Below the pieces are notes generated by a model. It saw nothing but the letters and a program-made list of their open reading frames with translations. It did not search any database and was not told the origin of the DNA. The position numbers and the translations under genes are program-made. Positions 1 through 64,000 of a stretch of 64,000 nucleotides of DNA are shown in pieces. This DNA is from Actinophytocola sp. (lineage in GTDB: Bacteria > Actinomycetota > Actinomycetes > Mycobacteriales > Pseudonocardiaceae): positions 18,878-82,877 of the forward strand of contig NZ_DASZCQ010000160.1 of assembly GCF_035942955.1 (NCBI RefSeq). Direction: 5' to 3'. Positions within the stretch are counted from its first letter, which is position 1. Each line of letters starts with the position of its first letter.

Positions 1-1
1 C

Positions 2-910
2 GCCGACCCGTCCGGGCGGGACCTGCCCGCCTGGACGCCGGGCGCACACATCGATCTCGTCCTCCCGGACCTCGACCTGACCCGGCAGTACTCGCTGTGC
101 GGTGATCCGGCCGACCGGTCCGAGTGGCAGATCGGCGTGCTCCAGCAGCCGGACGGCCGCGGCGGGTCGCGGTACGTGCACGAGGCGCTCCAGGTCGGCG
201 CGAGCGTCGAGGTCCGGGGGCCGCGAAACAACTTCCCGTTGCTCCCGGCCGAGCGTTACCTGTTCATCGCCGGCGGCATCGGCATCACCCCGATCCGGCC
301 GATGATCGCGGCGGTGACGGCCGACGGCCGGCCGTGGGAGCTGCTGTACGGCGGGCGCAGCCGCCGGTCGATGGCCTTCCTCGAGGACCTTGCGGCCTAC
401 GGCGACCGGGTGCGGGTGCATCCGGAGGACGAGGCGGGCCTGCTGCCGCTGGCCACGTTCCTCCTCGATCTCACCGCTGAGCTCGAGAACCCGCTTGCCG
501 TCGCGCTGCCGGACTGCCTGGTCTACTGCTGCGGGCCCGAGCCGTTGCTCAAGGCGATCGAGGACTGGTGCTCCGGTTGGCCGCCCGGCATCCTGCGCAC
601 CGAACGGTTCGCCGCCCGCCGCGATCCCTCCGGGCAGGGGGACACGGGCTTCGACGTGGTGTGCAACCGTTCCGGGCTCACCCTGCACGTCCCCGCGGGC
701 CGGTCCATCCTCGAGGTCGCCGAGGCGGCCGGCATCCCGGCCCTGTCGGTGTGCCGCGAAGGCGTTTGCGGGACGTGCGAGACCGTCGTCGTCGACGGCC
801 GTCCGGAACACCGCGACTCGCTGCTCACCCCGGCCGAACGGGAGGCCGGCCAGACGATGATGATCTGTGTCTCACGCTCGTCGAGCGCACAGCTGGTACT
901 GGACCTCTGA
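2..910 (+). CDS. PDR/VanB-family oxidoreductase (flavin/NAD-binding reductase fused to 2Fe-2S ferredoxin); 5' end lies outside the window
   Basis: The frame is open from the window edge. Motifs: 'RQYSLCGDP', 'FIAGGIGITPIRPM', and a C-terminal 'CREGVCGTCET' Cys cluster (ORF 137..910). Confidence 0.8.
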   Translation, partial: ADPSGRDLPAWTPGAHIDLVLPDLDLTRQYSLCGDPADRSEWQIGVLQQPDGRGGSRYVHEALQVGASVEVRGPRNNFPLLPAERYLFIAGGIGITPIRPMIAAVTADGRPWELLYGGRSRRSMAFLEDLAAYGDRVRVHPEDEAGLLPLATFLLDLTAELENPLAVALPDCLVYCCGPEPLLKAIEDWCSGWPPGILRTERFAARRDPSGQGDTGFDVVCNRSGLTLHVPAGRSILEVAEAAGIPALSVCREGVCGTCETVVVDGRPEHRDSLLTPAEREAGQTMMICVSRSSSAQLVLDL

Positions 911-921
911 CGGAGGGGCTC

Positions 922-1653
922 ATGAAGGACACGACGAGGAGGGAGGTCATCGCCGTCCGGCACGTCGCTTTCGAGGACCTGGGACTGTTCGAGGAGGTGC
1001 TGACCGAACGCGGCTTTCGGGTCAGGTACGTGGATGTCGCGCGCGATCACCTCCTGCAGCAGCTCCGGGAGAGCGATCCGTCGTTGCTGGTCCTGCTCGG
1101 CGGACCGGTCAGCGCCTATGAGGACGAGAGTTATCCGTTCCTCAAGGCGGAGAAGGCACTCGTCCGGGACCGGGTGGCCCGCCGGCGGCCGTTGCTGGGA
1201 ATCTGCCTGGGCGCTCAGGTGATCGCGTCCGCGCTGGGCGCCCGGGTGTACCCGGCGCGGCCGAAGGAGATCGGCTGGGCGCCGGTGCAGCTCACCGAGG
1301 CGGGAGCCGGCTCGCCGCTGGGCGAGCTGACCGGGCCGGTGCTGCACTGGCACGGCGACACCTTCGACCTCCCCGAGGGGGCGATTCACCTCGCCTCGAC
1401 GCCGGCCTACCGGAACCAGGCCTTCGCCCTCGGACCGCACGTCCTGGGGGTGCAGTTCCACCCCGAGGTATCCAGTGACGCTCAGGAGCCCTGGCTGGTC
1501 GGGCACGCCCACGAGATCGCACACACCCCCGGGGTGACCGCAATCGGGCTGCGCGCGGCCGCCAGAGAGCAAGCCGGCATCCCGCGGCGGCAGGGCCGTC
1601 TGTTCTTCGGCCGCTGGCTCGACTGCCTGACGCATGCTCGGCTTCTGGAATGA
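922..1653 (+). CDS. type 1 glutamine amidotransferase domain protein (GMP synthase-like GATase1)
   Basis: The start is the internal ATG of ORF 568..1653, after a GGAGGGG site. Motifs: 'LLGICLGAQ' nucleophile elbow and 'GVQFHPE'. Confidence 0.8.
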   Translation: MKDTTRREVIAVRHVAFEDLGLFEEVLTERGFRVRYVDVARDHLLQQLRESDPSLLVLLGGPVSAYEDESYPFLKAEKALVRDRVARRRPLLGICLGAQVIASALGARVYPARPKEIGWAPVQLTEAGAGSPLGELTGPVLHWHGDTFDLPEGAIHLASTPAYRNQAFALGPHVLGVQFHPEVSSDAQEPWLVGHAHEIAHTPGVTAIGLRAAAREQAGIPRRQGRLFFGRWLDCLTHARLLE

Positions 1654-1701
1654 GCGCCGGTGTCGGACGTGCCACGCTCGGTGCCTGGGCCGGCCGGGTG
1701 G

Positions 1702-2259
1702 CTAGCACTTCTCGTGCTGGGGGGCGGAGCTGGAGGGGCCGGAGTCGAGCTTCCACGCGCCGTCCTCCATGGTGAGGGGGATGACCACCCGCCAGTGGAT
1801 GCAGGGTTCGGGAAGCTCGAGGGGGGCGTCGGCGACGTCCTGGACGCTGGTGAAGCTGATCAGCACGCGGCCATCGGCGGGGCCCGTCTCGATCCGCCAG
1901 ATCGCGATGCTTCCATCCTTTGTGGACCGATAGTCGGTGCGCCACTTGAGCTCGGGCTGGTTGCCGGCGCGCCGGTCGCTGACCACGGTGCGCCAGCGGG
2001 CGTAGTCCCGGGCGTTGATCGCGTCGAAGTAGGTTTGCAGGAGGCCGCGGACGGTCTCGTAGCGCGGGTGCGCGGCGGCTTCCTCGGTGGGCATCACGGT
2101 GGGGCTGCCGGGCTGGTCGCTCGGCGGGACCGTGCCGGCGCTCGGCACCGCCGCGGCGGGCGGGGCGGGCTCGGGCGAGGCGTAGACCTGCCGCGCGACC
2201 AGGCCGCCGACCGCCGCCGCCAGCAGCGCGAGCAGCACCATGGGAAGCACCCAGCGCAT
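1702..2259 (-). CDS. hypothetical membrane-anchored protein (N-terminal TM helix, Pro/Ala linker, NTF2/SnoaL-like C-domain)
   Basis: ORF of 185 aa with N-terminal 'VLPMVLLALLAAAVGGLV' and coding-like composition. Confidence 0.6.
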   Translation of the reverse strand: MRWVLPMVLLALLAAAVGGLVARQVYASPEPAPPAAAVPSAGTVPPSDQPGSPTVMPTEEAAAHPRYETVRGLLQTYFDAINARDYARWRTVVSDRRAGNQPELKWRTDYRSTKDGSIAIWRIETGPADGRVLISFTSVQDVADAPLELPEPCIHWRVVIPLTMEDGAWKLDSGPSSSAPQHEKC

Positions 2260-2274
2260 GGGCCGAGCGTACGG

Positions 2275-2778
2275 TCAGCCGACGCGGTGCAGCCAGGTGA
2301 CCGGGGCGCCGTCGCCGGCCCGGCGGAACGGCTCGAGCGCGGCGTCCCAGGAGGCGCCGAGCAGCTCGTCGACGCTGTGCGCGAACGACTCGCCGGCGCG
2401 GCTGGACGCGGCAAGGGCGCGCAGCTGATCCTCGCCGACCACGATGTCGCCGTTGGCGCTGGTGCGCGCCCGCCACAGGCCGAGGGTGGGCGCGAAGCAG
2501 TACCGCTCGCCGTCCACGCCGGGGCTGGGCTCCTCGGTGACCTCGAAGCGCAGCATCGGCCAGGCCTTGAGCGCGGACACCAGCTTGCCGGCGGTGCCGG
2601 GCTCGGCGGTCCAGGAGCACTCGGCGCGCAGCTGGCCGGGGGCCGCCGGCTGGGCGGTCCACTGTAGATCGACCCGGGTTCCAAGGGTGCCCGAAATAGC
2701 CCACTCGACGTGCGGACATACCGCAGCCGGCGACGAGTGGACGTACACCACGCCTCGGGTGTTGCCACGGGTGCTCAC
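2275..2778 (-). CDS. DUF3145 domain-containing protein (conserved actinobacterial)
   Basis: ORF of 167 aa beginning 'VVYVHSSPAAVCPHVEWAI...'. I recognise this family from memory; it is typical of core actinobacterial regions. Confidence 0.7.
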   Translation of the reverse strand: MSTRGNTRGVVYVHSSPAAVCPHVEWAISGTLGTRVDLQWTAQPAAPGQLRAECSWTAEPGTAGKLVSALKAWPMLRFEVTEEPSPGVDGERYCFAPTLGLWRARTSANGDIVVGEDQLRALAASSRAGESFAHSVDELLGASWDAALEPFRRAGDGAPVTWLHRVG

Positions 2779-2884
2779 TGCTGACCTCCGCTGCTCGACG
2801 AGGATCGTCTTCCCCTACGTCCTCACGAGCGGCGTGGTGTCAGGCCCTATTGTGCCCTGCCACCCTGCACTTTGGCCACATTGG

Positions 2885-4360
2885 TCACGCGTGTGCGCCG
2901 AGCAGGGTAGCCGCGGCGACCGTGTCGACCAGCCCCACCCCCTTGTCGAAGCTCGACGTGTACGGCCCGACCTGTTGGTACGCGGCGCCGTTGGTGAACT
3001 TGTACGCGGTGGACTTCAGCGCGTCCTCGATCTCCGCGGGGGTGGCCGCCGGCTTGGCCTGGAACAGCTGCGCCACGATCCCGGTGATCTGCGGGGCGGC
3101 CATCGATGTGCCGCTGATCACGTTGTACGTGCCGATGTCCAGCAGCCCCGGACCGTTGCGCGGGTCCAGGCCCGTCGAGCAGATCGGCAGGTACAGCCGG
3201 CAGGCGGAGATGATGTTCTCGCCGGGCGCGGAGATGTCCGGCCAGGTCTGCGGCCGGGTGCGGTCGCCGCGCGAGGAGAACGACGACACCTGGCCGTCGC
3301 GGGTCCCGGTGCTCAGGTCGTTGTACGAGGCGACGGACAGGATGCCCGGGGTCGGGTCCTGGCCGGGCGGGTTGGACAGGTTGGCCGTCCCGTCTTGGGC
3401 ACTGTCGCCGTCGTTGCCGTTCGCCCACACGGTGACCACGCCCTCCGCGGCCAGCGCGCGCTGCAGCCGGGCGGTCGCGGAGTTGGGGTCGAACTCGCCG
3501 CCGCCGCTCGGGCCGTAGGAGTTGTTGATCACCTTGATCGGCGGGCAGGTGGCCGCCGGAACCCCGGCGCCGCACGGGGCCCGGTGGTTCTCCAGCACCC
3601 AGTTCAGCGCCGCGTCCGCGCCGATGATCACGATCACCGCGCCGGTGGAGATGGACACGATCTTGGCGCCCGGGGCGGAGCCGCCGACCCTGGTCCCGTC
3701 GGTCAGGGTGAGCGGGCGGCCCGCGGCGATCCCGTTGACGTGGGTGCCGTGCCCGCCGAGCGCGAGCAGGTCGGTGTCCACAGTGGTCGGCACGTCCAGG
3801 ATGCAGCCGGTGCCGGTGCTGCTCTCGTCGACGCAGACGCTCTTGAGGCTGCGCACCACGCGGGTCTGGCCGTCGGCCCCGCGGAACGCCGGATGGGTCG
3901 GGTCGATGCCGGAGTCGATCACCGCGACCGACACGCCGCGGCCGTCCAGCGGGCGGCCGTCTGCGCCGAGCAGGGTCTGCTGCGCGGCCAGGCTCCTGGT
4001 CGCCGTGGTGCCGGGGCTGGCGAAGAACCGGAGTGGGTCGTTGTGCTCGACGTACCGGACGCCGGGCCGCGCGCGGGCGGCCCGCACCTGGGCGGCGGTG
4101 CCGCCGGCCGCCACGACGCCGATCCGGTCGAAGCTGGTCACCCGGGTCAGGCCGGTTGCCCGGACGGCGGCGTCGGCCGCGGCGAGGTCGGCGCCGTGCA
4201 CGAGCACGGTCATCGGCAGGGCGTCGGCCGCGGTGGCCAGCAGCCCGGACAGGGAGGCGGACACCGGCGCGAGCGGGCCGGGCGCGGCGGATGCGGGCAC
4301 GCCGGCGCCGAACGTGGCGGCGACGAGCGCGGTGGCCAGGGCGGCAACCGTGGTGCGCAT
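2885..4360 (-). CDS. secreted S8 family (subtilisin-like) serine peptidase
   Basis: The start is the internal ATG of ORF 2885..5755, preceded by AAGGAGGA. It has a signal peptide 'MRTTVAALATALVAATFGAGVPASA' and the triad motifs 'VAVIDSGID', 'GGHGTHVNG', 'SGTSMAAP'. Confidence 0.9.
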   Translation of the reverse strand: MRTTVAALATALVAATFGAGVPASAAPGPLAPVSASLSGLLATAADALPMTVLVHGADLAAADAAVRATGLTRVTSFDRIGVVAAGGTAAQVRAARARPGVRYVEHNDPLRFFASPGTTATRSLAAQQTLLGADGRPLDGRGVSVAVIDSGIDPTHPAFRGADGQTRVVRSLKSVCVDESSTGTGCILDVPTTVDTDLLALGGHGTHVNGIAAGRPLTLTDGTRVGGSAPGAKIVSISTGAVIVIIGADAALNWVLENHRAPCGAGVPAATCPPIKVINNSYGPSGGGEFDPNSATARLQRALAAEGVVTVWANGNDGDSAQDGTANLSNPPGQDPTPGILSVASYNDLSTGTRDGQVSSFSSRGDRTRPQTWPDISAPGENIISACRLYLPICSTGLDPRNGPGLLDIGTYNVISGTSMAAPQITGIVAQLFQAKPAATPAEIEDALKSTAYKFTNGAAYQQVGPYTSSFDKGVGLVDTVAAATLLGAHA

Positions 4361-4528
4361 GGGGTCCTCCTTACCGGGAACCGGGGTGTCCAACTCAACG
4401 AGTGACACCCGGACCGGTGACGGAGAAAAGTGAAGGTGATTCGGCCCAATCCATACGGCACTCATCGCGGCTCGGCGATAACGTGGGAGCCGGCCCACCC
4501 GGCAACGCGAGGGTCTGGGAGGTACGCG

Positions 4529-5827
4529 GTGCGGCTGATTCGGCTCGGCGACGCGACATCGGACGTCGGCGTGGACGTGCGGGCGGCGCTGGCCTCGTGG
4601 GGGCGCGGCGACCCGGTCGTCGGTGGGATCGCGCTCACCGGGGTCAGGCCGCCCGGTTGCCCGCACCCGGTCGAGGCGATCGTGGTGCTGCCCCGCGGGA
4701 TCCTCGTCGTGATCGGCGTGGACCTGCCCGATCCCGCGGTCCGGCTGGACGCTCCGCTGTCCGGCCAGTGGAAGACCGACGGCTGGCCGCTGGTCCGCGG
4801 CGACGGCGCGGTGAATCCCGGGGTCGAGGCCATGGCCGTGGCCGACGCGGTCCGGGCCCACCTGGAGCGGGCCAGGGTCGAGCCGCTGCCGGTCGGCACG
4901 GTGATCGCGGTCGGCCCGTACGTGTCCCAGGTGTTCCAGCCGACCGCCGACCTGCTGCGCGGCGTGCGGATTCTGCACCCGGAGCCGATGACGCTGCTTG
5001 GCGCCGCCCGTGAGCTGGCCGTGTACCAGGGGCGGTGCTCGGTCGACGGGGCGCGGCGGATCCTGGCCGCGCTCGACGCCGGTGCCGAGCTGGATCCGGC
5101 CGAGCTGGCCGCGGAGGGTTTCTCCACCGCCGCCGCTCCGGACCTGACCGCGGCCAGCACCACGCTGATCCCGAAGGTCACCGACCCCGAGCCGGTGCTC
5201 CCGCCGCCGGTCCGTCCCGTGCGCCCGAACGGTCAGCTGCGCTGGCTGCCGGTGGGCGCGGCGATCCTGGTGGCGCTGCTGCTGCTCACCGGGATCGTGG
5301 TGGCGGTGGTGTCCGCCGGGTCGGGCGCGACCGGCGCCACCAACCCACCGGCGCCAACGGCCCCGCCGACGCCCACCGGGATCCAGGTCGACGGCGTGTC
5401 GTTCGACCCCAAGGGCAGCAGCCGGGCCGAGGACTGCGCCAACCACGCCTACGGCGACCTGCAGGTCCGGCTGCAGCGCAGCACGTGCAGCCAGCTGATC
5501 CGGCTGCGCTACGAATCCACTTCGGACAACCACAAGGCCGCGATCCTGGTCGCGGTGCTGCGCTTCCCGGACAGCGCGTCGGCCGACGAGCTGCGCGCGG
5601 TGGCGGACAAGCCGGGCAGCGGCGCGGTGTCCGACGTCTCGGTCGAGGGCACCCCGTGGCCCGACGGCGGCAAGCCGTTCTTCGAGTCGGCCGCCTACGC
5701 CAGCGGCCGGGAGGGCACCAGCGTCAAGCTGGTGCAGGCGGTCTGGATGGACCAACCGTCCACACCGGACGACAAGACGCTCAAAGGCCTGGCGACACGG
5801 GCGCTGCAGCTGCCGGTGGAGGACTAG
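4529..5827 (+). CDS. hypothetical single-pass membrane protein (cytoplasmic N-domain, Pro-rich linker, TM, extracytoplasmic C-domain)
   Basis: From ORF 4430..5827. A GTG at 4529 follows GGGAGG; the alternative start is 4430. The TM helix is 'WLPVGAAILVALLLLTGIVVAVV'. Confidence 0.6.
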   Translation: MRLIRLGDATSDVGVDVRAALASWGRGDPVVGGIALTGVRPPGCPHPVEAIVVLPRGILVVIGVDLPDPAVRLDAPLSGQWKTDGWPLVRGDGAVNPGVEAMAVADAVRAHLERARVEPLPVGTVIAVGPYVSQVFQPTADLLRGVRILHPEPMTLLGAARELAVYQGRCSVDGARRILAALDAGAELDPAELAAEGFSTAAAPDLTAASTTLIPKVTDPEPVLPPPVRPVRPNGQLRWLPVGAAILVALLLLTGIVVAVVSAGSGATGATNPPAPTAPPTPTGIQVDGVSFDPKGSSRAEDCANHAYGDLQVRLQRSTCSQLIRLRYESTSDNHKAAILVAVLRFPDSASADELRAVADKPGSGAVSDVSVEGTPWPDGGKPFFESAAYASGREGTSVKLVQAVWMDQPSTPDDKTLKGLATRALQLPVED

Positions 5828-6831
5828 CCGCGCACCGCGGCGATCAGCTCGGGGGCGTAGCCGAACAGGCCGGGCAGGCCACCGGTGTGCAGGAACACCA
5901 CGGTCTCGTTCGCGCCGATGTCCCCGGAGCGGACCGCGTCGATCAGCGCGGCGGCGGCCTTGCCGGTGTAGACCGGATCAAGGGTGATGCCCTCCGTGCG
6001 GCCGAACAGCCGGATCGCCTCCCACACGGCCTCGGTCGGCACGCCGTAGCCGGGGCCGAGCGCCCGGTCGGTCACCCGCACGTGATCCAGCGCCGGGACG
6101 GGCACGCCGAGCAGGGCCGCGGATTCGGCGGCCAGGCGGCGGATGTCGGCCAGCGACTCGTCTGGCGGGTGCGACACCGACGCGGCGTCCAGGCGCACCG
6201 GCCAGTCCAGCAGCGCGGTGCCGAGCGCGAGCCCGGCGGCGGTGCCGGCGCTGCCGATCGGGCACACGATCCGGTCCGGGCCCGGATCTCCCACCTGTGA
6301 CCGCAGCTCCGCCGCGGCGGCGACGTAGCCGAGCGCGCCGACCCCGTTGGACCCGCCGACCGGCAGCGTGACCACGGACCGCCCGGCGGCCCGCGCCTCG
6401 GCGACCACCCGCCGGTAGGTGGCCGCGGTCTGCTCGTCGTCCTGGCAGATGTGCACGGCGGCGCCGTACAGCAGGTCGAGCGCGACGTTGCCGGAGCGCT
6501 CGTAGGCCTCCCCGGAACGCGGCACGGATCTGGTGAGCACCAGCTCGCAGCGCAGCCCGAGCCGGGCGCAGGCGGCCGCGGTCTGCCGGCCGTGGTTGGT
6601 CTGCACCCCACCGAAGGTGATCACCGTGTCCGCGCCGCCTTCCACCGCCTCGCCAAGCAGGAACTCCAGCTTGCGCAGCTTGTTGCCGCCGACGCCGAGC
6701 CCGTTCACGTCGTCCCGCTTGACCAGGATCCGCGGCCCGCCCAGCGCCGCGGACAGGCGCGGGCACTCCTCGAGCGGGGTCGGCCAGGCGCCCAGCGCGA
6801 TCCGGGCGAACCGGGACAGGTCGACCGGCAT
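5824..6831 (-). CDS. 1-aminocyclopropane-1-carboxylate deaminase / D-cysteine desulfhydrase family PLP enzyme
   Basis: ORF of 335 aa with the 'GGNKLRKLEFLL' PLP-lysine motif and 'FLHTGG'. Confidence 0.85.
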   Translation of the reverse strand: MPVDLSRFARIALGAWPTPLEECPRLSAALGGPRILVKRDDVNGLGVGGNKLRKLEFLLGEAVEGGADTVITFGGVQTNHGRQTAAACARLGLRCELVLTRSVPRSGEAYERSGNVALDLLYGAAVHICQDDEQTAATYRRVVAEARAAGRSVVTLPVGGSNGVGALGYVAAAAELRSQVGDPGPDRIVCPIGSAGTAAGLALGTALLDWPVRLDAASVSHPPDESLADIRRLAAESAALLGVPVPALDHVRVTDRALGPGYGVPTEAVWEAIRLFGRTEGITLDPVYTGKAAAALIDAVRSGDIGANETVVFLHTGGLPGLFGYAPELIAAVRG

Positions 6832-6841
6832 TCGGACCTCC

Positions 6842-7210
6842 TTACGTCGCGAACGAAGCCGTGGTCGAGTAGCCGAGGACCGCCGCGCCGATGCCGGCCA
6901 CCACGGTGAACGCCACGTTGGCCACGGCGAGGAACCGGGCCCGCTCCTGGGCCAGCCGGACGGTCTCGTAGCCGAAGGTGCTGTACGTGGTCAGCGCGCC
7001 GCAGAAGCCGGTGCCGAGGAACGCGGCCAGGTTGCCGGGCAGCGCGGTGCCGATCCCGGCGAGCACCCCGAGCAGCGCGGCGCCGGCGACGTTGACCGTG
7101 GTGGTGCCCCACGGAAACACCGAGTCGTGGCGCTGCTGGACGAACCGGTCGGCCAGGTAGCGCAGCGGCGCGCCGACCGCACCGCCGAGCGCCACCAGCA
7201 GCAGGATCAT
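6842..7210 (-). CDS. crcB: fluoride channel CrcB/FluC subunit
   Basis: ORF of 122 aa with four hydrophobic segments and 'GFCGALTTYSTF'. It is paired with a second crcB through a 4-nt overlap. Confidence 0.85.
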   Translation of the reverse strand: MILLLVALGGAVGAPLRYLADRFVQQRHDSVFPWGTTTVNVAGAALLGVLAGIGTALPGNLAAFLGTGFCGALTTYSTFGYETVRLAQERARFLAVANVAFTVVAGIGAAVLGYSTTASFAT

Positions 7211-7695
7211 CGGGCCACCGCCGCGCGCCGGGTGGCCAGGCGGGTCAGGTGGACGCCCACCCAGACCGCCAGCACCGCGGCGGCGACCGTGCCGGCCAGG
7301 TAGGCGAGGCCGGTGAGCTCCGATCCGGGACGGAGCAGGGCACGCACGTCCTCCGCATAGGTGGAGAACGTGGTGAACCCGCCCAGCACGCCGACGCCGA
7401 GGAACGGGCGCAGCAGCAGACTCGTCCGGTACACCTCGGTCACCAGCACCATGAGCGCGCCGATCAGCAGGCAGCCGCCCACGTTGACCAGAAAGGTGGC
7501 CAGCGGGAACCCGCCGGGCGGCACGGCGATCGCGGCGGTCAGCGCGTAGCGGCCGAGCGCGCCGAGCGCCCCGCCGAGCGAGATGACGGCCAGCACGGCG
7601 CCGTGCGTGCGGGCGAGCTCCTGGCGCTGCTCCGGGATGTGCAGATCGATGTCCGGGTCGACCGGCCCGCCGGCCCAGTCGTGATCACCTGGCAA
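7207..7695 (-). CDS. crcB: fluoride channel CrcB/FluC subunit (second paralogue, N-terminal extension)
   Basis: From ORF 7207..8106, motif 'GVLGGFTTFSTY'. A TTG at 7695 follows GAAGGAGG; the alternative ATG is at 7749. The start is uncertain. Confidence 0.75.
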   Translation of the reverse strand: MPGDHDWAGGPVDPDIDLHIPEQRQELARTHGAVLAVISLGGALGALGRYALTAAIAVPPGGFPLATFLVNVGGCLLIGALMVLVTEVYRTSLLLRPFLGVGVLGGFTTFSTYAEDVRALLRPGSELTGLAYLAGTVAAAVLAVWVGVHLTRLATRRAAVAR

Positions 7696-7811
7696 CTCGC
7701 CTCCTTCGAGTGATGGCCATGCCGCCACACCGCGCCATTTGCCCCTCATCCCGCCGCCCGACCGATATTCTGCGTGCCGGCATGTGAACCGGATGCACCT
7801 GGAGGGACATC

Positions 7812-8147
7812 GTGGCGCAGAAGACCGTTGTCGAGCTGGTCGACGATCTCGACGGTGGACAGGCCGCCGAGACCGTGTTCTTCGCCCTCGATGGCGTGGA
7901 CTTCCGCATCGACCTGTCGAGCGAGAACGCCGCCCGGCTGCGCGACACCCTGGCGGAGTACGTGGGTCACGCGCGCCGCGTCGGATCCCACAACCAGAAG
8001 GGTCGCGCCGGCACGCGGCGCAACGGCGACAAGCCCGACGTTCAGGCGATCCGGGAGTGGGCCCGCAACCAGGGCGAGACCGTCGCCGAGCGCGGCCGCC
8101 TGTCACACGATCTGCTGACCCGGTTCCAGGAAGCGCACAGCAACTAG
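7812..8147 (+). CDS. lsr2: Lsr2 family nucleoid-associated protein
   Basis: ORF of 111 aa with a GTG start after GGAGGGA. Motifs: 'AQKTVVELVDDLDG...' N-domain and a C-terminal 'IREWARNQG..V..RGR' AT-hook-like DNA-binding motif. Confidence 0.9.
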   Translation: MAQKTVVELVDDLDGGQAAETVFFALDGVDFRIDLSSENAARLRDTLAEYVGHARRVGSHNQKGRAGTRRNGDKPDVQAIREWARNQGETVAERGRLSHDLLTRFQEAHSN

Positions 8148-8497
8148 CTGGGGTTTCGCCCCGCGGGGCGGGTGGGGGCGCCCTGGTTTGTGGGGTGGTC
8201 GGGTGGCGTCTGCGGGTTGGGCTTCAGCGGAGTCCGGCGTGTCCGCCTTCCCGCAGGCAGGTTCGGCACTCGTGCAGCCGTGTGACGCGTTCCGGTGGCC
8301 GACCTTGCCGGGGCCCTTGGTTTCCGGGGTGGTTTGGTGGCGTTGTCGGGCCGGGGTTCCAGCGTGGTCCGGCGCAGTGCTCACTGTTCGGGCGGGGAAT
8401 TGCCGGTTCGGGCATTTTCGCGCCGGAATGGCGATCATGGGCGTCTTAGCATGACGGCGGGTCCGGCGGAGTAAACCGTGAATTAAGGTTGCTCCTT

Positions 8498-9625
8498 GTG
8501 AAGATCGCCGTACCTGCCGAGACGATGCCGGGCGAGCGGCGGGTCGCCCTCGTGCCGGAGCTCGTCTCCCGCCTGACCGATGCCGGCCTCGAGGTCGCGG
8601 TGGAACCCGCGGCCGGGGCGGCGGCTCGCTATTCCGATGATGCCTACCGTTCCGCCGGCGCCGCGGTCGAAGCCGACGCGCTGGACGGGGCGCAGGCCCT
8701 GCTGTGCGTGCAACCGCCCGCGATCGAGCAGGTGCACCGGCTCGACAAGGACGCGATCACGATCTCGTTCCTGCCGACCGCCCGTGAGCTGGAGCTGGTG
8801 CGGGCGCTGCGCGATGCCGGGACGACGGCGTTCGCCATGGAGCTGGTGCCGAGGGTGTCGCGGGCGCAGGCGATGGACGCCCTGTCGTCCCAGGCGCTCG
8901 TCGCCGGGTACCGGTCCGCTCTCATCGCCGCGGAGCGGCTGCCGCGGTTCTTCCCGCTGCTGATGACCGCCGCGGGCACCGTGCCGCCTGCGCGGGTGCT
9001 CGTGCTGGGCGCGGGCGTGGCCGGGTTGCAGGCCATCGCCACCGCGCGCCGGCTCGGCGCGGTCGTGCGCGCCTACGACGTGCGCGCGGCGGCGGCCGAG
9101 GAGGTGCGCAGCGTGGGCGCGGAGTTCATCGACCTGGACCTGCCGACGTTGGAGGGCGCCGGCGGGTACGCCAGGGAGGCGACCGAGGAGCGGGCTCGGC
9201 GGCAGCGGGAGCTGCTCGCGCCGCACGTGGCCGACGCCGACGCGTTGATCACCACGGCCGCGGTGCCGGGCCGGCCGGCGCCACTGCTGGTCACCCGGGA
9301 GATGGTGGAGGCCATGAAGCCGGGCTCGATCGTGGTGGACCTGGCCGCGGAGTCGGGTGGCAACGTGGAGGGCTCGAAGCCGGGCGAGGAGCTGACCGTC
9401 GGCAACGCCCGGGTCTGGGGCGGGCGCAACGTACCCAGCCAGATGCCGGGGCAGGCCAGCCGGTTGTACGCCACCAACGTGGTCAACCTGCTGCTGCTGA
9501 TGAACGCCGACGGTGAGCTCAAGCCCGACCTGTCCGACGAGGTGCTCGCCGGGTGCTGCGTCACCCACGCCGGCGAGGTGCGGCACGGCCCGACCCGCGA
9601 GCTGCTCGGCGAGGACGCCGAGTGA
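8498..9625 (+). CDS. pntAA: NAD(P) transhydrogenase subunit alpha part 1
   Basis: From ORF 8489..9625 (GTG at 8498). Rossmann motif 'VLVLGAGVAGLQAIATARRLGA'; the gene order is pntAA-AB-B. Confidence 0.9.
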   Translation: MKIAVPAETMPGERRVALVPELVSRLTDAGLEVAVEPAAGAAARYSDDAYRSAGAAVEADALDGAQALLCVQPPAIEQVHRLDKDAITISFLPTARELELVRALRDAGTTAFAMELVPRVSRAQAMDALSSQALVAGYRSALIAAERLPRFFPLLMTAAGTVPPARVLVLGAGVAGLQAIATARRLGAVVRAYDVRAAAAEEVRSVGAEFIDLDLPTLEGAGGYAREATEERARRQRELLAPHVADADALITTAAVPGRPAPLLVTREMVEAMKPGSIVVDLAAESGGNVEGSKPGEELTVGNARVWGGRNVPSQMPGQASRLYATNVVNLLLLMNADGELKPDLSDEVLAGCCVTHAGEVRHGPTRELLGEDAE

Positions 9626-9930
9626 TGGACGGGGTCGCCCTGCTGACCGTGTTCGTGCTGGCGATCTTCGTGGGCTACGAGGTCATCTCGAAGGTGTCGT
9701 CGACCCTGCACACGCCGCTGATGTCCGGATCCAACGCGATCAGCGGCATCATCCTGGTCGGCACGATCGCGGTCGCCGCGCACACCGAGTCGGAGCTGAT
9801 CTTCGCGCTCGAGCTCGTCGCCGTGGCACTGGCCGCGGTGAACCTGGTCGGCGGCTTCGTGGTGACCGACCGGATGCTGCGGATGTTCCGCGGCCGCCGG
9901 GAACGCCGGGAGGAGAACGTCAAGCTGTGA
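9625..9930 (+). CDS. pntAB: NAD(P) transhydrogenase subunit alpha part 2 (membrane)
   Basis: The internal ATG of ORF 9553..9930 overlaps the pntAA stop (TGATG). The ~100-aa product is hydrophobic, with 'LHTPLMSGSNAISGI'. Confidence 0.9.
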   Translation: MDGVALLTVFVLAIFVGYEVISKVSSTLHTPLMSGSNAISGIILVGTIAVAAHTESELIFALELVAVALAAVNLVGGFVVTDRMLRMFRGRRERREENVKL

Positions 9931-10021
9931 GCGGAGCTTGCGGAGCGAACCATTCAACGCTGCCCCGTCGCCGAGGGACGAGGCGACGGGGTTGCCATCA
10001 CCGAGCTTGCGAGGAGAGGGA

Positions 10022-11395
10022 GTGACCGCCACCGGGGCCTCGCTGGGCTATCTGCTGGCCTCGGTGTGCTTCATCGTCGCGCTCAAGGGCCTGTCCTCGC
10101 CGAAGTCGGCCCGGCTGGGCAACGCGATCGGCGCGGCCGGCGCGCTGGTCGCCGTCGTGGTGGTGTCGCTCGTCGCGCGGCCGGACCGGCTGGCGCTGAT
10201 CCTGCTGGCGATCCTGGTGGGCGGGGCGATCGGGGTGATCGCCGCCGAGCGCGTGCGGATGACCGCGATGCCGCAGATGGTGGCGCTGTTCAACGGCGTC
10301 GGCGGGGCGGCGGGCGCGCTCGTCGCGCTGCTGGAGCTGGCCGAGACCGGCGGCCGCGGCGACGTCGACCAGCTGGCAGTGGCGGCGTTCACCGTGCTGA
10401 TCGGCTCGGTGACGTTCTCCGGTTCGGTGCTCACCTTCGCCAAGCTGCAGGAGCTGGTCACCGGCCGGCCGCTGATCTTCCCGGGAATGCGCCCGGTGGC
10501 CGCGCTGGCCGTGGCCGGGGCGCTGGCCGCCGGGATCCTGGTCCCGATCGGGACCCCGCTAGTCGTGGTGGTGCTGCTGGCCTTCGTCAGCCTCGGGCTC
10601 GGGCTGCTGCTGGTGCTTCCGGTCGGCGGCGCCGACGTGCCCATCGTGATCTCACTGCTGAACGCGTTCAGCGGCATCACGGTGACCGCGAGCGGCTACG
10701 TGCTCGGCAACGTGCTGATGATCGTGGCCGGCACCCTGGTCGGCGCCTCCGGCATGCTGCTGACCAAGCTCATGGCCAACGCCATGGGGCGGTCGCTGGT
10801 CAACATCATGTTCGGCGCGTTCGCCGGACCGTCCACTTTGGGCAGTACGGTGGAGACCGACCGGCCGGTCCGCTCGGCCGGCCCGGCGGACATCGCGATC
10901 CTGCTCGGGTACGCCCGCAAGGTGATCGTGGCCCCCGGGTACGGGCTCGCGGTCGCACAGGCCCAGCACACCCTGCGGGACCTCACCGACGAGCTGGAGC
11001 GGCGCGGGGTGACGGTGGAGTACGCGATCCATCCGGTCGCCGGCCGGATGCCCGGCCACATGAACGTGCTGCTGGCCGAGGCCGACGTGCCGTACCACAA
11101 GCTCAAGGAGATGTCCGTGATCAATCCGGAGTTCCGGACCGCGGACGTCGCGCTCGTCGTCGGCGCCAACGACGTGGTCAACCCGGCCGCGCACACCACC
11201 CCCGGCTCCCCGATCTACGGCATGCCCATCCTGGCCGCCGAGGACGCGGCCGCGATCGTGTTCCTCAAGCGGTCGCTGCGCCCGGGTTTCGCCGGCATCG
11301 ACAACGAGCTGCTGCACGGCCCCAAGACCACCCTGCTGTTCGGCGACGCCAAGGACTCGCTGGCCAACCTCGTCGCCGCGGTCAAGGCTCTCTGA
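10022..11395 (+). CDS. pntB: NAD(P) transhydrogenase subunit beta
   Basis: From ORF 9938..11395; a GTG at 10022 follows GGAGAGGGAG. It is polytopic, with the C-terminal NADP domain 'IVAPGYGLAVAQAQH', 'GRMPGHMNVLLAEA', 'VVGANDVVNPAA'. Confidence 0.9.
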   Translation: MTATGASLGYLLASVCFIVALKGLSSPKSARLGNAIGAAGALVAVVVVSLVARPDRLALILLAILVGGAIGVIAAERVRMTAMPQMVALFNGVGGAAGALVALLELAETGGRGDVDQLAVAAFTVLIGSVTFSGSVLTFAKLQELVTGRPLIFPGMRPVAALAVAGALAAGILVPIGTPLVVVVLLAFVSLGLGLLLVLPVGGADVPIVISLLNAFSGITVTASGYVLGNVLMIVAGTLVGASGMLLTKLMANAMGRSLVNIMFGAFAGPSTLGSTVETDRPVRSAGPADIAILLGYARKVIVAPGYGLAVAQAQHTLRDLTDELERRGVTVEYAIHPVAGRMPGHMNVLLAEADVPYHKLKEMSVINPEFRTADVALVVGANDVVNPAAHTTPGSPIYGMPILAAEDAAAIVFLKRSLRPGFAGIDNELLHGPKTTLLFGDAKDSLANLVAAVKAL

Positions 11396-11439
11396 GCGGG
11401 TACGGTAATGATCCGGAGCTACTGGGAGGCAGGCAATCC

Positions 11440-11643
11440 ATGGTGAACGAGTCCGAGGTCAAGGACACCATCCAGGTGGCCACCGACGTGACGGTGGACC
11501 ATCTCGGCCGAATCGCGTCGATCATCGCCGGAGCCGTCCGGGACATCGCGCAGGAACTCGGCAGCTGGGCCAACGACATCCTCGAGGCGAGGGACACGGC
11601 CCAGCGCAGCCGCGCCGACGAGACCGTCGTCGACCCCGAATAA
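11440..11643 (+). CDS. small hypothetical protein (67 aa, acidic)
   Basis: An ATG after GGGAGG, in the tail of frame 10066..11643. I recognise no family. Confidence 0.45.
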   Translation: MVNESEVKDTIQVATDVTVDHLGRIASIIAGAVRDIAQELGSWANDILEARDTAQRSRADETVVDPE

Positions 11644-11645
11644 TC

Positions 11646-11693
11646 GTCTAGCAGTTCTAGACATTATGTGAGATGTCTAGTTAGCCTAGACAT
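11646..11693. promoter_or_regulatory. two tandem palindromic operator-like sites, GTCTAG-N5-CTAGAC (11646-11662) and ATGTCTAG-N5-CTAGACAT (11673-11693)
   Basis: Read directly from an AT-rich 50-nt intergenic patch. The centres are 29 bp apart, and site 2 ends 2 nt before the ATG at 11695. Confidence 0.6.
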
Positions 11694-11694
11694 C

Positions 11695-12237
11695 ATGGTG
11701 ATCGATGACGGGCTGCTCCGACGGGCCCGCGAGGCCGCCGCACGCCTGGCCGACGCGCAGCGCCAGACCGATCTCGCCAAGGCCGACTACCACCACGCGG
11801 TGCGGCGGCTCCACTTCGCCGGCGCGTCCATGCGGGAGATCGCCGACGCGCTCGAGCTCAGCCACCAGCGGGTGCACCAGATCATCGAGGCGACCGGCGG
11901 CACCGGCGGCTGGAAGGCGCGCAAGAAGGCCACCGCCGACCTGGCGTGCAGCTTCTGCGGCCTGCCCAAGGACGAGGTCACCAAGCTCGTCGCCGGACCG
12001 GGCGTGTTCATCTGCGACGAGTGCGTCCGCCTCGTGCACCGGGCCCGCAGCGGTTCGGTGGAAACCTCCCGCACCCGACTGGATCCGGTGCCGGCCGGCA
12101 GTCGCCTGGAATGCTCGTTCTGCGGTAAGGCCGCGCCGAAGGCGTCCACCCTGATAGCCGGGCCGGGCGTGCGCATTTGCGCCGAATGCCTGCAGCTGTG
12201 CGACGACGTCCTCGCCGCGTCAGAACCGCAGTCGTGA
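11695..12237 (+). CDS. HTH domain protein with two ClpX-type C4 zinc-finger domains
   Basis: From ORF 11668..12237 (ATG at 11695). HTH '[21 protein letters not shown]'; 'CSFCG..(19)..CDEC' and 'CSFCG..(19)..CAEC' match the ClpX N-terminal zinc-binding domain pattern. Confidence 0.7.
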
Positions 12238-12810
12238 ACCTTGGCGATCGTCGAGCTCGGGAATGCTCAGCCGCCTCAGCACGTTCTCCACGAACTCCGT
12301 CTTGCCGGCCGTATACGCTTCTCGGTCGTCGCCGTGCTGCTGAGCGAGCCGACGTTTCAGTTCCACGTACCGCTGTGCGAGCTGGCCGTCGCGACGTAGC
12401 GCGTCCCGGAATCTGACCATCTCCGCCCATTGGGGGTCCCCGGCCCGGACCAGGTGCAAATGCGCCTTCCGCCGTCGCTTCGAAGCGTCCGGCTTGACGA
12501 AGAAGCGCCGCCACGGTCGACAATCCAGTTCTGGAGGTATTAAACACCAACCGTCCGCCGCGAGTAACTCCGATGCTTGGTCAACCACCAGATTCAGATC
12601 GCCCACCGAGGCCATCAGGTCGATGATCGGCTTGGCGGCGAGCCCCGCGACCGCCGTGGATCCGATGTGCTCGACGCCATCGACCAGCCATGGCCCCAGC
12701 AACTCGGTCAGCCGTTCAGATTCCACCCTCGCCCGGACCGCCCACCGAGGATCATGCGGATGCACCTCAGGCCGTTCATATGCCCATGCAGGAGTAGGAC
12801 CATTCATCAC
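12220..12810 (-). CDS. GrpB family protein (UPF0157)
   Basis: ORF of 196 aa with '[21 protein letters not shown]', 'HLHLV', and 'FRDALR......YV.LKRRLA'. Confidence 0.8.
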
Positions 12811-12897
12811 ATCATCACTCTACCTTGACCAGGTGACAACGAGCGGCCATCGCGTGGACAAATGGCTGCGTCGTCGCACCTTGGAAGGACGCACGAT

Positions 12898-13365
12898 CTA
12901 GCCTGACGAACCGTTGTCGGCAGTAAGGCAATTTCGTACCTGATCTAGGTGGACAAGGTCCTTGGGTCGTTGAAGCAGGAACTTGTAGTAAAGTACGCAC
13001 TCAAGCCGAACAAACCGAAATCCACTCAGCCACTCGGCCTGGTCGATAAGCAGGTCGGTCTCCCAGTACCGCGGTAACCACTCGCTGAACACTTCTATCT
13101 TGCCGCCCCAGAACTGGATCAGCGGAATACCACGCAAGGGTCCGAAAACGGATACGCCGAGCCGCCGCGCCCGATCCCAGGCGGGGCCCCGGGCAATGAT
13201 ATCCAGATCCCCGATGGTCGGAATCATGCCGCGAACGTAGAGTGGTGCGCTACCGAAGATGGCGAAGTGATCCCGATCGAGATCCAGCTCGATCAGGCGG
13301 TTGAACAAGGAGTGTTCGGTAGGATCGAAAGACACCCGACTCGACGACATGACCGCTTCCTTCAT
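12898..13365 (-). CDS. Pol-beta-superfamily nucleotidyltransferase-like protein
   Basis: ORF of 155 aa with 'FGSAPLYVRG...IGDLDII' (GS...DxD pattern). GC is lower than in the flanks. Confidence 0.5.
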   Translation of the reverse strand: MKEAVMSSSRVSFDPTEHSLFNRLIELDLDRDHFAIFGSAPLYVRGMIPTIGDLDIIARGPAWDRARRLGVSVFGPLRGIPLIQFWGGKIEVFSEWLPRYWETDLLIDQAEWLSGFRFVRLECVLYYKFLLQRPKDLVHLDQVRNCLTADNGSSG

Positions 13366-13372
13366 CGCTCAA

Positions 13373-14047
13373 TTAAGAGGTAGGAGTTTCGCCACGAGCG
13401 ATTGACTGCAGGGTATCCAAGTCAAGAATCGTGATGCTCTGACGTCCTACTGAGAGTATGCCTCGTGCTTTCAAGGGACGAACGACCTTCTTCACTGAAT
13501 CAGTTGAAATCCCGGCGAGTTCGGCCAGGTCGATTTGGCTGAAGCGGAGAACCTTCTTCCCGCCGGTGGTAATTCCAAGGCCTCTTGTCCAGAGGTCGAC
13601 TATTGACTTGGCCAGTTTCTGGGCGCCGGCCAGTTGCGACTCGACCGTCATGTGGGTCGACTCCGCCAGTCGCTCCTGCAAGGTGTTGACCAGGGCCAAT
13701 GTCGCGCGGAAATTGCTCTCCAGAAAAGTCAACCACTTGGTCGCCGAGAGATGGAGTGCCTCAACCTCTTCCAGGGCGAAAATACTGGCCGATCGCGGCT
13801 TGTTGCGAATTGCGGCCATCTCTCCGACCAGATCACCGGGACCGCGTATGGCGACGACTCGACGTGGAGAGCCGGCAACGACCTTGACATGCCCCTTGCG
13901 AATAAGCAGGACGAAGGTCGTCGTCTCGCCTTCTCCCATGAGAATGTTGCCCTTGGGAAAGCGGATCACATCCCCTATCGCCTCCAAAGTGGAGATTTCC
14001 TCCTCCGTGAGGCGGACGTCTAGCTGATAATGGGCGACATCCTCCAT
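13373..14047 (-). CDS. Crp/Fnr family transcriptional regulator (cNMP-binding + HTH)
   Basis: The start is the internal ATG of ORF 13373..14410. cNMP-like motif 'FPKGNILMGEGE....L.KG.VKV', 'GDLVGEMA', C-terminal HTH 'SQIDLAELAGISTDSVKKVVRPLKARG'. The region is low in GC. Confidence 0.8.
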   Translation of the reverse strand: MEDVAHYQLDVRLTEEEISTLEAIGDVIRFPKGNILMGEGETTTFVLLIRKGHVKVVAGSPRRVVAIRGPGDLVGEMAAIRNKPRSASIFALEEVEALHLSATKWLTFLESNFRATLALVNTLQERLAESTHMTVESQLAGAQKLAKSIVDLWTRGLGITTGGKKVLRFSQIDLAELAGISTDSVKKVVRPLKARGILSVGRQSITILDLDTLQSIARGETPTS

Positions 14048-14268
14048 GCAGCTAAGTGTACTCCTACACCTAGCTTGGTGCCAAGGTCCAGCTTCCGGAT
14101 CATGGCGGCCGAACTCCGCCCCAGAGATCAATCCAGTACGCGCGCGGAACCAGCTGATCGAGCAGGGCTTGCTCCCGCCGGGGCAGATCGGCAACGCGCC
14201 GCCACCGATCGGCCGCCAGCCCGACCCCATCGCAACGGAAAGACCCCGCGGGTGAGACTGTCCAATCT

Positions 14269-15064
14269 CTACAGCCGAATGTTCAGTGGGCACCGCGGCC
14301 GGGCGAGGATTCGGCGAGTCGAGGGGCGCCGGGTTGATGGCCTCGTCGACCGCGAAAGCCGGCGTCGCGGGTCCTGCCGACCCGGACTGCGGCGCAACAC
14401 CAACCCTCATGACCGCGAACGGTTTCGGGCCTGGGATGCGGATGGGCTAGACGGGGATGTTGCCGTGGGGCGCCGCGGCCGGCGGAGGCGGCGGCGAACT
14501 TGCGGCGGGTGTGGACCGGGCCGATGACCTCGTCCACCACAAGAGCCGGTGTCGAGTCCCTGCCGACCCAGACCGTGGGGAGAGGCTGTTGCCACGCCGC
14601 GCGCGGCGCGGCAACGACCGCATGACCGCGAACGGTTCGGGCCCGTGGTGTGGATGGCTACAGCCGAATGTTCCGTGGGCGGCGTGGGCGGCGGCGAGCT
14701 TGCGGCGGGTGTGGACCGGGCCGGTGACCTCGTCCACCACGAGAGCGGCGTCGCGCCCCCTGCCGACCCAGGCCATGTGAAGAGGTTGGTGCTGCGCAGC
14801 GCGCTGCGCGCGCGGCGCAGCAAACAACCTCACGATCGCGAACATGTTCGCGCCCGTGGATGGCTACCGGGAATGCTCCCGTGAGCGCGGCCGGCGAGGG
14901 TTCGGCGAGTTGAGGGGCGCCGGGTTGATGGCCTCGTCGACCGCGAAAGCCGGCGTCGCGGGTCCTGCCGACCCGGACCGCGGGGGAGAGGTTGTTGTCG
15001 CGGCGCGCGGCGCGACAACAACCGCACGGCCGCGAACGGGGTTGGGCCTGGGGGTGTGGATGGG
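14269..15064 (-). repeat. four tandem degenerate ~190-205 bp units, each holding a remnant of the last ~110-130 nt of the adjacent carboxyltransferase gene, a spacer and (in three units) a GC hairpin
   Basis: Pseudo-stops 'cta' lie at 14269, 14457, 14658 and 14864; the real stop is at 15065. Units 1 and 4 are near-identical, as are units 2 and 3. Hairpins lie at 14588-14615, 14784-14829 and 14990-15023. Confidence 0.85.
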
Positions 15065-16492
15065 CTAGAGGGGGATGTTGCCGTGGGCGCCGCGGCCGGC
15101 GGGGGCGGCGGCGAGGGCCTCGGCGAGTTTGCGGCGGGTTTGGGCGGGGTCGATGACCTCGTCGACGACGCCGATGGCCATGGCGCGGTCGACGCCGCCG
15201 GCGATCATCTCGTGCTCCTCGGTGAGGCGGGCGTGGAGGGCTTCGCGCTCCTCCTCGGGGGCGGCGGCGAGCTTCTTGCGGTGCAGGATGCCGACCGCGG
15301 CCTTGGCGCCCATGACGGCGACCTCGGCCTCCGGCCAGGCGAACACCGTGGTGGCGCCGAGCGCGCGGGAGTTCATCGCGATGTACGCGCCGCCATAAGC
15401 CTTGCGGGTCACCAGCGTCACCCGGGGCACGACGGCCTCGGCGAAGGCGTGCAGGAGCTTGGCGCCGCGCCGGACCACACCTTCCCACTCCTGGCCGACG
15501 CCGGGAAGGTAGCCGGGCACGTCCACCACGACCAGCAGTGGCACGCCGAACGAGTCGCACATGCGCACGAACCGGGCGGCCTTCTCGGCCGACAGCGAGT
15601 CGAGGCAGCCGCCCTTGCGCAGCGGGTTGTTGGCGATCACGCCGACGGTGCGCCCGCCGAGCCGGCCGAGCCCGACCACGATGTTGGGCGCCCACTTGGC
15701 CTGCAGCTCCTCGAACATGGAGACGTCGCCGTCGTGGTCGAGGATGCCGCGCAGCAGCGGCTTGACGTCGTATGCGCGGTTGGCCTGCTCGGGCAGCAGC
15801 ACCCGCAGGTTCTCCTCCTTGCGCACGGTGTGCAGGTCGAACAGGCCGGGCCGGGCGAACAGCGAGGTGATCCGCCGGGCCCGCCGGTAGGCGTCAGCCT
15901 CGTCGGTGGCGAGCACGTGCACCACGCCGGAGCGCCGGCCGTGCGCCTCGGCGCCGCCGAGGCCCTCCTGGTCGATCTGCTCACCGGTGACGCTGCGTAC
16001 CACGTCCGGCCCGGTGACGAACACCCGCCCCTCCGGCGACATGATCACCACGTCGGTCAGCGCCGGCCCGTAGGCGGCGCCCCCGGCGGCCGGGCCGACC
16101 ACCACCGAGATCTGCGGGATCCGGCCGGACGCCCGGATCATCGCGGCGAACACCTGGCCGACCGCGTCCAGCGACTCCACGCCCTCGGCCAGCCGCGCCC
16201 CGCCGCAGTGCCAGACCCCGAGCACGGGGCAGCGCTCCCGCACCGCGGTGTCGATCGCCTCGACGATGTGCCGGCACCCCTCGGTGCCCATCGCGCCACC
16301 CATCTTGGTGGCGTCGGTGCAGTAGGCGATCACCTTGGTGCCGTCGATGCGCCCACGCACCGCGTACACCCCGGACGAGTCGGCCGGGTGCAGCGGTGCC
16401 ATCGAGCCGGGGTCGAGCAGTGCGGTGAGCCGGACCTCCGGTTCTCGGGGGTCGAGCTGGCGCGCACCGGGCCGCGTGGCCACTGCGGTCAT
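15065..16492 (-). CDS. acyl-CoA carboxylase carboxyltransferase beta subunit (AccD6-like, last gene of the fab operon)
   Basis: From ORF 15065..16522; an ATG at 16492 follows GAGGAG. Motifs: 'DATKMGGAMG', 'GGARLAEG', 'GPAAGGAAYGPALTD', 'RKAYGGAYIAM'. The gene order resembles fabD-acpM-kasA-kasB-accD6. Confidence 0.85.
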   Translation of the reverse strand: MTAVATRPGARQLDPREPEVRLTALLDPGSMAPLHPADSSGVYAVRGRIDGTKVIAYCTDATKMGGAMGTEGCRHIVEAIDTAVRERCPVLGVWHCGGARLAEGVESLDAVGQVFAAMIRASGRIPQISVVVGPAAGGAAYGPALTDVVIMSPEGRVFVTGPDVVRSVTGEQIDQEGLGGAEAHGRRSGVVHVLATDEADAYRRARRITSLFARPGLFDLHTVRKEENLRVLLPEQANRAYDVKPLLRGILDHDGDVSMFEELQAKWAPNIVVGLGRLGGRTVGVIANNPLRKGGCLDSLSAEKAARFVRMCDSFGVPLLVVVDVPGYLPGVGQEWEGVVRRGAKLLHAFAEAVVPRVTLVTRKAYGGAYIAMNSRALGATTVFAWPEAEVAVMGAKAAVGILHRKKLAAAPEEEREALHARLTEEHEMIAGGVDRAMAIGVVDEVIDPAQTRRKLAEALAAAPAGRGAHGNIPL

Positions 16493-16529
16493 CAAGTGCT
16501 CCTCGGATAAGTGGACATCCACAACCGGA

Positions 16530-17774
16530 TCAGGCGGCGGTGAAGGCCAGGGCGACGTTGTGGCCGCCGAAGCCGAACGAGTCGTTCACCGCCGCGGACA
16601 GCTCGAGCTTGCGCGGCTCGCCGGCCACCACGTCGAGCAGCACCTTCGGATCGAGGTTGTCCAGGTTCAGCGTGGCGGGAACGACCCCGTCGTGAATGGA
16701 CAGCACCGTGATGATCGCCTCGACCGCGCCGGCGGCGCCAAGCAGGTGCCCGAACGAGCTCTTCGGCGCGGTGAGCACCGGGTGGTCGCCGATGGCCTTG
16801 CGGATGGCGACGGTCTCGGCCACGTCGCCGACCGGGGTCGCGGTGGCGTGGCAGTTCACGTGGCCGACGTCGGCCGGGTCGATCCCGCCGCTGCGCAGCG
16901 CCGACGCGATGGCCCGGGACTGGCCGACGCCCTCGGGATCCGGGGCGGTGATGTGGTAGGAGTCCGCGCTGGTGCCGATGCCGGCGAGCTTGGCGTACAC
17001 CTTGGCCCCGCGGGCCGCCGCGTGGTCGGCCCGCTCGAGCACCACGACGCCCGCGCCCTCGCCGAGCACGAAGCCGTCCCGGTGCACGTCGAACGGCCGG
17101 GACGCCTTCGTCGGCTCCTCGTTGCGCGTGCTCATGGTCCTGGCCTGGGCGAAGCCGGCCAGGGTGATGCTGGTGATGGCCGCCTCCGCGCCACCGGCCA
17201 CCACCACGTCGGCCTCGCCGGAGCGGATCATCCGCCAGCCCCAGGCGAGGGCCTCGGCCCCGGACGCGCAGGCCGACACCGGGGCGTGCACCCCGGCACG
17301 CGCCTTGAGGTCGAGGCCGACGTGCGCGGCGGGCCCGTTGGGCATGAGCATCGGCACGGTCAGCGGCGACACCTTGCGCAGGCCGGCGTTCTCCAGCAGG
17401 TCGTCCTGGGCGAGCACGGTCAGCACGCCGCCGATGCCGGTGCCGATCACCACGCCGAGCCGGTCGGGGTCGACCTGGTCGACATCGCCCGGCTCGCCGA
17501 GCCCGGCGTGCCGCCACGCCTGCCGCGCGGCGACGACCGCGACCTGCTCGCAGCGGTCAAGGCGGCGTGCCTCGACCCGCGGCAGGACCTCTGTCGGCTC
17601 CACCGCGAGCCGGGCCGCGATGCGCACCGGCAGCTCGTAGCGGTCGATCCACTCGTCTTCCAGAGTGGTCACCCCGCTCCGCCCGGCAAGCATGCCGTCC
17701 CACGTGGACTGGACATCCCCACCGAGCGGTGTGGTGGCGCCCAGTCCGGTGACAACAACCTCGACGTCGCTCAC
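16530..17774 (-). CDS. fabF: beta-ketoacyl-ACP synthase II (KasA/FabF)
   Basis: ORF of 414 aa with active-site 'ACASGAEA', 'NCHATATPVGD' and 'SFGFGGHN'. Confidence 0.9.
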   Translation of the reverse strand: MSDVEVVVTGLGATTPLGGDVQSTWDGMLAGRSGVTTLEDEWIDRYELPVRIAARLAVEPTEVLPRVEARRLDRCEQVAVVAARQAWRHAGLGEPGDVDQVDPDRLGVVIGTGIGGVLTVLAQDDLLENAGLRKVSPLTVPMLMPNGPAAHVGLDLKARAGVHAPVSACASGAEALAWGWRMIRSGEADVVVAGGAEAAITSITLAGFAQARTMSTRNEEPTKASRPFDVHRDGFVLGEGAGVVVLERADHAAARGAKVYAKLAGIGTSADSYHITAPDPEGVGQSRAIASALRSGGIDPADVGHVNCHATATPVGDVAETVAIRKAIGDHPVLTAPKSSFGHLLGAAGAVEAIITVLSIHDGVVPATLNLDNLDPKVLLDVVAGEPRKLELSAAVNDSFGFGGHNVALAFTAA

Positions 17775-17796
17775 TGCCCCTCCGTAGCGAGAAAAC

Positions 17797-18063
17797 TCAT
17801 GCGTTCTTGGAGACGTAACTCACCGCATCGCCGACGGTCTTGAGGTTGGCGAGCTCGTCGTCCGGGATCTTCACGCCGAACCGGTCCTCGGCCTGGACGG
17901 CGATCTCGACCATCGACAGCGAGTCGATGTCCAGGTCGTCCACGAAGGACTTCTCGGCGGTCACGTCCTCGACCGCGACGCCGGCGACCTCCTCGACGAT
18001 CTCGGCCAGACCCTCGAGGATCTCGTCCTCGCTCAGGCCCTTGGCGCTGCTCTCGTTCTCCAT
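17797..18063 (-). CDS. acpP: acyl carrier protein
   Basis: The start is the internal ATG of ORF 17797..18129, after GGAAGGGAAG. The phosphopantetheine site is 'DLDIDSLSMVE'. Confidence 0.9.
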   Translation of the reverse strand: MENESSAKGLSEDEILEGLAEIVEEVAGVAVEDVTAEKSFVDDLDIDSLSMVEIAVQAEDRFGVKIPDDELANLKTVGDAVSYVSKNA

Positions 18064-18139
18064 CGAGTCTTCCCTTCCGTGCTTGTAACTACTGGTCGTC
18101 CACCGGGGTAAGCTACCCGCCGGAGCCATTGGCGTTGCG

Positions 18140-19114
18140 CTACGGGCAGATCACGACCTGGCCCGCGTAGGACAGCCCGGCGCCGAACCCGATCAGCAGG
18201 GTGACGTCGCCGGAGTGGATCCGCCCGGCGGCCCGCATGTGGTCCATGGCCATCGGGATGGATGCCGATGAGGTGTTGCCCGAGTACACGATGTCGTCGG
18301 CGACCACCATGTCGTCCCGGGCGCCCTGCTTGCGCAGCCGCTTGGCGATCGCCTCCACGATCCGCAGGTTCGCCTGGTGCGGGATCAGAACGTCCACATC
18401 GGACGGCTGCAGCCCGGCCGCCTCCAGCGCCCGCAGGGCGATCGGCGCGATCTGCGTCGTGGCCCAGCGGAAGACCGACTGGCCTTCCTGGAAGATGTAC
18501 TTGCCGTCCCGCATGTAGATCATGTCGACCAGGTCGCCCGCGGTGCCCCAGACCACCGGGCCGATGCCCGGCTCCTCGGCCGGGCCGACCACCGCGGCGC
18601 CGGCCGCGTCGGCGAAGATGATGGCGGTGCTGCGATCCACCGGGTCCACCACGTCGGTCAGCTTCTCCGACCCGATCACCAGGGTCCGCTTGGACGATCC
18701 GCAGCGCACCAGGTCGGAGGCGACCCCGAGGCCGTAGCAGAAGCCGGCGCAGGCGGCGTTGAGGTCGAAGGCGCCGGCCCGCTTGATGCCGATCCGGTCC
18801 GCGACCGGCGCGGCGTAGTTGGGGATGGGTGTCAGCGACGTGCAGTTGGCCAGGATCACGGTGTCCACATCGGACGGTGAGAGACCGGCGTCGGCGAGCG
18901 CCTTGGAACCGGCGACCACGGCCATGTCCTCGGCGCTCTCGTCCTTGGCGGCGAACCGGCGCTCGATGATGCCGACCCGCTCGCGGATCCACTGGTCGGT
19001 GGTGTCCATGACCTTCGACAGGTCCTCGTTGGTGACCACCTGCTCCGGCTGGGTGCTGCCGATCCCCAGGATCCTGGTCGCCTGCGCCCCGCGCGCCAGC
19101 CGCAGTGTGCTCAC
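18140..19114 (-). CDS. fabH: beta-ketoacyl-ACP synthase III
   Basis: ORF of 324 aa with 'AACAGFCYGL', 'IPHQANLRI' and 'GNTSSASIP'. Confidence 0.9.
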   Translation of the reverse strand: MSTLRLARGAQATRILGIGSTQPEQVVTNEDLSKVMDTTDQWIRERVGIIERRFAAKDESAEDMAVVAGSKALADAGLSPSDVDTVILANCTSLTPIPNYAAPVADRIGIKRAGAFDLNAACAGFCYGLGVASDLVRCGSSKRTLVIGSEKLTDVVDPVDRSTAIIFADAAGAAVVGPAEEPGIGPVVWGTAGDLVDMIYMRDGKYIFQEGQSVFRWATTQIAPIALRALEAAGLQPSDVDVLIPHQANLRIVEAIAKRLRKQGARDDMVVADDIVYSGNTSSASIPMAMDHMRAAGRIHSGDVTLLIGFGAGLSYAGQVVICP

Positions 19115-20040
19115 GTTCCGCTCCCCTCGCTGGTCAGCTCGGCCACCTTGGCCAGGTCATCGGGCACCTTCAGCGCCACGGTCGGGGTTCCCTTCAGCTC
19201 GCGCTTGGCCAGTCCGGTCAGCGTGCCCGCGGGCGGCAGCTCGGCGATCGCGTCGACGCCCAGCTCCGCCATGGTCGCCATGCAGGCGTCCCACCGCACC
19301 GGGCTGGTGACCTGCGCGACCAGCCGGCCGAGCACCTCGGCGCCGCCGGTCACCGGCCGACCGTCGGCGTTGGACAGCAGGGTCCTGGTCGGATCGGCGA
19401 CCCGGACGTCCTTGGCCCGCTTCTCCATGGCGGCCCGCGCCGGCGCCATGTACCGGGTGTGGAACGCGCCGGCCACCTTCAGTTTGATGATCTTGGACGC
19501 CGGGCGCTCCTTGGCCTCGGCGATCTTGTCAAGCGCGTCAAGCGGACCCGCCGCGACGATCTGCCCCGCGCCGTTGCGGTTGGCGGCCACCAGGTCGAAC
19601 CCGCCCAGCCACGCCTGGACCTCGTCCGGGTCGCCGCCCATCACGGCGGCCATCCCGGTCGGCTCCAGCGCGCACGCGGCCGCCATCTCGCGACCCCGCA
19701 CGGCGGCCAGCGCCACGGCGTCGTCCTGGCCGAGCACCCCGGCCATGGCCGCGGCGGCCAGCTCGCCGACCGAGTGGCCGGCGACGACGACGTCCGCGGG
19801 CAGCGTCACCCGCCGCTCCAGCTCACCGAAGGCGAGCAGCGCAAGAGCCACCACGAGCGGCTGGGTGACGGCGGTGTCCTTGATCTCCTCGGCGTCCGCC
19901 TCGGTGCCGAGGCGGATCAGGTCAAGGCCGGTGAGCTCGGACCACCTGATGACCGTGTCGCGCGCCCCCTCCAGCTCGAGCCAAGGGGAGAGCATGCCGG
20001 GAGACTGGGAGCCCTGACCGGGCGCGAGCAACGCGAGCAC
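19111..20040 (-). CDS. fabD: malonyl CoA-ACP transacylase
   Basis: ORF of 309 aa with 'FPGQGSQ'-like 'APGQGSQSPGM', 'GHSVGELAA' and 'AFHTRYM'. Confidence 0.9.
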   Translation of the reverse strand: MLALLAPGQGSQSPGMLSPWLELEGARDTVIRWSELTGLDLIRLGTEADAEEIKDTAVTQPLVVALALLAFGELERRVTLPADVVVAGHSVGELAAAAMAGVLGQDDAVALAAVRGREMAAACALEPTGMAAVMGGDPDEVQAWLGGFDLVAANRNGAGQIVAAGPLDALDKIAEAKERPASKIIKLKVAGAFHTRYMAPARAAMEKRAKDVRVADPTRTLLSNADGRPVTGGAEVLGRLVAQVTSPVRWDACMATMAELGVDAIAELPPAGTLTGLAKRELKGTPTVALKVPDDLAKVAELTSEGSGT

Positions 20041-20108
20041 CTGTCCACTCTCCCGGCTGCTCCCGGCACCCAGCCATGTCGACAGGTACGAAATCTAGTA
20101 CGGGCGTC

Positions 20109-20125
20109 TTGTAGGTATCCTACAA
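20109..20125. promoter_or_regulatory. palindrome TTGTAGG-TAT-CCTACAA in the fasR-fabD intergenic region (candidate FasR operator / fab promoter element)
   Basis: Read directly; it lies 69 nt upstream of the fabD start, in an AT-richer intergenic patch. Confidence 0.4.
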
Positions 20126-20183
20126 AGGTTACCGTCGCATGAACCTTCTTTACCAAGAAACGTTGTTCACTGCGTACCCCTGG

Positions 20184-21374
20184 CTACCAGATCCCGCGGG
20201 ACCGCGACAGCCGCCCGACCGCCAGCGCCACGCGGAGCACCAGCGCGTCGCGGGGCTGGCTGGCGTTGCAGCCGGTCAGCTCCGCGGCCTTGCGCAACCG
20301 GTAGCGGACCGTGTTCGGGTGGACGAACAGGGTGCGGGCGCAGCTCTCCAGCACGCCGCCGGTCTCAAGGTAAGCCTCGACGGTCTCCAGCAGCCCGCCC
20401 CCGGCCTGCTCGAGGGGTTTGGCGACGCGCTCGATGAGCTGACGCTCCGCCTCCGGGTCGCCGGCAAGCGCCCGCTCGGGCAGCAGGTCGGTCGAGCGCA
20501 CCGGGCGCGGGGCCGCCGGCCAGGCCACCACGGCCCGCAGGCCGGACAGCGCGTCGGCCGCGCTGCGGTGCGCGTCGGCGATGCTCGACACGGTCGGGCC
20601 GGCCACCACCGGCCCGCCGCCGAACGAGTTGCCCATCTTCGCCAGCACCTTGGCGTCGGCCGGCAGCTCGGTCGGGCCGGCGAGCAGCACCACCAGCCGG
20701 GCGCCCTGCACGCCGAGCAGCACCGGCCGACCCACCCTGGCCGCCCGGCTGCGCACCTCGTAGATCACCGTCGGCGGGTCGTCCGACGGCGGGTTGCCGA
20801 CCAGCACCGTGGCCGCCGCCTCCATCTCCCAGCCCAGCGCGGCCGCCCGGGACAGCAGCGACTCCTCGGCGTCGCCGCGCACGATCCCGTCGACCACCGA
20901 GGCCTCCAGCCGGGCGTCCCACGCGCCGCGCGCCTCGGCCGCGCTCGCGTAGGACATGGCCGAGGTGAACGCCACCTCCCGGCCGTAGCGCAGCACCGCC
21001 TCGGACAGGATCTGCCGCTCGGTCTCGTCCGCGGCCAGGTCGGGCACCTGGCGCTCGAACACCTCCAGCGCCACCCGGACCAGCTCCACGGTCTGCCGCA
21101 GGCTGATCCACCGCGACAGATCCTGGGCGTCCGCCCCCCGGAACGCGTCCGCGGTCAGCTTCAACGCCTGACGCTGATCGCGCAGCCACGCGGTGAACCC
21201 GGCCACCCCGGTCTGCGCGATGAACAGCACGCTGGCCCGCTGATCGGCCGGCATCCGGGAGAACCACGGAAACTGCTCGTCCATGGCGGCCACCGCGGCG
21301 GAGGCGAGCTTGCCGGACGCATGATCGAGCGCCCCGAACGTCTCGGCCGACAGCCCACCCGCGGAACCGCTCAT
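20184..21374 (-). CDS. fasR: PucR-family transcriptional regulator, FasR-like (fatty-acid synthesis activator)
   Basis: ORF of 396 aa with the C-terminal PucR HTH 'LFVHPNTVRYRLRKAAELTG'. It sits immediately upstream of fabD, as in Streptomyces fasR. Confidence 0.75.
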   Translation of the reverse strand: MSGSAGGLSAETFGALDHASGKLASAAVAAMDEQFPWFSRMPADQRASVLFIAQTGVAGFTAWLRDQRQALKLTADAFRGADAQDLSRWISLRQTVELVRVALEVFERQVPDLAADETERQILSEAVLRYGREVAFTSAMSYASAAEARGAWDARLEASVVDGIVRGDAEESLLSRAAALGWEMEAAATVLVGNPPSDDPPTVIYEVRSRAARVGRPVLLGVQGARLVVLLAGPTELPADAKVLAKMGNSFGGGPVVAGPTVSSIADAHRSAADALSGLRAVVAWPAAPRPVRSTDLLPERALAGDPEAERQLIERVAKPLEQAGGGLLETVEAYLETGGVLESCARTLFVHPNTVRYRLRKAAELTGCNASQPRDALVLRVALAVGRLSRSRGIW

Positions 21375-21688
21375 AAGGCCAGCGTAGGCGGCCCATCCCG
21401 GTCGAGACCGAACAGGCCGCCTGGCGAACTCGGTGCGCTCGATGCCAGGCGGCCCATCTCCCCGGTCCCCACCGGTTCCTCCACTATGGACGGATATTGA
21501 TCACCGTGCCACCCACGTCCCCCGATCGTGGCATGTCGCCTTGCCCGGCCCCGGGTTCCGGCCGGCATTCGGCGGAGTGTCCAGTGTGGACAAGGAGGCG
21601 CAGAGCCACCCGGGGCGCCGGAGAGAAGCTCGCCAAGCTGAAGCGCGCCGCCGCGCGCTGCGCGCGGCGGCGGCACGCCCCAGCAATT

Positions 21689-21900
21689 GCGACTGCGCTG
21701 CACCCGCATCGGGGTCGGGGAGCGAAGGTGGCCTTCCCTGCGATGGCGGCCGCCTTCGCCTGCCCTACAGGGCTCCCTGCAGCAGGGCGCGGTGTGCGGC
21801 CACCCAGTCGTAGCCGGCGCGTGCGTGCGCCAGCCTCGATTCCGCCAGCAGCGGTCCTGCCACCACAGGATGGTGTCCGCCAAAGAATCGCGGTCGACGG
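21689..21900 (-). pseudogene. degenerate tandem copy of the 3' end (~135 nt, with an internal deletion) plus ~75 nt downstream flank of the phosphotransferase gene at 21991..22725
   Basis: 'gcgactgcg...ggggtcgggg...gcctgccCTAcagggctccctgcagcagggcgcggtgtgcggc' at 21689-21800 matches 21909-22027. The period is 220 bp. Confidence 0.8.
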
Positions 21901-21990
21901 TTCATTCAGCGACTGCGGCGGCTGTGCGCCCGCCGGGGTCGGGGGAGCGGAGGTGGCCTTCCCCGGCGATGAGGGCCGCCTCCGCCTGCC

Positions 21991-22725
21991 TCACAGGGCT
22001 CCCTGCAGCAGGGCGCGGTGTGCGGCGACCCAGTCGTAGGCGGCGTGCACGGCGGCGGACGCGCCGGAGTCGCGCAGGTGCGCCATTGCCGGGTCGCCGT
22101 TGGCCGCGCCGGCCTCGATGCCGCGCCAGCAGCGGTCCTGCCACCACAGGATGGTGTCCACCAGATGGGCCCGGTCGAACGGGCCGTAGGCGTCGCACAT
22201 CGCGCGCAACCGGCTCACGGTCGCGCCGAGGTCGGTCACGGACGGGCCGAGGTCGAGATAGGTCCAGCACATGTGCGCCACGTCGTGCACGCGGTCGCCG
22301 GGCGCGGCGATGTCCCAGTCGATGAAGGCGACGGGGATCAGGCCCCGGCCGCCGTCGTCCCGGTACACCGTGTTCTTGGGCGACAGGTCGTTGTGGCACA
22401 CCACCTCGTGCGGCGCGGCCAGCGAGGTCCCGGCCGTCAGGTCGTGGAACTGGCGGACCAGCCGGGCGACGGTGACCAGGCTCCTGGTCGAGCAGACCCC
22501 GTCCGTCGGTGACCGCCAGGCGACGTAGCCGTCCACGAACGACAGGACCTCGCGGCCGTGAGCGTCCACACCGAGCAGTCGCGGGGCGCCCGGCCATCCG
22601 TGCCGCTCGAAATGCCGCAGCAACCGGTGGACGAACTCGGCGCGGTGCCCCGGCCGGCGGCGCACCGTGTCACCGACCCGGACCACGTCGCTGACGAAGC
22701 CACCGGGCAGCGGAAGCTCGGTCAC
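21991..22725 (-). CDS. aminoglycoside/choline-kinase-type phosphotransferase family protein
   Basis: ORF of 244 aa with the 'VCHNDLSPKN' catalytic loop and 'FIDWDIAAPGDRVHDVA'. Confidence 0.8.
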   Translation of the reverse strand: MTELPLPGGFVSDVVRVGDTVRRRPGHRAEFVHRLLRHFERHGWPGAPRLLGVDAHGREVLSFVDGYVAWRSPTDGVCSTRSLVTVARLVRQFHDLTAGTSLAAPHEVVCHNDLSPKNTVYRDDGGRGLIPVAFIDWDIAAPGDRVHDVAHMCWTYLDLGPSVTDLGATVSRLRAMCDAYGPFDRAHLVDTILWWQDRCWRGIEAGAANGDPAMAHLRDSGASAAVHAAYDWVAAHRALLQGAL

Positions 22726-22737
22726 CGCGGCGGCGGG

Positions 22738-25524
22738 TCAGGCGACGCCGGGGTCGGAGGTCTGCGGACCCGCGGCGGACACGTCGTCGATGCGGTACCG
22801 GCGGGCCGCGTCCACCACCGCCGACCGGTCCACCTCGCCCCGCCGGGCCAGCGCGGCCAGCGTGCCGACCGTGATCGACTCGGCGTCGACGAGGAAGTGC
22901 CGCCGGGCCGCCGGGCGGGTGTCGGAGAAGCCGAACCCGTCGGTGCCGAGCGTGACCATGTCGGTGGGCACCCACGGCCGGATCAGGTCGGGCACCGCAC
23001 GCATCCAGTCCGACACCGCGATCACCGGGCCGGACGCTCCGGCCAGCGTCCTGGTCACGTACGGCACCCGGGGCTCGGCCTCGGGGTGCAGCAGGTTGTG
23101 CCGGTCCACCTCGACGGCGTCCCGGCGCAGCTCCGACCACGACGTGGCGGACCACACGTCGGCCCGCACGCCCCACTCGCCGGCCAGCAGCTCCTGGGCC
23201 TTCAGCGCCGACGGCATGGTCACGCCGGACACCAGGATCTGCGCCCGCGGCCCGTCGCCGTCGGCGGCCGGCCGGTACCGGTAGAGCCCGCGCAGCAACC
23301 CTTCCACGTCGAGGTTCTCCGGCTCGGCCGGCTGGACGTACGGTTCGTTGTAGACGGTCAGGTAGTAGAAGATGTCCTCGGCCTGCTCGCCGTACATCCG
23401 GCGCAGCCCGTCCCGCACGATGTGCGCGATCTCGAACGACCACGCGGGATCGTAGGACACGACCGCCGGGTTGGACGCCGCCAGCAGCAGCGAGTGGCCG
23501 TCGTTGTGCTGCAGCCCCTCGCCGGTCAGCGTGGTCCGCCCGGCGGTGGCGCCCAGCAGGAACCCGCGGGCCTGCTGGTCGGCGGCGGCCCACAGCTCGT
23601 CGCCGGTGCGCTGGAAGCCGAACATCGAGTAGAAGATGTAGATCGGGATCATCGGCTCGCCGTGCGTGGCGTACGCGCTGCCGGCCGCGATGAACGACGC
23701 CGTGGAGCCGGCCTCGTTGATCCCCTCGTGCAGGATCTGGCCCTGCTCGCTCTCCTTGTAGGACAGCATCAGCGACGCGTCGACCGACGTGTACAGCTGG
23801 CCGAGCGGGTTGTAGATCTTCTGGGTCGGGAACATGGAGTCCATGCCGAACGTGCGCGCCTCGTCCGGGATGATCGGCACCAGCCGCGGGCCGACCTCCG
23901 GGTCCTTGGCCAGGTCCCGGACCAGCCGGACGAACGCCATCGTGGTGGCGACCTCCTGCTTGCCCGAGCCGCGCCGGATCACGTCGTAGACCTTGTCGCC
24001 GGGCAGCACCAGCGCCTTGGACTTGCCCCTGCGCTCCGGCACGAACCCGCCGAGCTGGCGGCGCCGCTCCAGCAGGTACTGGATCTCCGGCGCGTCCGGG
24101 CCCGGGTGGTAGTACGGCGGCAGGTACGGGTCGCGCTCGAGGTCGGCGTCGGAGATCGGGATGCGCAGCGTGTCCCGGAACAGCTTCAGGTCGTCCAGCG
24201 CCATCTTCTTCATCTGGTGGGTGGCGTTGCGCGCCTCGAAGTGCGGCCCGAGCCCGTAGCCCTTGATGGTCTTGGCGAGGATCACCGTCGGCTGGCCGTG
24301 GTGCTCGGTGGCCGCCTGGTAGGCCGCGTACACCTTGCGGTAGTCGTGGCCGCCCCGCTTGAGGTTCCAGATGTCCTGGTCGGTCATGTTCGCGACCAGC
24401 TCCTTGGTGCGGGGGTCCCGCCCGAAGAAGTGCTCGCGGACGAACGCGCCGTCGTTGGCCTTGTAGGTCTGGTAGTCGCCGTCCGGGGTGGTGTTCATCA
24501 GGTTGATCAGCGCGCCGTCCCGGTCGGCGTGCAGCAGCGCGTCCCACTCCCGGCCCCAGATCACCTTGATCACGTTCCAGCCGGCGCCCCGGAAGAACGA
24601 CTCCAGCTCCTGGATGATCTTCCCGTTCCCGCGGACCGGCCCGTCGAGCCGCTGCAGGTTGCAGTTGATCACGAACGTGAGGTTGTCCAGGTCCTCGTTG
24701 GCCGCGACCTGGATCAGCCCGCGGGACTCCGGCTCGTCCATCTCGCCGTCGCCGAGGAAGGCCCAGACGCGCTGGTCGGAGGTGTCCCTGATGCCCCGGT
24801 CGTGCAGGTACCGGTTGAACCGCGCCTGGAAGATCGCGTTCATCGGACCGAGCCCCATCGACACGGTGGGGAACTCCCAGAAGTCCGGCATCAGCCGGGG
24901 ATGCGGGTAGGACGGCAGCCCGCCACCAGGGCCGGCGTGCGACAGCTCCTGGCGGAACCCGTCGAGCTGATCGGTGGACAGCCGGCCCTCAAGGAAGGCG
25001 CGAGCGTAGATGCCGGGGGAGGCGTGCCCCTGGATGTAGATCTGGTCGCCGCCGCCCGGGTGGTCCTTGCCGCGGAAGAACCAGTTGAAGCCGACCTCGT
25101 AGAGCGTGGCGGAGGAGGCGTAGGTGGAGATGTGCCCGCCGACGCCGACGCCGGGGCGCTGCGCGCGGTGCACGGTCATGGCCGCGTTCCACCGGATCCA
25201 CGCCCGGTAGCGGCGCTCCACCTCCTCGTCGCCGGGGAACCACGGCTCCCTGTCGGTCGGGATCGTGTTGACGTAGTCCGTGCTGGTCAGCGCCGGTACG
25301 CCGACCCGGCTCTCCCGGGCCCGCTCGAGCAGCCGGAGCATGAGGTACCTGGCGCGCTGCTGCCCGCCGCTGGCGAGCACGCCGTCGAAGGACTCCAGCC
25401 ACTCGGCCGTCTCCTCGGGATCGATGTCCGGGAGGTAGGCCGCCAGCCCGTCGCGGATAACCCGGACCCGCTCCGGTTTGCCGACGCCGCTCGCACTGCT
25501 GTTGGTAGCCAAAGGGATCTCCAT
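22738..25524 (-). CDS. aceE: pyruvate dehydrogenase E1 component (homodimeric type)
   Basis: The start is the internal ATG of ORF 22738..25572. Motifs: '[22 protein letters not shown]', '[10 protein letters not shown]', '[11 protein letters not shown]'. Confidence 0.9.
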
Positions 25525-25742
25525 TGCCTCCGGTGTTGACAACCACGCTACTGCTCCGGCCTGACATGCCAACGTGGTCTCTCTCCATCGTCGTCTTGAT
25601 CGGTCCGGGCGTCATCCCTACCGGCCAGTAGCGCTCGTTCCGGCGAGTAGGTCACGAGTTCCGGCGTGTCGGCGTATGGACGGTTGCGCAGGTGGGCTGT
25701 GCCAGTGTTCGCTGTCGCCAGACCTTGTTTCGCAATGCGCAG

Positions 25743-26189
25743 ATGGAGGAGCAGACCGTGGTCGCCGCGGAAGACGCCGGCAAGATCGGTGTCGCCGAAA
25801 GGCTCGGGATCGAACCGAACATGGTGGTCCAGGAGATCGGTTGGGACGAGGACGTCGACGACGACGTGCGCGCCGCGATCGAGGAGAAGATCGGCGGTGA
25901 CCTCCTCGACGAGGACACCGACGAGGTCGTCGACGTCGTGCTCCTCTGGTGGCGCGAGGACGACGGCGACCTGGTGGACGCCCTGATGGATGCGATCAGC
26001 CCGCTGGCGGAGAACGGTGTGATCTGGGTGCTCACACCGAAGACCGGGCGGCCGGGCCACGTCGAACCGAGCGAGATCGCCGAGGCCGTGCCCACCGCCG
26101 GCCTGGCGCAGACCTCCACCACGAGCATCAGCGACGACTGGACGGCGACCCGGCTGGTCTCTCCCAAGTCGGCCAAGTCGAGGCGCTGA
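25743..26189 (+). CDS. DUF3052 domain-containing protein
   Basis: The start is the internal ATG of ORF 25692..26189, beginning 'LGIEPNMVVQEIGWDEDVDDD'. It is the conserved actinobacterial neighbour of aceE and ahpE. Confidence 0.75.
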   Translation: MEEQTVVAAEDAGKIGVAERLGIEPNMVVQEIGWDEDVDDDVRAAIEEKIGGDLLDEDTDEVVDVVLLWWREDDGDLVDALMDAISPLAENGVIWVLTPKTGRPGHVEPSEIAEAVPTAGLAQTSTTSISDDWTATRLVSPKSAKSRR

Positions 26190-26267
26190 GCACACTCGCG
26201 TCGTGCGCCGTGCCCTAGGCTGGGTTTGGTCGACAATCGGGGCGGACACCGCGGGAGGATCGTGGCC

Positions 26268-26732
26268 ATGGCGGTCGAGGTCGGAACGAAGGCACCGGAC
26301 TTCACCCTCAACGACTACAACAAGCAGCCCGTCACGCTGTCCTCGTTCCAGGGCGCGCAGAACGTGCTGCTCGTCTTCTACCCCTTCGCCTTCAGCCGCA
26401 TCTGCACCGGCGAGCTCTGCCAGGTGCGCGACGAGCTCGCCGACTACACGTCCCGCAACGTCCAGGTCCTCGGCATCTCGGTCGACTCGCCGTTCGCCCT
26501 GAAGGCCTGGGCCGACCAGGAGGGCTACAAGTTCCCGCTGCTCTCCGACTTCTGGCCGCACGGCGCCGTCGCCAAGACCTACGGCGTCTTCAACGACAAA
26601 GCCGGCCTGGCCGTGCGCGGCACCTTCCTGATCGACACCACCGGCACCGTCCGCTACTCCGAAGCCACCTCACCCGGCGAACCCCGCAACCAACAATCCT
26701 GGAAGAACGCCATCGCCTCCCTCACCCCCTGA
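26268..26732 (+). CDS. ahpE: peroxiredoxin (AhpE-like 1-Cys Prx)
   Basis: The start is the internal ATG of ORF 26226..26732, after GGGAGGA. Motifs: 'APDFTL' and the 'FYPFAFSRICTGEL' peroxidatic Cys. Confidence 0.85.
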   Translation: MAVEVGTKAPDFTLNDYNKQPVTLSSFQGAQNVLLVFYPFAFSRICTGELCQVRDELADYTSRNVQVLGISVDSPFALKAWADQEGYKFPLLSDFWPHGAVAKTYGVFNDKAGLAVRGTFLIDTTGTVRYSEATSPGEPRNQQSWKNAIASLTP

Positions 26733-26738
26733 CCCCCG

Positions 26739-26813
26739 GGGCGCATAGCTCAGCGGAAGAGCACTCGGTTTACACCCGAGCGGTCGCAGGTTCAAGTCCT
26801 GCTGCGCCCACCA
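26739..26813 (+). tRNA. tRNA-Val (anticodon TAC), CCA encoded
   Basis: A cloverleaf can be read by hand: GGGCGCA/TGCGCCC acceptor, GCTC-AGCGGAA-GAGC D arm, CTCGG-TTTACAC-CCGAG anticodon arm, GCAGG-TTCAAGT-CCTGC T arm. Confidence 0.9.
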
Positions 26814-26894
26814 TCACGTCGTGACTCCAACCCCGTCCCGCAAGGGCCGGGGCCAACACCTGACAGATCAGCCTGCCCGCTGGCTATCTGGAGT

Positions 26895-27023
26895 ATGCCG
26901 CTGGCGGACCGGTTGGTTGACGATCCGGTGGCGGTAGGCACGCTGACGGAACGGTTCGCCGTGCTGAGAAATCAGGCCATGTCCGAGCACGACAGCATGG
27001 ACTTCATCAGAGGATGGGCATGA
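26895..27023 (+). pseudogene. short remnant ORF (42 aa), possibly the C-terminus of an XRE/DUF5753-type regulator
   Basis: '...RNQAMSEHDSMDFIRGWA*' sits directly upstream of a DUF397 remnant. That pairing is typical of actinomycetes. Confidence 0.3.
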
Positions 27024-27038
27024 AAGAAGGCGAGCACA

Positions 27039-27128
27039 ATGGAACAGACAGAGCCGCGCTGGCGGAAGTCGAGTCGCAGTGGGCCGGATAACCAGTACAT
27101 TGAGGTGAGCTCAGCAAGATCGGCTTGA
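27039..27128 (+). pseudogene. truncated DUF397 gene (29 aa)
   Basis: 'MEQTEPRWRKSSRSGPDNQYIEVSS' matches the DUF397 core W(R/K)KSS.S....C.EV. The Cys is replaced and there is an early stop. Confidence 0.5.
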
Positions 27129-27386
27129 GGTAAGCGGTTCTGCCTGTGTCTGTGGGGATGGCTGGCTTAGCGGCTTGATTTGGCCGCACCTGACGGTTTG
27201 ATTGGCCCCACCTGGAGGGTTGACGGGAGCGCTACCCGGTCTACCTCAGGGCGTCGTCGAGCGGCGCCGCGAGCTGGACACGACCATCGCCGCCGATCGC
27301 GCACTGATGGACCGCATCGCCGACCTCCAGGCGGCGCACCTCCACCAGCTCGCCGCGCTCCCGACGGCCGCCCGCCCGGCCAGCAC

Positions 27387-28376
27387 CTAGCTCTTCGGGC
27401 TCCCCGGGCTTTCCGGCGCGACGGTGATCACGACGTTGCCGATCTTCTGTCCGGTCTCGACGTACCGGTAGGCGTCGACGATCCGGTCCAGCGGGTACCG
27501 CCGGTCGATGACCGGCTTGAACTTCCCGGACTCGATCAGCTCCCGCAGGTGGCGCACGATGGCCTGGTCGTTCCGCGGGAACGGGAACTTGACCTTCCTA
27601 CCGCGCAGCAGCGGGGTGACCAATGCCAGCATCGGGTTCTGGGCCCAGGGACCCAGCTCAGCGGACACGTACACCCCGCCGGGCTTGAGCAGCCGTTTGC
27701 AGCGGCCGAACGTGCTCTTGCCCACCGCGTCGTACACCGCGTCGTAGGTCTGCTCGTCGGCGGTGAAGTCCCCGGCGGTGTAGTCGACGACCCGGTCGGC
27801 GCCCAACCCCCGCACCAGCGCCAGGTTCTCGGTGGCACACACCGCGGTCACGGTGACGTCGAGACTCTTCAACAACTGCACGGCCGCCGAACCGATCCCA
27901 CCGGTCGCGCCGTAGACGAGGACGTCGTGCCCGGCCCGGGTTCCCGCGTGCCTGATGCACGCGAGCGCGTAGTGCGCACCCTCGGTCGCGGGCGCGATCT
28001 GCTCGAAGGTGACCCCCTCCGGCACGGTCGCGATCGAACCGTCCTGCGGCACCGAAAGGTACTCGGCGTGCGCGCCGAACGCTCCCTCGTTGTACCCGAA
28101 CACCCGCTCGCCGACCGCGAACGACGTGACATCGCGGCCAACCGCCTCGACCACACCGGCGAACTCGGTCCCCATGATCGTCCGCCGGGGTCGGGTGAGG
28201 CCGGTCAGTAGTCGCATGAAGAAGGGCCTGGCCGCCCGGTAGGCGCAGTCCGTCCGGTTCACCGTCGTCGCGTACACCCGGACGAGCACGTCCCGGTCCC
28301 CCACCGCCGGCCGGTCCACCTCCCGAATCCGCACGACCTCCGGCGGCCCGTACCTGGTATGCACCGCAGCCTTCAC
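27387..28376 (-). CDS. NAD(P)H-dependent medium-chain (zinc-type/quinone) oxidoreductase
   Basis: ORF of 329 aa with 'VLVRVYATTVNRTD', 'VLVYGATGGIGSAAVQL', and a C-terminal 'GKIGNVVI'. Confidence 0.85.
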   Translation of the reverse strand: MKAAVHTRYGPPEVVRIREVDRPAVGDRDVLVRVYATTVNRTDCAYRAARPFFMRLLTGLTRPRRTIMGTEFAGVVEAVGRDVTSFAVGERVFGYNEGAFGAHAEYLSVPQDGSIATVPEGVTFEQIAPATEGAHYALACIRHAGTRAGHDVLVYGATGGIGSAAVQLLKSLDVTVTAVCATENLALVRGLGADRVVDYTAGDFTADEQTYDAVYDAVGKSTFGRCKRLLKPGGVYVSAELGPWAQNPMLALVTPLLRGRKVKFPFPRNDQAIVRHLRELIESGKFKPVIDRRYPLDRIVDAYRYVETGQKIGNVVITVAPESPGSPKS

Positions 28377-28518
28377 CGCGCAACGATAGCGCCGCCCCAG
28401 GTCAGGCTCGCTGGATGCTCGAGAAGTACCGTGTCCAGCTTCGGGCCCAGCAGCTCGGCACCGCGCAGACGCATCAGCGATGCCCGCATCCGCACGATGC
28501 TCCAGTCCGTAGCCGGCC

Positions 28519-29247
28519 CTACTCAGGGCCCCGTGCCTCGATCAGGTCGAGGTCGCGGACGCAGAAGCGGTGGTGCTCGAAGGTCTCGTTGAGCACCGTG
28601 GCGACGCACTGCCGCACCGAGCGGCCCCGGGCGTACGGCGGCCAGACATCGTCGTCGGGCACCGGCGCTGGCGCTGCGAGCTGCACAGCGGTGACCTCGT
28701 CGAGCCAGGCCTCGAGCTCGGCGGCCTGTGCGTCACGCACGCTGATGATCTCGTCGAGGGCCGGATCGAGCGAGAGGTCAAGCCCGTGCGCTCCACGGTA
28801 GGGCTCGACGGTCGTCCCGATGCCCATCGGCGTGAACAGCTCCGTCGAGCCCAGGCAGCAGCGGCGGAACCACGAGTCGTGGACGAAGACCAGGTGGCGC
28901 ATCGTCTGCACCGCCGACCACTCGTCGTTCACGCTGCGGCGCTCGATGCCGGGCGTACGGCGGATTCGCTCGATCGTGGCGGCCCAGCCGGCATGGAGCT
29001 GACGCGCTGCCTCGCGCAGATCGGCAGGGTCCTCGGAGCGGATCAGCACCCGCACCGGATGACGCCGGTCGAGCTCCGCCTCGACGTACTCGGTGACCTC
29101 GACACCGTTCACCACGAGATTGGTGATGAGCCCGTCGATCACGGCATCCTGCATGACGACGCCGATCAGGCGTGCCCCGGTCAGATCGCACTCGCGGAAC
29201 TCCACACCGGACAGATCCTCGTCGACATACCGGGTCATGCTCCGCAT
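28519..29247 (-). CDS. DinB-family protein with N-terminal pentapeptide-repeat segment
   Basis: From ORF 28519..29382; the start is uncertain (ATG at 29247 or 29238). Motifs: 'DLSGVEFRECDLTGARLIGV' and the DinB-like 'WSAVQTMRHLVFVHDSW'. Confidence 0.6.
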   Translation of the reverse strand: MRSMTRYVDEDLSGVEFRECDLTGARLIGVVMQDAVIDGLITNLVVNGVEVTEYVEAELDRRHPVRVLIRSEDPADLREAARQLHAGWAATIERIRRTPGIERRSVNDEWSAVQTMRHLVFVHDSWFRRCCLGSTELFTPMGIGTTVEPYRGAHGLDLSLDPALDEIISVRDAQAAELEAWLDEVTAVQLAAPAPVPDDDVWPPYARGRSVRQCVATVLNETFEHHRFCVRDLDLIEARGPE

Positions 29248-29583
29248 ACTAGGTCCGAGCACCGACAAGTCAGCCTCCCGGCTTGATACGGCCTCTTCCA
29301 GATCCTGACCGAGCGCGAAGAACGCCACAGCTTCGCGATCGCCTCCAACGAATCCTTCTGGCGGATGGACCAAGACCTTCACCGATCCACACTTGTGCGC
29401 GGGCCATCGTCGACCGGCTCACCTACGGCGGCAACATCATCGAGATCGGCACACCCCCTACCGCCTTGCCCAGACCCGCTCCCGTGGCGTTGCTCAGCGT
29501 CGCTCAGCCGGTGGGCCAGTGCCTGGCTCCGACGCTCCGGTGAGCGCACGCTACGTACCGATGGCTGCTCATCGCCGCTGGCG

Positions 29584-29596
29584 CGTTCAAGTCCTC
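29584..29596 (+). repeat. copy of the tRNA-Val T-arm core (cGTTCAAGTCCTc), candidate att remnant
   Basis: The 11-mer GTTCAAGTCCT is identical to 26790-26800, and the 13-mer is identical to 51827-51839. It lies ~170 nt from the integrase remnant. Confidence 0.3.
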
Positions 29597-29764
29597 GGAG
29601 CGCTTCGCCCAGCTCATGCAGGAGGTCGGAGCGGTTGGAACAAGCAATAAGAAGGCCGACTGTTTCGCAGGTCGTGGGCGCCTTTGGGATCCGCCGTTCG
29701 TGCCCCGTCTTGCCCGCGACCGTCGATTTGCCGTCGAAACTCGTCTCCCGCGGTCGGGGTTTGA

Positions 29765-30076
29765 TCATCTCCAGTACCTCGGCGCCTGTTTCGGTCGTCG
29801 TGGCGGTGCGATGTAGTGCTTCTCGGCCACCGCCCTGGTGTTGCCGAGCTGCTCAGCGATGTCCTCGGAACCGCGATCGACTGAGGGAACAGCGGGCCGG
29901 GCGCCGGCTGAGGCTTTTCGCCGCAACCACATGTCCTCCGACCGGCTCGGCACACGCACGAGAATCCCGGGGCGTTTGCTTGTGCGGCGGCCCGGCACCC
30001 GGTGGATGTTCTTGCCGCTGTCGACCACGAGGTGAGCATTGATGTAGGCCGGCCATGAGGCTGAGAACGTTGACAA
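29765..30076 (-). pseudogene. tyrosine recombinase/integrase C-terminal remnant
   Basis: 'RGSEDIAEQLGNTRAVAEKHYIAP' resembles the integrase C-terminal box (..I...LGH......Y). Upstream integrase motifs are missing or frameshifted. Confidence 0.4.
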
Positions 30077-30164
30077 CCCGTGCTGGGAATCCCACGAATG
30101 GACACCATGGTGCGGCGGTTGCCGACGCAGCGCCGGACGAGCCGGAGTGATGAGGATCCCATTA

Positions 30165-32297
30165 TCAGGGAGTCGTTTGGTACTCGCGCATTGTCCGGGT
30201 TGGCAGCAGGGTTCGCGGGTCGAGGAGGCGGCTTAGGCGGCGGCCGAAACTCATGCCCTTGTGCAGTTCGGTGCGAATGGCGTCGTTGCATTGCCAGGCG
30301 AGTTCCGCGGCGTGGTCGAGGATTCCTTCCGGGGAGTAGGCAGCCCGGTCCACGATCTCGGCCAGTGGCCGCAGAAAGGGTTGCAGCGGACCGTGGACGA
30401 CCCCGATCACCTGGCCGGTGGTCGACCGGGGGCCGACGGGGATTCCGGCCCAACGCAGAGCGTCTATCGTGTCGCGCCAGGCCGCGATGGTGCGGCGGCG
30501 CGGGGTTCCGTTGTTACGGGCCCGTCGTCGCCGCACGATCCGGACGAGCGGAATCAGCCCGAGGCACAGGACCAGCGCGATGGCGACGATCGTGGCGAGG
30601 GTCGCCAAGCCGGACATGGAGTTGGCTGGCTGGGAAGAGAGATCGCCCTGGGCGTCGGCGGTGGCATCGGGTGGTTCCTCGGGAACCTGCTGGTCGGGCG
30701 ATGGTATGTCGTCGAGGGCGTCGGCCGGTGTGGGTTGCTGGACGGTCTTGCCTTGCCCATCAATGGATTGGGTCGGGCTCGGGTTGACCGGAATCCAGCC
30801 CAGCCGTTGGAACCGTACCTCGGCCCAGGCGAACACGTTCGCGCCACGGATGTGTAGGCGGTCTCCGTCCCAGGTCGGGCGGAATCCGAGGACGACGCGC
30901 GCGTCCCAGCCTAGATGGCGACTCAGCAGCGCGAACATCGAGGCGTACTGCTCGCTGGTGCCTCGTTTGGTGTTCACCAGGTCGGTGATCTGGCGTACCC
31001 CGTGGCCGCCGCGGGCCTGCGGGGAGTTGTCGTAGCTGAAGCCGCTGGTGCTCGTCATGGCCTGGTACAGGCCGAGCAACTGACCCAGACCGGCGGAACG
31101 TCCGGCTGTCGCGGTGTCGACGAACGCGAGCACCTCGGGCGGCAGCGGCAGGCGGCTTGCTTCGCTGGTGGCCGGGTCGTCGATGCCGACGTCGTTCGCC
31201 TCGAGGATGGGCTCGCGGCCGGTGATGCGGTAGGCGGCGGGAGTGTTCCGGTCGGCGGGCACCACGACATCACCGCTGGTGGCGTCGAATCCGAGGTCCG
31301 CCACGCTGATCTGGGTCGGCCGGCCAACGCGGGGTAGCCATCCGACGCTGTCGGGCGTCAGCACTTGCAGGTCGAGTGAGACGTCCCGGGTCGGGACCGC
31401 GGAGTCGGGAGTGGACAGCCGGGTACCGGCCCGCCGGTAGCTGGCTCCGATCGTCCAGGTCTGGCCGTCGAACCGGTCGAGCGTCACCATGCGGATGAGC
31501 TCGAGCCGCTCGCTCGCGGTGCCGGCGATCTCCAATGGCAGGAGGTTGTCCCGCAGCGCGAGGTAGCGCGCCATCGGATTCGTGTCCTCTTTGGGCAGCA
31601 CGGGCGCATCGACCAGAGCCTGCAGGCTGGTCGGGGGACGGTCGGCGGCGACGAGTGGCCCCAGCACGAGTCCGGACGCGGTCGCGATGAGCACGACCGC
31701 GGCGCCGGTCACCAGTCGCCCTTTCCCGAGTGCTCCCGCGAGCGCGGCTTCCCGGCCGGCCAGCACGACCGCCATGGCGACGACGGCGAAGACCGGCCCG
31801 TACCATGCGGCCGGTGCGCCGACGGTCGCGCTCAGCCCGAGACCGAGCAGCAGGCAGCACAGCGGGGGGAGCAGCGGCAGCCAGGCATTCCGCGGGCCCA
31901 GCGCCAGCCGGACGGCGATCAGCGCGGTGAAGCCGGCGATGGTCGAAATGGTTGCCAGTTCCGGACCGGATGGATCCACCGGGAGTGTCCCGGTCAGCAA
32001 CCGGGACGGTCCGAGCCGCACGTCCGCACCCGGCCTGGTCGCCAGCGCGACCGCGATGGCCACCGACAGCACGGCCAGCGCCACCGGGCCGTTGCCAAGG
32101 GCACGCCGGCCGAGCGGCACCGCAAGGCATCCCCAGCCGGCGGCCACCGCGACGGGCGCCAGGATCGCCAGGAGCAGCGGCGGTTCCGCGCCGTCGCCGA
32201 AGGTGGCCCGGAATGACCAGGCGGACAGTGCCGACAGCCCGGCCGCGAGGACGACTCGGACGAGGGCAATGCCCCGGCCGCCAAGCATCGCTGACAT
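30165..32297 (-). CDS. transglutaminase-like polytopic membrane protein (TgpA/DUF3488-like) with substituted catalytic triad
   Basis: From ORF 30165..32333. The ATG at 32297 overlaps the DUF58 stop (TGATG); the alternative start is 32333. It has N-terminal TM helices, a core 'KRGTSEQYASMFALLSRHLGWDARVVLGF...FAWAEV...WIPVNPSP', and a C-terminal TM. Confidence 0.8.
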   Translation of the reverse strand: MSAMLGGRGIALVRVVLAAGLSALSAWSFRATFGDGAEPPLLLAILAPVAVAAGWGCLAVPLGRRALGNGPVALAVLSVAIAVALATRPGADVRLGPSRLLTGTLPVDPSGPELATISTIAGFTALIAVRLALGPRNAWLPLLPPLCCLLLGLGLSATVGAPAAWYGPVFAVVAMAVVLAGREAALAGALGKGRLVTGAAVVLIATASGLVLGPLVAADRPPTSLQALVDAPVLPKEDTNPMARYLALRDNLLPLEIAGTASERLELIRMVTLDRFDGQTWTIGASYRRAGTRLSTPDSAVPTRDVSLDLQVLTPDSVGWLPRVGRPTQISVADLGFDATSGDVVVPADRNTPAAYRITGREPILEANDVGIDDPATSEASRLPLPPEVLAFVDTATAGRSAGLGQLLGLYQAMTSTSGFSYDNSPQARGGHGVRQITDLVNTKRGTSEQYASMFALLSRHLGWDARVVLGFRPTWDGDRLHIRGANVFAWAEVRFQRLGWIPVNPSPTQSIDGQGKTVQQPTPADALDDIPSPDQQVPEEPPDATADAQGDLSSQPANSMSGLATLATIVAIALVLCLGLIPLVRIVRRRRARNNGTPRRRTIAAWRDTIDALRWAGIPVGPRSTTGQVIGVVHGPLQPFLRPLAEIVDRAAYSPEGILDHAAELAWQCNDAIRTELHKGMSFGRRLSRLLDPRTLLPTRTMREYQTTP

Positions 32298-33466
32298 CAG
32301 CCCGCCACCCCACCGAGCACGAAATGGTTCCATGCCGCCATCGCCTCGGCGCCGGTTCGGCCGCTCAGCACGACCATCCCGGGCCGGCGGTACGGCGCCG
32401 GCAACGGCAGGCCCGCGGCCACGACCGTGATCACGACGACCGGCGCGAAGCGGCGGCGCTGTTCGGCCAGCCGGGCGACCACGGCCGGCTCGCCCGCTCC
32501 GGTGACGACGACCAGCGCACCGCCCGGTTCGGCTCGGTCCACCTCTTCCAGCAGGTGCACGGGTTCGGCATCCGGTTCGCGGACCGCTGCGGCCAGTCTG
32601 TCCAAGAGCGACACCGCGCCGGCGGCGATCACCGCGGGCACATCCTCGCCGAGGATCTGGATCCGGGCCGGCCGGCCACCGTCGACCGTGCCCTGCGCCA
32701 CCGATGCGGCCACCTCAACGGCGTGTTCGAACATCGCCGCGTCGAGCACCGACGACCGGGTGTCCAGGACGATGGTGACCGCCGGCTCCATGGTGTCCGT
32801 GGACTCCCGCACGATCAGTTGTCCGGTGTGGGCGGTGGAGCGCCAGTGGATCCGGCGTGGATCATCGCCGGGGACGTACTCCCGCAGCGAGGAGAACCAG
32901 GTCGTGCCGGCCTTCGACAGCTCGGCCCGGCCTTCGAAGTCGGGCACCGTCCCCACCGGTACGGGATACGACGGATGGACCCGGGGATGCACCCAGAGCA
33001 CGCCCGTGTCGCGATGCAGCTGCGCGCGGCGGAACAGGCCGAACGGATCCTGCCGTTCGACGCTCAACGGTCCCAGGGGCAACCGTCCCCGGCGATCGGT
33101 GGGGATGGGGTAGTGCACGGTGCGGGACCCGCCGGCTCGGAGGACGGGCACCTGTATCCCATGTGGACGGTCATCGACCCGGTCCACCACGACCATGGCG
33201 GGCAACGGCCACCGGGCCAGGTTGCGCACGACCAGCCGGCCCGCGGCGGGCTCGCCCACGCTGATCCGGTCCGGCGCCACGCTTCGGGTCAGCCGCAGGC
33301 TCGGCCGGACCACCACGGTGACCCCGGCCAGTGCGAGGACGGCAAGGCCGGTCAGGCCGAGCGTCACCAGCACCGGGTACCCCCAGGCCCGACCGACCAG
33401 CCCCAAGATCACGGCGGCGGCCACGACGCACCAGCCGCTGCCGGTCAGCGGAATCCGGCGGCTCAT
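32297..33466 (-). CDS. DUF58 domain-containing protein (vWA-like partner of MoxR)
   Basis: The start is the internal ATG of ORF 32297..33832, 2 nt after the moxR stop. It has two N-terminal TM helices and 'REYVPGDDPRRIHWRSTAHTGQLIVRE'. Confidence 0.85.
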   Translation of the reverse strand: MSRRIPLTGSGWCVVAAAVILGLVGRAWGYPVLVTLGLTGLAVLALAGVTVVVRPSLRLTRSVAPDRISVGEPAAGRLVVRNLARWPLPAMVVVDRVDDRPHGIQVPVLRAGGSRTVHYPIPTDRRGRLPLGPLSVERQDPFGLFRRAQLHRDTGVLWVHPRVHPSYPVPVGTVPDFEGRAELSKAGTTWFSSLREYVPGDDPRRIHWRSTAHTGQLIVRESTDTMEPAVTIVLDTRSSVLDAAMFEHAVEVAASVAQGTVDGGRPARIQILGEDVPAVIAAGAVSLLDRLAAAVREPDAEPVHLLEEVDRAEPGGALVVVTGAGEPAVVARLAEQRRRFAPVVVITVVAAGLPLPAPYRRPGMVVLSGRTGAEAMAAWNHFVLGGVAG

Positions 33467-33468
33467 GA

Positions 33469-34464
33469 TCAGCCGACCGCCGCCGGCGCCGGGGCCGGGA
33501 CCGAGGCCATGATCTCGGCGAGGATGTCGCCGGTCTTGATGCCGTGCACCTCCGCCTGTGCGGTGAGCACGAGCCGGTGGGCGAGCACGGGCGCGGCGAC
33601 CGCGCGCACGTCGTCCGGCACGACGAAGTGCCGACCGAGGCCGAGCGCGAACGCCTGGGCCGCGCGCAACAGGGCGAGGCTGCCACGGGTGCTCATGCCC
33701 AGCCGCAGGGCCTTGTGCTCCCGGGTGGCGTGCGCCAGCAACGCCACGTAGCGGACGACCTCCGGCGCCGCGTAGATCGACGAGGCCACCTGGTGCTGCA
33801 GCGCGGCGATCTGGTCGAGGCTGGCGACGCACCGCACGGCGGGCGCGGCGGCCTGCGCGCGGCCGGTCAGGATCTCGGTTTCGACGTCCAGATTCGGGTG
33901 GCCCAACGAGATCCGCATGAGGAACCGGTCCAGCTGCGCCTCGGGGAGCTGGTAGGTGCCTTCGAGATCGATCGGATTCTGCGTGGCGACGACGAGAAAT
34001 GGGGTGGGGACCGGACGGCCGCGCCCGTCCACCGTCACCTGGCCCTCCTCCATGACCTCGAGCAGGGCGGACTGCGTCTTCGGACTGGCCCGGTTGATCT
34101 CGTCGGCCAGCACGATGTTGGCGAACACCGGGCCGGGACGGAAGGTGAACTCCTGCTCGCCCTGATTCCAGACCGAGACGCCGGTGATGTCACCGGGCAG
34201 CAGGTCGGGCGTGAACTGGATCCGTTGCCAGCTGCCGGCGATGCTGGTGGCCAGCGCCTTGGCCAGCGACGTCTTGCCGGTGCCGGGCACGTCCTCGATC
34301 AGCAGGTGGCCGTTGGCGAACAGGCAGGCCAGGGCCAGCCGGACGGCCGCGGTCTTGCCGCGGATGGCACGTTCGACCTCCGCGAGCACGGCGTCGTGCA
34401 CGCTGCGGAACATCTGCTGCGGATCGCCCGGGATCACGGCGGGCGCGGTGTGCTGGTTGGTCAC
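33469..34464 (-). CDS. moxR: MoxR-family AAA+ ATPase
   Basis: From ORF 33469..35487; a GTG at 34464 follows AAGGAAA. Motifs: Walker A 'GTGKTS', Walker B 'LADEINRA', 'ATQNPIDLEGTYQLPEAQLDRF'. Confidence 0.9.
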   Translation of the reverse strand: MTNQHTAPAVIPGDPQQMFRSVHDAVLAEVERAIRGKTAAVRLALACLFANGHLLIEDVPGTGKTSLAKALATSIAGSWQRIQFTPDLLPGDITGVSVWNQGEQEFTFRPGPVFANIVLADEINRASPKTQSALLEVMEEGQVTVDGRGRPVPTPFLVVATQNPIDLEGTYQLPEAQLDRFLMRISLGHPNLDVETEILTGRAQAAAPAVRCVASLDQIAALQHQVASSIYAAPEVVRYVALLAHATREHKALRLGMSTRGSLALLRAAQAFALGLGRHFVVPDDVRAVAAPVLAHRLVLTAQAEVHGIKTGDILAEIMASVPAPAPAAVG

Positions 34465-34490
34465 GGATTTCCTTGGGATTGGTTGGGGTT

Positions 34491-36851
34491 TCAGCGCGGC
34501 AGGCAGGCCGGTCCGGCCGATGGTTCGGAGGGAGTGGTCACGCCGAGCGCGATCACGACGTAGCAGGCGGATGGCAGCGGATCGAGGTCCGGGAAGCTGA
34601 CGATGGCGCTGGGCACCGAATCGAGCAACTGTCCATTGCGGAGGATGACGAACGAGGTCAGTCCAGGCAGCTCGCGGGATTCGGGCGGCCAGGACAGCGT
34701 GACCCGCCCATCCGCGGTGTCGATCCGCACCGGCACCTTGTGGTCGGTACCGGGGAGCGTGGTCGTGGTGGGGGGCGGGGTGATCCGATCGGTGGAGTCG
34801 CGCTGGCCGACCCAGATTCCCACGCCGATGCCCAGAGCGGCGACCAGCCCGGCGATGGCGGTCAGCACCAGCCAGCGCCGCCGGGCCCGCCGGCGGTCCG
34901 GCGGCTCGGCGGGACGGGGATGCGGCGGATGGGCGCTGATCTCGGTCGGCGTCACTCCGGAGTGGACGGTGGCGTGCGGGTCGACCGGCTGCGGCGCCAC
35001 GTCGGGGGAGCTCAGCCAGGGCGGTTCCGCCGGCACGGCGATGCGCACGGTGCTCTCCGCGTCGATGACCGGGACCGGTTGAGCCGGTCCCGTCAGCAGG
35101 AGCTCCCTTGCCAGGTCGCTGAGCACCTCGGAGGCTTCGAGCGCGGTGGGGCGTCCGCGCGGATCCTTGGCCAGGCACGCCGCGAGAAACGACCACGCCG
35201 CCTCGGGCAGGTCCGGCGGGCGGGGCGGCGTGCGCAGCTGGTGCTGCCGGAGGATGTCCTCCGTGCTGCCGGCGAACGGGCGGTGTCCGGCCAGCACCTC
35301 GTACGTGGTGATGCCCAGCGCGTAGATGTCGCTGGCCGGGGTCGGCGACTCCCGGTTGACCAGCTCGGGTGCGATGTAGGGCGGTGAGCCGGGCAGATAG
35401 CCGAGTTGGGTGACCGGGGCTCCGTCGACCGCCTTCACCAGACCGAAATCGGTGAGCAGTGCCCGAGTCCGGCCATTCTGCTCGCACACCAGGATGTTCG
35501 CCGGCTTGAGGTCGCGATGGACGACGCCGCTCGCGTGCACGGCGGTCAGCCCGGAGGCGACCTCGGACAGCAGCCGCAGGCCCTCGGCCCGGTCGAGCTC
35601 CCCGGCCACCAGCAGCCGCCGCAGGTCGGTGCCCTCGACCAGGTCCATGATGACGGCCGCTTCGCCCTTGCCCTTGGCGATGTAGAGGTCACGCACCCGC
35701 ACCAGGTGCGGGTGGTCCAGGTCCTGCACCACCGATGCCTCGCGCACCAGCCGCATCAGGCTGTCGGGATCGGTGACCAGGTCCGGACGCAGCAGCTTGG
35801 CGGCCACGAGCATCCCGTCGGCTCGCCGCCGAGCCCGCCACACGGTGCCCATGCCGCCCTCGCCGATCCTCGCCAGCAGCTCGTACTCGCCGCCCAGCGA
35901 TCGCGGAAGTTCGGCGCCACGGTGCTCCGAGGGCACGGTGCTCCGGACGTCTATTGTGGACTGCGGATCCCGCAGGTGCTTGGCGAAAGCGGCCACCGAC
36001 GGTGGTCGGGAGCCCGGTTCGCTGGACAGCGCCCACCGCAACGCGGTGGTGAACTTCGCCGCGGCCTCGGGCAACTGGCCCACCGGGCTCTGCCCGGCGA
36101 ACAGCACCCGCTCGGCCCGGCTGCCGGAGAACGGTGGCCGGCCGCTGAGCAGGGTCCACAGCGTGGAGGCCAAGGCGTAGACCTCGCCGGCCGGCGTCCA
36201 GTCCTGCCCGGCGAGCTGCTCCGGTGGCTCGTGGCCGGTGCCCTCCGTGGTGGCCGCGGCAATCTCGGCGAGCGCCGGCAGCAGCGGGCAGTCCAGCACG
36301 ACGTGGCCGGTGGGCTGACGCAGCAGCGCGGCCGGGCTGATCGCCTGATGGACGGTGTCGTTGCGATGCAACAACTCCAGCCCGCTCGCGGCAGCCAGGA
36401 CGGCCTGCAGCGCCTCGGCGACGGGGAGCGGCCCGCGGGCGGCGAGCTCGTCGGCGAGCGACCGTCCTCGTCGAGCGGTGACCAGAACCGGGCGGCCGCC
36501 GGCATCCCGATCATGGTGCAGTAGCGGAAGAACGAAGGGGTTGCGGCTGACGGCGAGCACATTGTCCAGTGCCGCGGCCTCGTCCCGAACGCGCCGCAGC
36601 TGCGTCCGGTCCAGCTTGGCCACGACGACTCGCACGGTGACTTCGGTTCCGTCGTCCCGGATCGCCGGAGCGACCGCGAACAACCCGTCGTCGGTTGGTT
36701 CGCTCAACAGGCGGTAGCCGTCAAGCGGTCCGGCGGCCACTCCTGCGCCACCCCCACGAGAAAACGTCGATCTACCAACGCCGAACACATCACGCACGGC
36801 GTGCGGGCCGTTACACAGTACCCGCGGCCGGTGGTCGATCGTCGCGGTCAT
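34491..36851 (-). CDS. membrane Ser/Thr protein kinase with N-terminal pseudokinase domain, canonical kinase domain, one TM helix and an Fn3-like ectodomain
   Basis: ORF of 786 aa. The active domain has 'GEGGMGTVW', 'VAAKLL', 'HRDLKPANIL', 'DFGL', 'SPPYIAPE'. The N-domain has 'HQAISPAALL' and 'LDCPL' instead. The TM helix is 'WLVLTAIAGLVAALGIGVGIWVG'. Confidence 0.85.
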   Translation of the reverse strand: MTATIDHRPRVLCNGPHAVRDVFGVGRSTFSRGGGAGVAAGPLDGYRLLSEPTDDGLFAVAPAIRDDGTEVTVRVVVAKLDRTQLRRVRDEAAALDNVLAVSRNPFVLPLLHHDRDAGGRPVLVTARRGRSLADELAARGPLPVAEALQAVLAAASGLELLHRNDTVHQAISPAALLRQPTGHVVLDCPLLPALAEIAAATTEGTGHEPPEQLAGQDWTPAGEVYALASTLWTLLSGRPPFSGSRAERVLFAGQSPVGQLPEAAAKFTTALRWALSSEPGSRPPSVAAFAKHLRDPQSTIDVRSTVPSEHRGAELPRSLGGEYELLARIGEGGMGTVWRARRRADGMLVAAKLLRPDLVTDPDSLMRLVREASVVQDLDHPHLVRVRDLYIAKGKGEAAVIMDLVEGTDLRRLLVAGELDRAEGLRLLSEVASGLTAVHASGVVHRDLKPANILVCEQNGRTRALLTDFGLVKAVDGAPVTQLGYLPGSPPYIAPELVNRESPTPASDIYALGITTYEVLAGHRPFAGSTEDILRQHQLRTPPRPPDLPEAAWSFLAACLAKDPRGRPTALEASEVLSDLARELLLTGPAQPVPVIDAESTVRIAVPAEPPWLSSPDVAPQPVDPHATVHSGVTPTEISAHPPHPRPAEPPDRRRARRRWLVLTAIAGLVAALGIGVGIWVGQRDSTDRITPPPTTTTLPGTDHKVPVRIDTADGRVTLSWPPESRELPGLTSFVILRNGQLLDSVPSAIVSFPDLDPLPSACYVVIALGVTTPSEPSAGPACLPR

Positions 36852-39800
36852 CGGGCATCACCCGGCCCACCAACCAGGTCCTCGGTCAGGTGCAGCGGCA
36901 CCTGCGCCAACGTAGCCTGTCCACGAAGCACCAGTAGACCGCGCCCGGGTGGCCAGCCGCCCGCCATGGACCGGGACAGCCGCACGTCGAAGACCTCGCC
37001 GGCGAGATGGCTCGCCGGGTTGAGCAGCAGCCCGCTGCGCGCCCGGCGGGCCTGGGCCAGCCACCCGCGATACCGGTTGATCAACAGGTCGTCGGTCGTG
37101 GCCGCCGCCACGAGCACCGACCCGGTCTCCCGTGCCTCGAGGAGGAAACGTTCCAACGCCTCGCCCAGCGCAAGCTCGTCGACCAGCTCGCCGTCGTCAA
37201 CGACCACGGCGACCGGACCGCCGGCGGACAGGACCAGATCGTCGAACTCCGCCGGGGCCGCGCCGGTGGTCACGCCGAGCACACCGGCCAGGTCGGCCAC
37301 CTGCCGCAGCGGCGACGGCCGCGGTGTCACCAGCACGACCGGAAGCCGGCCGTCGGGACGGCCGGCAAGGCCGTGCACGATGGTGGCCAGCGTGCTGGAC
37401 CGTCCCGATCGGCCAGGACCGGCGACGACGAACGTTCCACCGACCTCGGCGAGATCGACGTCGACCGGGCCCGCGTGGTCTCCGCCGACGGCCGGAGTGC
37501 AGACGGTGGCGGCCGGCGACCGGGTGGCTCCCCTGAGCGCCTCGGCCTCGGCGATGGAGATCCGGTCCGGCAGCGGATCTATGCGGTGCGGCAACAACGC
37601 CGGGTCCAGGTCGTCCGCAGCGGCGCGCAGGCGTGCGGCGAGCCCGGCCAGCGCCCGGATCTGTGCGGCCCCGGACGGGTCTGCGTCGAGGAGCGGGAGC
37701 TGGACCTCCTCTCCGGCGGCCGTCCAGATCGCCCGGCCCGCCGGCATCCGGGCCGGCACGGCCCGCGGCGAAAGCCCGAAGACCGCGACGTCGTCCCGAT
37801 CCGCCTGGCGCAGCACCAACCGGTGCTCGATGGCGGTGGCGATCCGTGGTCCGAACGCGGTGCGGTCCGTGCTCAGCACCGTCACCAGCCCGACGGCCGG
37901 TCCCCGGCGCAGCAGTCCCTCCAGCAGCTCCACCAGGCGGCCGCCGTCGTGCTCGTCGAAGGCGGATCGGAATCCCTCCAACCGATCCAGCAGCAGGATC
38001 AGGTAGGGCAACCGGTCCGCCGGCGCGGCGGCCCGGCGTTGCTCGGCAAGACCGCTGTACCCGCCGGCCAGCACGCGTTGCCGGCGGCGCACCTCACCGT
38101 CCAGCCAGTCCAGCAGGCGCGCCACCCGCATCGAGTCCTCGGCATCCACAATGGCGCCGCTGTGCGGCAGCTCGGCGAGCGGCGCCAGGGCCCGATTGCC
38201 GCAGTCCAGGCCGTAGATGTGCACGGTGTCCGGTCCGGTGGCCGCGCACAGGCCGGCGGCGATGGCGCGCAACGCGGTGGAGCGACCGGTCCGCACCGTG
38301 CCACCCACTGCGATCGGCCCGGTCCGCTCGAGATCGAGCTCGAAGGCGTCCTGTGCCTGCGCGGTGGGCCGATCGACGAGTCCTAATAGGACACAGAGCG
38401 GCGGCCGTTGGGAACCCGGCGAGAGTTCCGCGGTGACGACGTCGGGCAGCGGCGGCAGCCACGGGCGCCGCGGACTGCTCAGGCCCAGCTGCCGCGCGGC
38501 CACTCGGCTCGCGGCCACGAGGGCGGTCAGATCGGTGTGCCCATCGGCGTCCACGTCGGCGGCCGCGCTCGCGCCCGCCCTGGGCGAGCGGCCGAGCTCC
38601 GTCGTCCGCCGGGGGCGCACGGACACCGGCTCCGGGCCCGGCGACTCGGCATCGGCGGCCCTGGGCCAGCCGACCCGGGCGGCCTGGAAGGCAGTCAGGT
38701 CGCCGTGGCCGGTGCGCAGGTATGCCCGGCCCGGTTGACGCGAGGTGATGCGGGCGGCATCCGGTGCGTCGATCACGTCCACCGACTCGCTCTCCGCGGT
38801 GACCCGCAAGCAGATCCTCAGGTTGAGGTTGGCCCGCAGGTCGGCGGTCACCACGCCGCCCGGACGCTGGGTGGCGAGCACCACGTGCACGCCGAGGCTT
38901 CGGCCGCGCATGCCGATGCCCACCACGCCCGGAACGAACTCCGGGACCTCCTCGATCAGCGAGGCGAACTCGTCCACCACGATCACCAGCCGGGGCAACC
39001 GGTCTCCGGTGCGGGCCCAGTAGTCGTCGATGTCCTTCGCCTCGGCGTCGGCGAGCAGCTTCTCCCGGCGGCGGAGCTCGGCCGACAGCGAGTCCAGCGC
39101 GCGGCCGACCAGGTGCCCGTCGAGGTCGGTGATCAACCCGACGCAGTGTGGAAGCTCCGCGCAGGCGGCGAATGCGCTCCCGCCCTTGTAGTCGACCAGG
39201 ACGAAGGTCAGCGCGTCGGGCATGTTGCGCACGGCCAGCGACGCGATCAGGGTCTGCAGCAGCTCGGATTTCCCGGCGCCCGACGTGCCGGCGATCAGCG
39301 CGTGCGGGCCGTCCCGGCGAAGGTCGACGGTGAGCGGCCCGGACGGGCCGACGCCAAGCACGGCCGTGGTGGACCGGCCCTCGGGTGAGCCCGCCCACGC
39401 CGCGCGGACCAGCTCGCCGTCGGTCTCCCGGCCCGAGATCGCCAGCCCGGCCAGCTCGGTGAACCGGACCCGCTCCGGCAGCGCCTCCGCACCCGCGGGC
39501 ACGCCGAGCGTGTCGAGCGGCGCCAGCGCCAGCGCCATCCGCATGGCGTGGCCCGGCTCGAGGCCGTCCACCAGGAGGTCCTCGATGACCGGCAGGTCGG
39601 CGCGACGCAGCCGGGCCCGGCTTCCGGACGGGCTGGTCAGCACGGCGGTCGCGCCGCATTCCGCCGGCAGCGCCGTCTCGTCGTCATCCAGGCAGAGGGC
39701 GTACACACCGGCGGTGGGCCCGTCGGCCAGCAGCTCGGCCAGCCCGGGCAGTCCGCGCATCCGCCGGGCGCCGTCCACGACGACGAGGAACTCCCGGCCG

Positions 39801-41290
39801 GCCGAGCGTCCCGTGCGCAGCGAGGAGCGTTGCCGCACAAGGCGTTCCGCGACCAGTGCGCGCAGTTCGGACAGCCTCGACTCGGCCTGGGCGCCGTCCG
39901 TGGCGACCAGGCGAGAGCTGCCGAACGTCGGGCCGGACGGCCGGGTGTGCGGCAGCCAGGTCGCCCATTCCCAGTCAGCGGATTCGTCCTGCCCGGTGAT
40001 GACGACGACGCCCAGGTCCCGCGGCGCGTGCAGCCCGCCCGCCTGGGTCACGACTGCCCGCGCGGCGGCGAGCAGGCCACGGCGTTCCCCGGCCATGCCG
40101 AGGACTCCGACCCGGCGCAGCTCGACCGTCGCGGGAACGTCGCGCACGGTGGGCACCGCGGGCAACTCGGCCGAGCCACCGCGGGGTTGCGGATAGCGGG
40201 GATCGAACCGCAGCCGCAGCTCGGCCTGCCGGTCGTGCAAGCCCAGCCGCAGCCGAAGGAAGTCGGGATCGCTCGGGCGCCTTTCCCATAGCCGTGCGGA
40301 TGGTGCGCACGCGGCAGCGGCGACCCAGGACGGATCGGGGTGGACGGCACGCGCCCGGCGCTCGTCCGCGGCGCACGCGGCGGCGAGTGCGCCGCGGAAC
40401 GTCTCGAGCGCCAGGTCGTACTCCTTCTTCCGCGCCGCGTACTCCCGGCGCCCCGAACGCCGGTCCCCGATCAGGTTGGCCAGCACCATGACCGGGCTGA
40501 GCAGCATGATCAGCAGGAAGTAGCCGGCGTTGGGCAGCAGGACGTACAGCCCCCCGCCGAACAGCAGCGGCAGCAGCACGGCGATCCACGGGAACCGGAA
40601 ACCGCTGGGCTTGTCCGGTTCCACCGGCACCAGCAGCGCGTGGGGCGGCTCCGGCATGGAGATCCGCGGCGGCCGGTTGAACCAGCGCGTACCGTTTCCC
40701 GGTTCGGCCGTGACGTCCGCGTCCGCAAGCACCGTCGGGCGCAGGCCGAGCACCGTCTCGCCCAGGCCGGCCACGTCGCCGACGGCGAGCCGGGCCGGTT
40801 CGGTCAGCCGCCATCCCTGCCAGCGGATTCCGTTGTGGGAGTTGGCATCCGCCAGCCATACGACACCGTCCGCGCCGACCGAGATCGTGGCGTGGACACG
40901 GCTGACCTCCGGATCGGCAATCGCCAGGTCGGCCTCCGGTCCGCGGCCCAACCGCAGTTCGGTGCCGGGATACAGCAGGCGGCTCGGTCCGCCATGCAGG
41001 CCGCCGACGACCGAGATCTCCGGAATCTCCCCACTGGTCACGCCGTGGCCGGAGGTCAGCAGCGGTTGGCCGACCCCGACCACGGCGCCGTTGGCGAGTC
41101 CCGAATCCGCCACCGACACGTCACCCGGTACCGGCATGGTCCCCAGATACAGGGGACCGGCGGCCCGGTCGCCGAGGTGCTCGGCCAGAGCCGCGGTCAG
41201 GTCCGCGATGCGGTGGGACGGTGCGGCCGTGACGACCACCGGACGCGACACGCCGTCCGGGCCGACACAGACCAGCTCGATCTCGGTCAT
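36848..41290 (-). CDS. EssC/EccC-like type VII secretion FtsK/SpoIIIE ATPase: ubiquitin-like N-domain, FHA domain, 2 TM helices, three P-loop domains
   Basis: ORF of 1480 aa. FHA: 'LRLGRGPEADLAIADPEVSRVHATI...ADANSHNGI'. D1: 'GTSGAGKS', 'VIVVDEFA', 'LATQRP'. D2: 'GGTVRTGRST'. D3: 'GPGRSGRSS', 'VVVVDDGE'. Confidence 0.85.
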   Translation of the reverse strand: MTEIELVCVGPDGVSRPVVVTAAPSHRIADLTAALAEHLGDRAAGPLYLGTMPVPGDVSVADSGLANGAVVGVGQPLLTSGHGVTSGEIPEISVVGGLHGGPSRLLYPGTELRLGRGPEADLAIADPEVSRVHATISVGADGVVWLADANSHNGIRWQGWRLTEPARLAVGDVAGLGETVLGLRPTVLADADVTAEPGNGTRWFNRPPRISMPEPPHALLVPVEPDKPSGFRFPWIAVLLPLLFGGGLYVLLPNAGYFLLIMLLSPVMVLANLIGDRRSGRREYAARKKEYDLALETFRGALAAACAADERRARAVHPDPSWVAAAACAPSARLWERRPSDPDFLRLRLGLHDRQAELRLRFDPRYPQPRGGSAELPAVPTVRDVPATVELRRVGVLGMAGERRGLLAAARAVVTQAGGLHAPRDLGVVVITGQDESADWEWATWLPHTRPSGPTFGSSRLVATDGAQAESRLSELRALVAERLVRQRSSLRTGRSAGREFLVVVDGARRMRGLPGLAELLADGPTAGVYALCLDDDETALPAECGATAVLTSPSGSRARLRRADLPVIEDLLVDGLEPGHAMRMALALAPLDTLGVPAGAEALPERVRFTELAGLAISGRETDGELVRAAWAGSPEGRSTTAVLGVGPSGPLTVDLRRDGPHALIAGTSGAGKSELLQTLIASLAVRNMPDALTFVLVDYKGGSAFAACAELPHCVGLITDLDGHLVGRALDSLSAELRRREKLLADAEAKDIDDYWARTGDRLPRLVIVVDEFASLIEEVPEFVPGVVGIGMRGRSLGVHVVLATQRPGGVVTADLRANLNLRICLRVTAESESVDVIDAPDAARITSRQPGRAYLRTGHGDLTAFQAARVGWPRAADAESPGPEPVSVRPRRTTELGRSPRAGASAAADVDADGHTDLTALVAASRVAARQLGLSSPRRPWLPPLPDVVTAELSPGSQRPPLCVLLGLVDRPTAQAQDAFELDLERTGPIAVGGTVRTGRSTALRAIAAGLCAATGPDTVHIYGLDCGNRALAPLAELPHSGAIVDAEDSMRVARLLDWLDGEVRRRQRVLAGGYSGLAEQRRAAAPADRLPYLILLLDRLEGFRSAFDEHDGGRLVELLEGLLRRGPAVGLVTVLSTDRTAFGPRIATAIEHRLVLRQADRDDVAVFGLSPRAVPARMPAGRAIWTAAGEEVQLPLLDADPSGAAQIRALAGLAARLRAAADDLDPALLPHRIDPLPDRISIAEAEALRGATRSPAATVCTPAVGGDHAGPVDVDLAEVGGTFVVAGPGRSGRSSTLATIVHGLAGRPDGRLPVVLVTPRPSPLRQVADLAGVLGVTTGAAPAEFDDLVLSAGGPVAVVVDDGELVDELALGEALERFLLEARETGSVLVAAATTDDLLINRYRGWLAQARRARSGLLLNPASHLAGEVFDVRLSRSMAGGWPPGRGLLVLRGQATLAQVPLHLTEDLVGGPGDAR

Positions 41291-41295
41291 GGCCG

Positions 41296-41556
41296 TCAGT
41301 GGTTGGCGGCCTGGTCGATCAGGTGCTTGCGCCGGTCGACCTCCTGCGCCGCGCGGCTGAGCTCATCGGCCAGGTTGCGCAGCGCCGGGTTGAACTCGCT
41401 CTCCCACGCCTGCCGGAACCGGTCCGCGGCCGCGCCGGTCCAGGTGGTGGTGTTGATCAGCGTGGTGAGGGCGCGCTGCAGGTCGGTGACCTCCCCACCG
41501 CACACGCCCAAGCGGCGGGACAGCGTCTCCAGCTCGGCCAGCTCCGCCTTGATCAT
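41296..41556 (-). CDS. WXG100-family protein (86 aa)
   Basis: Its size, helical character and central 'TTWTGAAADRFRQAW' (W-x-G) fit the family. Its stop lies 5 nt upstream of the EssC-like start. Confidence 0.65.
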   Translation of the reverse strand: MIKAELAELETLSRRLGVCGGEVTDLQRALTTLINTTTWTGAAADRFRQAWESEFNPALRNLADELSRAAQEVDRRKHLIDQAANH

Positions 41557-41637
41557 GGCAGCTCCTCGGGTCGATTCGTTCCGGTCGGCTCGACGCTAAG
41601 AGGCTTGCGCCGCAATGGAAATGGGAAGCCCTGCCCA

Positions 41638-42309
41638 CTACCTGCCCGGCAGCAGCCGGAGATCGCCGGAGTTGATCAGCCGGCTAGTCAGTGCGTATTC
41701 GGCCAGGTTGCTCAGCGCGTTCGGGCCCGTCATGGCGGGCACACCGGCCTTGTCGAGCCGGCTGCGCAGGTACTCGATCCGCTTCACGAGCGTGGTTCTA
41801 GCCCACCCCAACCGTTTGGCGGCCGCCTCGTACGAGCGCGGGTGCGGGTCGTACCGGTCGCCTTCCTCCAGGTAGCCGGCGAACAGGGCGATCAGCGCCA
41901 GCCGGTCCTGCTGTGTGATCGTCACGTCCTGGCCGATCGTGGTGGGCACGCCGTCGACCGGTAGCTCGACCTGCGGTGTCCGGCGCTCCGGCGCGTCCAC
42001 GCGGAGCAGGTACGGCTTGGGCCGGCTGCCCTGCACCAGAACACGCATGCGGCCTTCCAGGGCGAATTTTCGGCCCGGCGCGAGCACGCTGCGGATCCCG
42101 TGCGTGTCGACCACTTCCAACATGCGAGTAGAGCTCACGTTCACCAGAAACCACGTTCCGTTGTCGGACCGGATGATGCCGGCCGTGCGGGAAATCGCGG
42201 CGTCGTCCGGGGCCAGGCAGTGCGTGCACTGCGTGGACCTGCCGAAACTGAACTCGTGTCCAATCTGGAGGACATATTTGTCCATTTCCGCGTGGACCGT
42301 CACGCTCAT
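41638..42309 (-). CDS. FHA domain / C-terminal HTH regulator
   Basis: ORF of 223 aa with the FHA-like 'FSFGRS....ISRTAGIIRSDNGTWFLVNVSS' and C-terminal 'AAAKRLGWARTTLVKRIEYLRSRL'. Confidence 0.65.
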   Translation of the reverse strand: MSVTVHAEMDKYVLQIGHEFSFGRSTQCTHCLAPDDAAISRTAGIIRSDNGTWFLVNVSSTRMLEVVDTHGIRSVLAPGRKFALEGRMRVLVQGSRPKPYLLRVDAPERRTPQVELPVDGVPTTIGQDVTITQQDRLALIALFAGYLEEGDRYDPHPRSYEAAAKRLGWARTTLVKRIEYLRSRLDKAGVPAMTGPNALSNLAEYALTSRLINSGDLRLLPGR

Positions 42310-42416
42310 GCTCCGGTTACTCCTCGTCCAGTTGGGAAGCGCTCCCTAGTTACACCCCCGCAACGGCTTTTGTATTCTGCCGGACGTCTTCCGCCGCCGA
42401 GGCACAGGAGTAAGAC

Positions 42417-44939
42417 GTGACCATCCTGCGCAGAATGATCGGACGAGGCAGGACCGGGTCGACCGTCCTGGTCGGAACGCTTCTCGCCGGCGTTCTCGCC
42501 GCGTCATTCGGGGTGGGCTACAGCGCGACGACGCCGGAACTGAACGACGGCACCAACCACGTTCCGCACGGCCACGGCATCTCGCAGGTGAACAGCGAGA
42601 CGCAGCGCGTTGAGAACGAGGCCAGGGCGTTGGCGACCGGCAAGGAGGAGATCGAGGTCGTCGAGCTGCAGGACGGCCGGGCCGCCGCGGTGAACAACCG
42701 GACGGGCGAGGTGCGCGTGTACCCGCGCGACCTCGGAACCGACTCCACCGTGACGCCACCCCAGGCCGGCAAGGACAAGCCGGTACCGCCGGGGGAGCAG
42801 CCCGCGGTGGTCGCCGGGAAGGACTCGGGCTACGTCGTCGATCCGACCGGGAACACCGTCCGGCAGCTCGGCGTCGACGGGCCGGCGCCGCCGCCGGTAC
42901 AGATCGACGGCGGCGCCAGCCGGACCGCCGTTCCCGACGGGGCCGGCGGCATCTGGGTGCTGACCGACGACGAGAAGGCCGTGCACGTCGTGCGTGACCG
43001 CATCGTCCACCGGGTCACCGCCCCCGACCCGATCAGGCAGCTCAGCGTGGCCGACGGGCGCCCGGTGGGAATCACCTCGAAGGGGGAGGCGCTCGACATC
43101 GCCGCCCGGCCGCTGCGCGCGATCGCCAGCCGTCCGGTACCGTCCGGGCCGAGCGTCGTGGTCGGGTCCCCGCGTGGGGCGGGCCGCTATCTCCTCGTGC
43201 TGGATCGCAAGGACGGCCGGCTGTTCGCCGTCGACCCGCGAACCCGTGCCGTTCATGACATCGGCACGCTGCCGACCGACTCGCCCAACAGCCTCGGCGC
43301 GCCGGTGATCCTCGACGACCGCGCCTACATCCCGCAGTACGCCCCGCGCAAGCACCGGCTCTTCGTCCGTGAGCTGCCGAGCGGCACCCCGCACGACGAT
43401 GTCCCGGTCCCCGGCGAGCACGAGCGGTTCACCCTCGAGGTGCGCGACCACCGCGTGTGGGCCAACGACCAGTTCGACCGCCGTGTCGTGGTGGTCGGCC
43501 GCGATGGCCGGCCCGCGGTGATCGACAAGGGCGACCGGCCGGGCGTGCAGAGCGACACCACCCAGGGCGAGCACAAGGACCAGGCGCCGCCCAAGGACAC
43601 TCCGCCGAGCACGGTCCCGCCGCCCCCCACGACGGCTCCGCCACCCAGCACCGAGGCAACCGATCCACCACCGTCGCGGGTCACCGTGCCCGAGATCGCG
43701 CGTGGGACTCAACAGGATGTCGCCTGCGACCGCGTCAGGGCCGTCGGCTTGCGTTGCGACATCGTCGAGGTGGGCCCGGGCGGCCCCACCGGAACGGTCC
43801 GCGACACCAAACCGCTCGGCGGAAGCCGGGTCCCCGAGGGCTCGGTCGTGCGGGTCTTCGTGTACGGGCCGGTCTCGGTGCCCAGCGTCGTCAACCTGCT
43901 GTCCGACGCGGCCTGCGCGAAGATTCTGAGCGGCGCGGGGGAACCCGGCGCCGGTGGCCAACTGAAGTGCGTCAAGGAACCCATGCCCGGCACCGGACGT
44001 ACGTGGTCCGATTTGGACGTCGTCGCCGAGCAGAACCCCGCGGCGGGCACGCGTGTCGAGCTCGACACCACGGTCACCATTCGGTTCTGGAACACGGTTC
44101 TCATGGAGAACCTGGCCGGCCGCAACGGCGAGAGCGAGTGCCAGAGAGTCATTGCCTCCTCCCGCAACCGGGTCACTTGCACCATGCAGTTGTCTAGTGG
44201 GCGACACACACCCGACCAGGCCGGCCAAGTCGCGTCGCAGTCACCACCGCCAGGCAGCCCGGTGGGGATCGGGGGTTCGATCGTGCTGGACGTCTACGGC
44301 GCGTCGCCGCCGCCCAGCGTCCCACCTATGGTCGGAACCGAGATCAACGCGGCGTGCCAGGCCGCGAGCAACGCCGGCTACACCTGCGACGCGCGCGCGG
44401 ATGTGCCGCTGTCCAACACCCCCAACGTCGTTCTGTCCCAGGAGCCGCCACCGGGCACGCCACAGCAGGGCGGCAACGTGATCCTGCACTATTCGAACAA
44501 CCAGGGCGCGGGACTCCAACCGCTGTACCGCTTCCGCGCCGCCAACAACGACCCGGTGTGGATCGTCCGGCTGGGCAACGCCCCGGTGGAAGGCTATGCG
44601 AACCCCGTCCATATCGGGTGGGCCTACAACGCGGCGGTCGGTGGAACGTGGACGATCAATGACTTCTACTGTACGGGCAAACCCAGCAACTGCGGTGGCT
44701 TCGAGCGCAATCACTACTACACCAAGAATGATCAACCAGTCATTCCGAACTTCGACAAGCACTACGCCGTGGGCGCCTTTATTCAGGCTCCCGACGGTCA
44801 ATGCGCCCCCGGCCAGCGGCGCATGTACCGCTTCAAGTATCACGCCAATGATGGACGAAGGTACTTTATCGGCGAAGGTCGACCAGACGGCTGGCCGGAT
44901 GACTATGAAGAATGGCTAGGGTGTATCTGGGCGCCGTAG
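42417..44939 (+). CDS. membrane-anchored surface protein: N-terminal TM, ~330-aa beta-rich domain, Pro-rich linker, four PASTA-like repeats, C-terminal Cys/aromatic domain with two 'YRF' repeats
   Basis: ORF of 840 aa with a GTG start after AGGAG. The PASTA-like units begin at 'VTVPEIARGTQQDVAC', 'VSVPSVVNLLSDAAC', 'VLMENLAGRNGESEC' and 'SVPPMVGTEINAAC'. It has no kinase or PBP domain. Confidence 0.7.
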   Translation: MTILRRMIGRGRTGSTVLVGTLLAGVLAASFGVGYSATTPELNDGTNHVPHGHGISQVNSETQRVENEARALATGKEEIEVVELQDGRAAAVNNRTGEVRVYPRDLGTDSTVTPPQAGKDKPVPPGEQPAVVAGKDSGYVVDPTGNTVRQLGVDGPAPPPVQIDGGASRTAVPDGAGGIWVLTDDEKAVHVVRDRIVHRVTAPDPIRQLSVADGRPVGITSKGEALDIAARPLRAIASRPVPSGPSVVVGSPRGAGRYLLVLDRKDGRLFAVDPRTRAVHDIGTLPTDSPNSLGAPVILDDRAYIPQYAPRKHRLFVRELPSGTPHDDVPVPGEHERFTLEVRDHRVWANDQFDRRVVVVGRDGRPAVIDKGDRPGVQSDTTQGEHKDQAPPKDTPPSTVPPPPTTAPPPSTEATDPPPSRVTVPEIARGTQQDVACDRVRAVGLRCDIVEVGPGGPTGTVRDTKPLGGSRVPEGSVVRVFVYGPVSVPSVVNLLSDAACAKILSGAGEPGAGGQLKCVKEPMPGTGRTWSDLDVVAEQNPAAGTRVELDTTVTIRFWNTVLMENLAGRNGESECQRVIASSRNRVTCTMQLSSGRHTPDQAGQVASQSPPPGSPVGIGGSIVLDVYGASPPPSVPPMVGTEINAACQAASNAGYTCDARADVPLSNTPNVVLSQEPPPGTPQQGGNVILHYSNNQGAGLQPLYRFRAANNDPVWIVRLGNAPVEGYANPVHIGWAYNAAVGGTWTINDFYCTGKPSNCGGFERNHYYTKNDQPVIPNFDKHYAVGAFIQAPDGQCAPGQRRMYRFKYHANDGRRYFIGEGRPDGWPDDYEEWLGCIWAP

Positions 44940-44951
44940 CCGCTCGGTGAG

Positions 44952-44988
44952 ACCGCCTCGGACGTGTGGTCCGAGGCGGTTTCTTCTT
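44952..44988 (+). terminator. intrinsic terminator after the PASTA-protein gene
   Basis: An 11-bp perfect stem ACCGCCTCGGA/TCCGAGGCGGT with a 7-nt loop, followed by TTCTTCTT. Confidence 0.8.
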
Positions 44989-45062
44989 GGGGAGCCTTTC
45001 CCGTTTCATCGTACTGACGAGCCGGCCAGACTTCGGGTGAACGAGGCTCGAGGAGGCTGGTG

Positions 45063-45344
45063 ATGGTCAAGAAGGACCCTTCACGAAATGGCGCGGGGGC
45101 GCGGTTCGAGGAGGCGGCGGAGCGGATCGCCGCCGAGATCCGCCGCCTCGATGACATCGGTGACGATGTCCGGCGGCGGCTGCGGGAGCTGCGGTGGACC
45201 GGTCGCTCCGCCGACTCCTTCCGGCGGCACGCCGTGCACCAGGCCGTGCGGGCCGGGCACAACCGCGAACTGATGGAGTCGCTGCGGGTGATGCTGATCC
45301 GGGCGGCCCAGGTAACCAACGCCGCGACGCGGGTGCAGCCATGA
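45063..45344 (+). CDS. WXG100-like small helical protein (93 aa)
   Basis: An ATG 6 nt after AGGAGG (a GTG alternative is at 45060). 'LRWTGRSADSFRRH' resembles the W-T-G-x-x-A-D-x-F-R motif of the protein at 41296..41556. Confidence 0.55.
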   Translation: MVKKDPSRNGAGARFEEAAERIAAEIRRLDDIGDDVRRRLRELRWTGRSADSFRRHAVHQAVRAGHNRELMESLRVMLIRAAQVTNAATRVQP

Positions 45345-46165
45345 CCGCGGCGCTCGTGCTCACCACCGACGAACTTCGGGTGTCGACCACGGTCGCGGGA
45401 GCTCCGGTGCCGGCCGCGCTGCGGGCCGACTGGTCCACAGAGGACATGCCGGTGGCCGACCTGGTCGCGTTGCGCGGGCTGCTCGCTAGGGGGCTGGCGA
45501 GCTCCGGCGCGGGAGACGTCAGCCTGGCCGATGACCTCTCGCTGGCCCTCGGACCATTCCTGACCGGCCGTGTTCTCGTTGACGTGCAACGAGATGGCGC
45601 GGTTCGGCCGGGCCGCCGCCTGATCGCGAAGGGCGCGGCGGGAGTGGTCAGCTGCGCCGAGCACGGACCGGACCTGTGGCAGGTCGAACCAGCCGACCCG
45701 GATCCGGTCGAGCGGCTGGTGGCCGACCTGGTCGATCACCTACCCGACACCGAGGCGTCCCACCCCGGCGTGACCCTGCCCACCGATCTACTCGCCGAGG
45801 CCGAGCGGCGGTCGGCGACCGGGGCCACCGAGCACACGCGTGGAATGTTGGTGCGGCGCGGTTTGCCGCCCGGGACCGCCGAGGTCGTGGCACGGGTGCT
45901 CGGCGACCTGGGCACGACCGTGACCGTGCGGTCCTCGCACCGTAACGGATCCACCACCCGATGCGCGGCGATCACCTGGCTGGAGACCGGTTCGACGGGT
46001 GTCTGGCTCGCCGTACCCGACGACGACCCCCTGGCCGATGTCGACCCCGCCGTGCCGCCGACGGGCCTTGCGGGACACACCAAGCTGCGGCCGGTGAGCA
46101 CCGGCACCCTGCGCGACGAGGTGCGTGACGTGGTGGAAATCCTCGGATCGGAGTGGACGGGATGA
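45341..46165 (+). CDS. EspG-like (ESX secretion-associated chaperone family) protein
   Basis: The start is the internal ATG of ORF 45194..46165, overlapping the upstream stop (ATGA). At ~274 aa, its overall pattern 'LT..EL.......G.P.P..LR...........L..RGL' resembles EspG as I remember it. Confidence 0.45.
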   Translation: MTAALVLTTDELRVSTTVAGAPVPAALRADWSTEDMPVADLVALRGLLARGLASSGAGDVSLADDLSLALGPFLTGRVLVDVQRDGAVRPGRRLIAKGAAGVVSCAEHGPDLWQVEPADPDPVERLVADLVDHLPDTEASHPGVTLPTDLLAEAERRSATGATEHTRGMLVRRGLPPGTAEVVARVLGDLGTTVTVRSSHRNGSTTRCAAITWLETGSTGVWLAVPDDDPLADVDPAVPPTGLAGHTKLRPVSTGTLRDEVRDVVEILGSEWTG

Positions 46166-47505
46166 GCAGGCTCTCCGCGCGTGAGATCGCCGAACATGCC
46201 TACGCGGCCGGCTTTCGCGGTCAGGCGCTGACCACCGCGGTCGCCGTGGCGCTGGCCGAGTCCGGCGGCAATCCCAAGGCCCGCGGGGATACCACGATCA
46301 CCGACGGCACATGGGGTCCGTCGATCGGCCTGTGGCAGATCCGCTCGCTGCGCTCCGACTACGGCACCGGCGACGAGCGCGACGCCAAGGCCAACCTCGA
46401 CCCCGCCACCAACGCCCGGCACGCCTGGTCGATCTCCGATCATGGCACCAACTGGACCCCGTGGTCGGCCTACACCAACGGCAGCTACCGGCGGTATCTC
46501 GACACCGCGCGGGCGGCGGCGCAGCAGGTTGCCGGCGGGCACTCCGGCGGCGGCGGACATTCCAGCGGCGGCGGGCAGTCCGGCGGTGAGCGGTCGGACG
46601 GTGAACGGCGCCGGCGGCCGGCAAGAGGCGACGCTCGCCCGGCCAGCGACCGGATCGTGCTCGACCTGCACGAGCTGCGCGAGCTGCACACGTTCTTCGA
46701 CCGCTGCGCCGACCGGGTCCGGCATGTCCGGCGGGTGGTGGCCGACATCGAACGCGATCTGGAGCCGGCCAGGGCCGCGCTCACCGACACCGCGCTGGCC
46801 GGCCTGATCACGCAGGCCTTCGCCTTCCTCCAGTCGCCTCCCATGTTGCCCAAGGCCGAGGAACGAATGGACTGGCACGCCCGGTTCGCCGAGCGGGTGC
46901 GTCGCCTCGCCGAGCGCGCCGACGGCGCCGACGGCAAGTGGACCCGGTCGGACGCGCTGCGGTTCGCCACCGGCATGGGCCGCGCGGACCGGGCCGAGCG
47001 GGCAGTCCTCGAGGCCCTGATCATGGGCACCATCGTGCGCCGCCGCAGCGACCTGCGGCAGCACCTGCACCGTGACCGTGACCGCGACCACGAACCGCGG
47101 TCCGGCGACGGCACACCGGCCAGGGTCGACGTATCGGGACTGCGTAACGGCCACGTGCCGGCGAGCAGGCTGGCTTCCGTCGGAGACGGCGAGAAGCTGC
47201 TCGAGCCGGTCGCCCGGGCGTTTCGCCGGATGGACGCCGCCGCCCGGGCCGCCGGCCTCGATCTCCATGTCAATTCCGGATATCGAAGCTATGCCGAACA
47301 AGCGCAGCTGTACCGCGACTACCAGAACGGGACCGGCAACCTGGCGGCGCCACCCGGTCGAAGCACGCACGGGCTCGGACTGTCCGCCGACATCAACGTC
47401 ACCAATCCACGAGTCCAGGCCTGGCTACGCGAGAACGCGGCGAAGTACGGCTTCGTCAACGACGTGGCGAGCGAGCCATGGCACTGGACCTACCAGCACA
47501 GGTGA
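46162..47505 (+). CDS. bifunctional cell-wall hydrolase: N-terminal lytic transglycosylase-like domain + C-terminal VanY/M15 D,D-carboxypeptidase-like domain; no signal peptide
   Basis: From ORF 46153..47505, with an ATGA overlap to the upstream gene. Motifs: 'AESGGNP.....TDGTWGPSIGLWQI' (SLT-like) and 'SGYRSYAEQ', 'GRSTHGLGLSADI', 'EPWHW' (M15B/VanY). Confidence 0.7.
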   Translation: MSRLSAREIAEHAYAAGFRGQALTTAVAVALAESGGNPKARGDTTITDGTWGPSIGLWQIRSLRSDYGTGDERDAKANLDPATNARHAWSISDHGTNWTPWSAYTNGSYRRYLDTARAAAQQVAGGHSGGGGHSSGGGQSGGERSDGERRRRPARGDARPASDRIVLDLHELRELHTFFDRCADRVRHVRRVVADIERDLEPARAALTDTALAGLITQAFAFLQSPPMLPKAEERMDWHARFAERVRRLAERADGADGKWTRSDALRFATGMGRADRAERAVLEALIMGTIVRRRSDLRQHLHRDRDRDHEPRSGDGTPARVDVSGLRNGHVPASRLASVGDGEKLLEPVARAFRRMDAAARAAGLDLHVNSGYRSYAEQAQLYRDYQNGTGNLAAPPGRSTHGLGLSADINVTNPRVQAWLRENAAKYGFVNDVASEPWHWTYQHR

Positions 47506-47778
47506 AACCTGGGTACCACGGCCGGTAGGGCTAGGTATCCGTTAAGGTGACCCGCCGTGATGACCACTACTTGACGTCGAACCCCTCAAGCCGCCTGATC
47601 TCGCCGGCCGTCAAGAGCACACAGCGGTGGCGTCGACATTCGGCGCCAGGCCGAGCCATCTGGCCTCACAGCGACAGTCCAGGCTACCGAGCTGTACCGC
47701 GGTCGGAGACCAGTCCCGCATGCCAGAGCGGACGTTCGCGTGGGGTGAGCCCCGCCACCTAATCGTCTCTGGATGACA

Positions 47779-49338
47779 TCAAGCCAAAGTCTCGCCGGCC
47801 ACCTCCGCCACGAACAGATGGTGGGAGTAGATACCGGGTGACACTGACCGCCAGGTAGATCTGGGGTCGTTGGGATTGCGGAGGTTCAGCAGGTCGTTCC
47901 ATTCGATGAAGGCGTATGCGGACCTCTCTTCCGACCCGGCGAGCGCGCCGACGTCGGACACTCGGCGTTCACCCGTCCTCAGCGCCCGTAACGCCGCGGC
48001 GTGGGTGGGATCTCGGGTGAACGCGTTGATGTTGACTTTGCCGCTGGGGGCCGGGTTCGCCGTGGTAAAGCTGCCCCGCGCCGGGAGTGGCAGTGCGGCG
48101 GCCAATGCCGCGATCGCCGGTGGGAAGGGGCTTACCCGGCTGAGCGCCTGTGCGTCGTTGATCAATCGGGCGTAGCCGATCGCGCGAATCGCCGCTGGGT
48201 CCATCGACCTGGTGCGGATACCAGCCGGGAACGTGCCGAATTGCCCGGTGGTGACGATGTCCGCGGTCACGTTGCTCAGCGGGACGCCGCTGGCCCGGAT
48301 CCCGGCGAGGATCGTCGGGGCTTGGTCGTTGGCATCGAGGATGGTGATGTGGTGGATCAACGAGGCGGGGATCAATCGCCGCCGCAGGGTGGCGGCGAGG
48401 CCGGCGTTGCCGCGGCTGTGCGCGCTCATAGTGATGGCCGAGACGGTTGCGGGACGTCCCGTGCTCGCCAGCGCGTCGACGATCTGCTGAAGCGAGATGG
48501 TGAACGCTCGGCCCTCTTCTCCGCGCACGCCGATGAGAATCTGGCTTCCCGCGTCGGCCGCTCCGCGTAGGCCGTGGTGCTCGACATGTGAGCTTCCGCC
48601 GATCACACCGGCGGCGGAAAAGAAGACATGCACATGGTTGGTAAGGCTGGCGGCCGCACCGGCCGGCACGAAAACCAGGAACTCACCGTAGGTGAACGTC
48701 CGGTCGGCGAGCCGGTCGGTGCCGCCCGGACCGGCCGGGCCTGACTCGTCGGCACGAATCAGGGGCGCCCAGCCGGTCCTCCCGGTTCCCGCCAACGTCG
48801 CCGCCTTGAGCCGGGAAATCCCCGCCATCGTCTCGGGTGTGGGCCCGCCGCCGCTCGCCGCGGCCCGTTCCGTGACGTAGTCGTCATTAGTCAGATGCCA
48901 CCGGGAATGCAGCAGGTCCTGCACCATGAGCACGTCGGCGGCATTGTTCGGTTGCCCGGCACCCACGGCGGCTCCCAGATTGACGCCGTACTGCGCGGCG
49001 GCCACCTCGCGGGGCAGCACCGGCTCCAAGGTCCGACTCAGGGCGCGCCGCAGGAGCGCGAGGTGAGCCGGATCGGTCACTGCGGTGCCGGGGCCGAGCG
49101 CGACGACCGCCGGGTAAATCGCGTCGTAGTCGGCGTTCTCGATGCCCCACAGCACATGCATCCGGTCCAGCACCAACAGGACACCCTCACGATGGTTCGT
49201 GGCGGGCGCGTCGCCGACCCCACCGCCGGACGGCAGATCGACTCGGACCCGTTGGAGCCGCACCGATCTTGACGGCGCAAGCAGCCCAGCCACCGCCGCA
49301 TTCCCCGCATCTCGCTGAAGCCGCACGACAGGGTGCAT
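47779..49338 (-). CDS. hypothetical toxin-like protein: 'LQRxxGNxAVxxLL' N-terminal leader, alpha/beta-hydrolase-like core
   Basis: The start is the internal ATG of ORF 47779..49530. Motifs: 'VVRLQRDAGNAAVAGLL' and 'ITMSAHSRGNAG' (GxSxG-like elbow). GC3 is low relative to its neighbours. Confidence 0.55.
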   Translation of the reverse strand: MHPVVRLQRDAGNAAVAGLLAPSRSVRLQRVRVDLPSGGGVGDAPATNHREGVLLVLDRMHVLWGIENADYDAIYPAVVALGPGTAVTDPAHLALLRRALSRTLEPVLPREVAAAQYGVNLGAAVGAGQPNNAADVLMVQDLLHSRWHLTNDDYVTERAAASGGGPTPETMAGISRLKAATLAGTGRTGWAPLIRADESGPAGPGGTDRLADRTFTYGEFLVFVPAGAAASLTNHVHVFFSAAGVIGGSSHVEHHGLRGAADAGSQILIGVRGEEGRAFTISLQQIVDALASTGRPATVSAITMSAHSRGNAGLAATLRRRLIPASLIHHITILDANDQAPTILAGIRASGVPLSNVTADIVTTGQFGTFPAGIRTRSMDPAAIRAIGYARLINDAQALSRVSPFPPAIAALAAALPLPARGSFTTANPAPSGKVNINAFTRDPTHAAALRALRTGERRVSDVGALAGSEERSAYAFIEWNDLLNLRNPNDPRSTWRSVSPGIYSHHLFVAEVAGETLA

Positions 49339-50491
49339 CGGCACCTTGGATTCGTGACGTACCAGTCTCGTACCCGCGTAGTCGTTCCCGGCCTCCCGAC
49401 GGCGCGACACATCCACATCTACGAGGACAATCCAGCCGGTCCAAACCTGCAATGTTCGTACCGCCGGCCACGAAGGCAAGAGCGATTGCGCGTTCGCGCA
49501 AGCATCGGGACCACACGAGTGCGGGGCCATCCTTGCAGACCACAGATATGGTCAAGTTCTATACCATCGTCAATGCTGGCATGTGACTCGCGGCAGAAGA
49601 TTACGTTGGAACGCCCCGATACCAACTTCGTGGTGTTCCGCATCTCTGGTCGCCGATTACGAGGACTTGCAGGCTTGGCGCGTGGTTGTTGGCCGCGTTG
49701 TGTCTTCTACGGCCGCACCTGCGCACTGTCGGCTCCTGCAACCCGGACCGGAGCTCGTCGACCTTGCTCAGGCGGGGAGCAGCGTTGGACGACCTGTGCT
49801 CAGCCGGGGGCGTTGGGGCAGGTGTGGGAAAGGTGAGGCGCTCACCGGTGACGTTCCTCGGCGTGGGAATGGTGATTTGTTCCCATCCGGTGAGTGTCTC
49901 GCCGGGCTGGCCCCATCGCTGCCACCGGTCGGCACCGTTTTCGTTCCGGGTTCCGGGAAGTCGATGTGCTCCACCGGGGTGCCGGCACCGTCGCTGCGCA
50001 GCCACTTGGTTCGAACGCCGAGCGAGCGCGCACAGCCGTGACGAAAGCCATCAGGTCGGTCATCGCCCACATCATGGCGCACGACCCAGTCCTGGGTGGG
50101 CATCTGCGCCAGGCGATCAACACCGGCACCTGCTGCGCATACATCCCGGACCCCACCGCCCCGCTGCACTCGAGTTTCTGAACCGCGGCTGCCAACCCCT
50201 GACTGGTCGAGCGCAGCACGTCGGTAACCCGGCCGCACATCGAGGGCCGGGGAGAAAGGCGGCCGGTGGTCGTTGAACGGCCAGGGTGACGGGCCCGCCG
50301 CCGGGGACTCCGGTGAGGACCTCGGGCTCGGCATCGGGGCCGCACCCACCGCACGCTGGAAGCGATCATGCCGGCGTCGTCGATGTCGCTGGCGTCCGAG
50401 CCGACACCTGGGTCGCCCACCGTCCCGCGGACGGCCCCACCCGGTTCGGCCACGATGGCGGTGGCCGGTACGAGGGCGGCTCGTACTCGTC

Positions 50492-51100
50492 CTAGCGAGT
50501 GTTTGTCGGGGTGGTGCGGTTGCGCGGGGTGAGCTTGCCGGTGATGTCGTGTACCAGTGCGGTCATGTCGTCGCGCATGCGTCGGGCGGTCTCCTCGTCG
50601 GGCAGCTCCCGCCCGGGGATCCCGGGTCTGGTGTGGTAGCAGCCCACCACCAGGTTGTCGATCTGGAAGCCGGCACTGACGTAGTCGCTGATTCGCTTGA
50701 GCTCCTTGGTGGACAGGTTGTCGCTCATCGTGAGGTCGGACAGGCCGCGGTTGGTGATCTCCAGCGACCCGTGGTTGCCGAGCCGGCTGCGCATCGTCAC
50801 CTCGACGCTGGTGAACCGTGACCGGGGTGTGGTGAACACGCACCGCCGGGAGGGATCGTTGTCCTCGACGAAGTAGCTGTCCTCGAGTGTGGTCTCGCCG
50901 ACCGCACCGCCGAGCAGGGCGGCCACGCGCGAACGGTCGATCATGGAACAGGGTGGCGGCTGGGGAAACCCGTCGCCCACCCGCCACGGGTTGACCACCT
51001 CCGGCGCGCCGCCCCCGGTGATCACCAGGAGCACCCCGAGTACCAGCTCGGCGGCGACCGCCGCCCCGATCGCGAGCGCTGTCCCCAGCCGGCCGGGCAT
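50492..51100 (-). CDS. hypothetical membrane-anchored protein
   Basis: ORF of 202 aa with N-terminal TM 'LGTALAIGAAVAAELVLGVLLVITG'. I recognise no family. Confidence 0.45.
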   Translation of the reverse strand: MPGRLGTALAIGAAVAAELVLGVLLVITGGGAPEVVNPWRVGDGFPQPPPCSMIDRSRVAALLGGAVGETTLEDSYFVEDNDPSRRCVFTTPRSRFTSVEVTMRSRLGNHGSLEITNRGLSDLTMSDNLSTKELKRISDYVSAGFQIDNLVVGCYHTRPGIPGRELPDEETARRMRDDMTALVHDITGKLTPRNRTTPTNTR

Positions 51101-51779
51101 CGGCTCAGGTTATCTGGTTTCCCGGCCGGTGGTTGGGTAGATCCTGTGGCACACCGCCGTTGAGGGCTGACCTCACCCAGACCGCCCCATGCTCGGCATG
51201 CCGACCGCCGACGGTGTCTCCGGATTGGCATACCGCGGGCTTGTGCACTGCCTATAGGCAAACACAAGTACCGGAGTCCAACGGCGCTGTCCGCTGCGCG
51301 GCGGCGCTCGACCGGCTTGGTGCATGGACTCGCGACGGCGCCAGCATCACGGATCTTGTCCCAGAACCACCGCCACACACATCGACCTGTGATGCGGGCT
51401 GCGAGAAACCACCGATGACCGTAGCGGCACCCGCCGGGCCGGGGTGGGAAACACCGTCCGTGGGCGAGACGACCTCGGTTGGGTAGTTGCGTGTCCGGGC
51501 GTCATCACGATGGTGTGGACGCCACCGGGTCCGCGATGATCAACTGTTGTCCCGCGGGCTCGTGGACAGGAAGGGCGGTTTGCGTCGGGTGACTAGACCG
51601 AACGGGGATACCTCGGTTGCTGCGGTGGCAAGAGTTAGGCCGAATGGGCCATCCTGGACGATGCGGGAGCCGGTAGGGCCGGCGCGGGACGGGTCGATCT
51701 CGTGCGTGGAACACCGGACGGACGAGCGGGTCGTGCGGGACTGCTCGGGGTTTCGCCTGGCCGGAGGGATCGGTGCTGG

Positions 51780-52907
51780 GTGACTAGGTCCTGGGCCCAC
51801 CGCTACGCCGACCTTTCCGCCCACCCCGTTCAAGTCCTCACCGCTCTGACCGTCCTGGGCACGACCACGGTCTGCGCATCGGACTTGGCCGCGGCACTGG
51901 ATGTGCCAGTGGCTGACGTCGAAGCCGCGGTCGCGTTGTTGCAGCAGGCCGGATGGTTCGAGGAGCAGGCGGCCGGCGCGGACCCGCGGTTGCGGGAGGC
52001 CGCGCGAATCTGGCTGACCTATGACGCGCCCGAGCGGCCCGATGCCCCTACCGCCGCGGCGATCGCCGGACGTTTCCTGGCGTACGTCGGCGCCGGACTC
52101 GACCCGGGCCGGCATGAACCGGACGACATCGTCGAATGGGCGCGCCGGCATGCCGACGGGATCGTCCGGGCGATCCGGGCGGGCGTGCGGGCCGGGTTGC
52201 ACGCGGCCGCGACCGCGGTGGCCGCTTCGGCCTGGCGGGTGGCTGATCGGGTTGCCAACCCGGCGTGGTGGCACCAGTTGGCCCGGCACGGGGAGGACGC
52301 CGCCACCAGGGCGGGCGACACCGTTGCCTTGATCGGGCTGCTGACCAGCAGCGCGGACGTCTACGCCGATGCCGGTGACATGCCGGCCGCGGAGATTCAA
52401 CGGGTGCGCGCCTGCCGGCTGGCCTTCGAAATCGCCGACCACGACCGCATCGTGGCGGCCCTGACCGGCTTGATCGAGCTGTATCGCCGCTGGAAGAGGC
52501 CGGAAGGTGCGCTCGACACGTTACAAGAACTGGGCGACACCCAGCACCGTGCCGGCAACCCGGTCGGTGAGGCGGCGGCGCTGGCCGAGATCGGTGAGAT
52601 CATGCTGGCTGCTGACCGGCCGAACCGAGCCGAGGCCTACTTCTCCAGAGCGGACGAGATCCTCAATGAGCAACCGGCAAATATCGTGTCGCCAAGGAGG
52701 CATGCGCGGATCCTCGAGCAGTGGGGACGGGCGCAATGGCGTCTCGGACACCGGATTGTGGCACGAAAATGCTTTCAGCGAGCGCTCGACCTTCTCACCG
52801 ACGTCGACGCCGCGGCGGCCGCACGTGTCCAAGCCCTGATCGACACCCGCACCGACGCTGACACTCTGCCCGGCGAAGAACCTGGCGCAGACAGCGAAAC
52901 CGGCTAG
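51780..52907 (+). CDS. hypothetical helical-repeat (TPR-like) protein with N-terminal winged-helix-like segment
   Basis: From ORF 51702..52907; a GTG at 51780 follows GGAGGGA. The C-terminal half is helical-repeat-like ('ALDTLQELGDTQHRAGNPVGEAAALAEIGEIML'). Confidence 0.5.
   Translation: MTRSWAHRYADLSAHPVQVLTALTVLGTTTVCASDLAAALDVPVADVEAAVALLQQAGWFEEQAAGADPRLREAARIWLTYDAPERPDAPTAAAIAGRFLAYVGAGLDPGRHEPDDIVEWARRHADGIVRAIRAGVRAGLHAAATAVAASAWRVADRVANPAWWHQLARHGEDAATRAGDTVALIGLLTSSADVYADAGDMPAAEIQRVRACRLAFEIADHDRIVAALTGLIELYRRWKRPEGALDTLQELGDTQHRAGNPVGEAAALAEIGEIMLAADRPNRAEAYFSRADEILNEQPANIVSPRRHARILEQWGRAQWRLGHRIVARKCFQRALDLLTDVDAAAAARVQALIDTRTDADTLPGEEPGADSETG
51827..51839 (+). repeat. second copy of the tRNA-Val T-arm core (cGTTCAAGTCCTc), candidate att remnant
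   Basis: Identical as a 13-mer to 29584-29596 and as an 11-mer to the tRNA T arm at 26790-26800. Confidence 0.25.
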
Positions 52908-53090
52908 GAATGCCGCAAGAAGCTCACGATGGCGGCCACGACTTGAATCAGGCCGGCGACCGGCTGAAACCAACGGAATTCTCGACGGAAACGCCGACGG
53001 CCTCGGTTCGTGTAGCGGCGGTGCCGTCCTTGTGGACTTCTGGTCACAACGATCCCTTTCGGTTCATCATGATGGGTCACGGTGACACGG

Positions 53091-54311
53091 TCAGCCGGCT
53101 GATGACTGACGTTCAGGGCCGGGCGAGGGAACCAGCGTGAGCAGGCGCGCGATATCGGTGGCCACGATCGCTTTCCCGGAAATCGTCTCCTCTGCCTGAA
53201 ACCCCAGCGTTTTCAGGTCGACAAACTCCACCAGACCCTCCTTGTGGAGTCGTCGAGCAACCTCGACTGCATGATTTCCGGTCACACCACAGAGCTCCGG
53301 GATCTCCCGGACCAGGATCATGGGCCGGTCGATCAGCGCCTCGGCCAACCGCACCGCCGCGGTTCTCCGCGCGACCTTGGCGACCGTACCGCGGTGCACG
53401 TCGGTCAACTCGGCGACAAGCTCGATCTGCTGATAGCAGGCCTCGCGGATCGCCTCGGCCGCGATGACCATCAACTCGTCGGGATCACCCCGGTCCAGCA
53501 CGCCGCGGATGACCGCGAGGTACCGCTCCTCGTGGCGCCGCAACCAGGTCGCCAAGGGCAACACCGGATCGCGCAACACGCCGGCGCGCATCAACATCAG
53601 GATGGGGAACTGCCGAGCCAGATGCGCGCTGCCCGGGAACGGCGAAATGAGGAGGAACTGGATCTGCGCCAAAATGATCGTGACCAACGGCGGCAACTCG
53701 CGCTGCTCCCTCACCCACACGCACCACTGTTCGGTCGCCACCCGCAACTCCGCCCCCGGCGGTGCGTGAACGATGAGATCCTCTCCGGCAGGAGAGTTGG
53801 TCCAGGTGATGTGCCTGCGCCACGGTAGCTCCTCGGCAAATGCGTCGTCCGGCACATCCGACCCCGACATTGCCGCGCTCATCCTGGCCCACACGGTGGG
53901 ATCCAAAGACCGGTCGGACCGCGCCAACTCCACGATCATCTCGCTCACTCGTTGGTAGCCCGGCCACCGCGGATGGGGATCGGCTGCCACAGCCCCCGGC
54001 ATCGCGGCGGCCAACACCTCACGGCGACCGACGATCACCCCATCCATCGCCGCCGACGACCGGGTATCCAACGCCTGCAGCATCCGCGACACCGTCGCCC
54101 GATGCGGCACCTGCGCCATCGCGGCATCCAGCCGCCCCACCGCCTCCTGGGCCGCCATCAGCTCGCCGTACGTGCTGGGCCGCAAGACAATCCCGGACGG
54201 CAGGGGGTCCGGCAGAAACGCCTTCCGCTGGCGCACCGCCGCGGGGAGATCGTCACGATCGGCAAGAGAGAACTGTCGCCCGCGGAACACCGCCCGCTGC
54301 TTATCCAACAC
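53091..54311 (-). CDS. Fic-family-like protein with degenerate Fic motif and C-terminal winged HTH
   Basis: ORF of 406 aa with overall Fic architecture. 'ISPFPGSAHLARQ' sits at the position of HPFxDGNGRxxR. Confidence 0.5.
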   Translation of the reverse strand: MLDKQRAVFRGRQFSLADRDDLPAAVRQRKAFLPDPLPSGIVLRPSTYGELMAAQEAVGRLDAAMAQVPHRATVSRMLQALDTRSSAAMDGVIVGRREVLAAAMPGAVAADPHPRWPGYQRVSEMIVELARSDRSLDPTVWARMSAAMSGSDVPDDAFAEELPWRRHITWTNSPAGEDLIVHAPPGAELRVATEQWCVWVREQRELPPLVTIILAQIQFLLISPFPGSAHLARQFPILMLMRAGVLRDPVLPLATWLRRHEERYLAVIRGVLDRGDPDELMVIAAEAIREACYQQIELVAELTDVHRGTVAKVARRTAAVRLAEALIDRPMILVREIPELCGVTGNHAVEVARRLHKEGLVEFVDLKTLGFQAEETISGKAIVATDIARLLTLVPSPGPERQSSAG

Positions 54312-54996
54312 ACGCAGATCGTCGCGTACTCCGATTTATGGCGGAAAACCGGGGTCACACGAAAACCTACCTTCCGTAGAAGCGCGCTAGGCCAGTCGTG
54401 GACTCGATGCCAATCCCGGCCTTTGGTCTATTCTCCCAGGTCAGGGCTCGTACGACCGACTCGCGAACATCAACACTTCGCGCGGCGCCGGCCGTTGCCC
54501 GAGCCGCGACACGGTCCAGCGACCCCTGAGGGGCACGAGCGCAACTTTTTGGCCAGGAAGATGCACCAGATTGGGTGACGTCACCCGCACAGCGAACAGA
54601 AGCGCGCCCGGGCGAGATCGACCGTGACTGCGGTCCGCCACGGCCGGCGCGATCACCTTTGACCGCATGCCCAAGATCAACGAGGCGTTGACGAGTCAAG
54701 CTCAGCGCAGAGCGGGGTGGTTCGCGGCGCGGCTACCGGCGGTGTGCCGGCGCTGCCCCGCAACCCGACCACCCGCGGTGCGCCCCGGCGCCTTCGCCCG
54801 GGTGCTCGCCGGCCGCACCCGGACCTACGCCTACCGGTTCGCGCACCGGACCGGGCCCGGCCCCACCCCGATATCCGGCTACGTATGAGGCCGGAGTGTC
54901 GCCGGCCGTACGGACGAAGCATGCGTACCGGCCGGGGCCGCCGCAGCACCGACCGCGGTCGTCTGATCGTTTGAACAGTGGGCTTTTCGGGAACCC

Positions 54997-55491
54997 GTGT
55001 TCATGGTTGTCACTAGAACGCGTCGCCGCACCGCGACCGGTGTGGCCACGATTGTGGCCTTCCTCCTCGTTCTGGTGTTCGGTAGCCCCATCTTCGTGGA
55101 CTGGGTCAACGACAACACCAGAGCCGACACCGCCGGCGGGCTGTTCCTGCGAACGCTGGCGTGGCCGGCTTGGTCCTTCGACGCCGACATGCCCGTGCGG
55201 GACGTGTTGGCGCAGGACCTCAAGGCGATTCTCTTCATCGTGTTCGTCGCCCTGTTCGTGAGCCTCCTCGCCGGGGCGGAGCTGTCGCGGGCCCGCGGGA
55301 CTCTCGCCGACCTGTTCAGCGGGTGGGGCGCCGTGATCTTCGCGGCGGCTCTCGCCGGCTTCCTCACCGCCTTTCTCTCGGTACAGGCCGGTTTCTACAC
55401 GGCGCTGCTGTGGGCGTTGAGCGGTGCGGGATACGGCCTGATCACGGGCTGGATCATCGCCCTCGCCCAGATGGGCACCCGCCGCCCGTAG
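54997..55491 (+). CDS. hypothetical integral membrane protein (4 TM)
   Basis: ORF of 164 aa with four clear hydrophobic helices. Confidence 0.6.
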   Translation: MFMVVTRTRRRTATGVATIVAFLLVLVFGSPIFVDWVNDNTRADTAGGLFLRTLAWPAWSFDADMPVRDVLAQDLKAILFIVFVALFVSLLAGAELSRARGTLADLFSGWGAVIFAAALAGFLTAFLSVQAGFYTALLWALSGAGYGLITGWIIALAQMGTRRP

Positions 55492-55556
55492 CAGGTATGC
55501 CAGATGAGGGCGCCCCTCGCCAGAGGGGCGCCCTCATCAGGACCGTGACCCCTCGG

Positions 55557-56924
55557 TCAGTTCCGGCATACGGCGCACGACGGCGTCCCGGCCACCGGTG
55601 TGCCGAGTCGCGACGTCTGCAGCGGCACGTTGATCCGCAGCGGTATCGCGGTGTGGTCGTCCGGGGACCCGCCGGCCTCGATCGCGAATGCCCGCACCAG
55701 CCGCTCCACCCGGTAGGCGCCCGGCCGGTCACCGCGACGCAGCAAGCCGGCGTCCATCAACTCGTCGGCGAGCTCGCCCTCGTCGTGCAGGACCGAGTTC
55801 GGGTCGCAGCGAAACGGAAGCCGCGCGACTCGCCTCAGCAGGGTCTTGGCGGCGTCGCTGACCTCCTGGTACGCCGATCTCAGCGACTCGCGCAGGGACA
55901 GGTCGCCGATGCGTAGCCAGTTCAGCGCCCCGTCGCGTTCCATCAGCTTGGCGGTCGCCGTGCACAGCGGCAGGTCGGGCCGCGCGACCAGCTTGCGCAG
56001 CGCGATGTCCAGTGCCAGCGGCAGGTCGCCGCACAGCTCGGCGAGCCGGTCGCACTCCTGCGGCTCGGCCTCGGCCCGCTCGGGTACGGCTGCGGTGATC
56101 ATCGCGATCGAGTCGGCCCGCGGCGGCACGTCCAGCCGGATGCGGCGGACGCCGCCCAACCCCAGCAGGGGCCTGCGGCTGATCACCAGGGTCACGCTGT
56201 GCCGCGACTCGGCCAGCAGCGGGCGCACCTGCCGCTCGTCGCGAACGTTGTCCAGCAGCACCAGCAGCCTCCGCTCGGCCAACAGGGAGCGGTACAGCCC
56301 GGCGCGCTGGTCCACCATGCCCGGCAGCTGATCGGCGGGCACACCCAGGGCGCGCAGGAACCCGTCGAGCACGTACCCGGCGTCCGCCGCGGTGCCGGTC
56401 AGCGGCCCGAGGTCGGCGTACAACTGGCCGTCGACCATGTCGGCGGCGATGCGGTGCGCGTAGTGCAGTGCGAAGTCGCTCTTGCCGATCCCGACCGGAC
56501 CGGTGATCACCACCGGGGTCGGCGCGGGTGCGGAGAGCCGGTCCAGCTCGGTCCGCCTGCCGACGAACCCGCTTGGCCGCAACGGTAGTTGGGCCGGCCG
56601 GGGCATTGCCTGGTCGGCAGGCGAGTTCCTATATCGGCCGCGGGTCGGGGCGTCGGAGTTGGTGAGGCTCGCGGCGCGCATCCAGCGGCGCCGCCATTCC
56701 TCGCGGTCACCGCCGCACGCCGCCACGAACCCGAGCGTGACCTGCAACGTCGGTAATCGTGTGCCGCTTGCCGCGCTGGACAACACGGACGAGGAGAACA
56801 ACGCTGAGCGTGCCATGTCCCGGTAGGTCGGGTTGCCCGCCCGTGCGCGCAGTTCGCGCAGCTCGTTGGCAAAACTGGCCACCACCCCGCCGGTGACATC
56901 AACAGGCTTCTCCGGTCTCGCCAT
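55557..56924 (-). CDS. XRE-type HTH + NB-ARC (STAND) ATPase regulator
   Basis: ORF of 455 aa with N-terminal 'FANELRELRARAGNPTYRDMA', the P-loop 'GPVGIGKSDFA' and 'LLVLLDNV'. Confidence 0.75.
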   Translation of the reverse strand: MARPEKPVDVTGGVVASFANELRELRARAGNPTYRDMARSALFSSSVLSSAASGTRLPTLQVTLGFVAACGGDREEWRRRWMRAASLTNSDAPTRGRYRNSPADQAMPRPAQLPLRPSGFVGRRTELDRLSAPAPTPVVITGPVGIGKSDFALHYAHRIAADMVDGQLYADLGPLTGTAADAGYVLDGFLRALGVPADQLPGMVDQRAGLYRSLLAERRLLVLLDNVRDERQVRPLLAESRHSVTLVISRRPLLGLGGVRRIRLDVPPRADSIAMITAAVPERAEAEPQECDRLAELCGDLPLALDIALRKLVARPDLPLCTATAKLMERDGALNWLRIGDLSLRESLRSAYQEVSDAAKTLLRRVARLPFRCDPNSVLHDEGELADELMDAGLLRRGDRPGAYRVERLVRAFAIEAGGSPDDHTAIPLRINVPLQTSRLGTPVAGTPSCAVCRN

Positions 56925-57313
56925 GACGGAATCCCCTCCACATCAACCCGGCTACGCTTCGTCGGACGCTGGACCCACCAATACCATTGGTCCCGTGGAT
57001 GAAAGTTGACAAAAATTTGCCCCCAGGCTTGTTGTCGATCATTGCACCGCCGGCTATTCCAGTCGATGGGGGCGTTGAACGGCAGGGTTGATCGGCCCGA
57101 ACAATCAACCAAGCCGGACTCGTCAAAGGCGACGAAATCACCCGCATGGCGGTTGCTGCGACCACGCTATCACCGTAGGTGGTTGTCAGGACGGGAACGC
57201 GGCAACCACCCGCGACACGGGGTCACCCCGCGGGCGGCGGATTGGCGGGCGCAACATCGCCGTGAGTAATTGTCGCGTTTTTCGTCACCACGACCGCGTA
57301 CAGATTCGGGAAC

Positions 57314-57610
57314 TCAGATGTTGATGATCATCTCGTGGTCGATCTCCACGATCTCCACCGCGAGCTCGGCGAACCGGCCCGCGATGAGCTCTTTGTACGC
57401 CGCGGAGCCGGTATGTACGTCATAGGCCTCCTGGTCGGCGAAGTTCTCGACGAACAGCAGGTAATCCGGGCGCGCCGGATCGCGGTACACCCGAAAGGAC
57501 AGCGTCGCGGGCTCCTGCTCGGGGCCCCACCGGGCGAACTGCCGGACGAGCTCCTCGGCCTCGGCCTGCTTGCCGGGCTTGAGCGGGACCGATAGAACCT
57601 TGGTGAGCAC
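57314..57610 (-). CDS. antibiotic-biosynthesis-monooxygenase (ABM) domain protein
   Basis: From ORF 57314..57700; a GTG at 57610 lies 5 nt after AGGAGG. At ~98 aa it has a ferredoxin-like ABM pattern ('FVENFADQEAYDVH..S..Y'). Confidence 0.7.
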   Translation of the reverse strand: MLTKVLSVPLKPGKQAEAEELVRQFARWGPEQEPATLSFRVYRDPARPDYLLFVENFADQEAYDVHTGSAAYKELIAGRFAELAVEIVEIDHEMIINI

Positions 57611-57759
57611 AGGATCCTCCTGGGTAGGACGCGCAACGAGCCGTGGACACGACGATAGAATTGCCGAGCCGCAGGGAAGTGTCTGGTCAGATGCGGACAA
57701 CTCGGCGGTGTCCGGGTATGGCTGGCGGGCCGGCGGCGGTCCCTTGATAAGTCTGCGAC

Positions 57760-59142
57760 ATGGCGACGTTCAGGGCGGTGGTCACCACCGGCATCTACTG
57801 CCGGCCCGGGTGCGCGGCCAGGCCGCTCGCCGAGAACGTCCGCACATTCGAGCTGGCCGCCACCGCGGAGGCGGCCGGGTACCGCGCCTGTCTGCGCTGC
57901 CGCCCGTACCGGGTCGCCGGTCCGGTCAGCACCGATTCGCCGGAACTGATCTGCCGCGCGGTGCGGCTGATCCTCGACGGGGTGCTCGACGGCGGCACCG
58001 AGGGCACCCTCGGGGCTCGGCTGGCCGTGTCCCCGCGCCACCTGCGCAGGCTGTTCAACGACCACCTCGGCGTGACCCCGGACCAGCTCGCGCGGTCGCG
58101 CCGCGCGCACTTTGCCCGCCGGCTGCTGGACGACTCCGACCTCGCCGTCGCCGACGTGGCGTTCGCCTCGGGGTTCGGCAGCCTGCGGCAGTTCAACCGC
58201 GAGATGCGCCAAGTGTTCCTGGCCTCGCCGAGCGAGCTGCGGATGCGCAGGCGCCGGGCCGACCGGCTGGCCGCCGACGGCGGGCTGGCGATGCGGTTGC
58301 CGTTCCAACCGCCATTCGACTGGGACGGCATCCTCGGCTACCTTGCCGATCGGGCAGTGCCGGGTGTCGAGTCGGTCGACGGACGCGGGTACCGGCGGAC
58401 GATCAGCCTGGACGGCGATGCGGGCATGCTGGAGGTGCACCCGGGCGACCAGGGCAATCTCGTTCTGCGGGCGCACCTGCCGTACTGGGAGGGGCTGATC
58501 CACGTCGTGGAACGGGCGAGCCGGATGGTCGGGATCGACGTGGACAACGGCCCGGCGGTGGCTGCTCTGTCGGCAGATCCGGTGATCGGGCCACTGGTGT
58601 CCGCCCGGCCGGGGCTGCGGGTACCCGGCGCGTGGGGCGAATTCGAGGTGGCCGTGCACACCGTCATCGCCCAGCACTGCGGCCTGCCGATGGCCAGGAG
58701 CCGGATGGGCGCGCTGGTCCGGCGATTCGGACAGCCGGTGCCCGGCCTGACCCACGGGCTGACCCACCTTTTCCCGTCGGCCGAGGTGCTGGCGGGTGCG
58801 GACATCACCGAGCTCGGCCTGCCTTACCGCACCGCCGTTGCCGTCCGGGCGCTGGCCGAGCACGTGGCCGCGGGGGACGTCGTGCTTGACAGCGGCGCCA
58901 TCACGGCCGAGCTGGTGTCCTGCCTGTCCGCGATCGAGGGGATCGGCGCGGATGCCGCCGAGCAGATCGCGCTGCGCCTCGGCCAGCGGGACGCGTTCCC
59001 GCACAGCGCTCCGTACGTCCGCCGCGCGTTGCGGGAACTCGGCGTCCTAGAACCGGTTCTGGTCGCCGAGGGGTGGCGGCCGTGGCGCGCGGTCGCGGTG
59101 GCGCACCTGACCGCCTACGGGGCCGCGGCCGGAGCCAGGTGA
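57760..59142 (+). CDS. Ada-type methylphosphotriester sensor / AraC HTH fused to AlkA-like HhH-GPD domain
   Basis: ORF of 460 aa with 'YCRPGCAARP...ACLRCRP' (Ada Zn site), the AraC HTH 'FGSLRQFNREMRQVF', and the HhH 'IEGIGADAAEQIALR'. Confidence 0.8.
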   Translation: MATFRAVVTTGIYCRPGCAARPLAENVRTFELAATAEAAGYRACLRCRPYRVAGPVSTDSPELICRAVRLILDGVLDGGTEGTLGARLAVSPRHLRRLFNDHLGVTPDQLARSRRAHFARRLLDDSDLAVADVAFASGFGSLRQFNREMRQVFLASPSELRMRRRRADRLAADGGLAMRLPFQPPFDWDGILGYLADRAVPGVESVDGRGYRRTISLDGDAGMLEVHPGDQGNLVLRAHLPYWEGLIHVVERASRMVGIDVDNGPAVAALSADPVIGPLVSARPGLRVPGAWGEFEVAVHTVIAQHCGLPMARSRMGALVRRFGQPVPGLTHGLTHLFPSAEVLAGADITELGLPYRTAVAVRALAEHVAAGDVVLDSGAITAELVSCLSAIEGIGADAAEQIALRLGQRDAFPHSAPYVRRALRELGVLEPVLVAEGWRPWRAVAVAHLTAYGAAAGAR

Positions 59143-59255
59143 TGAACCCAGCGTAGAGTCGCCAAACGCCGCTATGGCACCGATTTTCCGGGCACGGGCC
59201 GGACATGCGTTGCCGTGCAAGAACGTTGTCGAGTGAGAACACAGAGGAGAGAAGC

Positions 59256-60089
59256 GTGGTAGACAAGGCGCAGCAAGCCAAGGCGGAGTCGTTGCGGTCG
59301 CTGCACGGTAGCGGGGTTCTCGTTCTGCCCAACGCGTGGGACGCGGGCAGTGCGGCGGTGATCGCGGCGGCCGGGGCGAAGGCGATCGCCACGACGAGCG
59401 GTGGGGTCGCCTGGTCGCTGGGCCGCACCGATGGACACGGGCTGACCAGGGAGGAGATGGTCGAGCAGGTCCGGCGGATCGCGGGCGCGGTGGACGTCCC
59501 GGTGACGGCCGACGTCGAGGGCGGGTACGGCCCGACACCCGATGACGTGGCCAAGACCGTCGAGGCGGTCGTCGAGGCCGGCGCGGTGGGCGTGAACATC
59601 GAGGATTCGCGTGCCCCCGGCGGGCCGCTGTTCGAGGTGCGGGAGCAGGCCGAGCGGCTGCGCGCGGCTCGTGCCGCGGCGCGGCGGGCCGGGCTGCCCG
59701 AGCTGGTGATCAACGTGCGCACCGACGTCTTTCTGTTCGGCATCGGCGAGCCGGCGGGCCGGCTGGACGACGTGATCGCCAGGGCCGCCGGATACGCGGA
59801 GGCGGGCGCGGACTGCCTGTTCGTGCCCGGCCTGATCGACCTGGACGCGCTGGCCTCGCTGGTGAACGCGACTTCCCTGCCGGTCAACGTGATGGCGTGG
59901 CCGGGCGCGCCGACCGTCGCCGAGTTCGAGGCTGCGGGGGTGCGCCGGGTGAGCCTCGGCACCGCCGTCACCCAGGCGGCCTACACCCTCGCCCAGCGCG
60001 CGGCCGCCGAGGCGCTGACCAAGGGCACGTACGACGAACTGGACGGCGCACTCGACTTCGGCACCCTGAACGGCTTCTTCGCTCGCTGA
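59256..60089 (+). CDS. isocitrate lyase/PEP mutase superfamily protein (methylisocitrate lyase / oxaloacetate decarboxylase-like)
   Basis: From ORF 59205..60089; a GTG at 59256 follows AGAGGAGAG. Motifs: 'LPNAWDAGSA', 'ADVEGGYG', 'GVNIEDS'. Confidence 0.75.
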   Translation: MVDKAQQAKAESLRSLHGSGVLVLPNAWDAGSAAVIAAAGAKAIATTSGGVAWSLGRTDGHGLTREEMVEQVRRIAGAVDVPVTADVEGGYGPTPDDVAKTVEAVVEAGAVGVNIEDSRAPGGPLFEVREQAERLRAARAAARRAGLPELVINVRTDVFLFGIGEPAGRLDDVIARAAGYAEAGADCLFVPGLIDLDALASLVNATSLPVNVMAWPGAPTVAEFEAAGVRRVSLGTAVTQAAYTLAQRAAAEALTKGTYDELDGALDFGTLNGFFAR

Positions 60090-60200
60090 TCCGCCCACGG
60101 CGTTTCCTCGGTTGATTGTCCGGCTCGGTCAATCCTTTCGGCCAACCGGCCAGGTGGCTTGAATCGGAAGACATCAGCGCAGCCGAGGGAAAGCGATCGA

Positions 60201-61445
60201 ATGACAGCCACATATGTTCCGCCCAGCCCGGCCGGGGCAGGTACCGATCCGGTGGCACCTGCCTCGTCCGCGGCGGAGATCCTGGCCCGTGCCAAGGCAG
60301 TCGCGCCGCTGCTGCGGGAGCGCGCAGCCGAAATCGAGCGCGAGCGGCGGTTGCCTGCCGACGTGGTGGAGATGCTGCGCGGCACGGGCGTGTTCCGGAT
60401 GGGGTTCGGCCGGAGCTGGGGCGGTCCCGAGCTGAGCTCGATGGAACAGACCGAGGTGATCGAGGCACTGTCCTATGGGGACGCGGCCGCCGGCTGGTGC
60501 GCGATGATCGGCTCGGACTCCGGGTTGTACGCCCAGTTTCTTGACGAGTCGGTCGCCAAGGAGATGTTCACCAGCCTGGACATGGTCACCGCGGGACTGC
60601 TGTTCCCCACCGGCCGGGCCGAGCTGGTCCCCGGCGGTTACCGGCTCACCGGCCGCTGGCAGTTCGGCAGCGGCATCACGCACGCCGACTGGGTGATCTC
60701 CGGGGCGTTCATCTACCGGGACGGACAGCCGGAGCCGGGCCCGGACGGCGACCCGCACGACTCGAAGCTGTTCATCGTGCCGAGCGCCGACGTCGAGGTG
60801 ATCGACACCTGGCACAGCACCGGCCTGGCCGGCAGCGGCAGTTGCGACTACACCATCACCGATGTGTTCGTGCCCGAGAGCCGCACCGTCACCTTCGACG
60901 CCGTGCGCAACGGCGCGGGGCCGCTCGCCCAGCCGGAGGTGCACATGCGCAACATGCCTGGCGTACCGCTCGGTGTCGCCCGTGCCGCGTTGGACCACGT
61001 CCGCGAGATCGCCGCCACCCGCGTGAGCCCGGTGACCGGTGCGATGGCCGACGACTACCGCACCCAGGTCACCATCGCCGACTGCGAGGCCGACCTCGCC
61101 GCCACCAGGCACGCGGTGTACGCCGCCATGCGCCGGCAGCACGACGTGCTGGCCGCGGGCGGCACGCTTGAGGACCTCACCCCGAACGAGCGGGCCGCGC
61201 TCCCGCTGTCCCGTAGGCACGCCTTCCGCACCGCGCGTTCGATCGTGGCCCGGCTGTACGACCTGCTCCAGACCACCTCGATCTACCAGCGGTCCCCGAT
61301 GGACCGGTGGCTGCGGGACACGAACACGATGTGCCAGCACATCGTGGCCCAGGACCGCATCCTGCAGTCTGCGGGTGCCTACCTGCTGGGCGGCAAGCCT
61401 TCGTTCGCGCTGTCGCTCGGCATCACCGGGGCGACCGGCCGCTGA
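60201..61445 (+). CDS. acyl-CoA dehydrogenase-fold flavin-dependent monooxygenase/oxidase
   Basis: From ORF 60159..61445 (ATG at 60201). It has the group D flavoprotein pattern 'TGRWQFGSGITHADW', 'WHSTGLAGSGS'. Confidence 0.7.
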   Translation: MTATYVPPSPAGAGTDPVAPASSAAEILARAKAVAPLLRERAAEIERERRLPADVVEMLRGTGVFRMGFGRSWGGPELSSMEQTEVIEALSYGDAAAGWCAMIGSDSGLYAQFLDESVAKEMFTSLDMVTAGLLFPTGRAELVPGGYRLTGRWQFGSGITHADWVISGAFIYRDGQPEPGPDGDPHDSKLFIVPSADVEVIDTWHSTGLAGSGSCDYTITDVFVPESRTVTFDAVRNGAGPLAQPEVHMRNMPGVPLGVARAALDHVREIAATRVSPVTGAMADDYRTQVTIADCEADLAATRHAVYAAMRRQHDVLAAGGTLEDLTPNERAALPLSRRHAFRTARSIVARLYDLLQTTSIYQRSPMDRWLRDTNTMCQHIVAQDRILQSAGAYLLGGKPSFALSLGITGATGR

Positions 61446-61609
61446 CGCCGGACGGCGCCTTGGCGGACGCGCAATTCCTTTCAGTACAAGGCGATCGTCG
61501 GCGAGATAGTTCGTCCCAAATGGACAGATGTGCGATCGCCGTACAGACACAAGGATCTCGGCGAGCTCGCCGCCCGGCGGGCGAGCCGACCAAATAGTCA
61601 GGTGGGAAT

Positions 61610-62896
61610 GTGACTGGGCAAGATGTCGATGTTCTGATGATCGGAGCAGGGCCGGCGAATCTGGCGCTCGCGGTTGCGATCGAGGAGTCCGGTGCGCTCC
61701 AGGTGGCTGAGAACGCCCTGATGCTGGAGCAGTATCCGGACATCAAGTGGCAGCGCGACCTGCTGCTGCCGTGGGCGCGCAGCCAGGTGTCCTTCCTCAA
61801 GGACCTGGTGACCCTGCGGAACCCGCGGAGCCGCTTCTCATTCCTGAACTACCTGCACCAGCAGGGGCAGCTCGACGACTTCGTGAACCTGTCCACCTTC
61901 AACCCCTACCGCTGGCAGCTGTCGGCCTACCAGCAGTGGGTCGCCGAGAGCCTTGAGCACGTCCGGATCCGCTTCAATGCCCGCACCGAGCGGATCGACC
62001 CGCGGTACGCCGAGGACGGCTCGATCAACGGGTGGACCGTCACCCTGTCCGACGGCGACACCATCGGCTGCCGCGATCTGGTCGTCGGCACCGGCAGGGA
62101 CGTGCACATCCCGGAGGTCTTCCGCGACGTGCCCGCGGACCGCGTCGTGCACAGCACCCGGTACGCCAGCAGGGTCACCCGGCTGGCGCCGACCGAGCGG
62201 CCGCTGCGCCCGGTGGTCATCGGTGGTGCGCAGAGCGCCGCGGAGATGTTCATGGCGCTGCACCAGGACATCCCGGACTGCGAGCCCACGATGATCATGC
62301 GGTCGGTCGGGCTGAAGAACTACCAGACGAGCAAGTTCGTCAACGAGCTGTTCTACCCGTCGTTCGTCGACGAGTTCTACAACATGCCGCCGGAGACGCG
62401 GATGCAGGTGCTCGACGAGATGCACCTGACCAACTACGCCGGCCTGGCGCCGCCGTTCCTGGATGAGATCTACTCGATGCTGTACCAGCAGAAGATGCTG
62501 GGCCGGCAGCGGTCAACGGTGCGGCACATGACCGAGGTCGTCGGCGCCCGGATGGACCACGACGAGGTCGTGCTCGACCTGCGCGACCGCAAGACCGGCA
62601 AGATCGAGCCGCTGCGCTGCGACGTGGTGTTCCTCGGCACCGGGTACGCCCCCCGGATGCCCGCCATGGTGGCCGACCTGGCGAAGCGGGTCGGGATAGC
62701 GGACATCAACGTCAGCCGGCGCTACCGGGTGGACCTCGGTGACTCGGCCTGGGGTGCGATCTACCTGCAGGGGGTCAACGAGCAGACCCACGGCATCGCC
62801 GACTCGCTGATCAGCGTGCTGGCCCACCGCTCCCAGGAGATCACCGAGGACCTGCTCGACCGGCGGGCGGTCGCCGAAGCCGCCGTGGAGGTGTGA
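61610..62896 (+). CDS. L-lysine/L-ornithine N-hydroxylase (SidA/IucD/PvdA family flavin monooxygenase)
   Basis: ORF of 428 aa with 'IGAGPANLALA' (FAD), 'IGGAQSAAE' (NADPH) and 'FLGTGY'. Confidence 0.85.
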   Translation: MTGQDVDVLMIGAGPANLALAVAIEESGALQVAENALMLEQYPDIKWQRDLLLPWARSQVSFLKDLVTLRNPRSRFSFLNYLHQQGQLDDFVNLSTFNPYRWQLSAYQQWVAESLEHVRIRFNARTERIDPRYAEDGSINGWTVTLSDGDTIGCRDLVVGTGRDVHIPEVFRDVPADRVVHSTRYASRVTRLAPTERPLRPVVIGGAQSAAEMFMALHQDIPDCEPTMIMRSVGLKNYQTSKFVNELFYPSFVDEFYNMPPETRMQVLDEMHLTNYAGLAPPFLDEIYSMLYQQKMLGRQRSTVRHMTEVVGARMDHDEVVLDLRDRKTGKIEPLRCDVVFLGTGYAPRMPAMVADLAKRVGIADINVSRRYRVDLGDSAWGAIYLQGVNEQTHGIADSLISVLAHRSQEITEDLLDRRAVAEAAVEV

Positions 62897-63273
62897 CCGA
62901 CATGATCGAGATCCGCAACCTGGACCGGGCCAACCTCACCAAGGCGTACGGCCTGGACTCCCAGCGCCTGTTGCCCTGGCCCGCGCTCAACGCCCCGTTC
63001 GAGGGTGCGTGGTGCATCCTGCGCTCCGGCGACGAGTCCACGCCGCACTCCCACCACGAGTACGAGATCTTCATCGCGATGTCGGGCGCCGCCCAACTGG
63101 ACGTCGACGGGCAGCGGTATGACTTCGTCGCCGGCGACATCGTGCACCTGCCCCCGGGCTGCACGCACAAGGTCGTCAACGACAGCCCGGCCGACTTCGA
63201 GTACTACGGCATCTGGTGGGACACCGAGATGTCCGAGAAGTTCCTCGCCATGCACGAGGAGCAGTCCAGATGA
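62893..63273 (+). CDS. cupin domain protein
   Basis: ORF of 126 aa with the 'HSHHEYEIFIAMSG' and 'GDIVHLPPGCTHK' cupin motifs. It overlaps both neighbours by 4 nt. Confidence 0.8.
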   Translation: MTDMIEIRNLDRANLTKAYGLDSQRLLPWPALNAPFEGAWCILRSGDESTPHSHHEYEIFIAMSGAAQLDVDGQRYDFVAGDIVHLPPGCTHKVVNDSPADFEYYGIWWDTEMSEKFLAMHEEQSR

Positions 63274-64000
63274 GCCGGACGACGCTGATCATCTCGCCGG
63301 CCCCCACGGCCAACGGCGATCTGCATCTCGGCCACATCGCCGGCCCGTTCCTCGCAGCCGACGTCCACACCCGCTACCTGCGGGCCACCGGCCGCAACGT
63401 CCTACTGGCCACGGGGTTCCAGGACACCTCGACCTACGTGGTCACCACCGCGCGGCGGCTGGGCATGACGCCGAAGGCGCTCGTGGCCAGGTCGGCGGAG
63501 CAGATCGAGACGACCCTGGCCGCGGTCGGGGTCGGCGTCGACGGGTTCACCGGCGACGAGGACCGGTTCGTCAAGACGGTGCTGGGGTTCATGGAGCAGT
63601 TGCACGCCGCCGGCAAGTTCGAGCTGCGCACGATGACCTTCCCGTACTCGCCGGCGACCGGTGAGTACCTTGTGGACGGTTACGCGCGGGGCGGCTGCCC
63701 GCTCTGCCTCGCCGACGGGTGCGCCGGACTGTGCGAAAGCTGCGGCAACCCGATCGCCGCGGGTGACCTGATCGATCCGAAGTCGACGATGAACCCCGAC
63801 GACCCGGTGGAGCTGCGCGAGGCACAGGTGCTCGTGCTGCCCATGGAGCGGTACCGCGGGCGGATCCGCGCGCACTTCGCCGAGCACGGCAAGGCGATGC
63901 GTCCGCACATGGTCCAGGCGATCGAGGAGATGCTGTCCCGGCCGCTACCGGACTACCCGATCACCTACCCGATCTCGTGGGGCATTCCGGCGCCGTTCCA
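63270..64000 (+). CDS. methionyl-tRNA synthetase-like class I ligase (standalone paralogue); 3' end lies outside the window
   Basis: The frame is open from the ATG at 63270 (ATGA overlap) to the window end. Motifs: 'PAPTANGDLHLGHIAG' (HIGH) and the 'CPLCLADGCAGLCESCG' zinc knuckle. Confidence 0.8.
   Translation, partial: MSRTTLIISPAPTANGDLHLGHIAGPFLAADVHTRYLRATGRNVLLATGFQDTSTYVVTTARRLGMTPKALVARSAEQIETTLAAVGVGVDGFTGDEDRFVKTVLGFMEQLHAAGKFELRTMTFPYSPATGEYLVDGYARGGCPLCLADGCAGLCESCGNPIAAGDLIDPKSTMNPDDPVELREAQVLVLPMERYRGRIRAHFAEHGKAMRPHMVQAIEEMLSRPLPDYPITYPISWGIPAPF

What the first reader, a model, noticed from the sequence alone, without database searches (positions are those of the whole stretch)
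14269..15064. Array of four tandem, degenerate copies of a gene's 3' end plus a hairpin, directly downstream of the fab-operon carboxyltransferase
Beyond the real stop (15065) the sequence repeats four times with a 188-206 bp period. Each unit holds a remnant of the last ~35-45 codons and ends in its own pseudo-stop (compare the real 'VDEVIDPAQTRRKLAEAL..GRGAHGNIPL*' with 'VDEVIGPVHTRRKFAAA..GRGAP..'). A ~40-nt spacer and a GC-rich hairpin follow; the best hairpin has a 13-bp perfect stem at 14990-15023.

The units fall into two subtypes arranged A-B-B-A. Members of a subtype are much more similar to each other than to the live gene. The array borders a low-GC insertion (12.8-14.1 kb).

One reading is serial integration and loss of elements that target this gene's 3' end and bring their own replacement ends, leaving stacked attachment-site scars. 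The alternatives are local unequal recombination or a structured multi-terminator/RNA element. A second instance at 21689-21990 makes the pattern hard to dismiss.
Basis: seen in the sequence. Interest (0 to 1): 0.6.

Follow-up and report, generated by a model that had tools for sequence, protein, structure and literature searches.

The report
Decayed tandem copies of accD6 end
Behind a fatty-acid-synthesis gene of a soil actinomycete lie four decayed head-to-tail copies of the gene's own last 100 bases, each with a GC-rich hairpin; they most likely arose by local duplication around that hairpin and not by repeated visits of mobile elements, so this is mostly ordinary genome wear.

Summary
After the stop codon of an AccD6-type carboxyltransferase gene (15065-16522, minus strand) come four degenerate copies of its last ~100 nt. 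The first three carry a spacer and a GC-rich hairpin; the hairpin is deleted in the third copy.

The array is unique to this genome. It is missing in 4 congeners (titled Actinophytocola/Labedaea) and in 75 other relatives. Nothing supports integrase-made attachment scars:
- no recombinase gene lies nearby;
- no further unit copy exists in the genome;
- the units resemble the resident gene best;
- decay does not increase with distance from the gene.

The junctions are uniform, and a ~600-nt higher-order repeat (97% identity) points to local duplication followed by unequal crossover.

The same anatomy recurs in this genome:
- a sister array sits 17 kb away behind the convergent gene that bounds the same rearranged segment;
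- about 25 other genes carry a pseudo-copy of their 3' end.

A species-specific palindrome family (~40 loci) has duplicated flanks at 11 of 36 sites, against 8 of 253 control sites. One of those sites is empty in all four congeners.

The scan noted similar 'stacked displaced gene ends' before on other DNA (gap, mfd). Interest is modest. The palindrome family is the more novel lead.

The parts
15065..16522 (-). AccD6-type acyl-CoA carboxyltransferase gene, last gene of the fabD-fabH-acpP-fabF cluster. It is intact and its end is conserved in relatives.
   Evidence: Pfam Carboxyl_trans, E 1.4e-129. 92-95% amino-acid identity to 4 congeners.
14942..15166 (-). Source unit R0: the last 102 nt of the gene including the stop (15065-15166) plus a 123-nt post-stop segment
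   Evidence: Alignment of units. Homology with congeners stops at the stop codon.
14990..15023 (-). Hairpin of R0, 13-bp perfect GC-rich stem; probable terminator of the operon
   Evidence: Family model R1 scores 18.5 bits over 14974-15039, which spans this hairpin.
14738..14941 (-). Unit U1 (subtype A); pseudo-stop 14866-14864, hairpin 14784-14829
   Evidence: Family model R1 scores 27.9 bits over 14770-14845, the best hit in the window.
14538..14737 (-). Unit U2 (subtype B); pseudo-stop 14660-14658, hairpin 14584-14619
   Evidence: R1 scores 21 bits over 14588-14615.
14351..14537 (-). Unit U3: head like U2 (91%), tail like the live end, +1 frameshift, hairpin deleted (relic 14389-14406)
14269..14350 (-). 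Unit U4: head 95-97% like U1. It ends exactly at its pseudo-stop (14271-14269), and what follows is not element-like.
   Evidence: Shuffle test: 62 of 300 shuffles reach the observed score.
12220..14268 (-). Low-GC, lineage-specific DNA next to the array: Crp-like regulator, unknown 155-aa ORF, GrpB. No recombinase.
   Evidence: No DNA match in congeners apart from one weak 167-nt match.
1687..12219 (.). Block that lies directly after accD in congeners. Here it is displaced and inverted, so one rearrangement breakpoint sits exactly at the accD stop codon.
   Evidence: tblastx synteny with 4 congeners.
21689..21990 (-). Second instance: one decayed copy of the 3' end of the phosphotransferase-like gene 21991-22725 plus a hairpin. 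A family-like palindrome lies at 21626-21693.
   Evidence: R1 scores 26.6 bits.

Best explanation
The array is a fossil of local duplication. It does nothing that needs explaining beyond, probably, terminating the fab operon transcript at the first hairpin.

Step 1 (inferred): in this lineage a GC-rich palindromic segment came to lie just after the accD stop codon, together with a second copy of the last ~100 nt of the gene (layout T-E-T). The likely route is a replication or repair template switch at short homologies such as GTCGAC.

Step 2 (supported by the sequence): unequal crossover or slippage between the T copies expanded this to T-E-T-E-T-E-T-E-T. The most recent event duplicated about 600 nt.

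Step 3 (shown): only the copy joined to the gene stayed under selection. The others picked up frameshifts, 7- and 12-nt deletions and loss of one hairpin.

The palindromes themselves probably make the site prone to such events. The same process has hit many other gene ends in this genome.
For: - **Uniform junctions.** All four junctions are the same (…TCGYG|GTSGACGAGG).
- **Recent segmental copying.** The R0 tail plus U1 head equals the U3 tail plus U4 head at 97% over 91 nt, with 591-nt spacing. The U2 and U3 heads are 91% alike.
- **Local origin.** The units have no other copy in the 7.4-Mb genome. They match the resident end and that of the closest congener best.
- **Lineage-specific.** The array is absent from 4 congeners and 75 further relatives.
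- **Layout.** The array ends with a T copy at its stop codon, not with a hairpin. This is expected if T-E-T was the founding state.
- **A documented T-E-T.** At C108 an ~89-nt palindromic insert is bracketed by two copies of an 84-91-nt gene end that is present once in all 4 congeners.
- **Recurrence.** A sister array lies behind the convergent ThDP-enzyme gene at C160:16295-16975 (four pseudo-copies of 170 nt, each gene end plus hairpin). In all, 46 of 4835 genes have a same-strand copy of their end within 1.5 kb downstream, against 1 on the opposite strand.
- **Young duplicates.** Those at 96-98% identity have simple microhomology junctions.
- **Codon positions.** Differences between live ends and pseudo-copies fall 76/89/137 on positions 1/2/3, that is 45% at the third (summed). 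This fits one constrained copy and one decaying copy.
- **Link to palindromes.** Flank duplication of at least 40 nt occurs at 11 of 36 palindrome-family sites against 8 of 253 control gene ends.
Against: - The founding T-E-T step is inferred from other loci. No intermediate exists for accD.
- The accD hairpins match the palindrome family only weakly: 18-28 bits with the covariance model, below genome-wide significance, and no hit with the extended 290-nt profile.
- At C108 all 7 clean differences between the two end copies are synonymous. In-situ duplication alone does not predict this. It needs a later allelic replacement or an imported end.
- No same-species genomes or reads were available to show copy-number variation.
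- A role for the repeated hairpins in termination or RNA stability cannot be excluded.
Confidence: 0.7

Rival explanations
1. Small enzyme-less cassettes (a replacement gene end plus hairpin) were imported from other strains by recombination. Each pushed the previous end downstream, giving stacked displaced ends.
For: - At C108 the two end copies differ only at synonymous third positions (7 of 7), as alleles from different lineages would.
- The last accD unit ends at its stop codon, like an original end with its own downstream DNA.
- The palindromes are lineage-specific inserts.
- The scan noted such stacks elsewhere.
Against: - The accD units show no synonymous bias (3 synonymous against 5 non-synonymous changes plus a frameshift, read from the sequence).
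- They are closest to the resident gene.
- Decay shows no gradient with distance, and 97%-identical segments span unit borders.
- The pooled codon-position spectrum is 45% at the third position, not 70% or more.
- An import still needs a first T-E-T event in some genome.
Confidence: 0.12
2. Attachment-site scars from serial site-specific integration and loss of integrase-bearing elements that target the accD 3' end.
For: - The repeated segment runs from inside the gene to its end, as att sites in gene ends do.
- The array abuts low-GC, lineage-specific DNA.
Against: - No integrase, resolvase or transposase lies in 11.6-14.4 kb.
- No repeat copy marks the far side of the low-GC DNA or any other place in the genome.
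- Four imprecise losses with identical junctions would be needed.
- None of 79 relatives has anything inserted at this gene end.
Confidence: 0.04
3. A selected multi-terminator or structured RNA element: the repeated hairpins are kept because they improve termination or stabilise the operon's 3' end.
For: - Three strong hairpins (-51.8 to -62.5 kcal/mol for 120-nt segments) keep their pairing although the stem sequences differ.
- The gene is the last of an operon.
Against: - The hairpin is deleted in U3 and absent after U4.
- Only U1 folds clearly better than shuffles (z = -3.5; the others -0.8 to -1.5).
- There is no Rfam match.
- Congeners manage with one short hairpin or none.
- Palindromes can keep their symmetry by intra-strand templated repair, without selection.
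Confidence: 0.1
4. Assembly artefact of a fragmented draft genome or MAG.
For: - The genome is in 364 contigs.
- Several palindrome-family copies sit at contig ends.
Against: - The units differ by 27-40% and by several indels, so they share no long k-mers that could mislead an assembler.
- The array lies 33 kb inside a 92-kb contig.
Confidence: 0.03

Closest known systems
E. coli tRNA-linked repeats
   Same: Head-to-tail units. Each holds the last bases of the upstream gene plus downstream terminator-region sequence. They lie directly after the live gene and have no associated enzyme.
   Different: There the parent is a tRNA gene and the copied end is about 19 nt. Here the parent is a protein-coding gene and the copied end is about 100 nt, with a long GC-rich palindrome. 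The copies here are far more decayed.
Bacterial minisatellites / MIRU-VNTR of mycobacteria (Supply et al. 1997; own knowledge)
   Same: Tandem units in the spacers of actinobacterial operons that evolve by slippage and unequal crossover.
   Different: MIRUs are 40-100 bp, dispersed at many loci as one family, and carry small ORFs that bridge the neighbouring genes. The units here are 190-225 nt, derive from the neighbouring gene itself and are locus-specific.
Palindrome- and REP-associated rearrangements (REP at duplication join points, Shyamala et al. 1990, own knowledge; reviews PMC7999016 and PMC12708500; template-switch amplification in E. coli, PMC1428787; these three papers seen as titles and abstracts only)
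   Same: Hairpin-forming DNA as a site of fork stalling, breakage, template switching and duplication with microhomology junctions.
   Different: The described REP cases are large duplications between distant REPs. Here the duplications are 150-530 nt and include the palindrome. No RAYT/Y1 transposase exists in this genome.
Partial tRNA or gene ends left by integrase-mediated genomic islands (Williams 2002; own knowledge)
   Same: Repeated copies of a gene's 3' end downstream of the live gene, next to foreign-looking DNA.
   Different: Those repeats bracket an island that carries an integrase. Here there is no integrase, no bracketing copy, and nothing between the units.
'Stacked displaced gene ends' noted earlier in this scan (gap in a Patescibacteria genome, mfd in Flavobacteriales)
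   Same: Several cast-off copies of a housekeeping gene's end, with hairpins and no recombinase nearby.
   Different: Those stacks are interleaved with cargo genes or distinct cassettes and were read as imports. Here the units are contiguous, mosaic and resident-like, which fits local duplication better.

Membership tests
Attachment-site scars of integrase-borne integrative elements | Tyrosine or serine recombinase gene next to the repeats | tested here: not met
   Pfam on the main long ORFs of 10-14.5 kb and on the other breakpoint finds Crp-like, GrpB, ClpX zinc-finger, AurF-like and reductase proteins, and only a transposase-like HTH fragment without a catalytic domain 17 kb away.
Attachment-site scars of integrase-borne integrative elements | A second repeat copy bracketing the inserted DNA (attL/attR pair) | tested here: not met
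   BLAST of all units against the whole genome finds copies only inside the array.
Attachment-site scars of integrase-borne integrative elements | Related genomes show the same gene end occupied by elements | tested here: not met
   4 congeners and 75 other relatives have a single gene end. In the congeners a convergent conserved gene follows within about 20-60 nt.
Tandem duplication array evolving by unequal crossover (minisatellite-like) | Head-to-tail copies with one and the same junction | tested here: met
   Four junctions align at GTSGACGAGG; periods are 187-225 nt.
Tandem duplication array evolving by unequal crossover (minisatellite-like) | Mosaic or higher-order identity between non-adjacent units | tested here: met
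   97% over 91 nt at 591-nt spacing, 97% over 30 nt at 617-nt spacing, and 91% between the U2 and U3 heads.
Tandem duplication array evolving by unequal crossover (minisatellite-like) | Units derive from the adjacent resident sequence | tested here: met
   The best matches of U1-U3 among 76 orthologous gene ends are the resident end and its closest congener. U4 is too decayed to place (resident end ranks 8th).
Tandem duplication array evolving by unequal crossover (minisatellite-like) | Copy number varies between strains of the species | not testable with these tools
Dispersed palindrome family of this genome (~40 loci) | Significant match to the family profile or covariance model | tested here: inconclusive
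   R1 gives 27.9, 21 and 18.5 bits for the three accD hairpins. These are three of the four best-scoring sites in the 64-kb window, but they fall below the roughly 31 bits reached at E 0.01 genome-wide. The extended nhmmer profile has no hit in the array.
REP elements mobilised by RAYT (Y1 transposase) | A Y1 transposase gene in the genome | tested here: not met
   PF01797 has no match in the 99.7%-complete genome, while the control genomes do respond.
Known structured RNA (Rfam) | Match to an Rfam covariance model | tested here: not met
   No match at gathering score in the window and none at E up to 1 in 14100-15200. Only chance-level matches appear at family loci.
C-terminal displacement arrays (Rhs/CdiA-type orphan ends) | Displaced ends encode alternative intact C-termini with partner genes | tested here: not met
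   The units carry frameshifts and deletions, and no ORFs or partner genes lie between them.

The most novel reading that the evidence does not exclude
This species carries a recently expanded family of gene-less palindromic elements: a ~70-nt hairpin core, a ~290-nt long form, about 40 loci, none in four congeners, and no Y1 transposase. The family spreads by template switching or a related repair process. It inserts with long and variable duplications of the target (about 30-260 nt). When it lands at a gene end it leaves a displaced pseudo-end. Unequal crossover then turns such sites into arrays like those behind accD, the ThDP-enzyme gene and the histidine kinase on contig C7.
Probability: 0.3. 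Interest if true: 0.7.

Novelty: new member of a known kind. Interest (0 to 1): 0.35.

Why it matters
By itself the array is a neutral scar. It warns annotators that the ORFs and hairpins downstream of accD are pseudo-copies and not genes or att sites.

Two things make it worth a note:
- **A whole-genome pattern.** Tandem copies of gene ends occur at about two dozen genes, and a species-specific palindrome family has duplicated flanks about ten times more often than control sites. That offers a natural data set on how hairpin DNA drives small duplications in a high-GC actinomycete.
- **A cautionary case.** 'Stacked gene ends' can arise without any mobile element bringing replacement ends. This is a useful control for similar findings elsewhere in this scan.

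Tried and rejected
1. **Foreign origin of the units.** I compared each unit with 76 orthologous accD ends. The resident end and its nearest congener score best for U1-U3, so I rejected this.
2. **Other copies of the units in the genome, next to integrases.** There are none.
3. **A fifth element remnant after U4.** I first thought I saw one. The shuffle test shows no significance (62 of 300 shuffles), so I withdrew it.
4. **Replacement alleles shown by a synonymous-only difference pattern.** This holds at one locus (C108) but not in the pooled data (45% at third positions) and not for accD.
5. **Hairpin plus spacer as a member of the dispersed palindrome family.**
   - nhmmer on the accD post-stop part finds only a weak hit at C226 (E 0.0016).
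   - The family covariance model gives sub-threshold scores.
   - The extended profile gives nothing.
   - I report this as a resemblance only.
6. **The ~100-nt dispersed repeat at 9927-10028 as the source of the hairpins.** Its sequence is unrelated.
7. **Rfam and RAYT searches.** Both were negative.
8. **MAFFT plus RNAalifold on mixed hairpins.** This gave a poor structure, so I wrote the structure by hand for a cleaner alignment.
10. **Literature searches for a description of gene-end tandem arrays in actinomycetes.** They found only general reviews.

Full report
**What is there.** The window is G000:C160:18878-82877, from a 7.4-Mb, 364-contig genome. The genome belongs to the Pseudonocardiaceae; its congeners are titled Actinophytocola sp. 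and Labedaea sp..

On the minus strand a fatty-acid synthesis cluster ends with a carboxyltransferase gene at 15065-16522 (Pfam Carboxyl_trans, E 1.4e-129). The preceding ORFs I read as fabD, fabH, acpP and fabF from their order and size; only the carboxyltransferase was checked against Pfam.

After its stop codon the sequence restarts four times at the motif GTSGACGAGG, which lies 102 nt before the real stop:

| Unit | Coordinates | Length |
|---|---|---|
| R0 (live end plus post-stop part) | 15166-14942 | 225 nt |
| U1 | 14941-14738 | 204 nt |
| U2 | 14737-14538 | 200 nt |
| U3 | 14537-14351 | 187 nt |
| U4 | 14350-14269 | 82 nt |

A full unit consists of:
- a copy of the gene's last ~100 nt, with a pseudo-stop;
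- about 25 nt of spacer;
- a GC-rich hairpin;
- a ~45-nt tail that itself holds a small conserved stem (GGGTCGGCAGGACCC).

Tandem Repeats Finder finds the array (period 200, score 502). BLAST between units gives E-values of 1e-26 to 1e-35. Units are 61-73% identical to the live end and carry 7- and 12-nt deletions. U3 also has a +1 frameshift, so none can encode the protein end.

The hairpins lie at 14990-15023 (13-bp perfect stem), 14784-14829 and 14584-14619. In U3 the hairpin has been deleted. After the pseudo-stop of U4 the similarity ends. An apparent remnant there is not better than shuffled sequence (62 of 300 shuffles reach its score).

**Is it shared?** No.
- In four congeners (AccD 92-95% identical) DNA homology stops exactly at the stop codon. 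A conserved convergent gene follows within about 20-60 nt.
- None of 75 further relatives with usable downstream sequence has a second copy of the gene end.
- The block that follows accD in the congeners lies in this genome at window 1687-12219, inverted and rearranged. The space next to accD is filled by the array plus 2 kb of low-GC DNA that the congeners lack, carrying a Crp-like regulator, an unknown ORF and GrpB.
- So one rearrangement breakpoint lies exactly at the accD stop codon.

**A sister array.** The other edge of the rearranged segment is the 3' end of a convergent ThDP-enzyme-like gene (my reading of its C-terminal sequence; a Pfam scan of its last 98 residues found no family). 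It lies at C160:14723-16294 on the plus strand, just outside the window.

It is followed by four pseudo-copies (170-nt period, up to 92% alike) of its own last ~75 nt, plus stop codon, GC-rich hairpin and spacer (C160:16295-16975).

Next to that array lie:
- a transposase-like HTH fragment without a catalytic domain, which I take to be IS630-like from its domain order;
- low-GC genes for an AurF-like oxygenase and a reductase.

The 17-kb segment between two conserved convergent genes is thus bracketed by two arrays of the same anatomy, each made from its own gene's end. That rules out a single element with matching att sites. It points to a process that acts at gene ends with hairpins.

**Testing the integration reading.**
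- No recombinase gene lies near either array.
- The units occur nowhere else in the genome.
- Among 76 orthologous gene ends, the resident end and that of the closest congener score best for U1-U3. U4 is too decayed to place.
- U2 and U3 keep the ancestral CAC...AAG that the live gene has since changed. This fits copying from an earlier state of the same gene.
- Decay shows no gradient with distance. The U3 tail is the part most like the live end. The stretch 'R0 tail + U1 head' equals 'U3 tail + U4 head' at 97% over 91 nt. Together with two further matches at 617-618-nt spacing, this reveals a recent duplication of about 600 nt across unit borders.
- All junctions are identical.

These are the marks of a tandem array that evolves by unequal crossover or slippage. 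They are not the marks of four independent integrations followed by four imprecise losses.

**The wider pattern in this genome.** I used a simple gene map: 4835 ORFs with GC3 of at least 0.85.
- 46 genes have a same-strand copy of their last 120 nt within 1.5 kb downstream, against 1 on the opposite strand. About 25 of these lie within 600 nt and are partial 3'-end duplications.
- Young examples (96-98% identical: a P450 gene on C185, genes on C316 and C296) are plain tandem duplications. The C185 case joins at a 13-nt microhomology.
- Differences between live ends and pseudo-copies (21 pairs under 20% divergence) fall 76/89/137 on codon positions 1/2/3, that is 45% at the third position. My rough calculation for one constrained copy and one freely decaying copy gives about 48%. 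Two alleles both shaped by selection should give well over 60% (summed).

**A palindrome family.** While comparing hairpins I found a dispersed family in this genome.
- It has a ~70-nt hairpin core (...AAGATCGCC-GTG-AAACGACGGC-GCGCCGCGCGC...GCGCGGCGC-GCCGTCGTTT...). Some copies extend to about 290 nt.
- There are about 40 loci by nhmmer. A hand-structured covariance model gives 49 hits on both strands. Its 18 pairs form in 87% of cells, and 7 pairs show changes on both sides.
- It has no Rfam counterpart. The genome has no Y1/RAYT transposase.
- The four congeners lack the family.
- 11 of its 36 sites have at least 40 nt of flank duplicated 145-530 nt away, against 8 of 253 control gene ends.
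- Some sites are arrays of gene end plus element. One is a histidine-kinase gene on C7 (263-nt period, 2.8 copies), absent in congeners.
- Others are single elements bracketed by two copies of the flank. At C108 an ~89-nt insert lies between two copies of an 84-91-nt gene end that is present once in all four congeners, so the empty site is documented.
- The insert's borders coincide with short homologies (CACGT). This is my reading of the sequence. It favours template switching over a transposase with fixed ends.

The accD hairpins share the family's architecture. Together with the palindrome behind the second instance, they are the four best-scoring sites for the family model in the whole window (27.9, 26.6, 21 and 18.5 bits). 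These scores are below genome-wide significance, and the extended profile does not hit the array. Membership therefore stays open.

**Most likely history and mechanism.** The accD array has four element segments and five end copies. It finishes with an end copy at its stop codon. That is the layout expected if the founding state was T-E-T, as at C108, and later unequal crossovers between T copies added units. A simple duplication of 'T+E' would finish with E.

- Shown: the local, resident origin of the units; the higher-order duplication; the decay.
- Inferred: the T-E-T founding step, and the idea that the palindromes provoke these events by stalling or breaking replication. Such behaviour of palindromes is well described in general (PMC7999016, PMC12708500, PMC1428787; titles and abstracts only).

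I see no sign of a selected function. One hairpin is lost. Only U1 folds clearly better than shuffled sequence. Congeners do without any of this. The first hairpin probably terminates the operon's transcript.

**What does not fit.** At C108 all seven clean differences between the two end copies are synonymous C/G changes. That looks like allelic divergence. It needs either a later replacement of the live gene by recombination with another strain or an imported end. This keeps a small-cassette import model alive for the family as a whole, though not specifically for accD.

**Comparison with known things.**
- The closest analogue I know is the set of tRNA-linked repeats behind E. coli tyrT, where each 178-bp unit repeats the end of the tRNA gene (own knowledge).
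- MIRU-type minisatellites and REP-associated duplications share parts of the picture.
- Integrase scars and Rhs/CdiA displacement arrays fail their defining tests here (see the membership table).
- Earlier notes of this scan describe 'stacked displaced gene ends' behind gap and mfd in other phyla. The present case shows that a similar picture can come from local duplication.

**Verdict.** This is a real, lineage-specific, decaying tandem array produced by local duplication around a palindromic terminator-like segment, at a rearrangement breakpoint. It is a new member of a known kind. Interest is 0.35. The palindrome family with long target duplications is the part worth following up.

**Limits.**
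- Only one genome of the species is available.
- My gene map is approximate.
- The congeners' full genomes could not be scanned for the same pattern.

Noticed in passing
G000:C160:16295-16975 (about 1.9-2.6 kb before the start of the window): Sister array: four pseudo-copies (170-nt period) of the last ~75 nt, stop codon and hairpin of a ThDP-enzyme-like gene (C160:14723-16294, plus strand). It lies at the other edge of the same rearranged 17-kb segment. The congeners I could check (G002-G004) leave no room for it there.
   Followed up: partly
whole genome G000, e.g. C285:15739-15813, C197:15412-15488, C81:5041-5115, C178:21309-21381: A species-specific dispersed palindrome family: ~70-nt hairpin core, long form ~290 nt, about 40 loci. 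It has no Rfam match, the genome has no Y1 transposase, and 4 congeners lack it. 11 of 36 sites have at least 40 nt of flank duplicated nearby, against 8 of 253 controls. Several copies sit at contig ends.
   Followed up: partly
G000:C108:1240-1963 (locus L138): An ~89-nt palindromic insert sits between two copies of the last ~85 nt of a gene; I did not identify the gene. The site is empty in all four congeners. The two copies differ at 7 positions, all synonymous C/G third positions, which plain in-situ duplication and decay does not predict.
   Followed up: partly
G000:C7:7100-7873 (locus L131): A histidine-kinase gene end plus a bona fide family palindrome is repeated 2.8 times (263-nt period) and runs into the contig end. 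Congeners have one copy.
   Followed up: partly
window 9927-10028: A different ~100-nt dispersed repeat (GAGCGGAGCTTGCGGAGCGAACC...GACGGGGTTGCC) with about 135 BLAST hits in this genome and dozens in the congeners, often in tandem pairs. It is unrelated to the accD units.
   Followed up: no
window 1687-12219 compared with congeners: The gene block between accD and the ThDP-enzyme gene is inverted, with an inner block re-inverted, relative to four congeners. Low-GC foreign-looking DNA has been added at both ends.
   Followed up: partly
G000:C160:16860-19787 (window -2017 to 910): A transposase-like HTH fragment (HTH_29/HTH_32, no DDE domain), followed by an AurF-like N-oxygenase gene and a ferredoxin-reductase gene in a lower-GC stretch.
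   Followed up: no
G000:C185:17398-17939, C316:36151-36538, C296 near 2134, C187 near 15678, C204 near 62738: Young (92-98% identical) tandem duplications of gene 3' ends. In the two I read (C185, C316) the unit holds no palindrome, and C185 joins at a 13-nt microhomology.
   Followed up: partly

Follow-up and report, generated by a model that had tools for sequence, protein, structure and literature searches.

The locus described here lies in DNA from a soil actinobacterium (Pseudonocardiaceae), in a window of 64,000 nucleotides, which is the whole stretch that was analysed. It is probably a phospho-threonine-gated Esx (type VII secretion, T7SS) cassette coupled to an envelope-sensing module of the Esr/PFNA type. 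Its T7SS character is supported by the EssC/EccC scores of the ATPase, an adjacent WXG100 gene and an EspG-fold gene, and control by phospho-threonine (pThr) and FHA domains is plausible from the protein sequences. The preliminary description had proposed an alternative T7SS under pThr/FHA control with no described counterpart. The T7SS type, the lack of canonical partners in cis, the invariant FHA residues and the intact kinase agree with this proposal, but its novelty does not stand, because kinase- and FHA-bearing variants (PMC11217815) and an Esr module beside esx genes (PMC13622651) have been reported. This kind of system was already described in 2024-2026, and the locus is a variant with lineage-specific features.

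Seven genes run head to tail on the minus strand (30165-42309), in the order FHA-HTH (gene 1), WXG100, EssC/EccC-type ATPase, pseudokinase-kinase, MoxR, DUF58 and transglutaminase-like (TGase-like), and all of these ORFs were found where the preliminary description had placed them (Table 1). Each junction that it had listed was read identically from the sequence: 5 nt between WXG100 and ATPase, an ATGA overlap between ATPase and kinase, 26 nt between kinase and MoxR (which starts with GTG at 34464), 2 nt between MoxR and DUF58, and TGATG between DUF58 and TGase. The gap of 81 nt between FHA-HTH and WXG100 was absent from that list. The junctions indicate that the ATPase gene is translationally coupled to those for the WXG100 protein, pseudokinase-kinase, MoxR, DUF58/vWA-like protein and pseudo-transglutaminase. 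Co-transcription of the locus would be expected from gene spacing; a promoter and terminator scan found nothing. The divergent plus strand encodes a beta-propeller/PASTA surface protein and a trio of WXG-like, EspG-fold and peptidoglycan hydrolase genes, in which both the WXG-like/EspG-like and the EspG-like/hydrolase pairs share ATGA overlaps.

Table 1. Genes of the locus, with positions in the window and the evidence for each assignment
Feature	Position	Strand	Evidence
TgpA-like polytopic membrane protein (TGase-like), 710 aa	30165..32297	-	Transglut_core 3e-14, DUF4129, TgpA_N
DUF58, vWA-like MoxR partner, 389 aa, two N-terminal TM helices	32297..33466	-	Pfam DUF58 2.2e-9
MoxR-family AAA+ ATPase, 331 aa	33469..34464	-	AAA_3 2.4e-62, AAA_lid_2 7.6e-24, bpMoxR 1e-7
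Membrane receptor kinase, 786 aa	34491..36851	-	Pfam Pkinase 3.2e-57, two stretches
EssC/EccC-family T7SS ATPase, 1480 aa	36848..41290	-	Pfam, TIGRFAM-type profiles, TM prediction, PDB profile search
WXG100 (EsxA-like) small secreted protein, 86 aa, W-T-G motif	41296..41556	-	Pfam WXG100
Gene 1, FHA-HTH	41638..42309	-	FHA at aa 1-105; helical C-terminal domain at aa 133-219, probably HTH
Propeller-PASTA surface protein, sensor candidate, 840 aa	42417..44939	+	PASTA 4.5e-18, four stretches
WXG-like small helical protein, 94 aa, W-T-G motif	45060..45344	+	EspA_EspE E 0.0064 and WXG100 E 0.17, both below cut-off
EspG-fold chaperone candidate, 274 aa	45341..46165	+	AlphaFold and Foldseek
Peptidoglycan hydrolase	46162..47505	+	SLT_3 2.4e-31, VanY 1.1e-17

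The ATPase consists of a ubiquitin-like domain (residues 1-73), an FHA domain (94-185; Pfam 2.2e-11), two TM helices at 234-274, a stalk/DUF region and the ATPase domains D1-D3 (FtsK_SpoIIIE 4.8e-49). Its ubiquitin-like N-terminus, FHA domain, two TM helices and EssC score agree with the earlier claim of an EssC-like ATPase, which has to be qualified for the motor domains: D1 carries Walker A (GTSGAGKS at 668) and Walker B (VVDE at 771), and D2 and D3 are degenerate (GxxRxGRS), with Arg replacing the Walker A Lys. The N-terminus had been labelled YukD/ubiquitin-like. Pfam gave no YukD match, but in a profile search against the PDB residues 1-73 match ubiquitin-like proteins of the ISG15 kind (E 2.6e-5), which backs the ubiquitin-like part of the label. 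In the FHA domain, the residues that bind pThr (G115, R116, S130, R131, H133 and N153) are invariant in 18 homologues, and the domain is thus predicted to be pThr-competent, on the cytoplasmic N-terminus. Public annotations label the protein as 'DNA segregation ATPase FtsK/SpoIIIE' and PADLOC returned generic FtsK-domain matches, as would fit a TraB/SpoIIIE-type DNA translocase for conjugation or chromosome segregation with no secretion system. This is most improbable: the protein scores 57 bits with FtsK and 29 bits with TraB versus 486 bits with EssC (TIGR03928) and 413 and 284 bits with EccCa and EccCb, it has the multi-domain EssC layout with two N-terminal TM helices, and it is adjoined by WXG100 in most loci and has an EspG-fold neighbour.

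The WXG100 protein claimed next to the ATPase passes the Pfam threshold (35.2 bits, cut-off 27.3; E 1.5e-8) and reaches 44.2 bits on TIGR03930 (cut-off 44.85). Gene 1 had no match at all in the Pfam search. According to its AlphaFold model (pLDDT 90.1), it is an FHA-fold protein, as all top 50 Foldseek matches in the PDB are FHA domains, among them Rv1747 FHA-1 (E 7.6e-7). It matches the TagH-FHA profile (E 1.3e-4) and aligns with the FHA domain of the ATPase in hhalign with a probability of 67%, and its residues G23, R24, S40, R41 and N57 are conserved in 60 homologues. The C-terminal domain is probably an HTH, a weak call based on convergent but weak sub-threshold HTH matches and predicted helices. 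Gene 1 is a candidate for a cytoplasmic, phospho-dependent transcriptional output.

The receptor kinase contains a pseudokinase domain (~40-300), a Hanks kinase domain (323-573), a TM helix (661-679) and a beta-rich ectodomain of about 100 aa. In an alignment of 27 orthologues the conserved Lys, HRD and DFG are missing from the first domain and all present in the second, as the description of a pseudokinase-kinase had held, and the second domain is, judged by its motifs, a catalytically intact, active Hanks kinase. By sequence the pseudokinase is PknB-like (E 5.7e-28 to PknB, its closest match) and not EssB-like. From its N-terminus, the TgpA-like protein is built of seven TM helices, a domain with the transglutaminase-core fold, one further TM helix (the eighth) and DUF4129. 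It had been called a dead transglutaminase, which was borne out: the triad columns hold Ser-Phe-Asn where Cys-His-Asp is expected, and Cys occupies the nucleophile position in 0 of 113 representatives. Covalent attachment of the sensor, as proposed for EsrD, is therefore beyond this protein, and the missing nucleophile is counted against our preferred explanation. None of the window ORFs tested matched a phosphatase (EsrF/PP2C); this, too, is counted against it, as the Schaalia pathway and the Pengzhenrongella locus both have one.

Conservation was examined in 45 genome loci with full flanks, of which 29 have the sensor beside gene 1. In 28 of these 29 loci both the ATPase and the kinase lie within 10 kb; MoxR was present in 27/29 and DUF58 in 26/29. 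The gene order is common to Lentzea, Jatrophihabitans, Frankia, an Acidimicrobiales MAG and a 'Limnocylindrales' MAG, and the cassette is widely conserved. Canonical partners were claimed to be missing nearby, and indeed EccB/D/E, MycP, EssA/B and EsaA gave no match among about 40 ORFs tested in the window. Such partners are not present in six annotated homologous loci, nor do EccB, EccD, EccE or MycP recur among 71 flanking ORFs of 17 related loci. The lack of a channel-forming partner in cis (EccB/D/E, MycP, EssA/B or EsaA) was counted against the sensing-cassette explanation.

The same absence speaks for the structural proposal of the preliminary description, in which a self-sufficient, minimal T7SS would use the kinase, MoxR, DUF58 and pseudo-transglutaminase as its membrane and assembly partners, in place of EccB/D/E/MycP or EssA/EssB/EsaA. 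The conserved eight-TM pseudoenzyme would fit a scaffold role, the genes are coupled translationally to the ATPase, and the pseudokinase, TM helix and ectodomain have an EssB-like topology beside the ubiquitin-like and FHA modules of T7SSb. We regard this proposal as unlikely. The kinase-MoxR-DUF58-TGase set also exists apart from any T7SS ATPase: it is found in the PFNA operon and in Esr1, where its output is transcriptional. Among the loci, the genes differ in their order with respect to the ATPase (L020, L050, L054 and L066), L025 has no ATPase within 10 kb, the pseudokinase sequence is that of a PknB-like domain, and canonical ESX genes could sit elsewhere in the same genomes. A sensing module rather than a set of replacement channel subunits is thus the favoured role of MoxR, DUF58 and the TGase-like protein.

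The divergent PASTA surface protein of the preliminary description was recovered (Table 1). It has an N-terminal signal/anchor helix (16-34) and a beta-propeller (~130-360); a Pro-rich linker then leads to four PASTA domains (420-690), and the C-terminal domain contains Cys. The propeller matches NirF (E 8e-6) and YncE (E 5.8e-5), and PQQ_2 was matched in 7/29 sensor orthologues. The module of WXG-like, EspG-like and hydrolase genes stands in part. The hydrolase has an SLT_3 lytic transglycosylase domain, a Gly-rich linker, a helical middle and a VanY-type D,D-/L,D-carboxypeptidase, with neither TM nor signal helix predicted, and is a probable T7SS cargo. The EspG-like protein had no match in Pfam and is an EspG-fold chaperone candidate by its model, which is of moderate quality (pLDDT 68.8); its top 18 Foldseek matches in the PDB are all EspG1/3/5 (E 4e-10 to 3e-6), with the next at E 0.03. 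The WXG-like protein, a probable co-secretion partner, is weakly assigned, and this call, like that of the gene 1 HTH, is counted against the overall explanation.

The four PASTA domains have the PknB ectodomain as their nearest match (E 1.3e-26), which bears on another reading, namely that the locus serves cell-wall homeostasis or development rather than defence. In this view the PASTA domains would recognise muropeptides or lipid II of the same cell, in the manner of PknB, and growth, hyphal remodelling or sporulation would be served by an autolysin (SLT plus carboxypeptidase) that leaves through the T7SS. In favour are a peptidoglycan hydrolase as probable cargo, the CHAP or SLT hydrolases at orthologous positions in related loci, and hosts that for the most part are filamentous soil actinomycetes and sporulate. 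ESX affects sporulation in Streptomyces, which also speaks for this reading. We consider it somewhat unlikely, however, as the hydrolase/EspG trio was detected in only 8/29 loci, so that the cargo is variable, which is typical of effector modules; moreover, the flanks differ in every genome, in a cassette-like manner, and the sole experimental precedent for the module is defence against epibionts.

The closest known system on the sensing side is the epibiont sensing and response (Esr) pathway, which consists of a propeller sensor, MoxR, vWA, transglutaminase, kinase and FHA output, adjoins esx genes in 40% of cases, with 'numerous instances' of FHA-EccC fusion, and was shown by experiments in Schaalia to control Esx at the transcriptional and the post-translational level (Wang, Colautti ... 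Mougous, bioRxiv 2026-09-09; PMC13622651). By its domain content, the locus resembles it in a Sec-targeted surface protein with beta-propeller and repeat linker, MoxR, a vWA-type partner (DUF58), a TGase-like protein, a Ser/Thr kinase, an FHA output, a genomic link to EccC ATPase and WXG100, the FHA-EccC fusion and a proposed post-translational gate. It differs in having no phosphatase in the window, a PASTA instead of an Ig-like linker, an extra N-terminal pseudokinase in the kinase, a ubiquitin-like domain in the ATPase, a second FHA output (FHA-HTH) within the locus, a TGase-like protein without a catalytic Cys, which takes away the covalent anchoring proposed for EsrD, an EspG-fold chaperone with peptidoglycan hydrolase as cargo module rather than AesA/AesB, and a host of another order (Pseudonocardiaceae). 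The bifidobacterial PFNA operon (pkb2-fn3-aaa_atp-duf58-tgm, with optional prpC, a hypothetical gene and fha), whose Pkb2 was reported to phosphorylate the MoxR of the operon (PMC8430577), has the same order of kinase, MoxR, DUF58 and TGase-like genes and FHA partners, but it lacks T7SS ATPase and WXG100, has a separate FN3 protein and often contains a phosphatase.

On the secretion side, the T7SSc-j variants include membrane kinases, phosphatases and pThr-competent FHA-ATPases, with T7SSd in Actinomycetota, and pThr control was proposed for those T7SS ATPases that bear FHA and are accompanied by membrane kinases (Garrett, Higginson and Palmer, microLife 2024; PMC11217815). T7SSd and the related T7SSc/e resemble the locus in being actinobacterial and in having an N-terminal FHA with conserved pThr-binding consensus in the ATPase, WXG100, an active-site membrane Ser/Thr kinase and a large surface protein, and no EccB/D/E/MycP. 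T7SSd, however, has TsdH (small, single-TM) and TsdI (1654 aa, Ig-like repeats, C-terminal TM helix) and no ubiquitin-like component, whereas here this domain is fused to the ATPase, no TsdH-like gene is present and the surface protein combines propeller and PASTA domains behind an N-terminal anchor; MoxR/DUF58/TGase have 0 occurrences in PMC11217815, where EspG-like proteins are reported for T7SSh and not T7SSd. The B. subtilis T7SSb core unit of YukB/EssC, YukC/EssB and YukD (Oka et al., Sci Adv 2025; PMC12637312) likewise combines a ubiquitin-like domain, an ATPase FHA and a pseudokinase-TM-ectodomain membrane protein. Here the ATPase itself contains the ubiquitin-like domain, a PknB-like pseudokinase is followed by an active kinase, neither EssA nor EsaA is present, and a single FHA domain that keeps its pThr-binding residues replaces the two of firmicute EssC, whose FHA does not keep them. 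Mycobacterial ESX (T7SSa) shares the EccC-type ATPase, WXG100 substrate, EspG-fold chaperone and, in EccD, a ubiquitin-like domain; it differs by EccB, EccD, EccE and MycP, and its ATPase lacks the FHA and ubiquitin-like domains and the Lys-to-Arg change of D2/D3 Walker A.

In the proposed mechanism, the surface-held propeller-PASTA protein may detect an extracellular cue, perhaps a neighbouring or attached cell or cell-wall fragments, and together with the MoxR, DUF58 and TGase-like proteins would turn on the receptor kinase. Two FHA domains would recognise the resulting phospho-threonines: that of the ATPase fusion would license assembly or activity of the secretion motor as a post-translational gate, and that of the FHA-HTH protein would alter transcription. 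The motor would export the WXG100 protein and the peptidoglycan hydrolase, the latter helped by the EspG-like chaperone and the WXG-like partner. By analogy with EssC FHA, the EssB pseudokinase and YukD in the B. subtilis core unit, the machine may have its structural docking unit in the fused ubiquitin-like domain, the FHA domain and the pseudokinase of the kinase protein. The signalling order, the kinase substrates and the secretion of the hydrolase in this lineage are what we infer from the locus. On the best reading, its lineage-specific features would be the fused ubiquitin-like domain, the pseudo-transglutaminase, a phosphatase-free layout and an EspG-like chaperone with a cell-wall hydrolase as cargo.

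The unit comprises seven minus-strand genes, encoding an FHA-HTH protein (gene 1), a WXG100 protein, an EssC/EccC-type ATPase, a kinase, a MoxR protein, a DUF58 protein and a transglutaminase-like (TGase-like) protein, together with divergently encoded genes for a propeller/PASTA protein (a candidate surface sensor, hereafter the sensor) and a trio of WXG-like, EspG-like and hydrolase proteins. The best-supported reading of this cassette is an envelope-sensing module of the Esr/PFNA type, referring to a sensing pathway of Schaalia (EsrA-EsrG) and a bifidobacterial operon, that gates a type VII secretion system (T7SS) via threonine phosphorylation. Phospho-threonine would be read by two FHA domains, that of the motor and that of a probable transcription factor. 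Domain architecture, the state of the catalytic sites and synteny are established here; the direction of signalling, the kinase substrates and export of the hydrolase are what we infer by analogy.

The seven ORFs and their junctions of 5 nt, ATGA, 26 nt, 2 nt and TGATG match the preliminary description exactly, and a gap of 81 nt between gene 1 and the WXG100 gene, absent from its junction list, is to be added. The plus-strand trio is coupled by ATGA/ATGA overlaps, and 107 bp (42310-42416) separate gene 1 from the sensor gene. Judging from the spacing between genes, those of the cassette are probably co-transcribed; a promoter/terminator scan returned zero sites and is uninformative at the GC content of the window (about 70%). 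The locus is bordered on the left by core genes, namely a fabD-fabH-acpP-fabF cluster, a PucR-type regulator gene, aceE, DUF3052, bcp and tRNA-Val, and on the right by poorly annotated genes followed by Ada/AlkA and metabolic genes. The tRNA-Val(TAC) gene is 3.3 kb away from the cassette on its left side, and both GC and third-codon-position GC fall over about 27-57 kb of the window. A separate stretch of low GC (0.60 vs about 0.72), situated between a ClpX-zinc-finger protein gene and a carboxyltransferase gene, may be a small foreign insert; the last of its three ORFs by eye resembles a cNMP-binding/HTH regulator. Beyond the trio, a 583-aa ORF, the product of which matched nothing in Pfam or PADLOC, could be a further cargo or accessory gene, because a relative adjoins the sensor gene in another homologous locus (L043); the product of a 202-aa ORF close to it has one TM helix.

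Positions of the cassette genes and of other features in the window
Feature	Position	Strand
Low-GC stretch	12200-14410	
First ORF in low-GC stretch	12220-12810	-
Second ORF in low-GC stretch	12898-13365	-
Third ORF in low-GC stretch	13373-14410	-
tRNA-Val(TAC)	26739-26813	
Minus-strand cassette genes, TGase-like to gene 1	30165-42309	-
Kinase	34491-36851	-
Secretion ATPase	36848-41290	-
Gene 1 (FHA-HTH)	41638-42309	-
Sensor (propeller/PASTA)	42417-44939	+
WXG-like protein (94 aa)	45060-45344	+
EspG-like protein (274 aa)	45341-46165	+
Hydrolase	46162-47505	+
583-aa ORF	47779-49530	-
202-aa ORF	50492-51100	-

On the NCBIfam models, the ATPase scored 486 bits with EssC (TIGR03928, E 2e-145), 413 with EccCa (TIGR03924) and 284 with EccCb (TIGR03925), all three under the NCBI equivalog cut-offs (778, 509 and 347, respectively), and it is therefore a divergent member of the EssC/EccC family. 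The same protein reached 57 bits on the FtsK model and 29 bits on the TraB model against 486 bits for EssC, so that an identity as DNA translocase or conjugative TraB-type protein was rejected; the grouping with conjugative TraB-type translocases considered in the preliminary description is ruled out by these scores. The N-terminus is ubiquitin-like according to profile search, without a Pfam YukD match, and is fused to the motor rather than encoded as a separate protein. Besides FtsK_SpoIIIE, Pfam recognizes a single FHA stretch, the pThr-binding residues of which are invariant in the homologue alignment. Two TM helices (234-252 and 256-274) are followed by three P-loop ATPase domains with Walker A-like motifs at 668, 997 and 1291. 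Walker A and B of domain 1 are canonical; in domains 2 and 3 (aa 997-1004 and 1291-1298) the Walker A Lys is replaced by Arg, in the form GxxRxGR[ST], in 54/54 full-length homologues, and this substitution is a family-wide signature. The WXG100 gene is located 5 nt upstream of the ATPase gene. The ATPase shares 100% identity with a protein of an 'Actinophytocola sp.' MAG (Pseudonocardiaceae).

The kinase protein, in which Pfam recognizes two kinase stretches, has a degenerate N-terminal kinase-fold domain and a second, fully canonical kinase domain; its C-terminal part has a TM helix followed by a small ectodomain. Based on the Lys, HRD, DFG and APE motifs of the second domain, which are kept in 27 orthologues, the kinase is predicted to be active. 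The pseudokinase was tried as an EssB homologue and this was rejected by sequence, since profile search gave only the Hanks kinases PknB, PknA and PknE. The best NCBIfam/PADLOC matches of the kinase include the anti-phage kinases MADS6/mad6 and PD-T4-6, probably reflecting generic Hanks-kinase similarity; the PADLOC matches were only generic (kinase, FtsK-domain) and did not include a known anti-phage system. A PP2C-type phosphatase match was absent among the window ORFs tested.

Gene 1 has no Pfam match, and its product was assigned to the FHA proteins on the basis of its fold (model pLDDT 90.1), the best 50 PDB matches all being FHA. A profile of 47 sequences performed poorer against the PDB than one of 6 sequences, and the question was settled by the fold search. 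The Arg, Ser and Asn positions of the FHA domain are retained, the HTH matches of the C-terminal helical domain are weak but convergent, and the protein is a probable transcription factor.

The MoxR protein matches AAA_3 and bpMoxR, and its neighbour matches DUF58 in Pfam, which we take to be vWA-like. The TGase-like protein has 7+1 TM helices and contains Transglut_core (3e-14) and DUF4129 by Pfam; Ser-Phe-Asn stands in place of the Cys-His-Asp triad. The catalytic Cys was found in 0/15 orthologues and 0/113 full-length representatives (down to E 1e-33), and the nucleophile position is occupied by Ser, Ala, Pro, Glu and others across the subfamily, with His and Asp often kept. These substitutions point to a family-wide pseudoenzyme and to a large clade of TgpA-like membrane pseudo-transglutaminases. 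In the Esr pathway, the EsrD transglutaminase was proposed to tie the surface protein EsrA covalently to the surface (PMC13622651). The TGase-like protein has a transglutaminase-core domain, and the loss of the nucleophile across its subfamily would speak against such covalent anchoring in the present clade.

The sensor (840 aa) starts with a hydrophobic helix at 16-34, and the domain that follows appears to be a beta-propeller based on profile matches to NirF (8e-6) and YncE (5.8e-5) and on a PQQ_2 match in 7/29 orthologues. Four PASTA domains (matched by Pfam and closest to the PknB ectodomain, 1.3e-26) lead to a Cys-containing C-terminal domain for which the Pfam search gave no match. In the trio, the best 18 PDB fold matches of the EspG-like protein are all EspG1/3/5 (E 4e-10 to 3e-6; next E 0.03), obtained with a model of moderate quality (pLDDT 68.8); Pfam EspG was absent and the sequence-only PDB search was also empty. 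The WXG100 protein of the minus strand lies above the Pfam cut-off, the EspG call fails Pfam and holds by fold match only, and the 94-aa WXG-like call stays weak. The hydrolase contains SLT_3 and VanY by Pfam and is signal-less. Together, the trio would form a cargo module in which a WXG-like partner and an EspG-fold chaperone accompany a peptidoglycan hydrolase that is presumably exported.

A locus scan with gene 1 as marker and one genome per species detected relatives of gene 1 in at least 114 species, and synteny was counted in 45 loci with full 10-kb flanks. The sensor adjoins gene 1 in 29 of them, and these contain the ATPase (28), the kinase (28), MoxR (27), DUF58 (26), WXG100 (20, by tblastn) and TGase (20, a count restricted by flank length), and in 8 of the 29 also the hydrolase and EspG-like genes. 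The remaining 16 loci, mostly from Acidimicrobiaceae, hold a lone FHA-HTH gene, typically beside leuS; in L033, L034, L041, L047 and L085 (around 10000) it is divergent from this leucyl-tRNA synthetase gene and the cassette is absent. A constant tie of the gene 1 family to the cassette was therefore rejected, and the regulator family is broader than the T7SS cassette. The order sensor, then FHA-HTH, WXG100, ATPase, kinase, MoxR, DUF58 and TGase on the other side, was observed in an Acidimicrobiales MAG as well as in Lentzea, Jatrophihabitans and Frankia. In a 'Limnocylindrales' MAG the stretch from WXG100 to TGase is retained, and the sensor and FHA-HTH gene were not found within the 10-kb flanks of its contig; in some loci the ATPase comes after the TGase gene, or the block is inverted. 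The rearranged locus of Pengzhenrongella phosphoraccumulans (L004, 1-15000), with the order MoxR, DUF58, TGase, RDD, PP2C, an FHA protein, a kinase, an FHA-HTH-like protein, an FHA-ATPase, WXG100 and then seven small unannotated ORFs, is nearer to the published Esr2 layout and has a phosphatase (PP2C_2) that the window is missing. The flanks are unlike in every genome (104 Pfam families among 71 ORFs, no recurrent T7SS component among these ORFs); the unit therefore behaves as a cassette, and its horizontal mobility is suggested.

EccB/D/E and MycP were absent from the window ORFs tested and from six annotated homologous loci, and EssA, EssB/YukC and EsaA had no Pfam match in any of the locus proteins and window ORFs tested. 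The alternative that relatives always carry eccB/eccD/mycP, raised in the preliminary description, was thus not borne out. Compared with T7SSa (ESX), the EccB, EccD, EccE and MycP set is missing here and the EspG chaperone is matched by fold only. T7SSb has two N-terminal FHA domains, a separate YukD/EsaB and the membrane proteins EssA, EssB/YukC and EsaA, whereas here there is one FHA domain, a fused ubiquitin-like domain and none of the three membrane proteins by Pfam. It was reported that the EssC FHA domains, the EssB pseudokinase and ubiquitin-like YukD form the core unit of T7SSb (Oka et al. 2025, PMC12637312); all three kinds of module occur here, distributed over two polypeptides, the pseudokinase being PknB-like by sequence. 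A rival reading, which we consider unlikely, is that the Esr/PFNA module belongs to the machine itself instead of being just an upstream sensor, the cassette encoding a complete, self-sufficient third T7SS membrane machine. The motor would then be a hexameric (ubiquitin-like)-FHA-EssC, the pseudokinase-kinase an EssB-like docking subunit with catalytic signalling kept, the Cys-less 8-TM TgpA-like pseudoenzyme an EccD-like scaffold, and DUF58 and MoxR assembly factors, so that EccB/D/E/MycP and EssA/EsaA would not be needed. Such a replacement of the channel is, however, counted against by the operation of the Esr/PFNA module elsewhere without any T7SS ATPase.

Eight further T7SS arrangements were described by Garrett, Higginson and Palmer 2024 (PMC11217815); these often contain kinases, phosphatases and FHA proteins, and MoxR and transglutaminase go unmentioned. 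The FHA domain of TsdC/TseC retains the pThr site, and phosphorylation might control assembly; the actinobacterial T7SSd has TsdH and TsdI and is without a ubiquitin-like component (PMC11217815). T7SSd and the present locus have in common WXG100, a membrane Ser/Thr kinase and an ATPase with an FHA domain that conserves the pThr site. They differ in the ubiquitin-like domain, in TsdH (small, single-TM), as the operon here is without a small TM ORF, and in the surface protein, since TsdI is large with Ig repeats and a C-terminal TM helix whereas the sensor combines a helix at its N-terminus with a propeller and PASTA domains.

The Esr pathway of Schaalia combines MoxR, a vWA protein, a transglutaminase, a kinase and a phosphatase with a propeller-tipped surface protein and an FHA output (Wang et al. 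2026, PMC13622651). One Esr copy controls transcription via threonine phosphorylation of an FHA protein, and the esx-linked copy exerts post-translational control over secretion of a substrate subset (PMC13622651). Moreover, 40% of 3502 Esr pathways adjoin esx genes, 'numerous' FHA-EccC fusions were noted, and presence is patchy in Mycobacteriales and Streptomycetales (PMC13622651). Like EsrA, a Sec-targeted surface protein with a terminal propeller and a repeat linker, the sensor has an N-terminal hydrophobic helix, propeller matches and a repeat linker (four PASTA repeats); MoxR and DUF58 would be the counterparts of the Esr MoxR and its vWA partner, and the EsrE kinase and EsrG FHA output would correspond to the predicted active kinase and the FHA domains on the ATPase and gene 1. 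EsrF phosphatase has no counterpart among the window ORFs tested. The kinase-MoxR-DUF58-TGase order is that of the bifidobacterial PFNA operon, the kinase of which was reported to phosphorylate MoxR (PMC8430577). The cassette is distinct from the published systems in its fused ubiquitin-like domain, pseudokinase-kinase, PASTA linker in the sensor, lack of a phosphatase among the window ORFs tested, nucleophile-less TGase-like protein, EspG-like chaperone with a predicted hydrolase cargo, and Arg substitutions in the second and third ATPase domains.

The locus offers a compact model, in which one kinase would serve both a transcriptional and a motor-fused FHA reader, and secretion assays would have a clear read-out in the predicted cargo, the EspG-chaperoned peptidoglycan hydrolase. 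It raises the questions of which protein forms the T7SS channel when the known membrane partners are not encoded nearby, and of the role of a TGase-like protein whose whole subfamily is without the nucleophile. Experimental support for the Esr-Esx idea has come so far only from oral Schaalia, and the cassette would carry it to soil- and plant-associated actinomycetes, reaching Pseudonocardiaceae, Micromonosporaceae, Streptosporangiales, Frankia, Jatrophihabitans and some Acidimicrobiia.

Follow-up and report, generated by a model that had tools for sequence, protein, structure and literature searches.

Among described systems, the closest to the locus analysed here are the T7SSd and T7SSe variants, in which a membrane kinase is paired with an EssC whose FHA domain keeps its phospho-Thr site (Garrett et al. 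2024, PMC11217815), and the Esr pathway. T7SSd, the actinobacterial variant, includes a small protein with one TM segment, TsdH, and a large protein exported through Sec, TsdI, which has Ig repeats and ends in a TM segment at its C-terminus; a ubiquitin-like component is absent from it (PMC11217815). In Schaalia odontolytica, the pathway called Esr (epibiont sensing and response) consists of a sensor, a MoxR, a vWA, a transglutaminase, a kinase and an FHA protein. Esx is under its control in Schaalia, and the output that has been demonstrated is a phosphorylation on Thr, which the FHA protein reads (Wang et al. 2026 preprint, PMC13622651). Esr has been reported mainly in Actinomycetales and Propionibacteriales (Wang et al., PMC13622651). 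In mycobacteria, a PknB-type kinase phosphorylates Thr in the tail of the pseudokinase MviN (Rv3910), of the ActPs3 family, and the phosphorylated tail recruits the FHA domain of FhaA (PMC12599244).

The locus and its conserved cassette

The window, a stretch of 64,000 nucleotides of Actinophytocola sp. (Pseudonocardiaceae), carries a cassette composed of genes for an FHA-HTH protein, a WXG100 protein, an FHA-bearing EssC-like ATPase, a tandem kinase, a bpMoxR protein, a DUF58 protein and a TgpA-like protein, with a divergent PASTA gene next to it. The coordinates are those of the window.

34491..36851, minus strand: whole gene of the pseudokinase-kinase-TM-ectodomain protein, 786 aa (ORF and translation)
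36848..41290, minus strand: EssC-like T7SS ATPase, 1480 aa, with an N-terminal FHA domain (TIGR03928, Pfam FHA, FtsK_SpoIIIE)
41296..41556, minus strand: WXG100 protein, 86 aa, with a W-T-G motif (Pfam WXG100 E 1.5e-8, above cut-off)
41638..42309, minus strand: FHA-HTH protein, 223 aa, first gene of the operon (weak profile matches)
33469..34470, minus strand: MoxR-type AAA+ ATPase, first gene of the MoxR-DUF58-TgpA triad (Pfam AAA_3 E 2e-62, bpMoxR E 1e-7)
30165..33832, minus strand: DUF58 protein (about 32297-33472) and TgpA-like transglutaminase-fold membrane protein (30165-32333) (Pfam DUF58, Transglut_core, TgpA_N)
42417..44939, plus strand: surface protein, 840 aa, with four PASTA repeats, divergent (Pfam PASTA E 4.5e-18, 4 stretches)

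The tandem-kinase gene lies on the minus strand, which corrects the preliminary description. The ATGA overlap of its start with the EssC-like stop, on the other hand, is as described and is visible in the DNA itself. A GTG at V38 (window position 36740) is an alternative start; it gives a 749-aa product, which is the public gene call and has an identical protein in the database. Even this public start leaves the N-terminal domain entire. About 40 full-length orthologs of the tandem kinase are present in the database. A gene fusion or annotation artefact was rejected, as no break in the frame occurs in any of the 29 aligned orthologs or in seven further genomes, and the linker is conserved.

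The EssC-like ATPase matches TIGR03928 EssC (E 2e-145), Pfam FHA (E 2e-11) and FtsK_SpoIIIE (E 5e-49). Aligned to the FHA domain of M. tuberculosis FhaA, its own FHA domain retains the phospho-Thr residues GR, S-R-x-H and N-G (GR...SRVH...NG), and the ATPase is the presumed reader of the kinase output. The first approximately 75 aa of the same protein look ubiquitin-like by eye, with no Pfam match in that part. The 223-aa protein has a diverged FHA-like N-terminal half and an HTH-like C-terminal half (Pfam FHA E 0.01, HTH_8 E 0.013, TIGR03354 E 1.3e-4) and is 57% identical to its Saccharothrix ortholog; it is a second candidate phospho-reader. Of the two FHA domains which had been called phospho-Thr readers of the operon, the one of the EssC-like protein is thus solid, with a canonical pocket, and the one of the FHA-HTH protein is weak (E 0.01). 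In the triad, the DUF58 protein is one which we take to have a vWA-type fold, and the transglutaminase core of the TgpA-like protein shows Ser/Phe/Asn instead of the usual Cys/His/Asp. The PASTA protein carries an N-terminal anchor and is a candidate extracellular sensor partner; its N-terminal approximately 330 aa gave no family or PDB match, the PDB sequence search returning PASTA repeats only and no beta-propeller.

Three components of T7SSd have counterparts at the locus: the WXG100 protein (TsdA), the ATPase whose FHA domain keeps the phospho-Thr site (TsdC) and the membrane kinase (TsdD). As in T7SSd, T7SSc and T7SSe, with their kinases TsdD, TscD and TseD, a bitopic kinase whose catalytic domain is cytoplasmic is found beside a WXG100 protein and an EssC-type ATPase with N-terminal FHA domain (PMC11217815). 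TsdD however is described with only one kinase domain, N-terminal and active, and with an extracellular region that is helical (PMC11217815), whereas here the kinase follows a complete pseudokinase and a small beta-sandwich forms the ectodomain. No counterparts of the T7SSd core components TsdH and TsdI were recognised at the locus, which has the MoxR-DUF58-TgpA triad, the FHA-HTH protein and the PASTA protein instead.

The gene set of the Esr or MoxR-vWA ternary systems (Wang et al. 2026; Kaur et al. 2020) is likewise represented, by MoxR, DUF58, the transglutaminase fold, the kinase, an FHA output and the link to esx. The FHA output of Esr is often fused to EccC, with the cluster integrated with esx, and here too an FHA domain is found on an EssC-like ATPase; the likeness is one of gene content, and a pseudokinase domain of EsrE is nowhere mentioned in the paper (PMC13622651). 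Differences concern the sensor, which in Esr is EsrA, a filament with a beta-propeller and Ig repeats (PMC13622651), and here a PASTA-repeat protein, and the transglutaminase core, whose Cys/His/Asp are lost here. Since the transglutaminase-like protein has no catalytic triad, the covalent sensor-anchoring step proposed for EsrD is not transferable to this locus. In contrast to Esr1 and T7SSe, the cassette showed no PP2C phosphatase (EsrF in Esr). The orders in which Esr is reported to be common do not include the host group, Pseudonocardiaceae and relatives.

The order FHA protein, tandem kinase, bpMoxR, DUF58, TgpA was found in 13 of 13 loci examined, i.e. six of six from an exact protein look-up, where one contig ends inside the gene after DUF58, and seven of seven genome loci from at least five GTDB families. 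In most syntenic loci the PASTA protein gene adjoins the cassette. Both the tandem kinase and the MoxR-DUF58-TgpA triad are missing from 36 other FHA-EssC loci of the class. Two Saccharothrix genomes keep the tandem kinase, their EssC homolog being without TM segment and all ATPase domains and the WXG100 gene being gone. Read from gene content, this suggests that it is the sensing module, and not the secretion core, of which the tandem kinase is a part. The placing of the gene inside a secretion operon needs to be qualified in this sense: it does sit in the WXG100/EssC-like operon, but it is linked at least as tightly to the downstream triad and survives the loss of the secretion ATPase.

Some candidates were discarded. 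A locus search with peptides from the full-length alignment (HRDxKPxN, GTPxYxAPE) returned 80 unrelated kinases and no orthologs. Streptomyces loci L001-L004 appeared tandem-like by match length; L001, the one inspected, consists of separate neighbouring ORFs and is not of the tandem-kinase family. A known anti-phage system was rejected, as PADLOC gives generic kinase-domain matches only (PD-T4-6, Mad6, PglW) and none for partner proteins; the NCBIfam matches of the tandem kinase to MADS6 and PglW reflect the same generic kinase similarity.

A degenerate and an intact kinase domain in one chain

The evidence supports the tandem kinase being a receptor which crosses the membrane once and in which a pseudokinase comes before an active kinase. 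The layout first proposed, two kinase folds, degenerate and then intact, followed by one TM helix and a small beta ectodomain, is borne out by sequence matches and an AlphaFold2 model. The full-length model has a pTM of only 0.45, and the inter-domain geometry is not readable from it.

35961..36734, minus strand: pseudokinase domain, aa ~40-297 (PknB match, AlphaFold2, Foldseek, ortholog columns)
35904..35960, minus strand: inter-domain linker, aa ~298-316, predicted disordered (model and alignments)
35082..35903, minus strand: active RD Ser/Thr kinase domain, aa 317-590 (Pfam Pkinase)
34893..35081, minus strand: juxtamembrane linker, aa ~591-653, disordered, 25% identity (pLDDT <50, alignments)
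34803..34892, minus strand: single TM helix, aa ~654-683 (AlphaFold model, helix at 653-683, and sequence)
34494..34742, minus strand: extracytoplasmic 7-strand beta-sandwich, aa ~704-786 (model, invariant residues, Fn3 profiles)

The N-terminal domain alone (aa 1-312) matches Pfam Pkinase with E 1.3e-7 and 31.8 bits, just above the cut-off of 31.7, and M. tuberculosis PknB structures in a sequence search with E 2.8e-12. In the PknB alignment VAVK is replaced by VTVR, HRDVKPAN by HQAISPAA and DFG by DCP, and the Gly-rich loop (GxGxxG) is absent, in agreement with the motif losses listed in the preliminary description; the catalytic positions are changed from the beta3 Lys to R74, from the HRD Asp to A170 and from the catalytic-loop Asn to A175. 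The AlphaFold2 model of aa 38-312 has a pLDDT of 92.5 and a pTM of 0.89, and its top Foldseek matches are PknB and PknA, over about 267 columns, with TM 0.75-0.80 and E 3e-16; the best 50 Foldseek matches are all active kinases, PknB/PknA leading. The objection that the N-terminal region might not adopt a kinase fold does not hold, because of the PknB match, the confident model and the Foldseek TM values, and structure prediction with PknB comparison, the check that had been proposed, confirms the fold. As modelled and aligned, the N-terminal domain is a genuine, complete bilobal Hanks fold without catalytic residues, a pseudokinase both by its fold and by residue loss. A recent internal duplication as its origin was rejected, as the domain is closer to kinases of other proteins than to its own C-terminal kinase (about 105-110 bits versus active kinase domains of unrelated multi-kinase proteins, about 35-57 bits versus its own).

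Loss of the catalytic residues is a property of the family. Neither the catalytic Asp nor the catalytic Asn is found in this domain in any of the 29 orthologs, the HRD-Asp column holding A, G, R, V or a gap. At the beta3 position Lys never occurs: 15 orthologs have His, seven have Arg and seven another residue. The DFG Asp is kept in 9/29 only; the alphaC Glu (E91) is kept in 28/29. Over the same orthologs the pseudokinase has a mean pairwise identity of 0.46 and the kinase one of 0.52, while the ectodomain reaches 0.35 and the juxtamembrane linker 0.25. These alignments indicate that the dead domain is under purifying selection, being nearly as conserved as the active kinase. Its invariant residues concentrate in the activation-segment/P+1 region (GTGHEPPE, W218) and in the alphaF helix.

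The second fold carries every catalytic motif, as had been described: GEGGMG, VAAK (K352), HRDLKPAN, DFG (D468) and APE, with a Pfam Pkinase match of E 3e-57 on aa 323-573. K352, E371, D447, N452, D468 and the activation-loop T481 are invariant in 29/29 orthologs. The catalytic Asp had been numbered D446; the correct residue is D447. Judged by its sequence, the C-terminal domain has what is required of an active Hanks-type Ser/Thr kinase.

Both linkers contain Thr islands. The inter-domain linker (pLDDT <50 at residues 300-313) has an island of consensus ET..P..P in most orthologs, with Thr in 12/13 of the wide set. The juxtamembrane linker is variable except for the conserved island T636-x-x-[S/A/G]-x-R-P, where T636 is kept in 26/29 orthologs and in 12 of the 13 of the wide set. 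This island is a candidate phospho-Thr docking site by its conservation; its +3 residue is small (S/A/G), unlike the usual FHA preference, which counts against docking. An Arg-rich stop-transfer stretch (RRRARRRW) precedes the TM helix. The ectodomain model (pLDDT ~90) has seven beta strands at 704-769, with C763 and C783 invariant and W721 conserved. Its profile matches are weak and of Fn3 type only (fibronectin E 0.009, Pfam fn3 in 3/26 members). Of the Fn3-like beta-rich ectodomain first described, the small seven-strand beta fold stands, and the Fn3 type is probable.

Proposed function and competing readings of the pseudokinase

We consider it fairly probable, from gene content and from analogy, that the tandem kinase does the signalling, in the manner of EsrE and TsdD, for a threat-sensing module of Esr-like or T7SSd-like type in which FHA domains gate secretion and transcription. 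It is encoded between a phospho-Thr-reading T7SS ATPase and a MoxR sensing module, and its most likely role is to turn on secretion through phosphorylation. The cassette would couple envelope sensing, through the PASTA protein, MoxR, DUF58 and the TgpA-like protein, to the FHA-EssC/WXG100 ATPase and the FHA-HTH regulator. An envelope signal, received via the Fn3-like ectodomain and/or the MoxR module, would lead to oligomerisation, and the oligomerised kinase would autophosphorylate on activation-loop T481. The active kinase would then phosphorylate Thr residues, probably including its own inter-domain and juxtamembrane Thr islands, and these phospho-sites would be bound by the canonical pocket of the EssC-like FHA domain, possibly also by the FHA-HTH protein, so that secretion and transcription are switched. 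The pseudokinase would be non-catalytic and may act as allosteric partner of the neighbouring kinase and/or as dock for an FHA-bearing partner. MviN, an actinobacterial intracellular pseudokinase on a membrane protein, offers the same phospho-Thr/FHA logic as proposed here; in that system kinase, pseudokinase and FHA domain are on three proteins, whereas here kinase and pseudokinase form one chain and the FHA domain is on the secretion ATPase, and the activation-loop deletion which is the hallmark of ActPs3 is not seen in the N-terminal domain.

A different role would be that of an actinobacterial counterpart of EssB/YukC, i.e. a structural scaffold within the secretion machine to which the EssC FHA domain binds without need of phosphorylation, the active kinase having been inserted secondarily. 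The topology of EssB is shared, with a cytoplasmic pseudokinase, one TM helix, an extracellular domain and an adjoining essC, and so is the decay of each of the three catalytic motifs and of the Gly-rich loop (PMC12599244). In T7SSb the EssB pseudokinase is bound by the FHA domains of EssC, according to PMC9600267 as cited in PMC11217815. The YukC HMM (PF10140) moreover has no match anywhere in this 99.7%-complete genome, where no other EssB-like protein was found. The YukC/EssB models (PF10140, TIGR03926) do not however match the tandem kinase itself, YukC/EssB is absent among the best 50 structural matches of the N-terminal domain, whose structure is closest to PknB, and an active kinase between pseudokinase and membrane is found only here and not in the EssB/YukC of firmicute T7SSb. 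The gene also tracks the triad and not EssC, as seen in the 36 FHA-EssC loci and in the two Saccharothrix genomes, and the EssC-like FHA domain has a phospho-Thr pocket, which the T7SSb FHA domains have lost (PMC11217815). We regard this reading as rather unlikely. Somewhat more doubtful still is a combined form, in which the dead domain is a built-in EssB-like scaffold, so that an FHA-docking pseudokinase and a live kinase making the mark are joined in one chain.

The pseudokinase could also act purely within the molecule, like JAK JH2, as autoinhibitor or activator of the adjacent kinase and with no partner binding. JAK JH2-JH1, GCN2 and the plant tandem kinase proteins have a dead and a live kinase in one chain as here, in JAK and GCN2 with the pseudokinase first, but the origins are independent, both domains here being bacterial and PknB-like. 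The epithet JAK-like is accordingly valid for the domain order only: there is no FERM, SH2 or further accessory domain, the protein itself spans the membrane and its nearest relatives are PknB-type bacterial kinases. PknB-type kinases are regulated through lobe-lobe dimer contacts, and PknB dimer-interface mutants are among the structural matches of the N-terminal domain; the strong conservation of the pseudokinase in the 29 orthologs would fit as well. The most conserved residues are nevertheless those of the substrate-groove/activation-segment region (GTGHEPPE, W218) and not those of the N-lobe, and therefore a peptide- or partner-binding surface is suggested. In its strict form we find this reading unlikely, a little more so than the combined scaffold, and it is compatible with the signalling role favoured above rather than exclusive of it.

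That the N-terminal domain is an atypical yet active kinase, or binds nucleotide through non-canonical residues (WNK-type, or ActPs2-type with beta3 Arg), is very improbable: the domain of the window does have a beta3 Arg, the alphaC Glu E91 and an Asp at the DFG position, and a model exists of an ActPs2 pseudokinase which has a beta3 Arg and binds ATP (PMC12599244), but over the orthologs the beta3 residue varies and the DFG Asp is mostly lost, catalytic Asp, catalytic Asn and Gly-rich loop are missing, and no compensating invariant Lys or Asp was seen in the alignment.

Significance among bacterial kinases

Pseudokinase-kinase tandems are central in eukaryotic signalling, in the JAKs, GCN2 and plant immune tandem kinases. 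A studied bacterial example was not found in the literature searched; the remark that bacterial tandems of this type are rarely described is in so far correct, but in sequence space they are not rare. Among the best 150 library representatives, most of those which are not single-domain proteins carry two to six kinase-like domains, often with one degenerate. The type of locus has already been published (2024 and 2026: PMC11217815, PMC13622651), the tandem pseudokinase has not.

Should a built-in EssB-like scaffold be the true role of the dead domain, the family would be a living intermediate showing how the T7SS pseudokinase scaffolds derive from PknB-type regulatory kinases, and would provide the first example from bacteria in which allostery between pseudokinase and kinase gates a secretion ATPase. 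The family extends the kinase/FHA-regulated T7SS variants (2024) and the Esr pathway (2026 preprint) to soil actinomycetes, Pseudonocardiaceae and neighbouring families. It is a compact and well-conserved bacterial case of a pseudokinase-kinase tandem, and because its partners, the FHA domain on the secretion ATPase, the FHA-HTH regulator and the MoxR module, are encoded right beside the kinase, they are obvious and testable. As many bacterial proteins with multiple kinase domains are present in the sequence libraries, a mechanistic study of this family could therefore inform a large unexplored class.

The tandem kinase gene and its operon partners

The tandem kinase is the product of the fourth gene of an operon on the minus strand, and a PASTA protein transcribed in the opposite direction completes the cassette.

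Genes of the cassette in the window, operon genes in order
41638-42309, minus strand: FHA-like/HTH-like protein, 223 aa (weak matches only)
Minus strand: WXG100 protein, 86 aa (E 1.5e-8)
Minus strand: EssC-like ATPase, 1480 aa (TIGR03928 E 2e-145, Pfam FHA E 2e-11, two FtsK domains)
34491-36851, minus strand: tandem kinase, 786 aa
Minus strand: MoxR AAA+ protein, also matching the bpMoxR model (MoxR-vWA-beta-propeller ternary systems)
Minus strand: DUF58 protein
30165-32333, minus strand: TgpA-like transglutaminase-fold membrane protein
Opposite to the operon: PASTA protein, 840 aa, four PASTA repeats

The coordinates of the tandem kinase gene are those of the preliminary description, to which the minus strand is added here, and reading of the DNA (...GAT GCC CGA TGA CCG...) bears out the ATGA overlap of its start codon with the TGA of the upstream 1480-aa EssC-like gene. 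In the public annotation the identical protein begins 37 codons further in, at V38, and has 749 aa; several orthologs in the alignment carry an N-terminal extension of similar kind. Either start, M1 or V38, retains the entire N-terminal kinase-like domain (N-domain), which speaks against the possibility, raised in the preliminary description, of a true start downstream of this domain.

The full-length model (pLDDT 80.4) predicts disorder for residues 1-36, 300-313 and about 597-650. The kinase folds are followed, as first described, by a single transmembrane helix (residues 653-683), and the model gives a confident seven-strand ectodomain (residues 704-786). That this ectodomain is Fn3-like, as had been proposed, is plausible: profile searches gave weak but consistently Fn3-type matches (fibronectin at E 0.009, NagJ, chitinase A1 and DCC), and Pfam fn3 was weakly matched by 3 of 26 ectodomain members.

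Two FHA phospho-Thr readers had been expected in this operon. The one in the EssC-like ATPase is well founded, since all its phospho-Thr-binding elements (Gly-Arg, Ser-Arg-x-His and Asn-Gly) are kept in the alignment with M. tuberculosis FhaA; the other, in the FHA-HTH protein, is less clear. The FHA-like half of this 223-aa regulator has the Gly-Arg and Ser-Arg elements, an Ala in place of the canonical His (ISRTAG) and no clear Asn-Gly, so that any phospho-Thr binding may differ from the standard mode. The regulator is well conserved, with 57% identity to its Saccharothrix counterpart.

Ahead of its FHA domain, the EssC-like protein has a stretch of about 75 residues (41068-41290, minus strand; MTEIELVCVGPDGVSRPVVVTAAPSHRIADLTAALAEHLGD...GAVVGVG) without a Pfam match, which by eye resembles a YukD/EsaB-type ubiquitin-like beta-grasp; the T7SSd system, in contrast, is reported without a ubiquitin-like component. 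In the TgpA-like protein the core at about aa 455-520 reads GTSEQYASMFA ... FAWAEV ... VNPSP, where Ser, Phe and Asn replace the usual Cys, His and Asp. From these residues it looks like a pseudo-transglutaminase, sharing its operon with a pseudokinase.

A dismantled and an active kinase fold in one chain

The database search brought up about 40 full-length relatives, 700-870 aa in length, among them proteins of Saccharothrix, Actinosynnema, Lentzea, Actinophytocola and other Pseudonocardiaceae; 29 of these were aligned for the column counts and identities given here. The C-terminal fold (aa 317-590; Pfam Pkinase E 3e-57) carries all the catalytic motifs previously ascribed to it, namely GEGGMG, VAAK (K352), HRDLKPAN, DFG (D468) and APE; the catalytic Asp, numbered D446 in the preliminary description, is D447. 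K352, E371, D447, N452, D468 and the activation-loop T481 do not vary among the 29 orthologs.

The N-terminal 312 residues alone match Pfam Pkinase at E 1.3e-7, with 31.8 bits against a curated cut-off of 31.7; against crystal structures of M. tuberculosis PknB the match is at E 2.8e-12. The alignment with PknB pairs VAVK with VTVR, HRDVKPAN with HQAISPAA and DFG with DCP, and shows no glycine-rich loop in the N-domain. An AlphaFold2 model of aa 38-312, built with 28 homologs, reached pLDDT 92.5 and pTM 0.89. In Foldseek searches of the PDB its best matches were PknB and PknA (about 267 columns, TM 0.75-0.80, E about 3e-16), and all 50 matches listed were protein kinases, YukC/EssB not being among them. 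On alignment and model the N-domain is thus a complete PknB-type kinase fold with its active site apparently dismantled, which upholds the original description of the first fold as a degenerate kinase. Among the orthologs the beta3 column holds His in 15, Arg in 7 and another residue in the rest, never Lys (0/29); neither the Asp of HRD nor the following Asn occurs in any of the 29, and the DFG Asp is found in 9.

Mean pairwise identity is 0.46 for the N-domain, nearly that of the active kinase (0.52), as compared to 0.35 for the ectodomain and 0.25 for the juxtamembrane linker. Invariant in the N-domain are GTGHEPPE, which replaces the activation-segment GT..APE, W218, the alphaF helix and the RP of subdomain XI. 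Such conservation suggests that a protein-binding surface is being maintained and that the domain is not decaying.

A full scan with the N-domain as query, covering 1.84 billion representatives, gave 21 clusters at E <= 1e-30, and about 40 representatives showed the same architecture of a degenerate N-terminal domain and a second kinase domain in 690-880 aa. A recent internal duplication as the origin of the N-domain is ruled out, since its scores are about 105-110 bits with active domains from multi-kinase proteins to which it is unrelated, and 35-57 bits with its own C-terminal neighbour (52.8 bits in one of the comparisons, at 30% identity). Among the best 150 library representatives, the proteins with more than a single domain mostly had 2-6 kinase-like domains, often with one degenerate by crude motif calls. 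Many of the library proteins P0148-P0264 are chains of 560-2570 aa with 2-6 such domains, at least one of which often lacks the HRD, DFG or Lys motif by the same crude matching. Multi-kinase and pseudokinase-kinase chains seem common yet unstudied in bacteria; the statement that such tandems are rarely described holds for the literature, but not for sequence space as sampled by crude motif calls on these 150 representatives.

Two Thr-containing islands are conserved within linkers of otherwise variable sequence and predicted disorder: ET-x-x-P-x-x-P, with its Thr at about residue 306, about 20 residues N-terminal to the active kinase, and T636-x-x-[S/A/G]-x-R-P about 20 residues ahead of the membrane. 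The juxtamembrane Thr is kept in 26 of 29 close orthologs; in a wider set of 13 sequences, the Thr of each island is found in 12. Both are candidate sites of autophosphorylation and FHA docking.

Association of the tandem kinase with its neighbours

Six loci were obtained by exact protein look-up and are counted separately from those found by genome search. Five of the six show the gene order FHA protein, tandem kinase, MoxR, DUF58, TgpA; the contig of the sixth, L083, stops within the gene after DUF58. When 201 genomes from the same order were searched and the neighbourhoods retrieved, three complete cassettes were added, in three families. Of 40 loci with FHA-bearing EssC homologs retrieved across the class, the closest four, which belong to two further families, carry the cassette in full, with a tandem kinase that is again degenerate-plus-active, and the remaining 36 have neither the MoxR-DUF58-TgpA triad nor the tandem kinase, six of them having a single-domain kinase nearby.

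In two Saccharothrix loci (L081:8421-9974 and L084:8259-9938) the EssC homolog is only 517-559 aa long. Residues 1-207 and 309-592 are kept, the former comprising the ubiquitin-like stretch and the FHA domain, and the transmembrane segment and all three ATPase domains are gone. No WXG100 gene was called in either locus; tandem kinase, FHA-HTH protein, PASTA protein and MoxR triad are intact. It appears that these loci have lost the secretion motor and retained the signalling module. L096 (G002:C2:1-14000) comes from a family with small genomes within the same order. There a single-domain kinase protein of 751 aa adjoins MoxR-DUF58-TgpA on the opposite strand, and the 14 kb retrieved contain no EssC, WXG100 or pseudokinase match; this is a simpler form of the kinase-plus-triad association. 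Taken together, the cassette counts, the Saccharothrix losses and L096 associate the tandem kinase at least as closely with the sensing module as with the secretion core.

A tandem can also exist outside the cassette, as a 579-aa degenerate-plus-active kinase in the same family (L095, G015:C216:9530-11269; N-domain 39% identical) has no cassette genes around it. The peptidoglycan-hydrolase genes beside small WXG-like genes differ between cassettes, with CHAP in L083:2570-3898, SLT_3 and VanY in L085:1-481 and SLT in L082:1-1039, which fits a variable cell-wall-degrading cargo.

Relation to known systems and proposed role

The T7SS variants defined by Garrett et al. (2024) include T7SSd of Actinomycetota; T7SSd and T7SSe combine WXG100 proteins, an EssC-type ATPase with the phospho-Thr site preserved in its FHA domain, and, as membrane Ser/Thr kinase, TsdD or TseD, which according to the authors has the topology of the EssB pseudokinase yet an intact active site (PMC11217815). 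That account does not describe a tandem, while in the window pseudokinase and kinase are in one chain. In Schaalia, the Esr pathway detects epibionts and regulates Esx by way of an FHA protein that is phosphorylated on Thr (Wang et al. 2026, preprint); its components are a surface sensor, MoxR, vWA, a transglutaminase, a kinase (EsrE), a phosphatase and the FHA protein itself (EsrG), and 40% of 3502 Esr clusters adjoin esx genes (PMC13622651). EsrG is often fused to EccC (PMC13622651), and the FHA of the window is likewise on the EssC-like ATPase. In contrast to Esr, no phosphatase was found within the cassette, and the Ser/Phe/Asn core of the TgpA-like protein means that the EsrD-type anchoring step is not simply transferable. 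Most kinase domains in the MoxR-vWA systems of actinobacteria are catalytically disrupted, as Kaur et al. (2020) noted (PMC7159879). Tandems are not mentioned in a 2025 review that lists the bacterial pseudokinase families ActPs1-3, GLW, CP1, DYD, DLHK and EssB (PMC12599244), and our literature search for bacterial pseudokinase-kinase tandems found only eukaryotic cases. The locus type is thus known; a pseudokinase-kinase fusion inside it appears to be undescribed.

We consider it probable that the tandem kinase is a receptor kinase providing the phospho-signalling step of an Esr-like/T7SSd-like cassette, with the pseudokinase as allosteric partner and/or docking surface. That it is instead an analogue of EssB is unlikely: the topology is attractive and no YukC-family protein was found in the genome, but the protein does not match the EssB/YukC family, the N-domain structure is PknB-like, and the gene tracks the MoxR triad in its occurrence, not EssC, and is kept where the ATPase is lost. 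Still less probable is a purely intramolecular role of the JAK-JH2 type for the pseudokinase, a role that is compatible with the favoured reading. The tandem arrangement of the preliminary description was confirmed, and its interpretation is in part supported. The ortholog column counts make an atypically active N-domain very improbable. If the tandem kinase is such a receptor, its activation would place phospho-Thr marks that would be read by the FHA domain of the EssC-like ATPase and perhaps also by the FHA-HTH protein, the pseudokinase acting in either or both of its proposed capacities.
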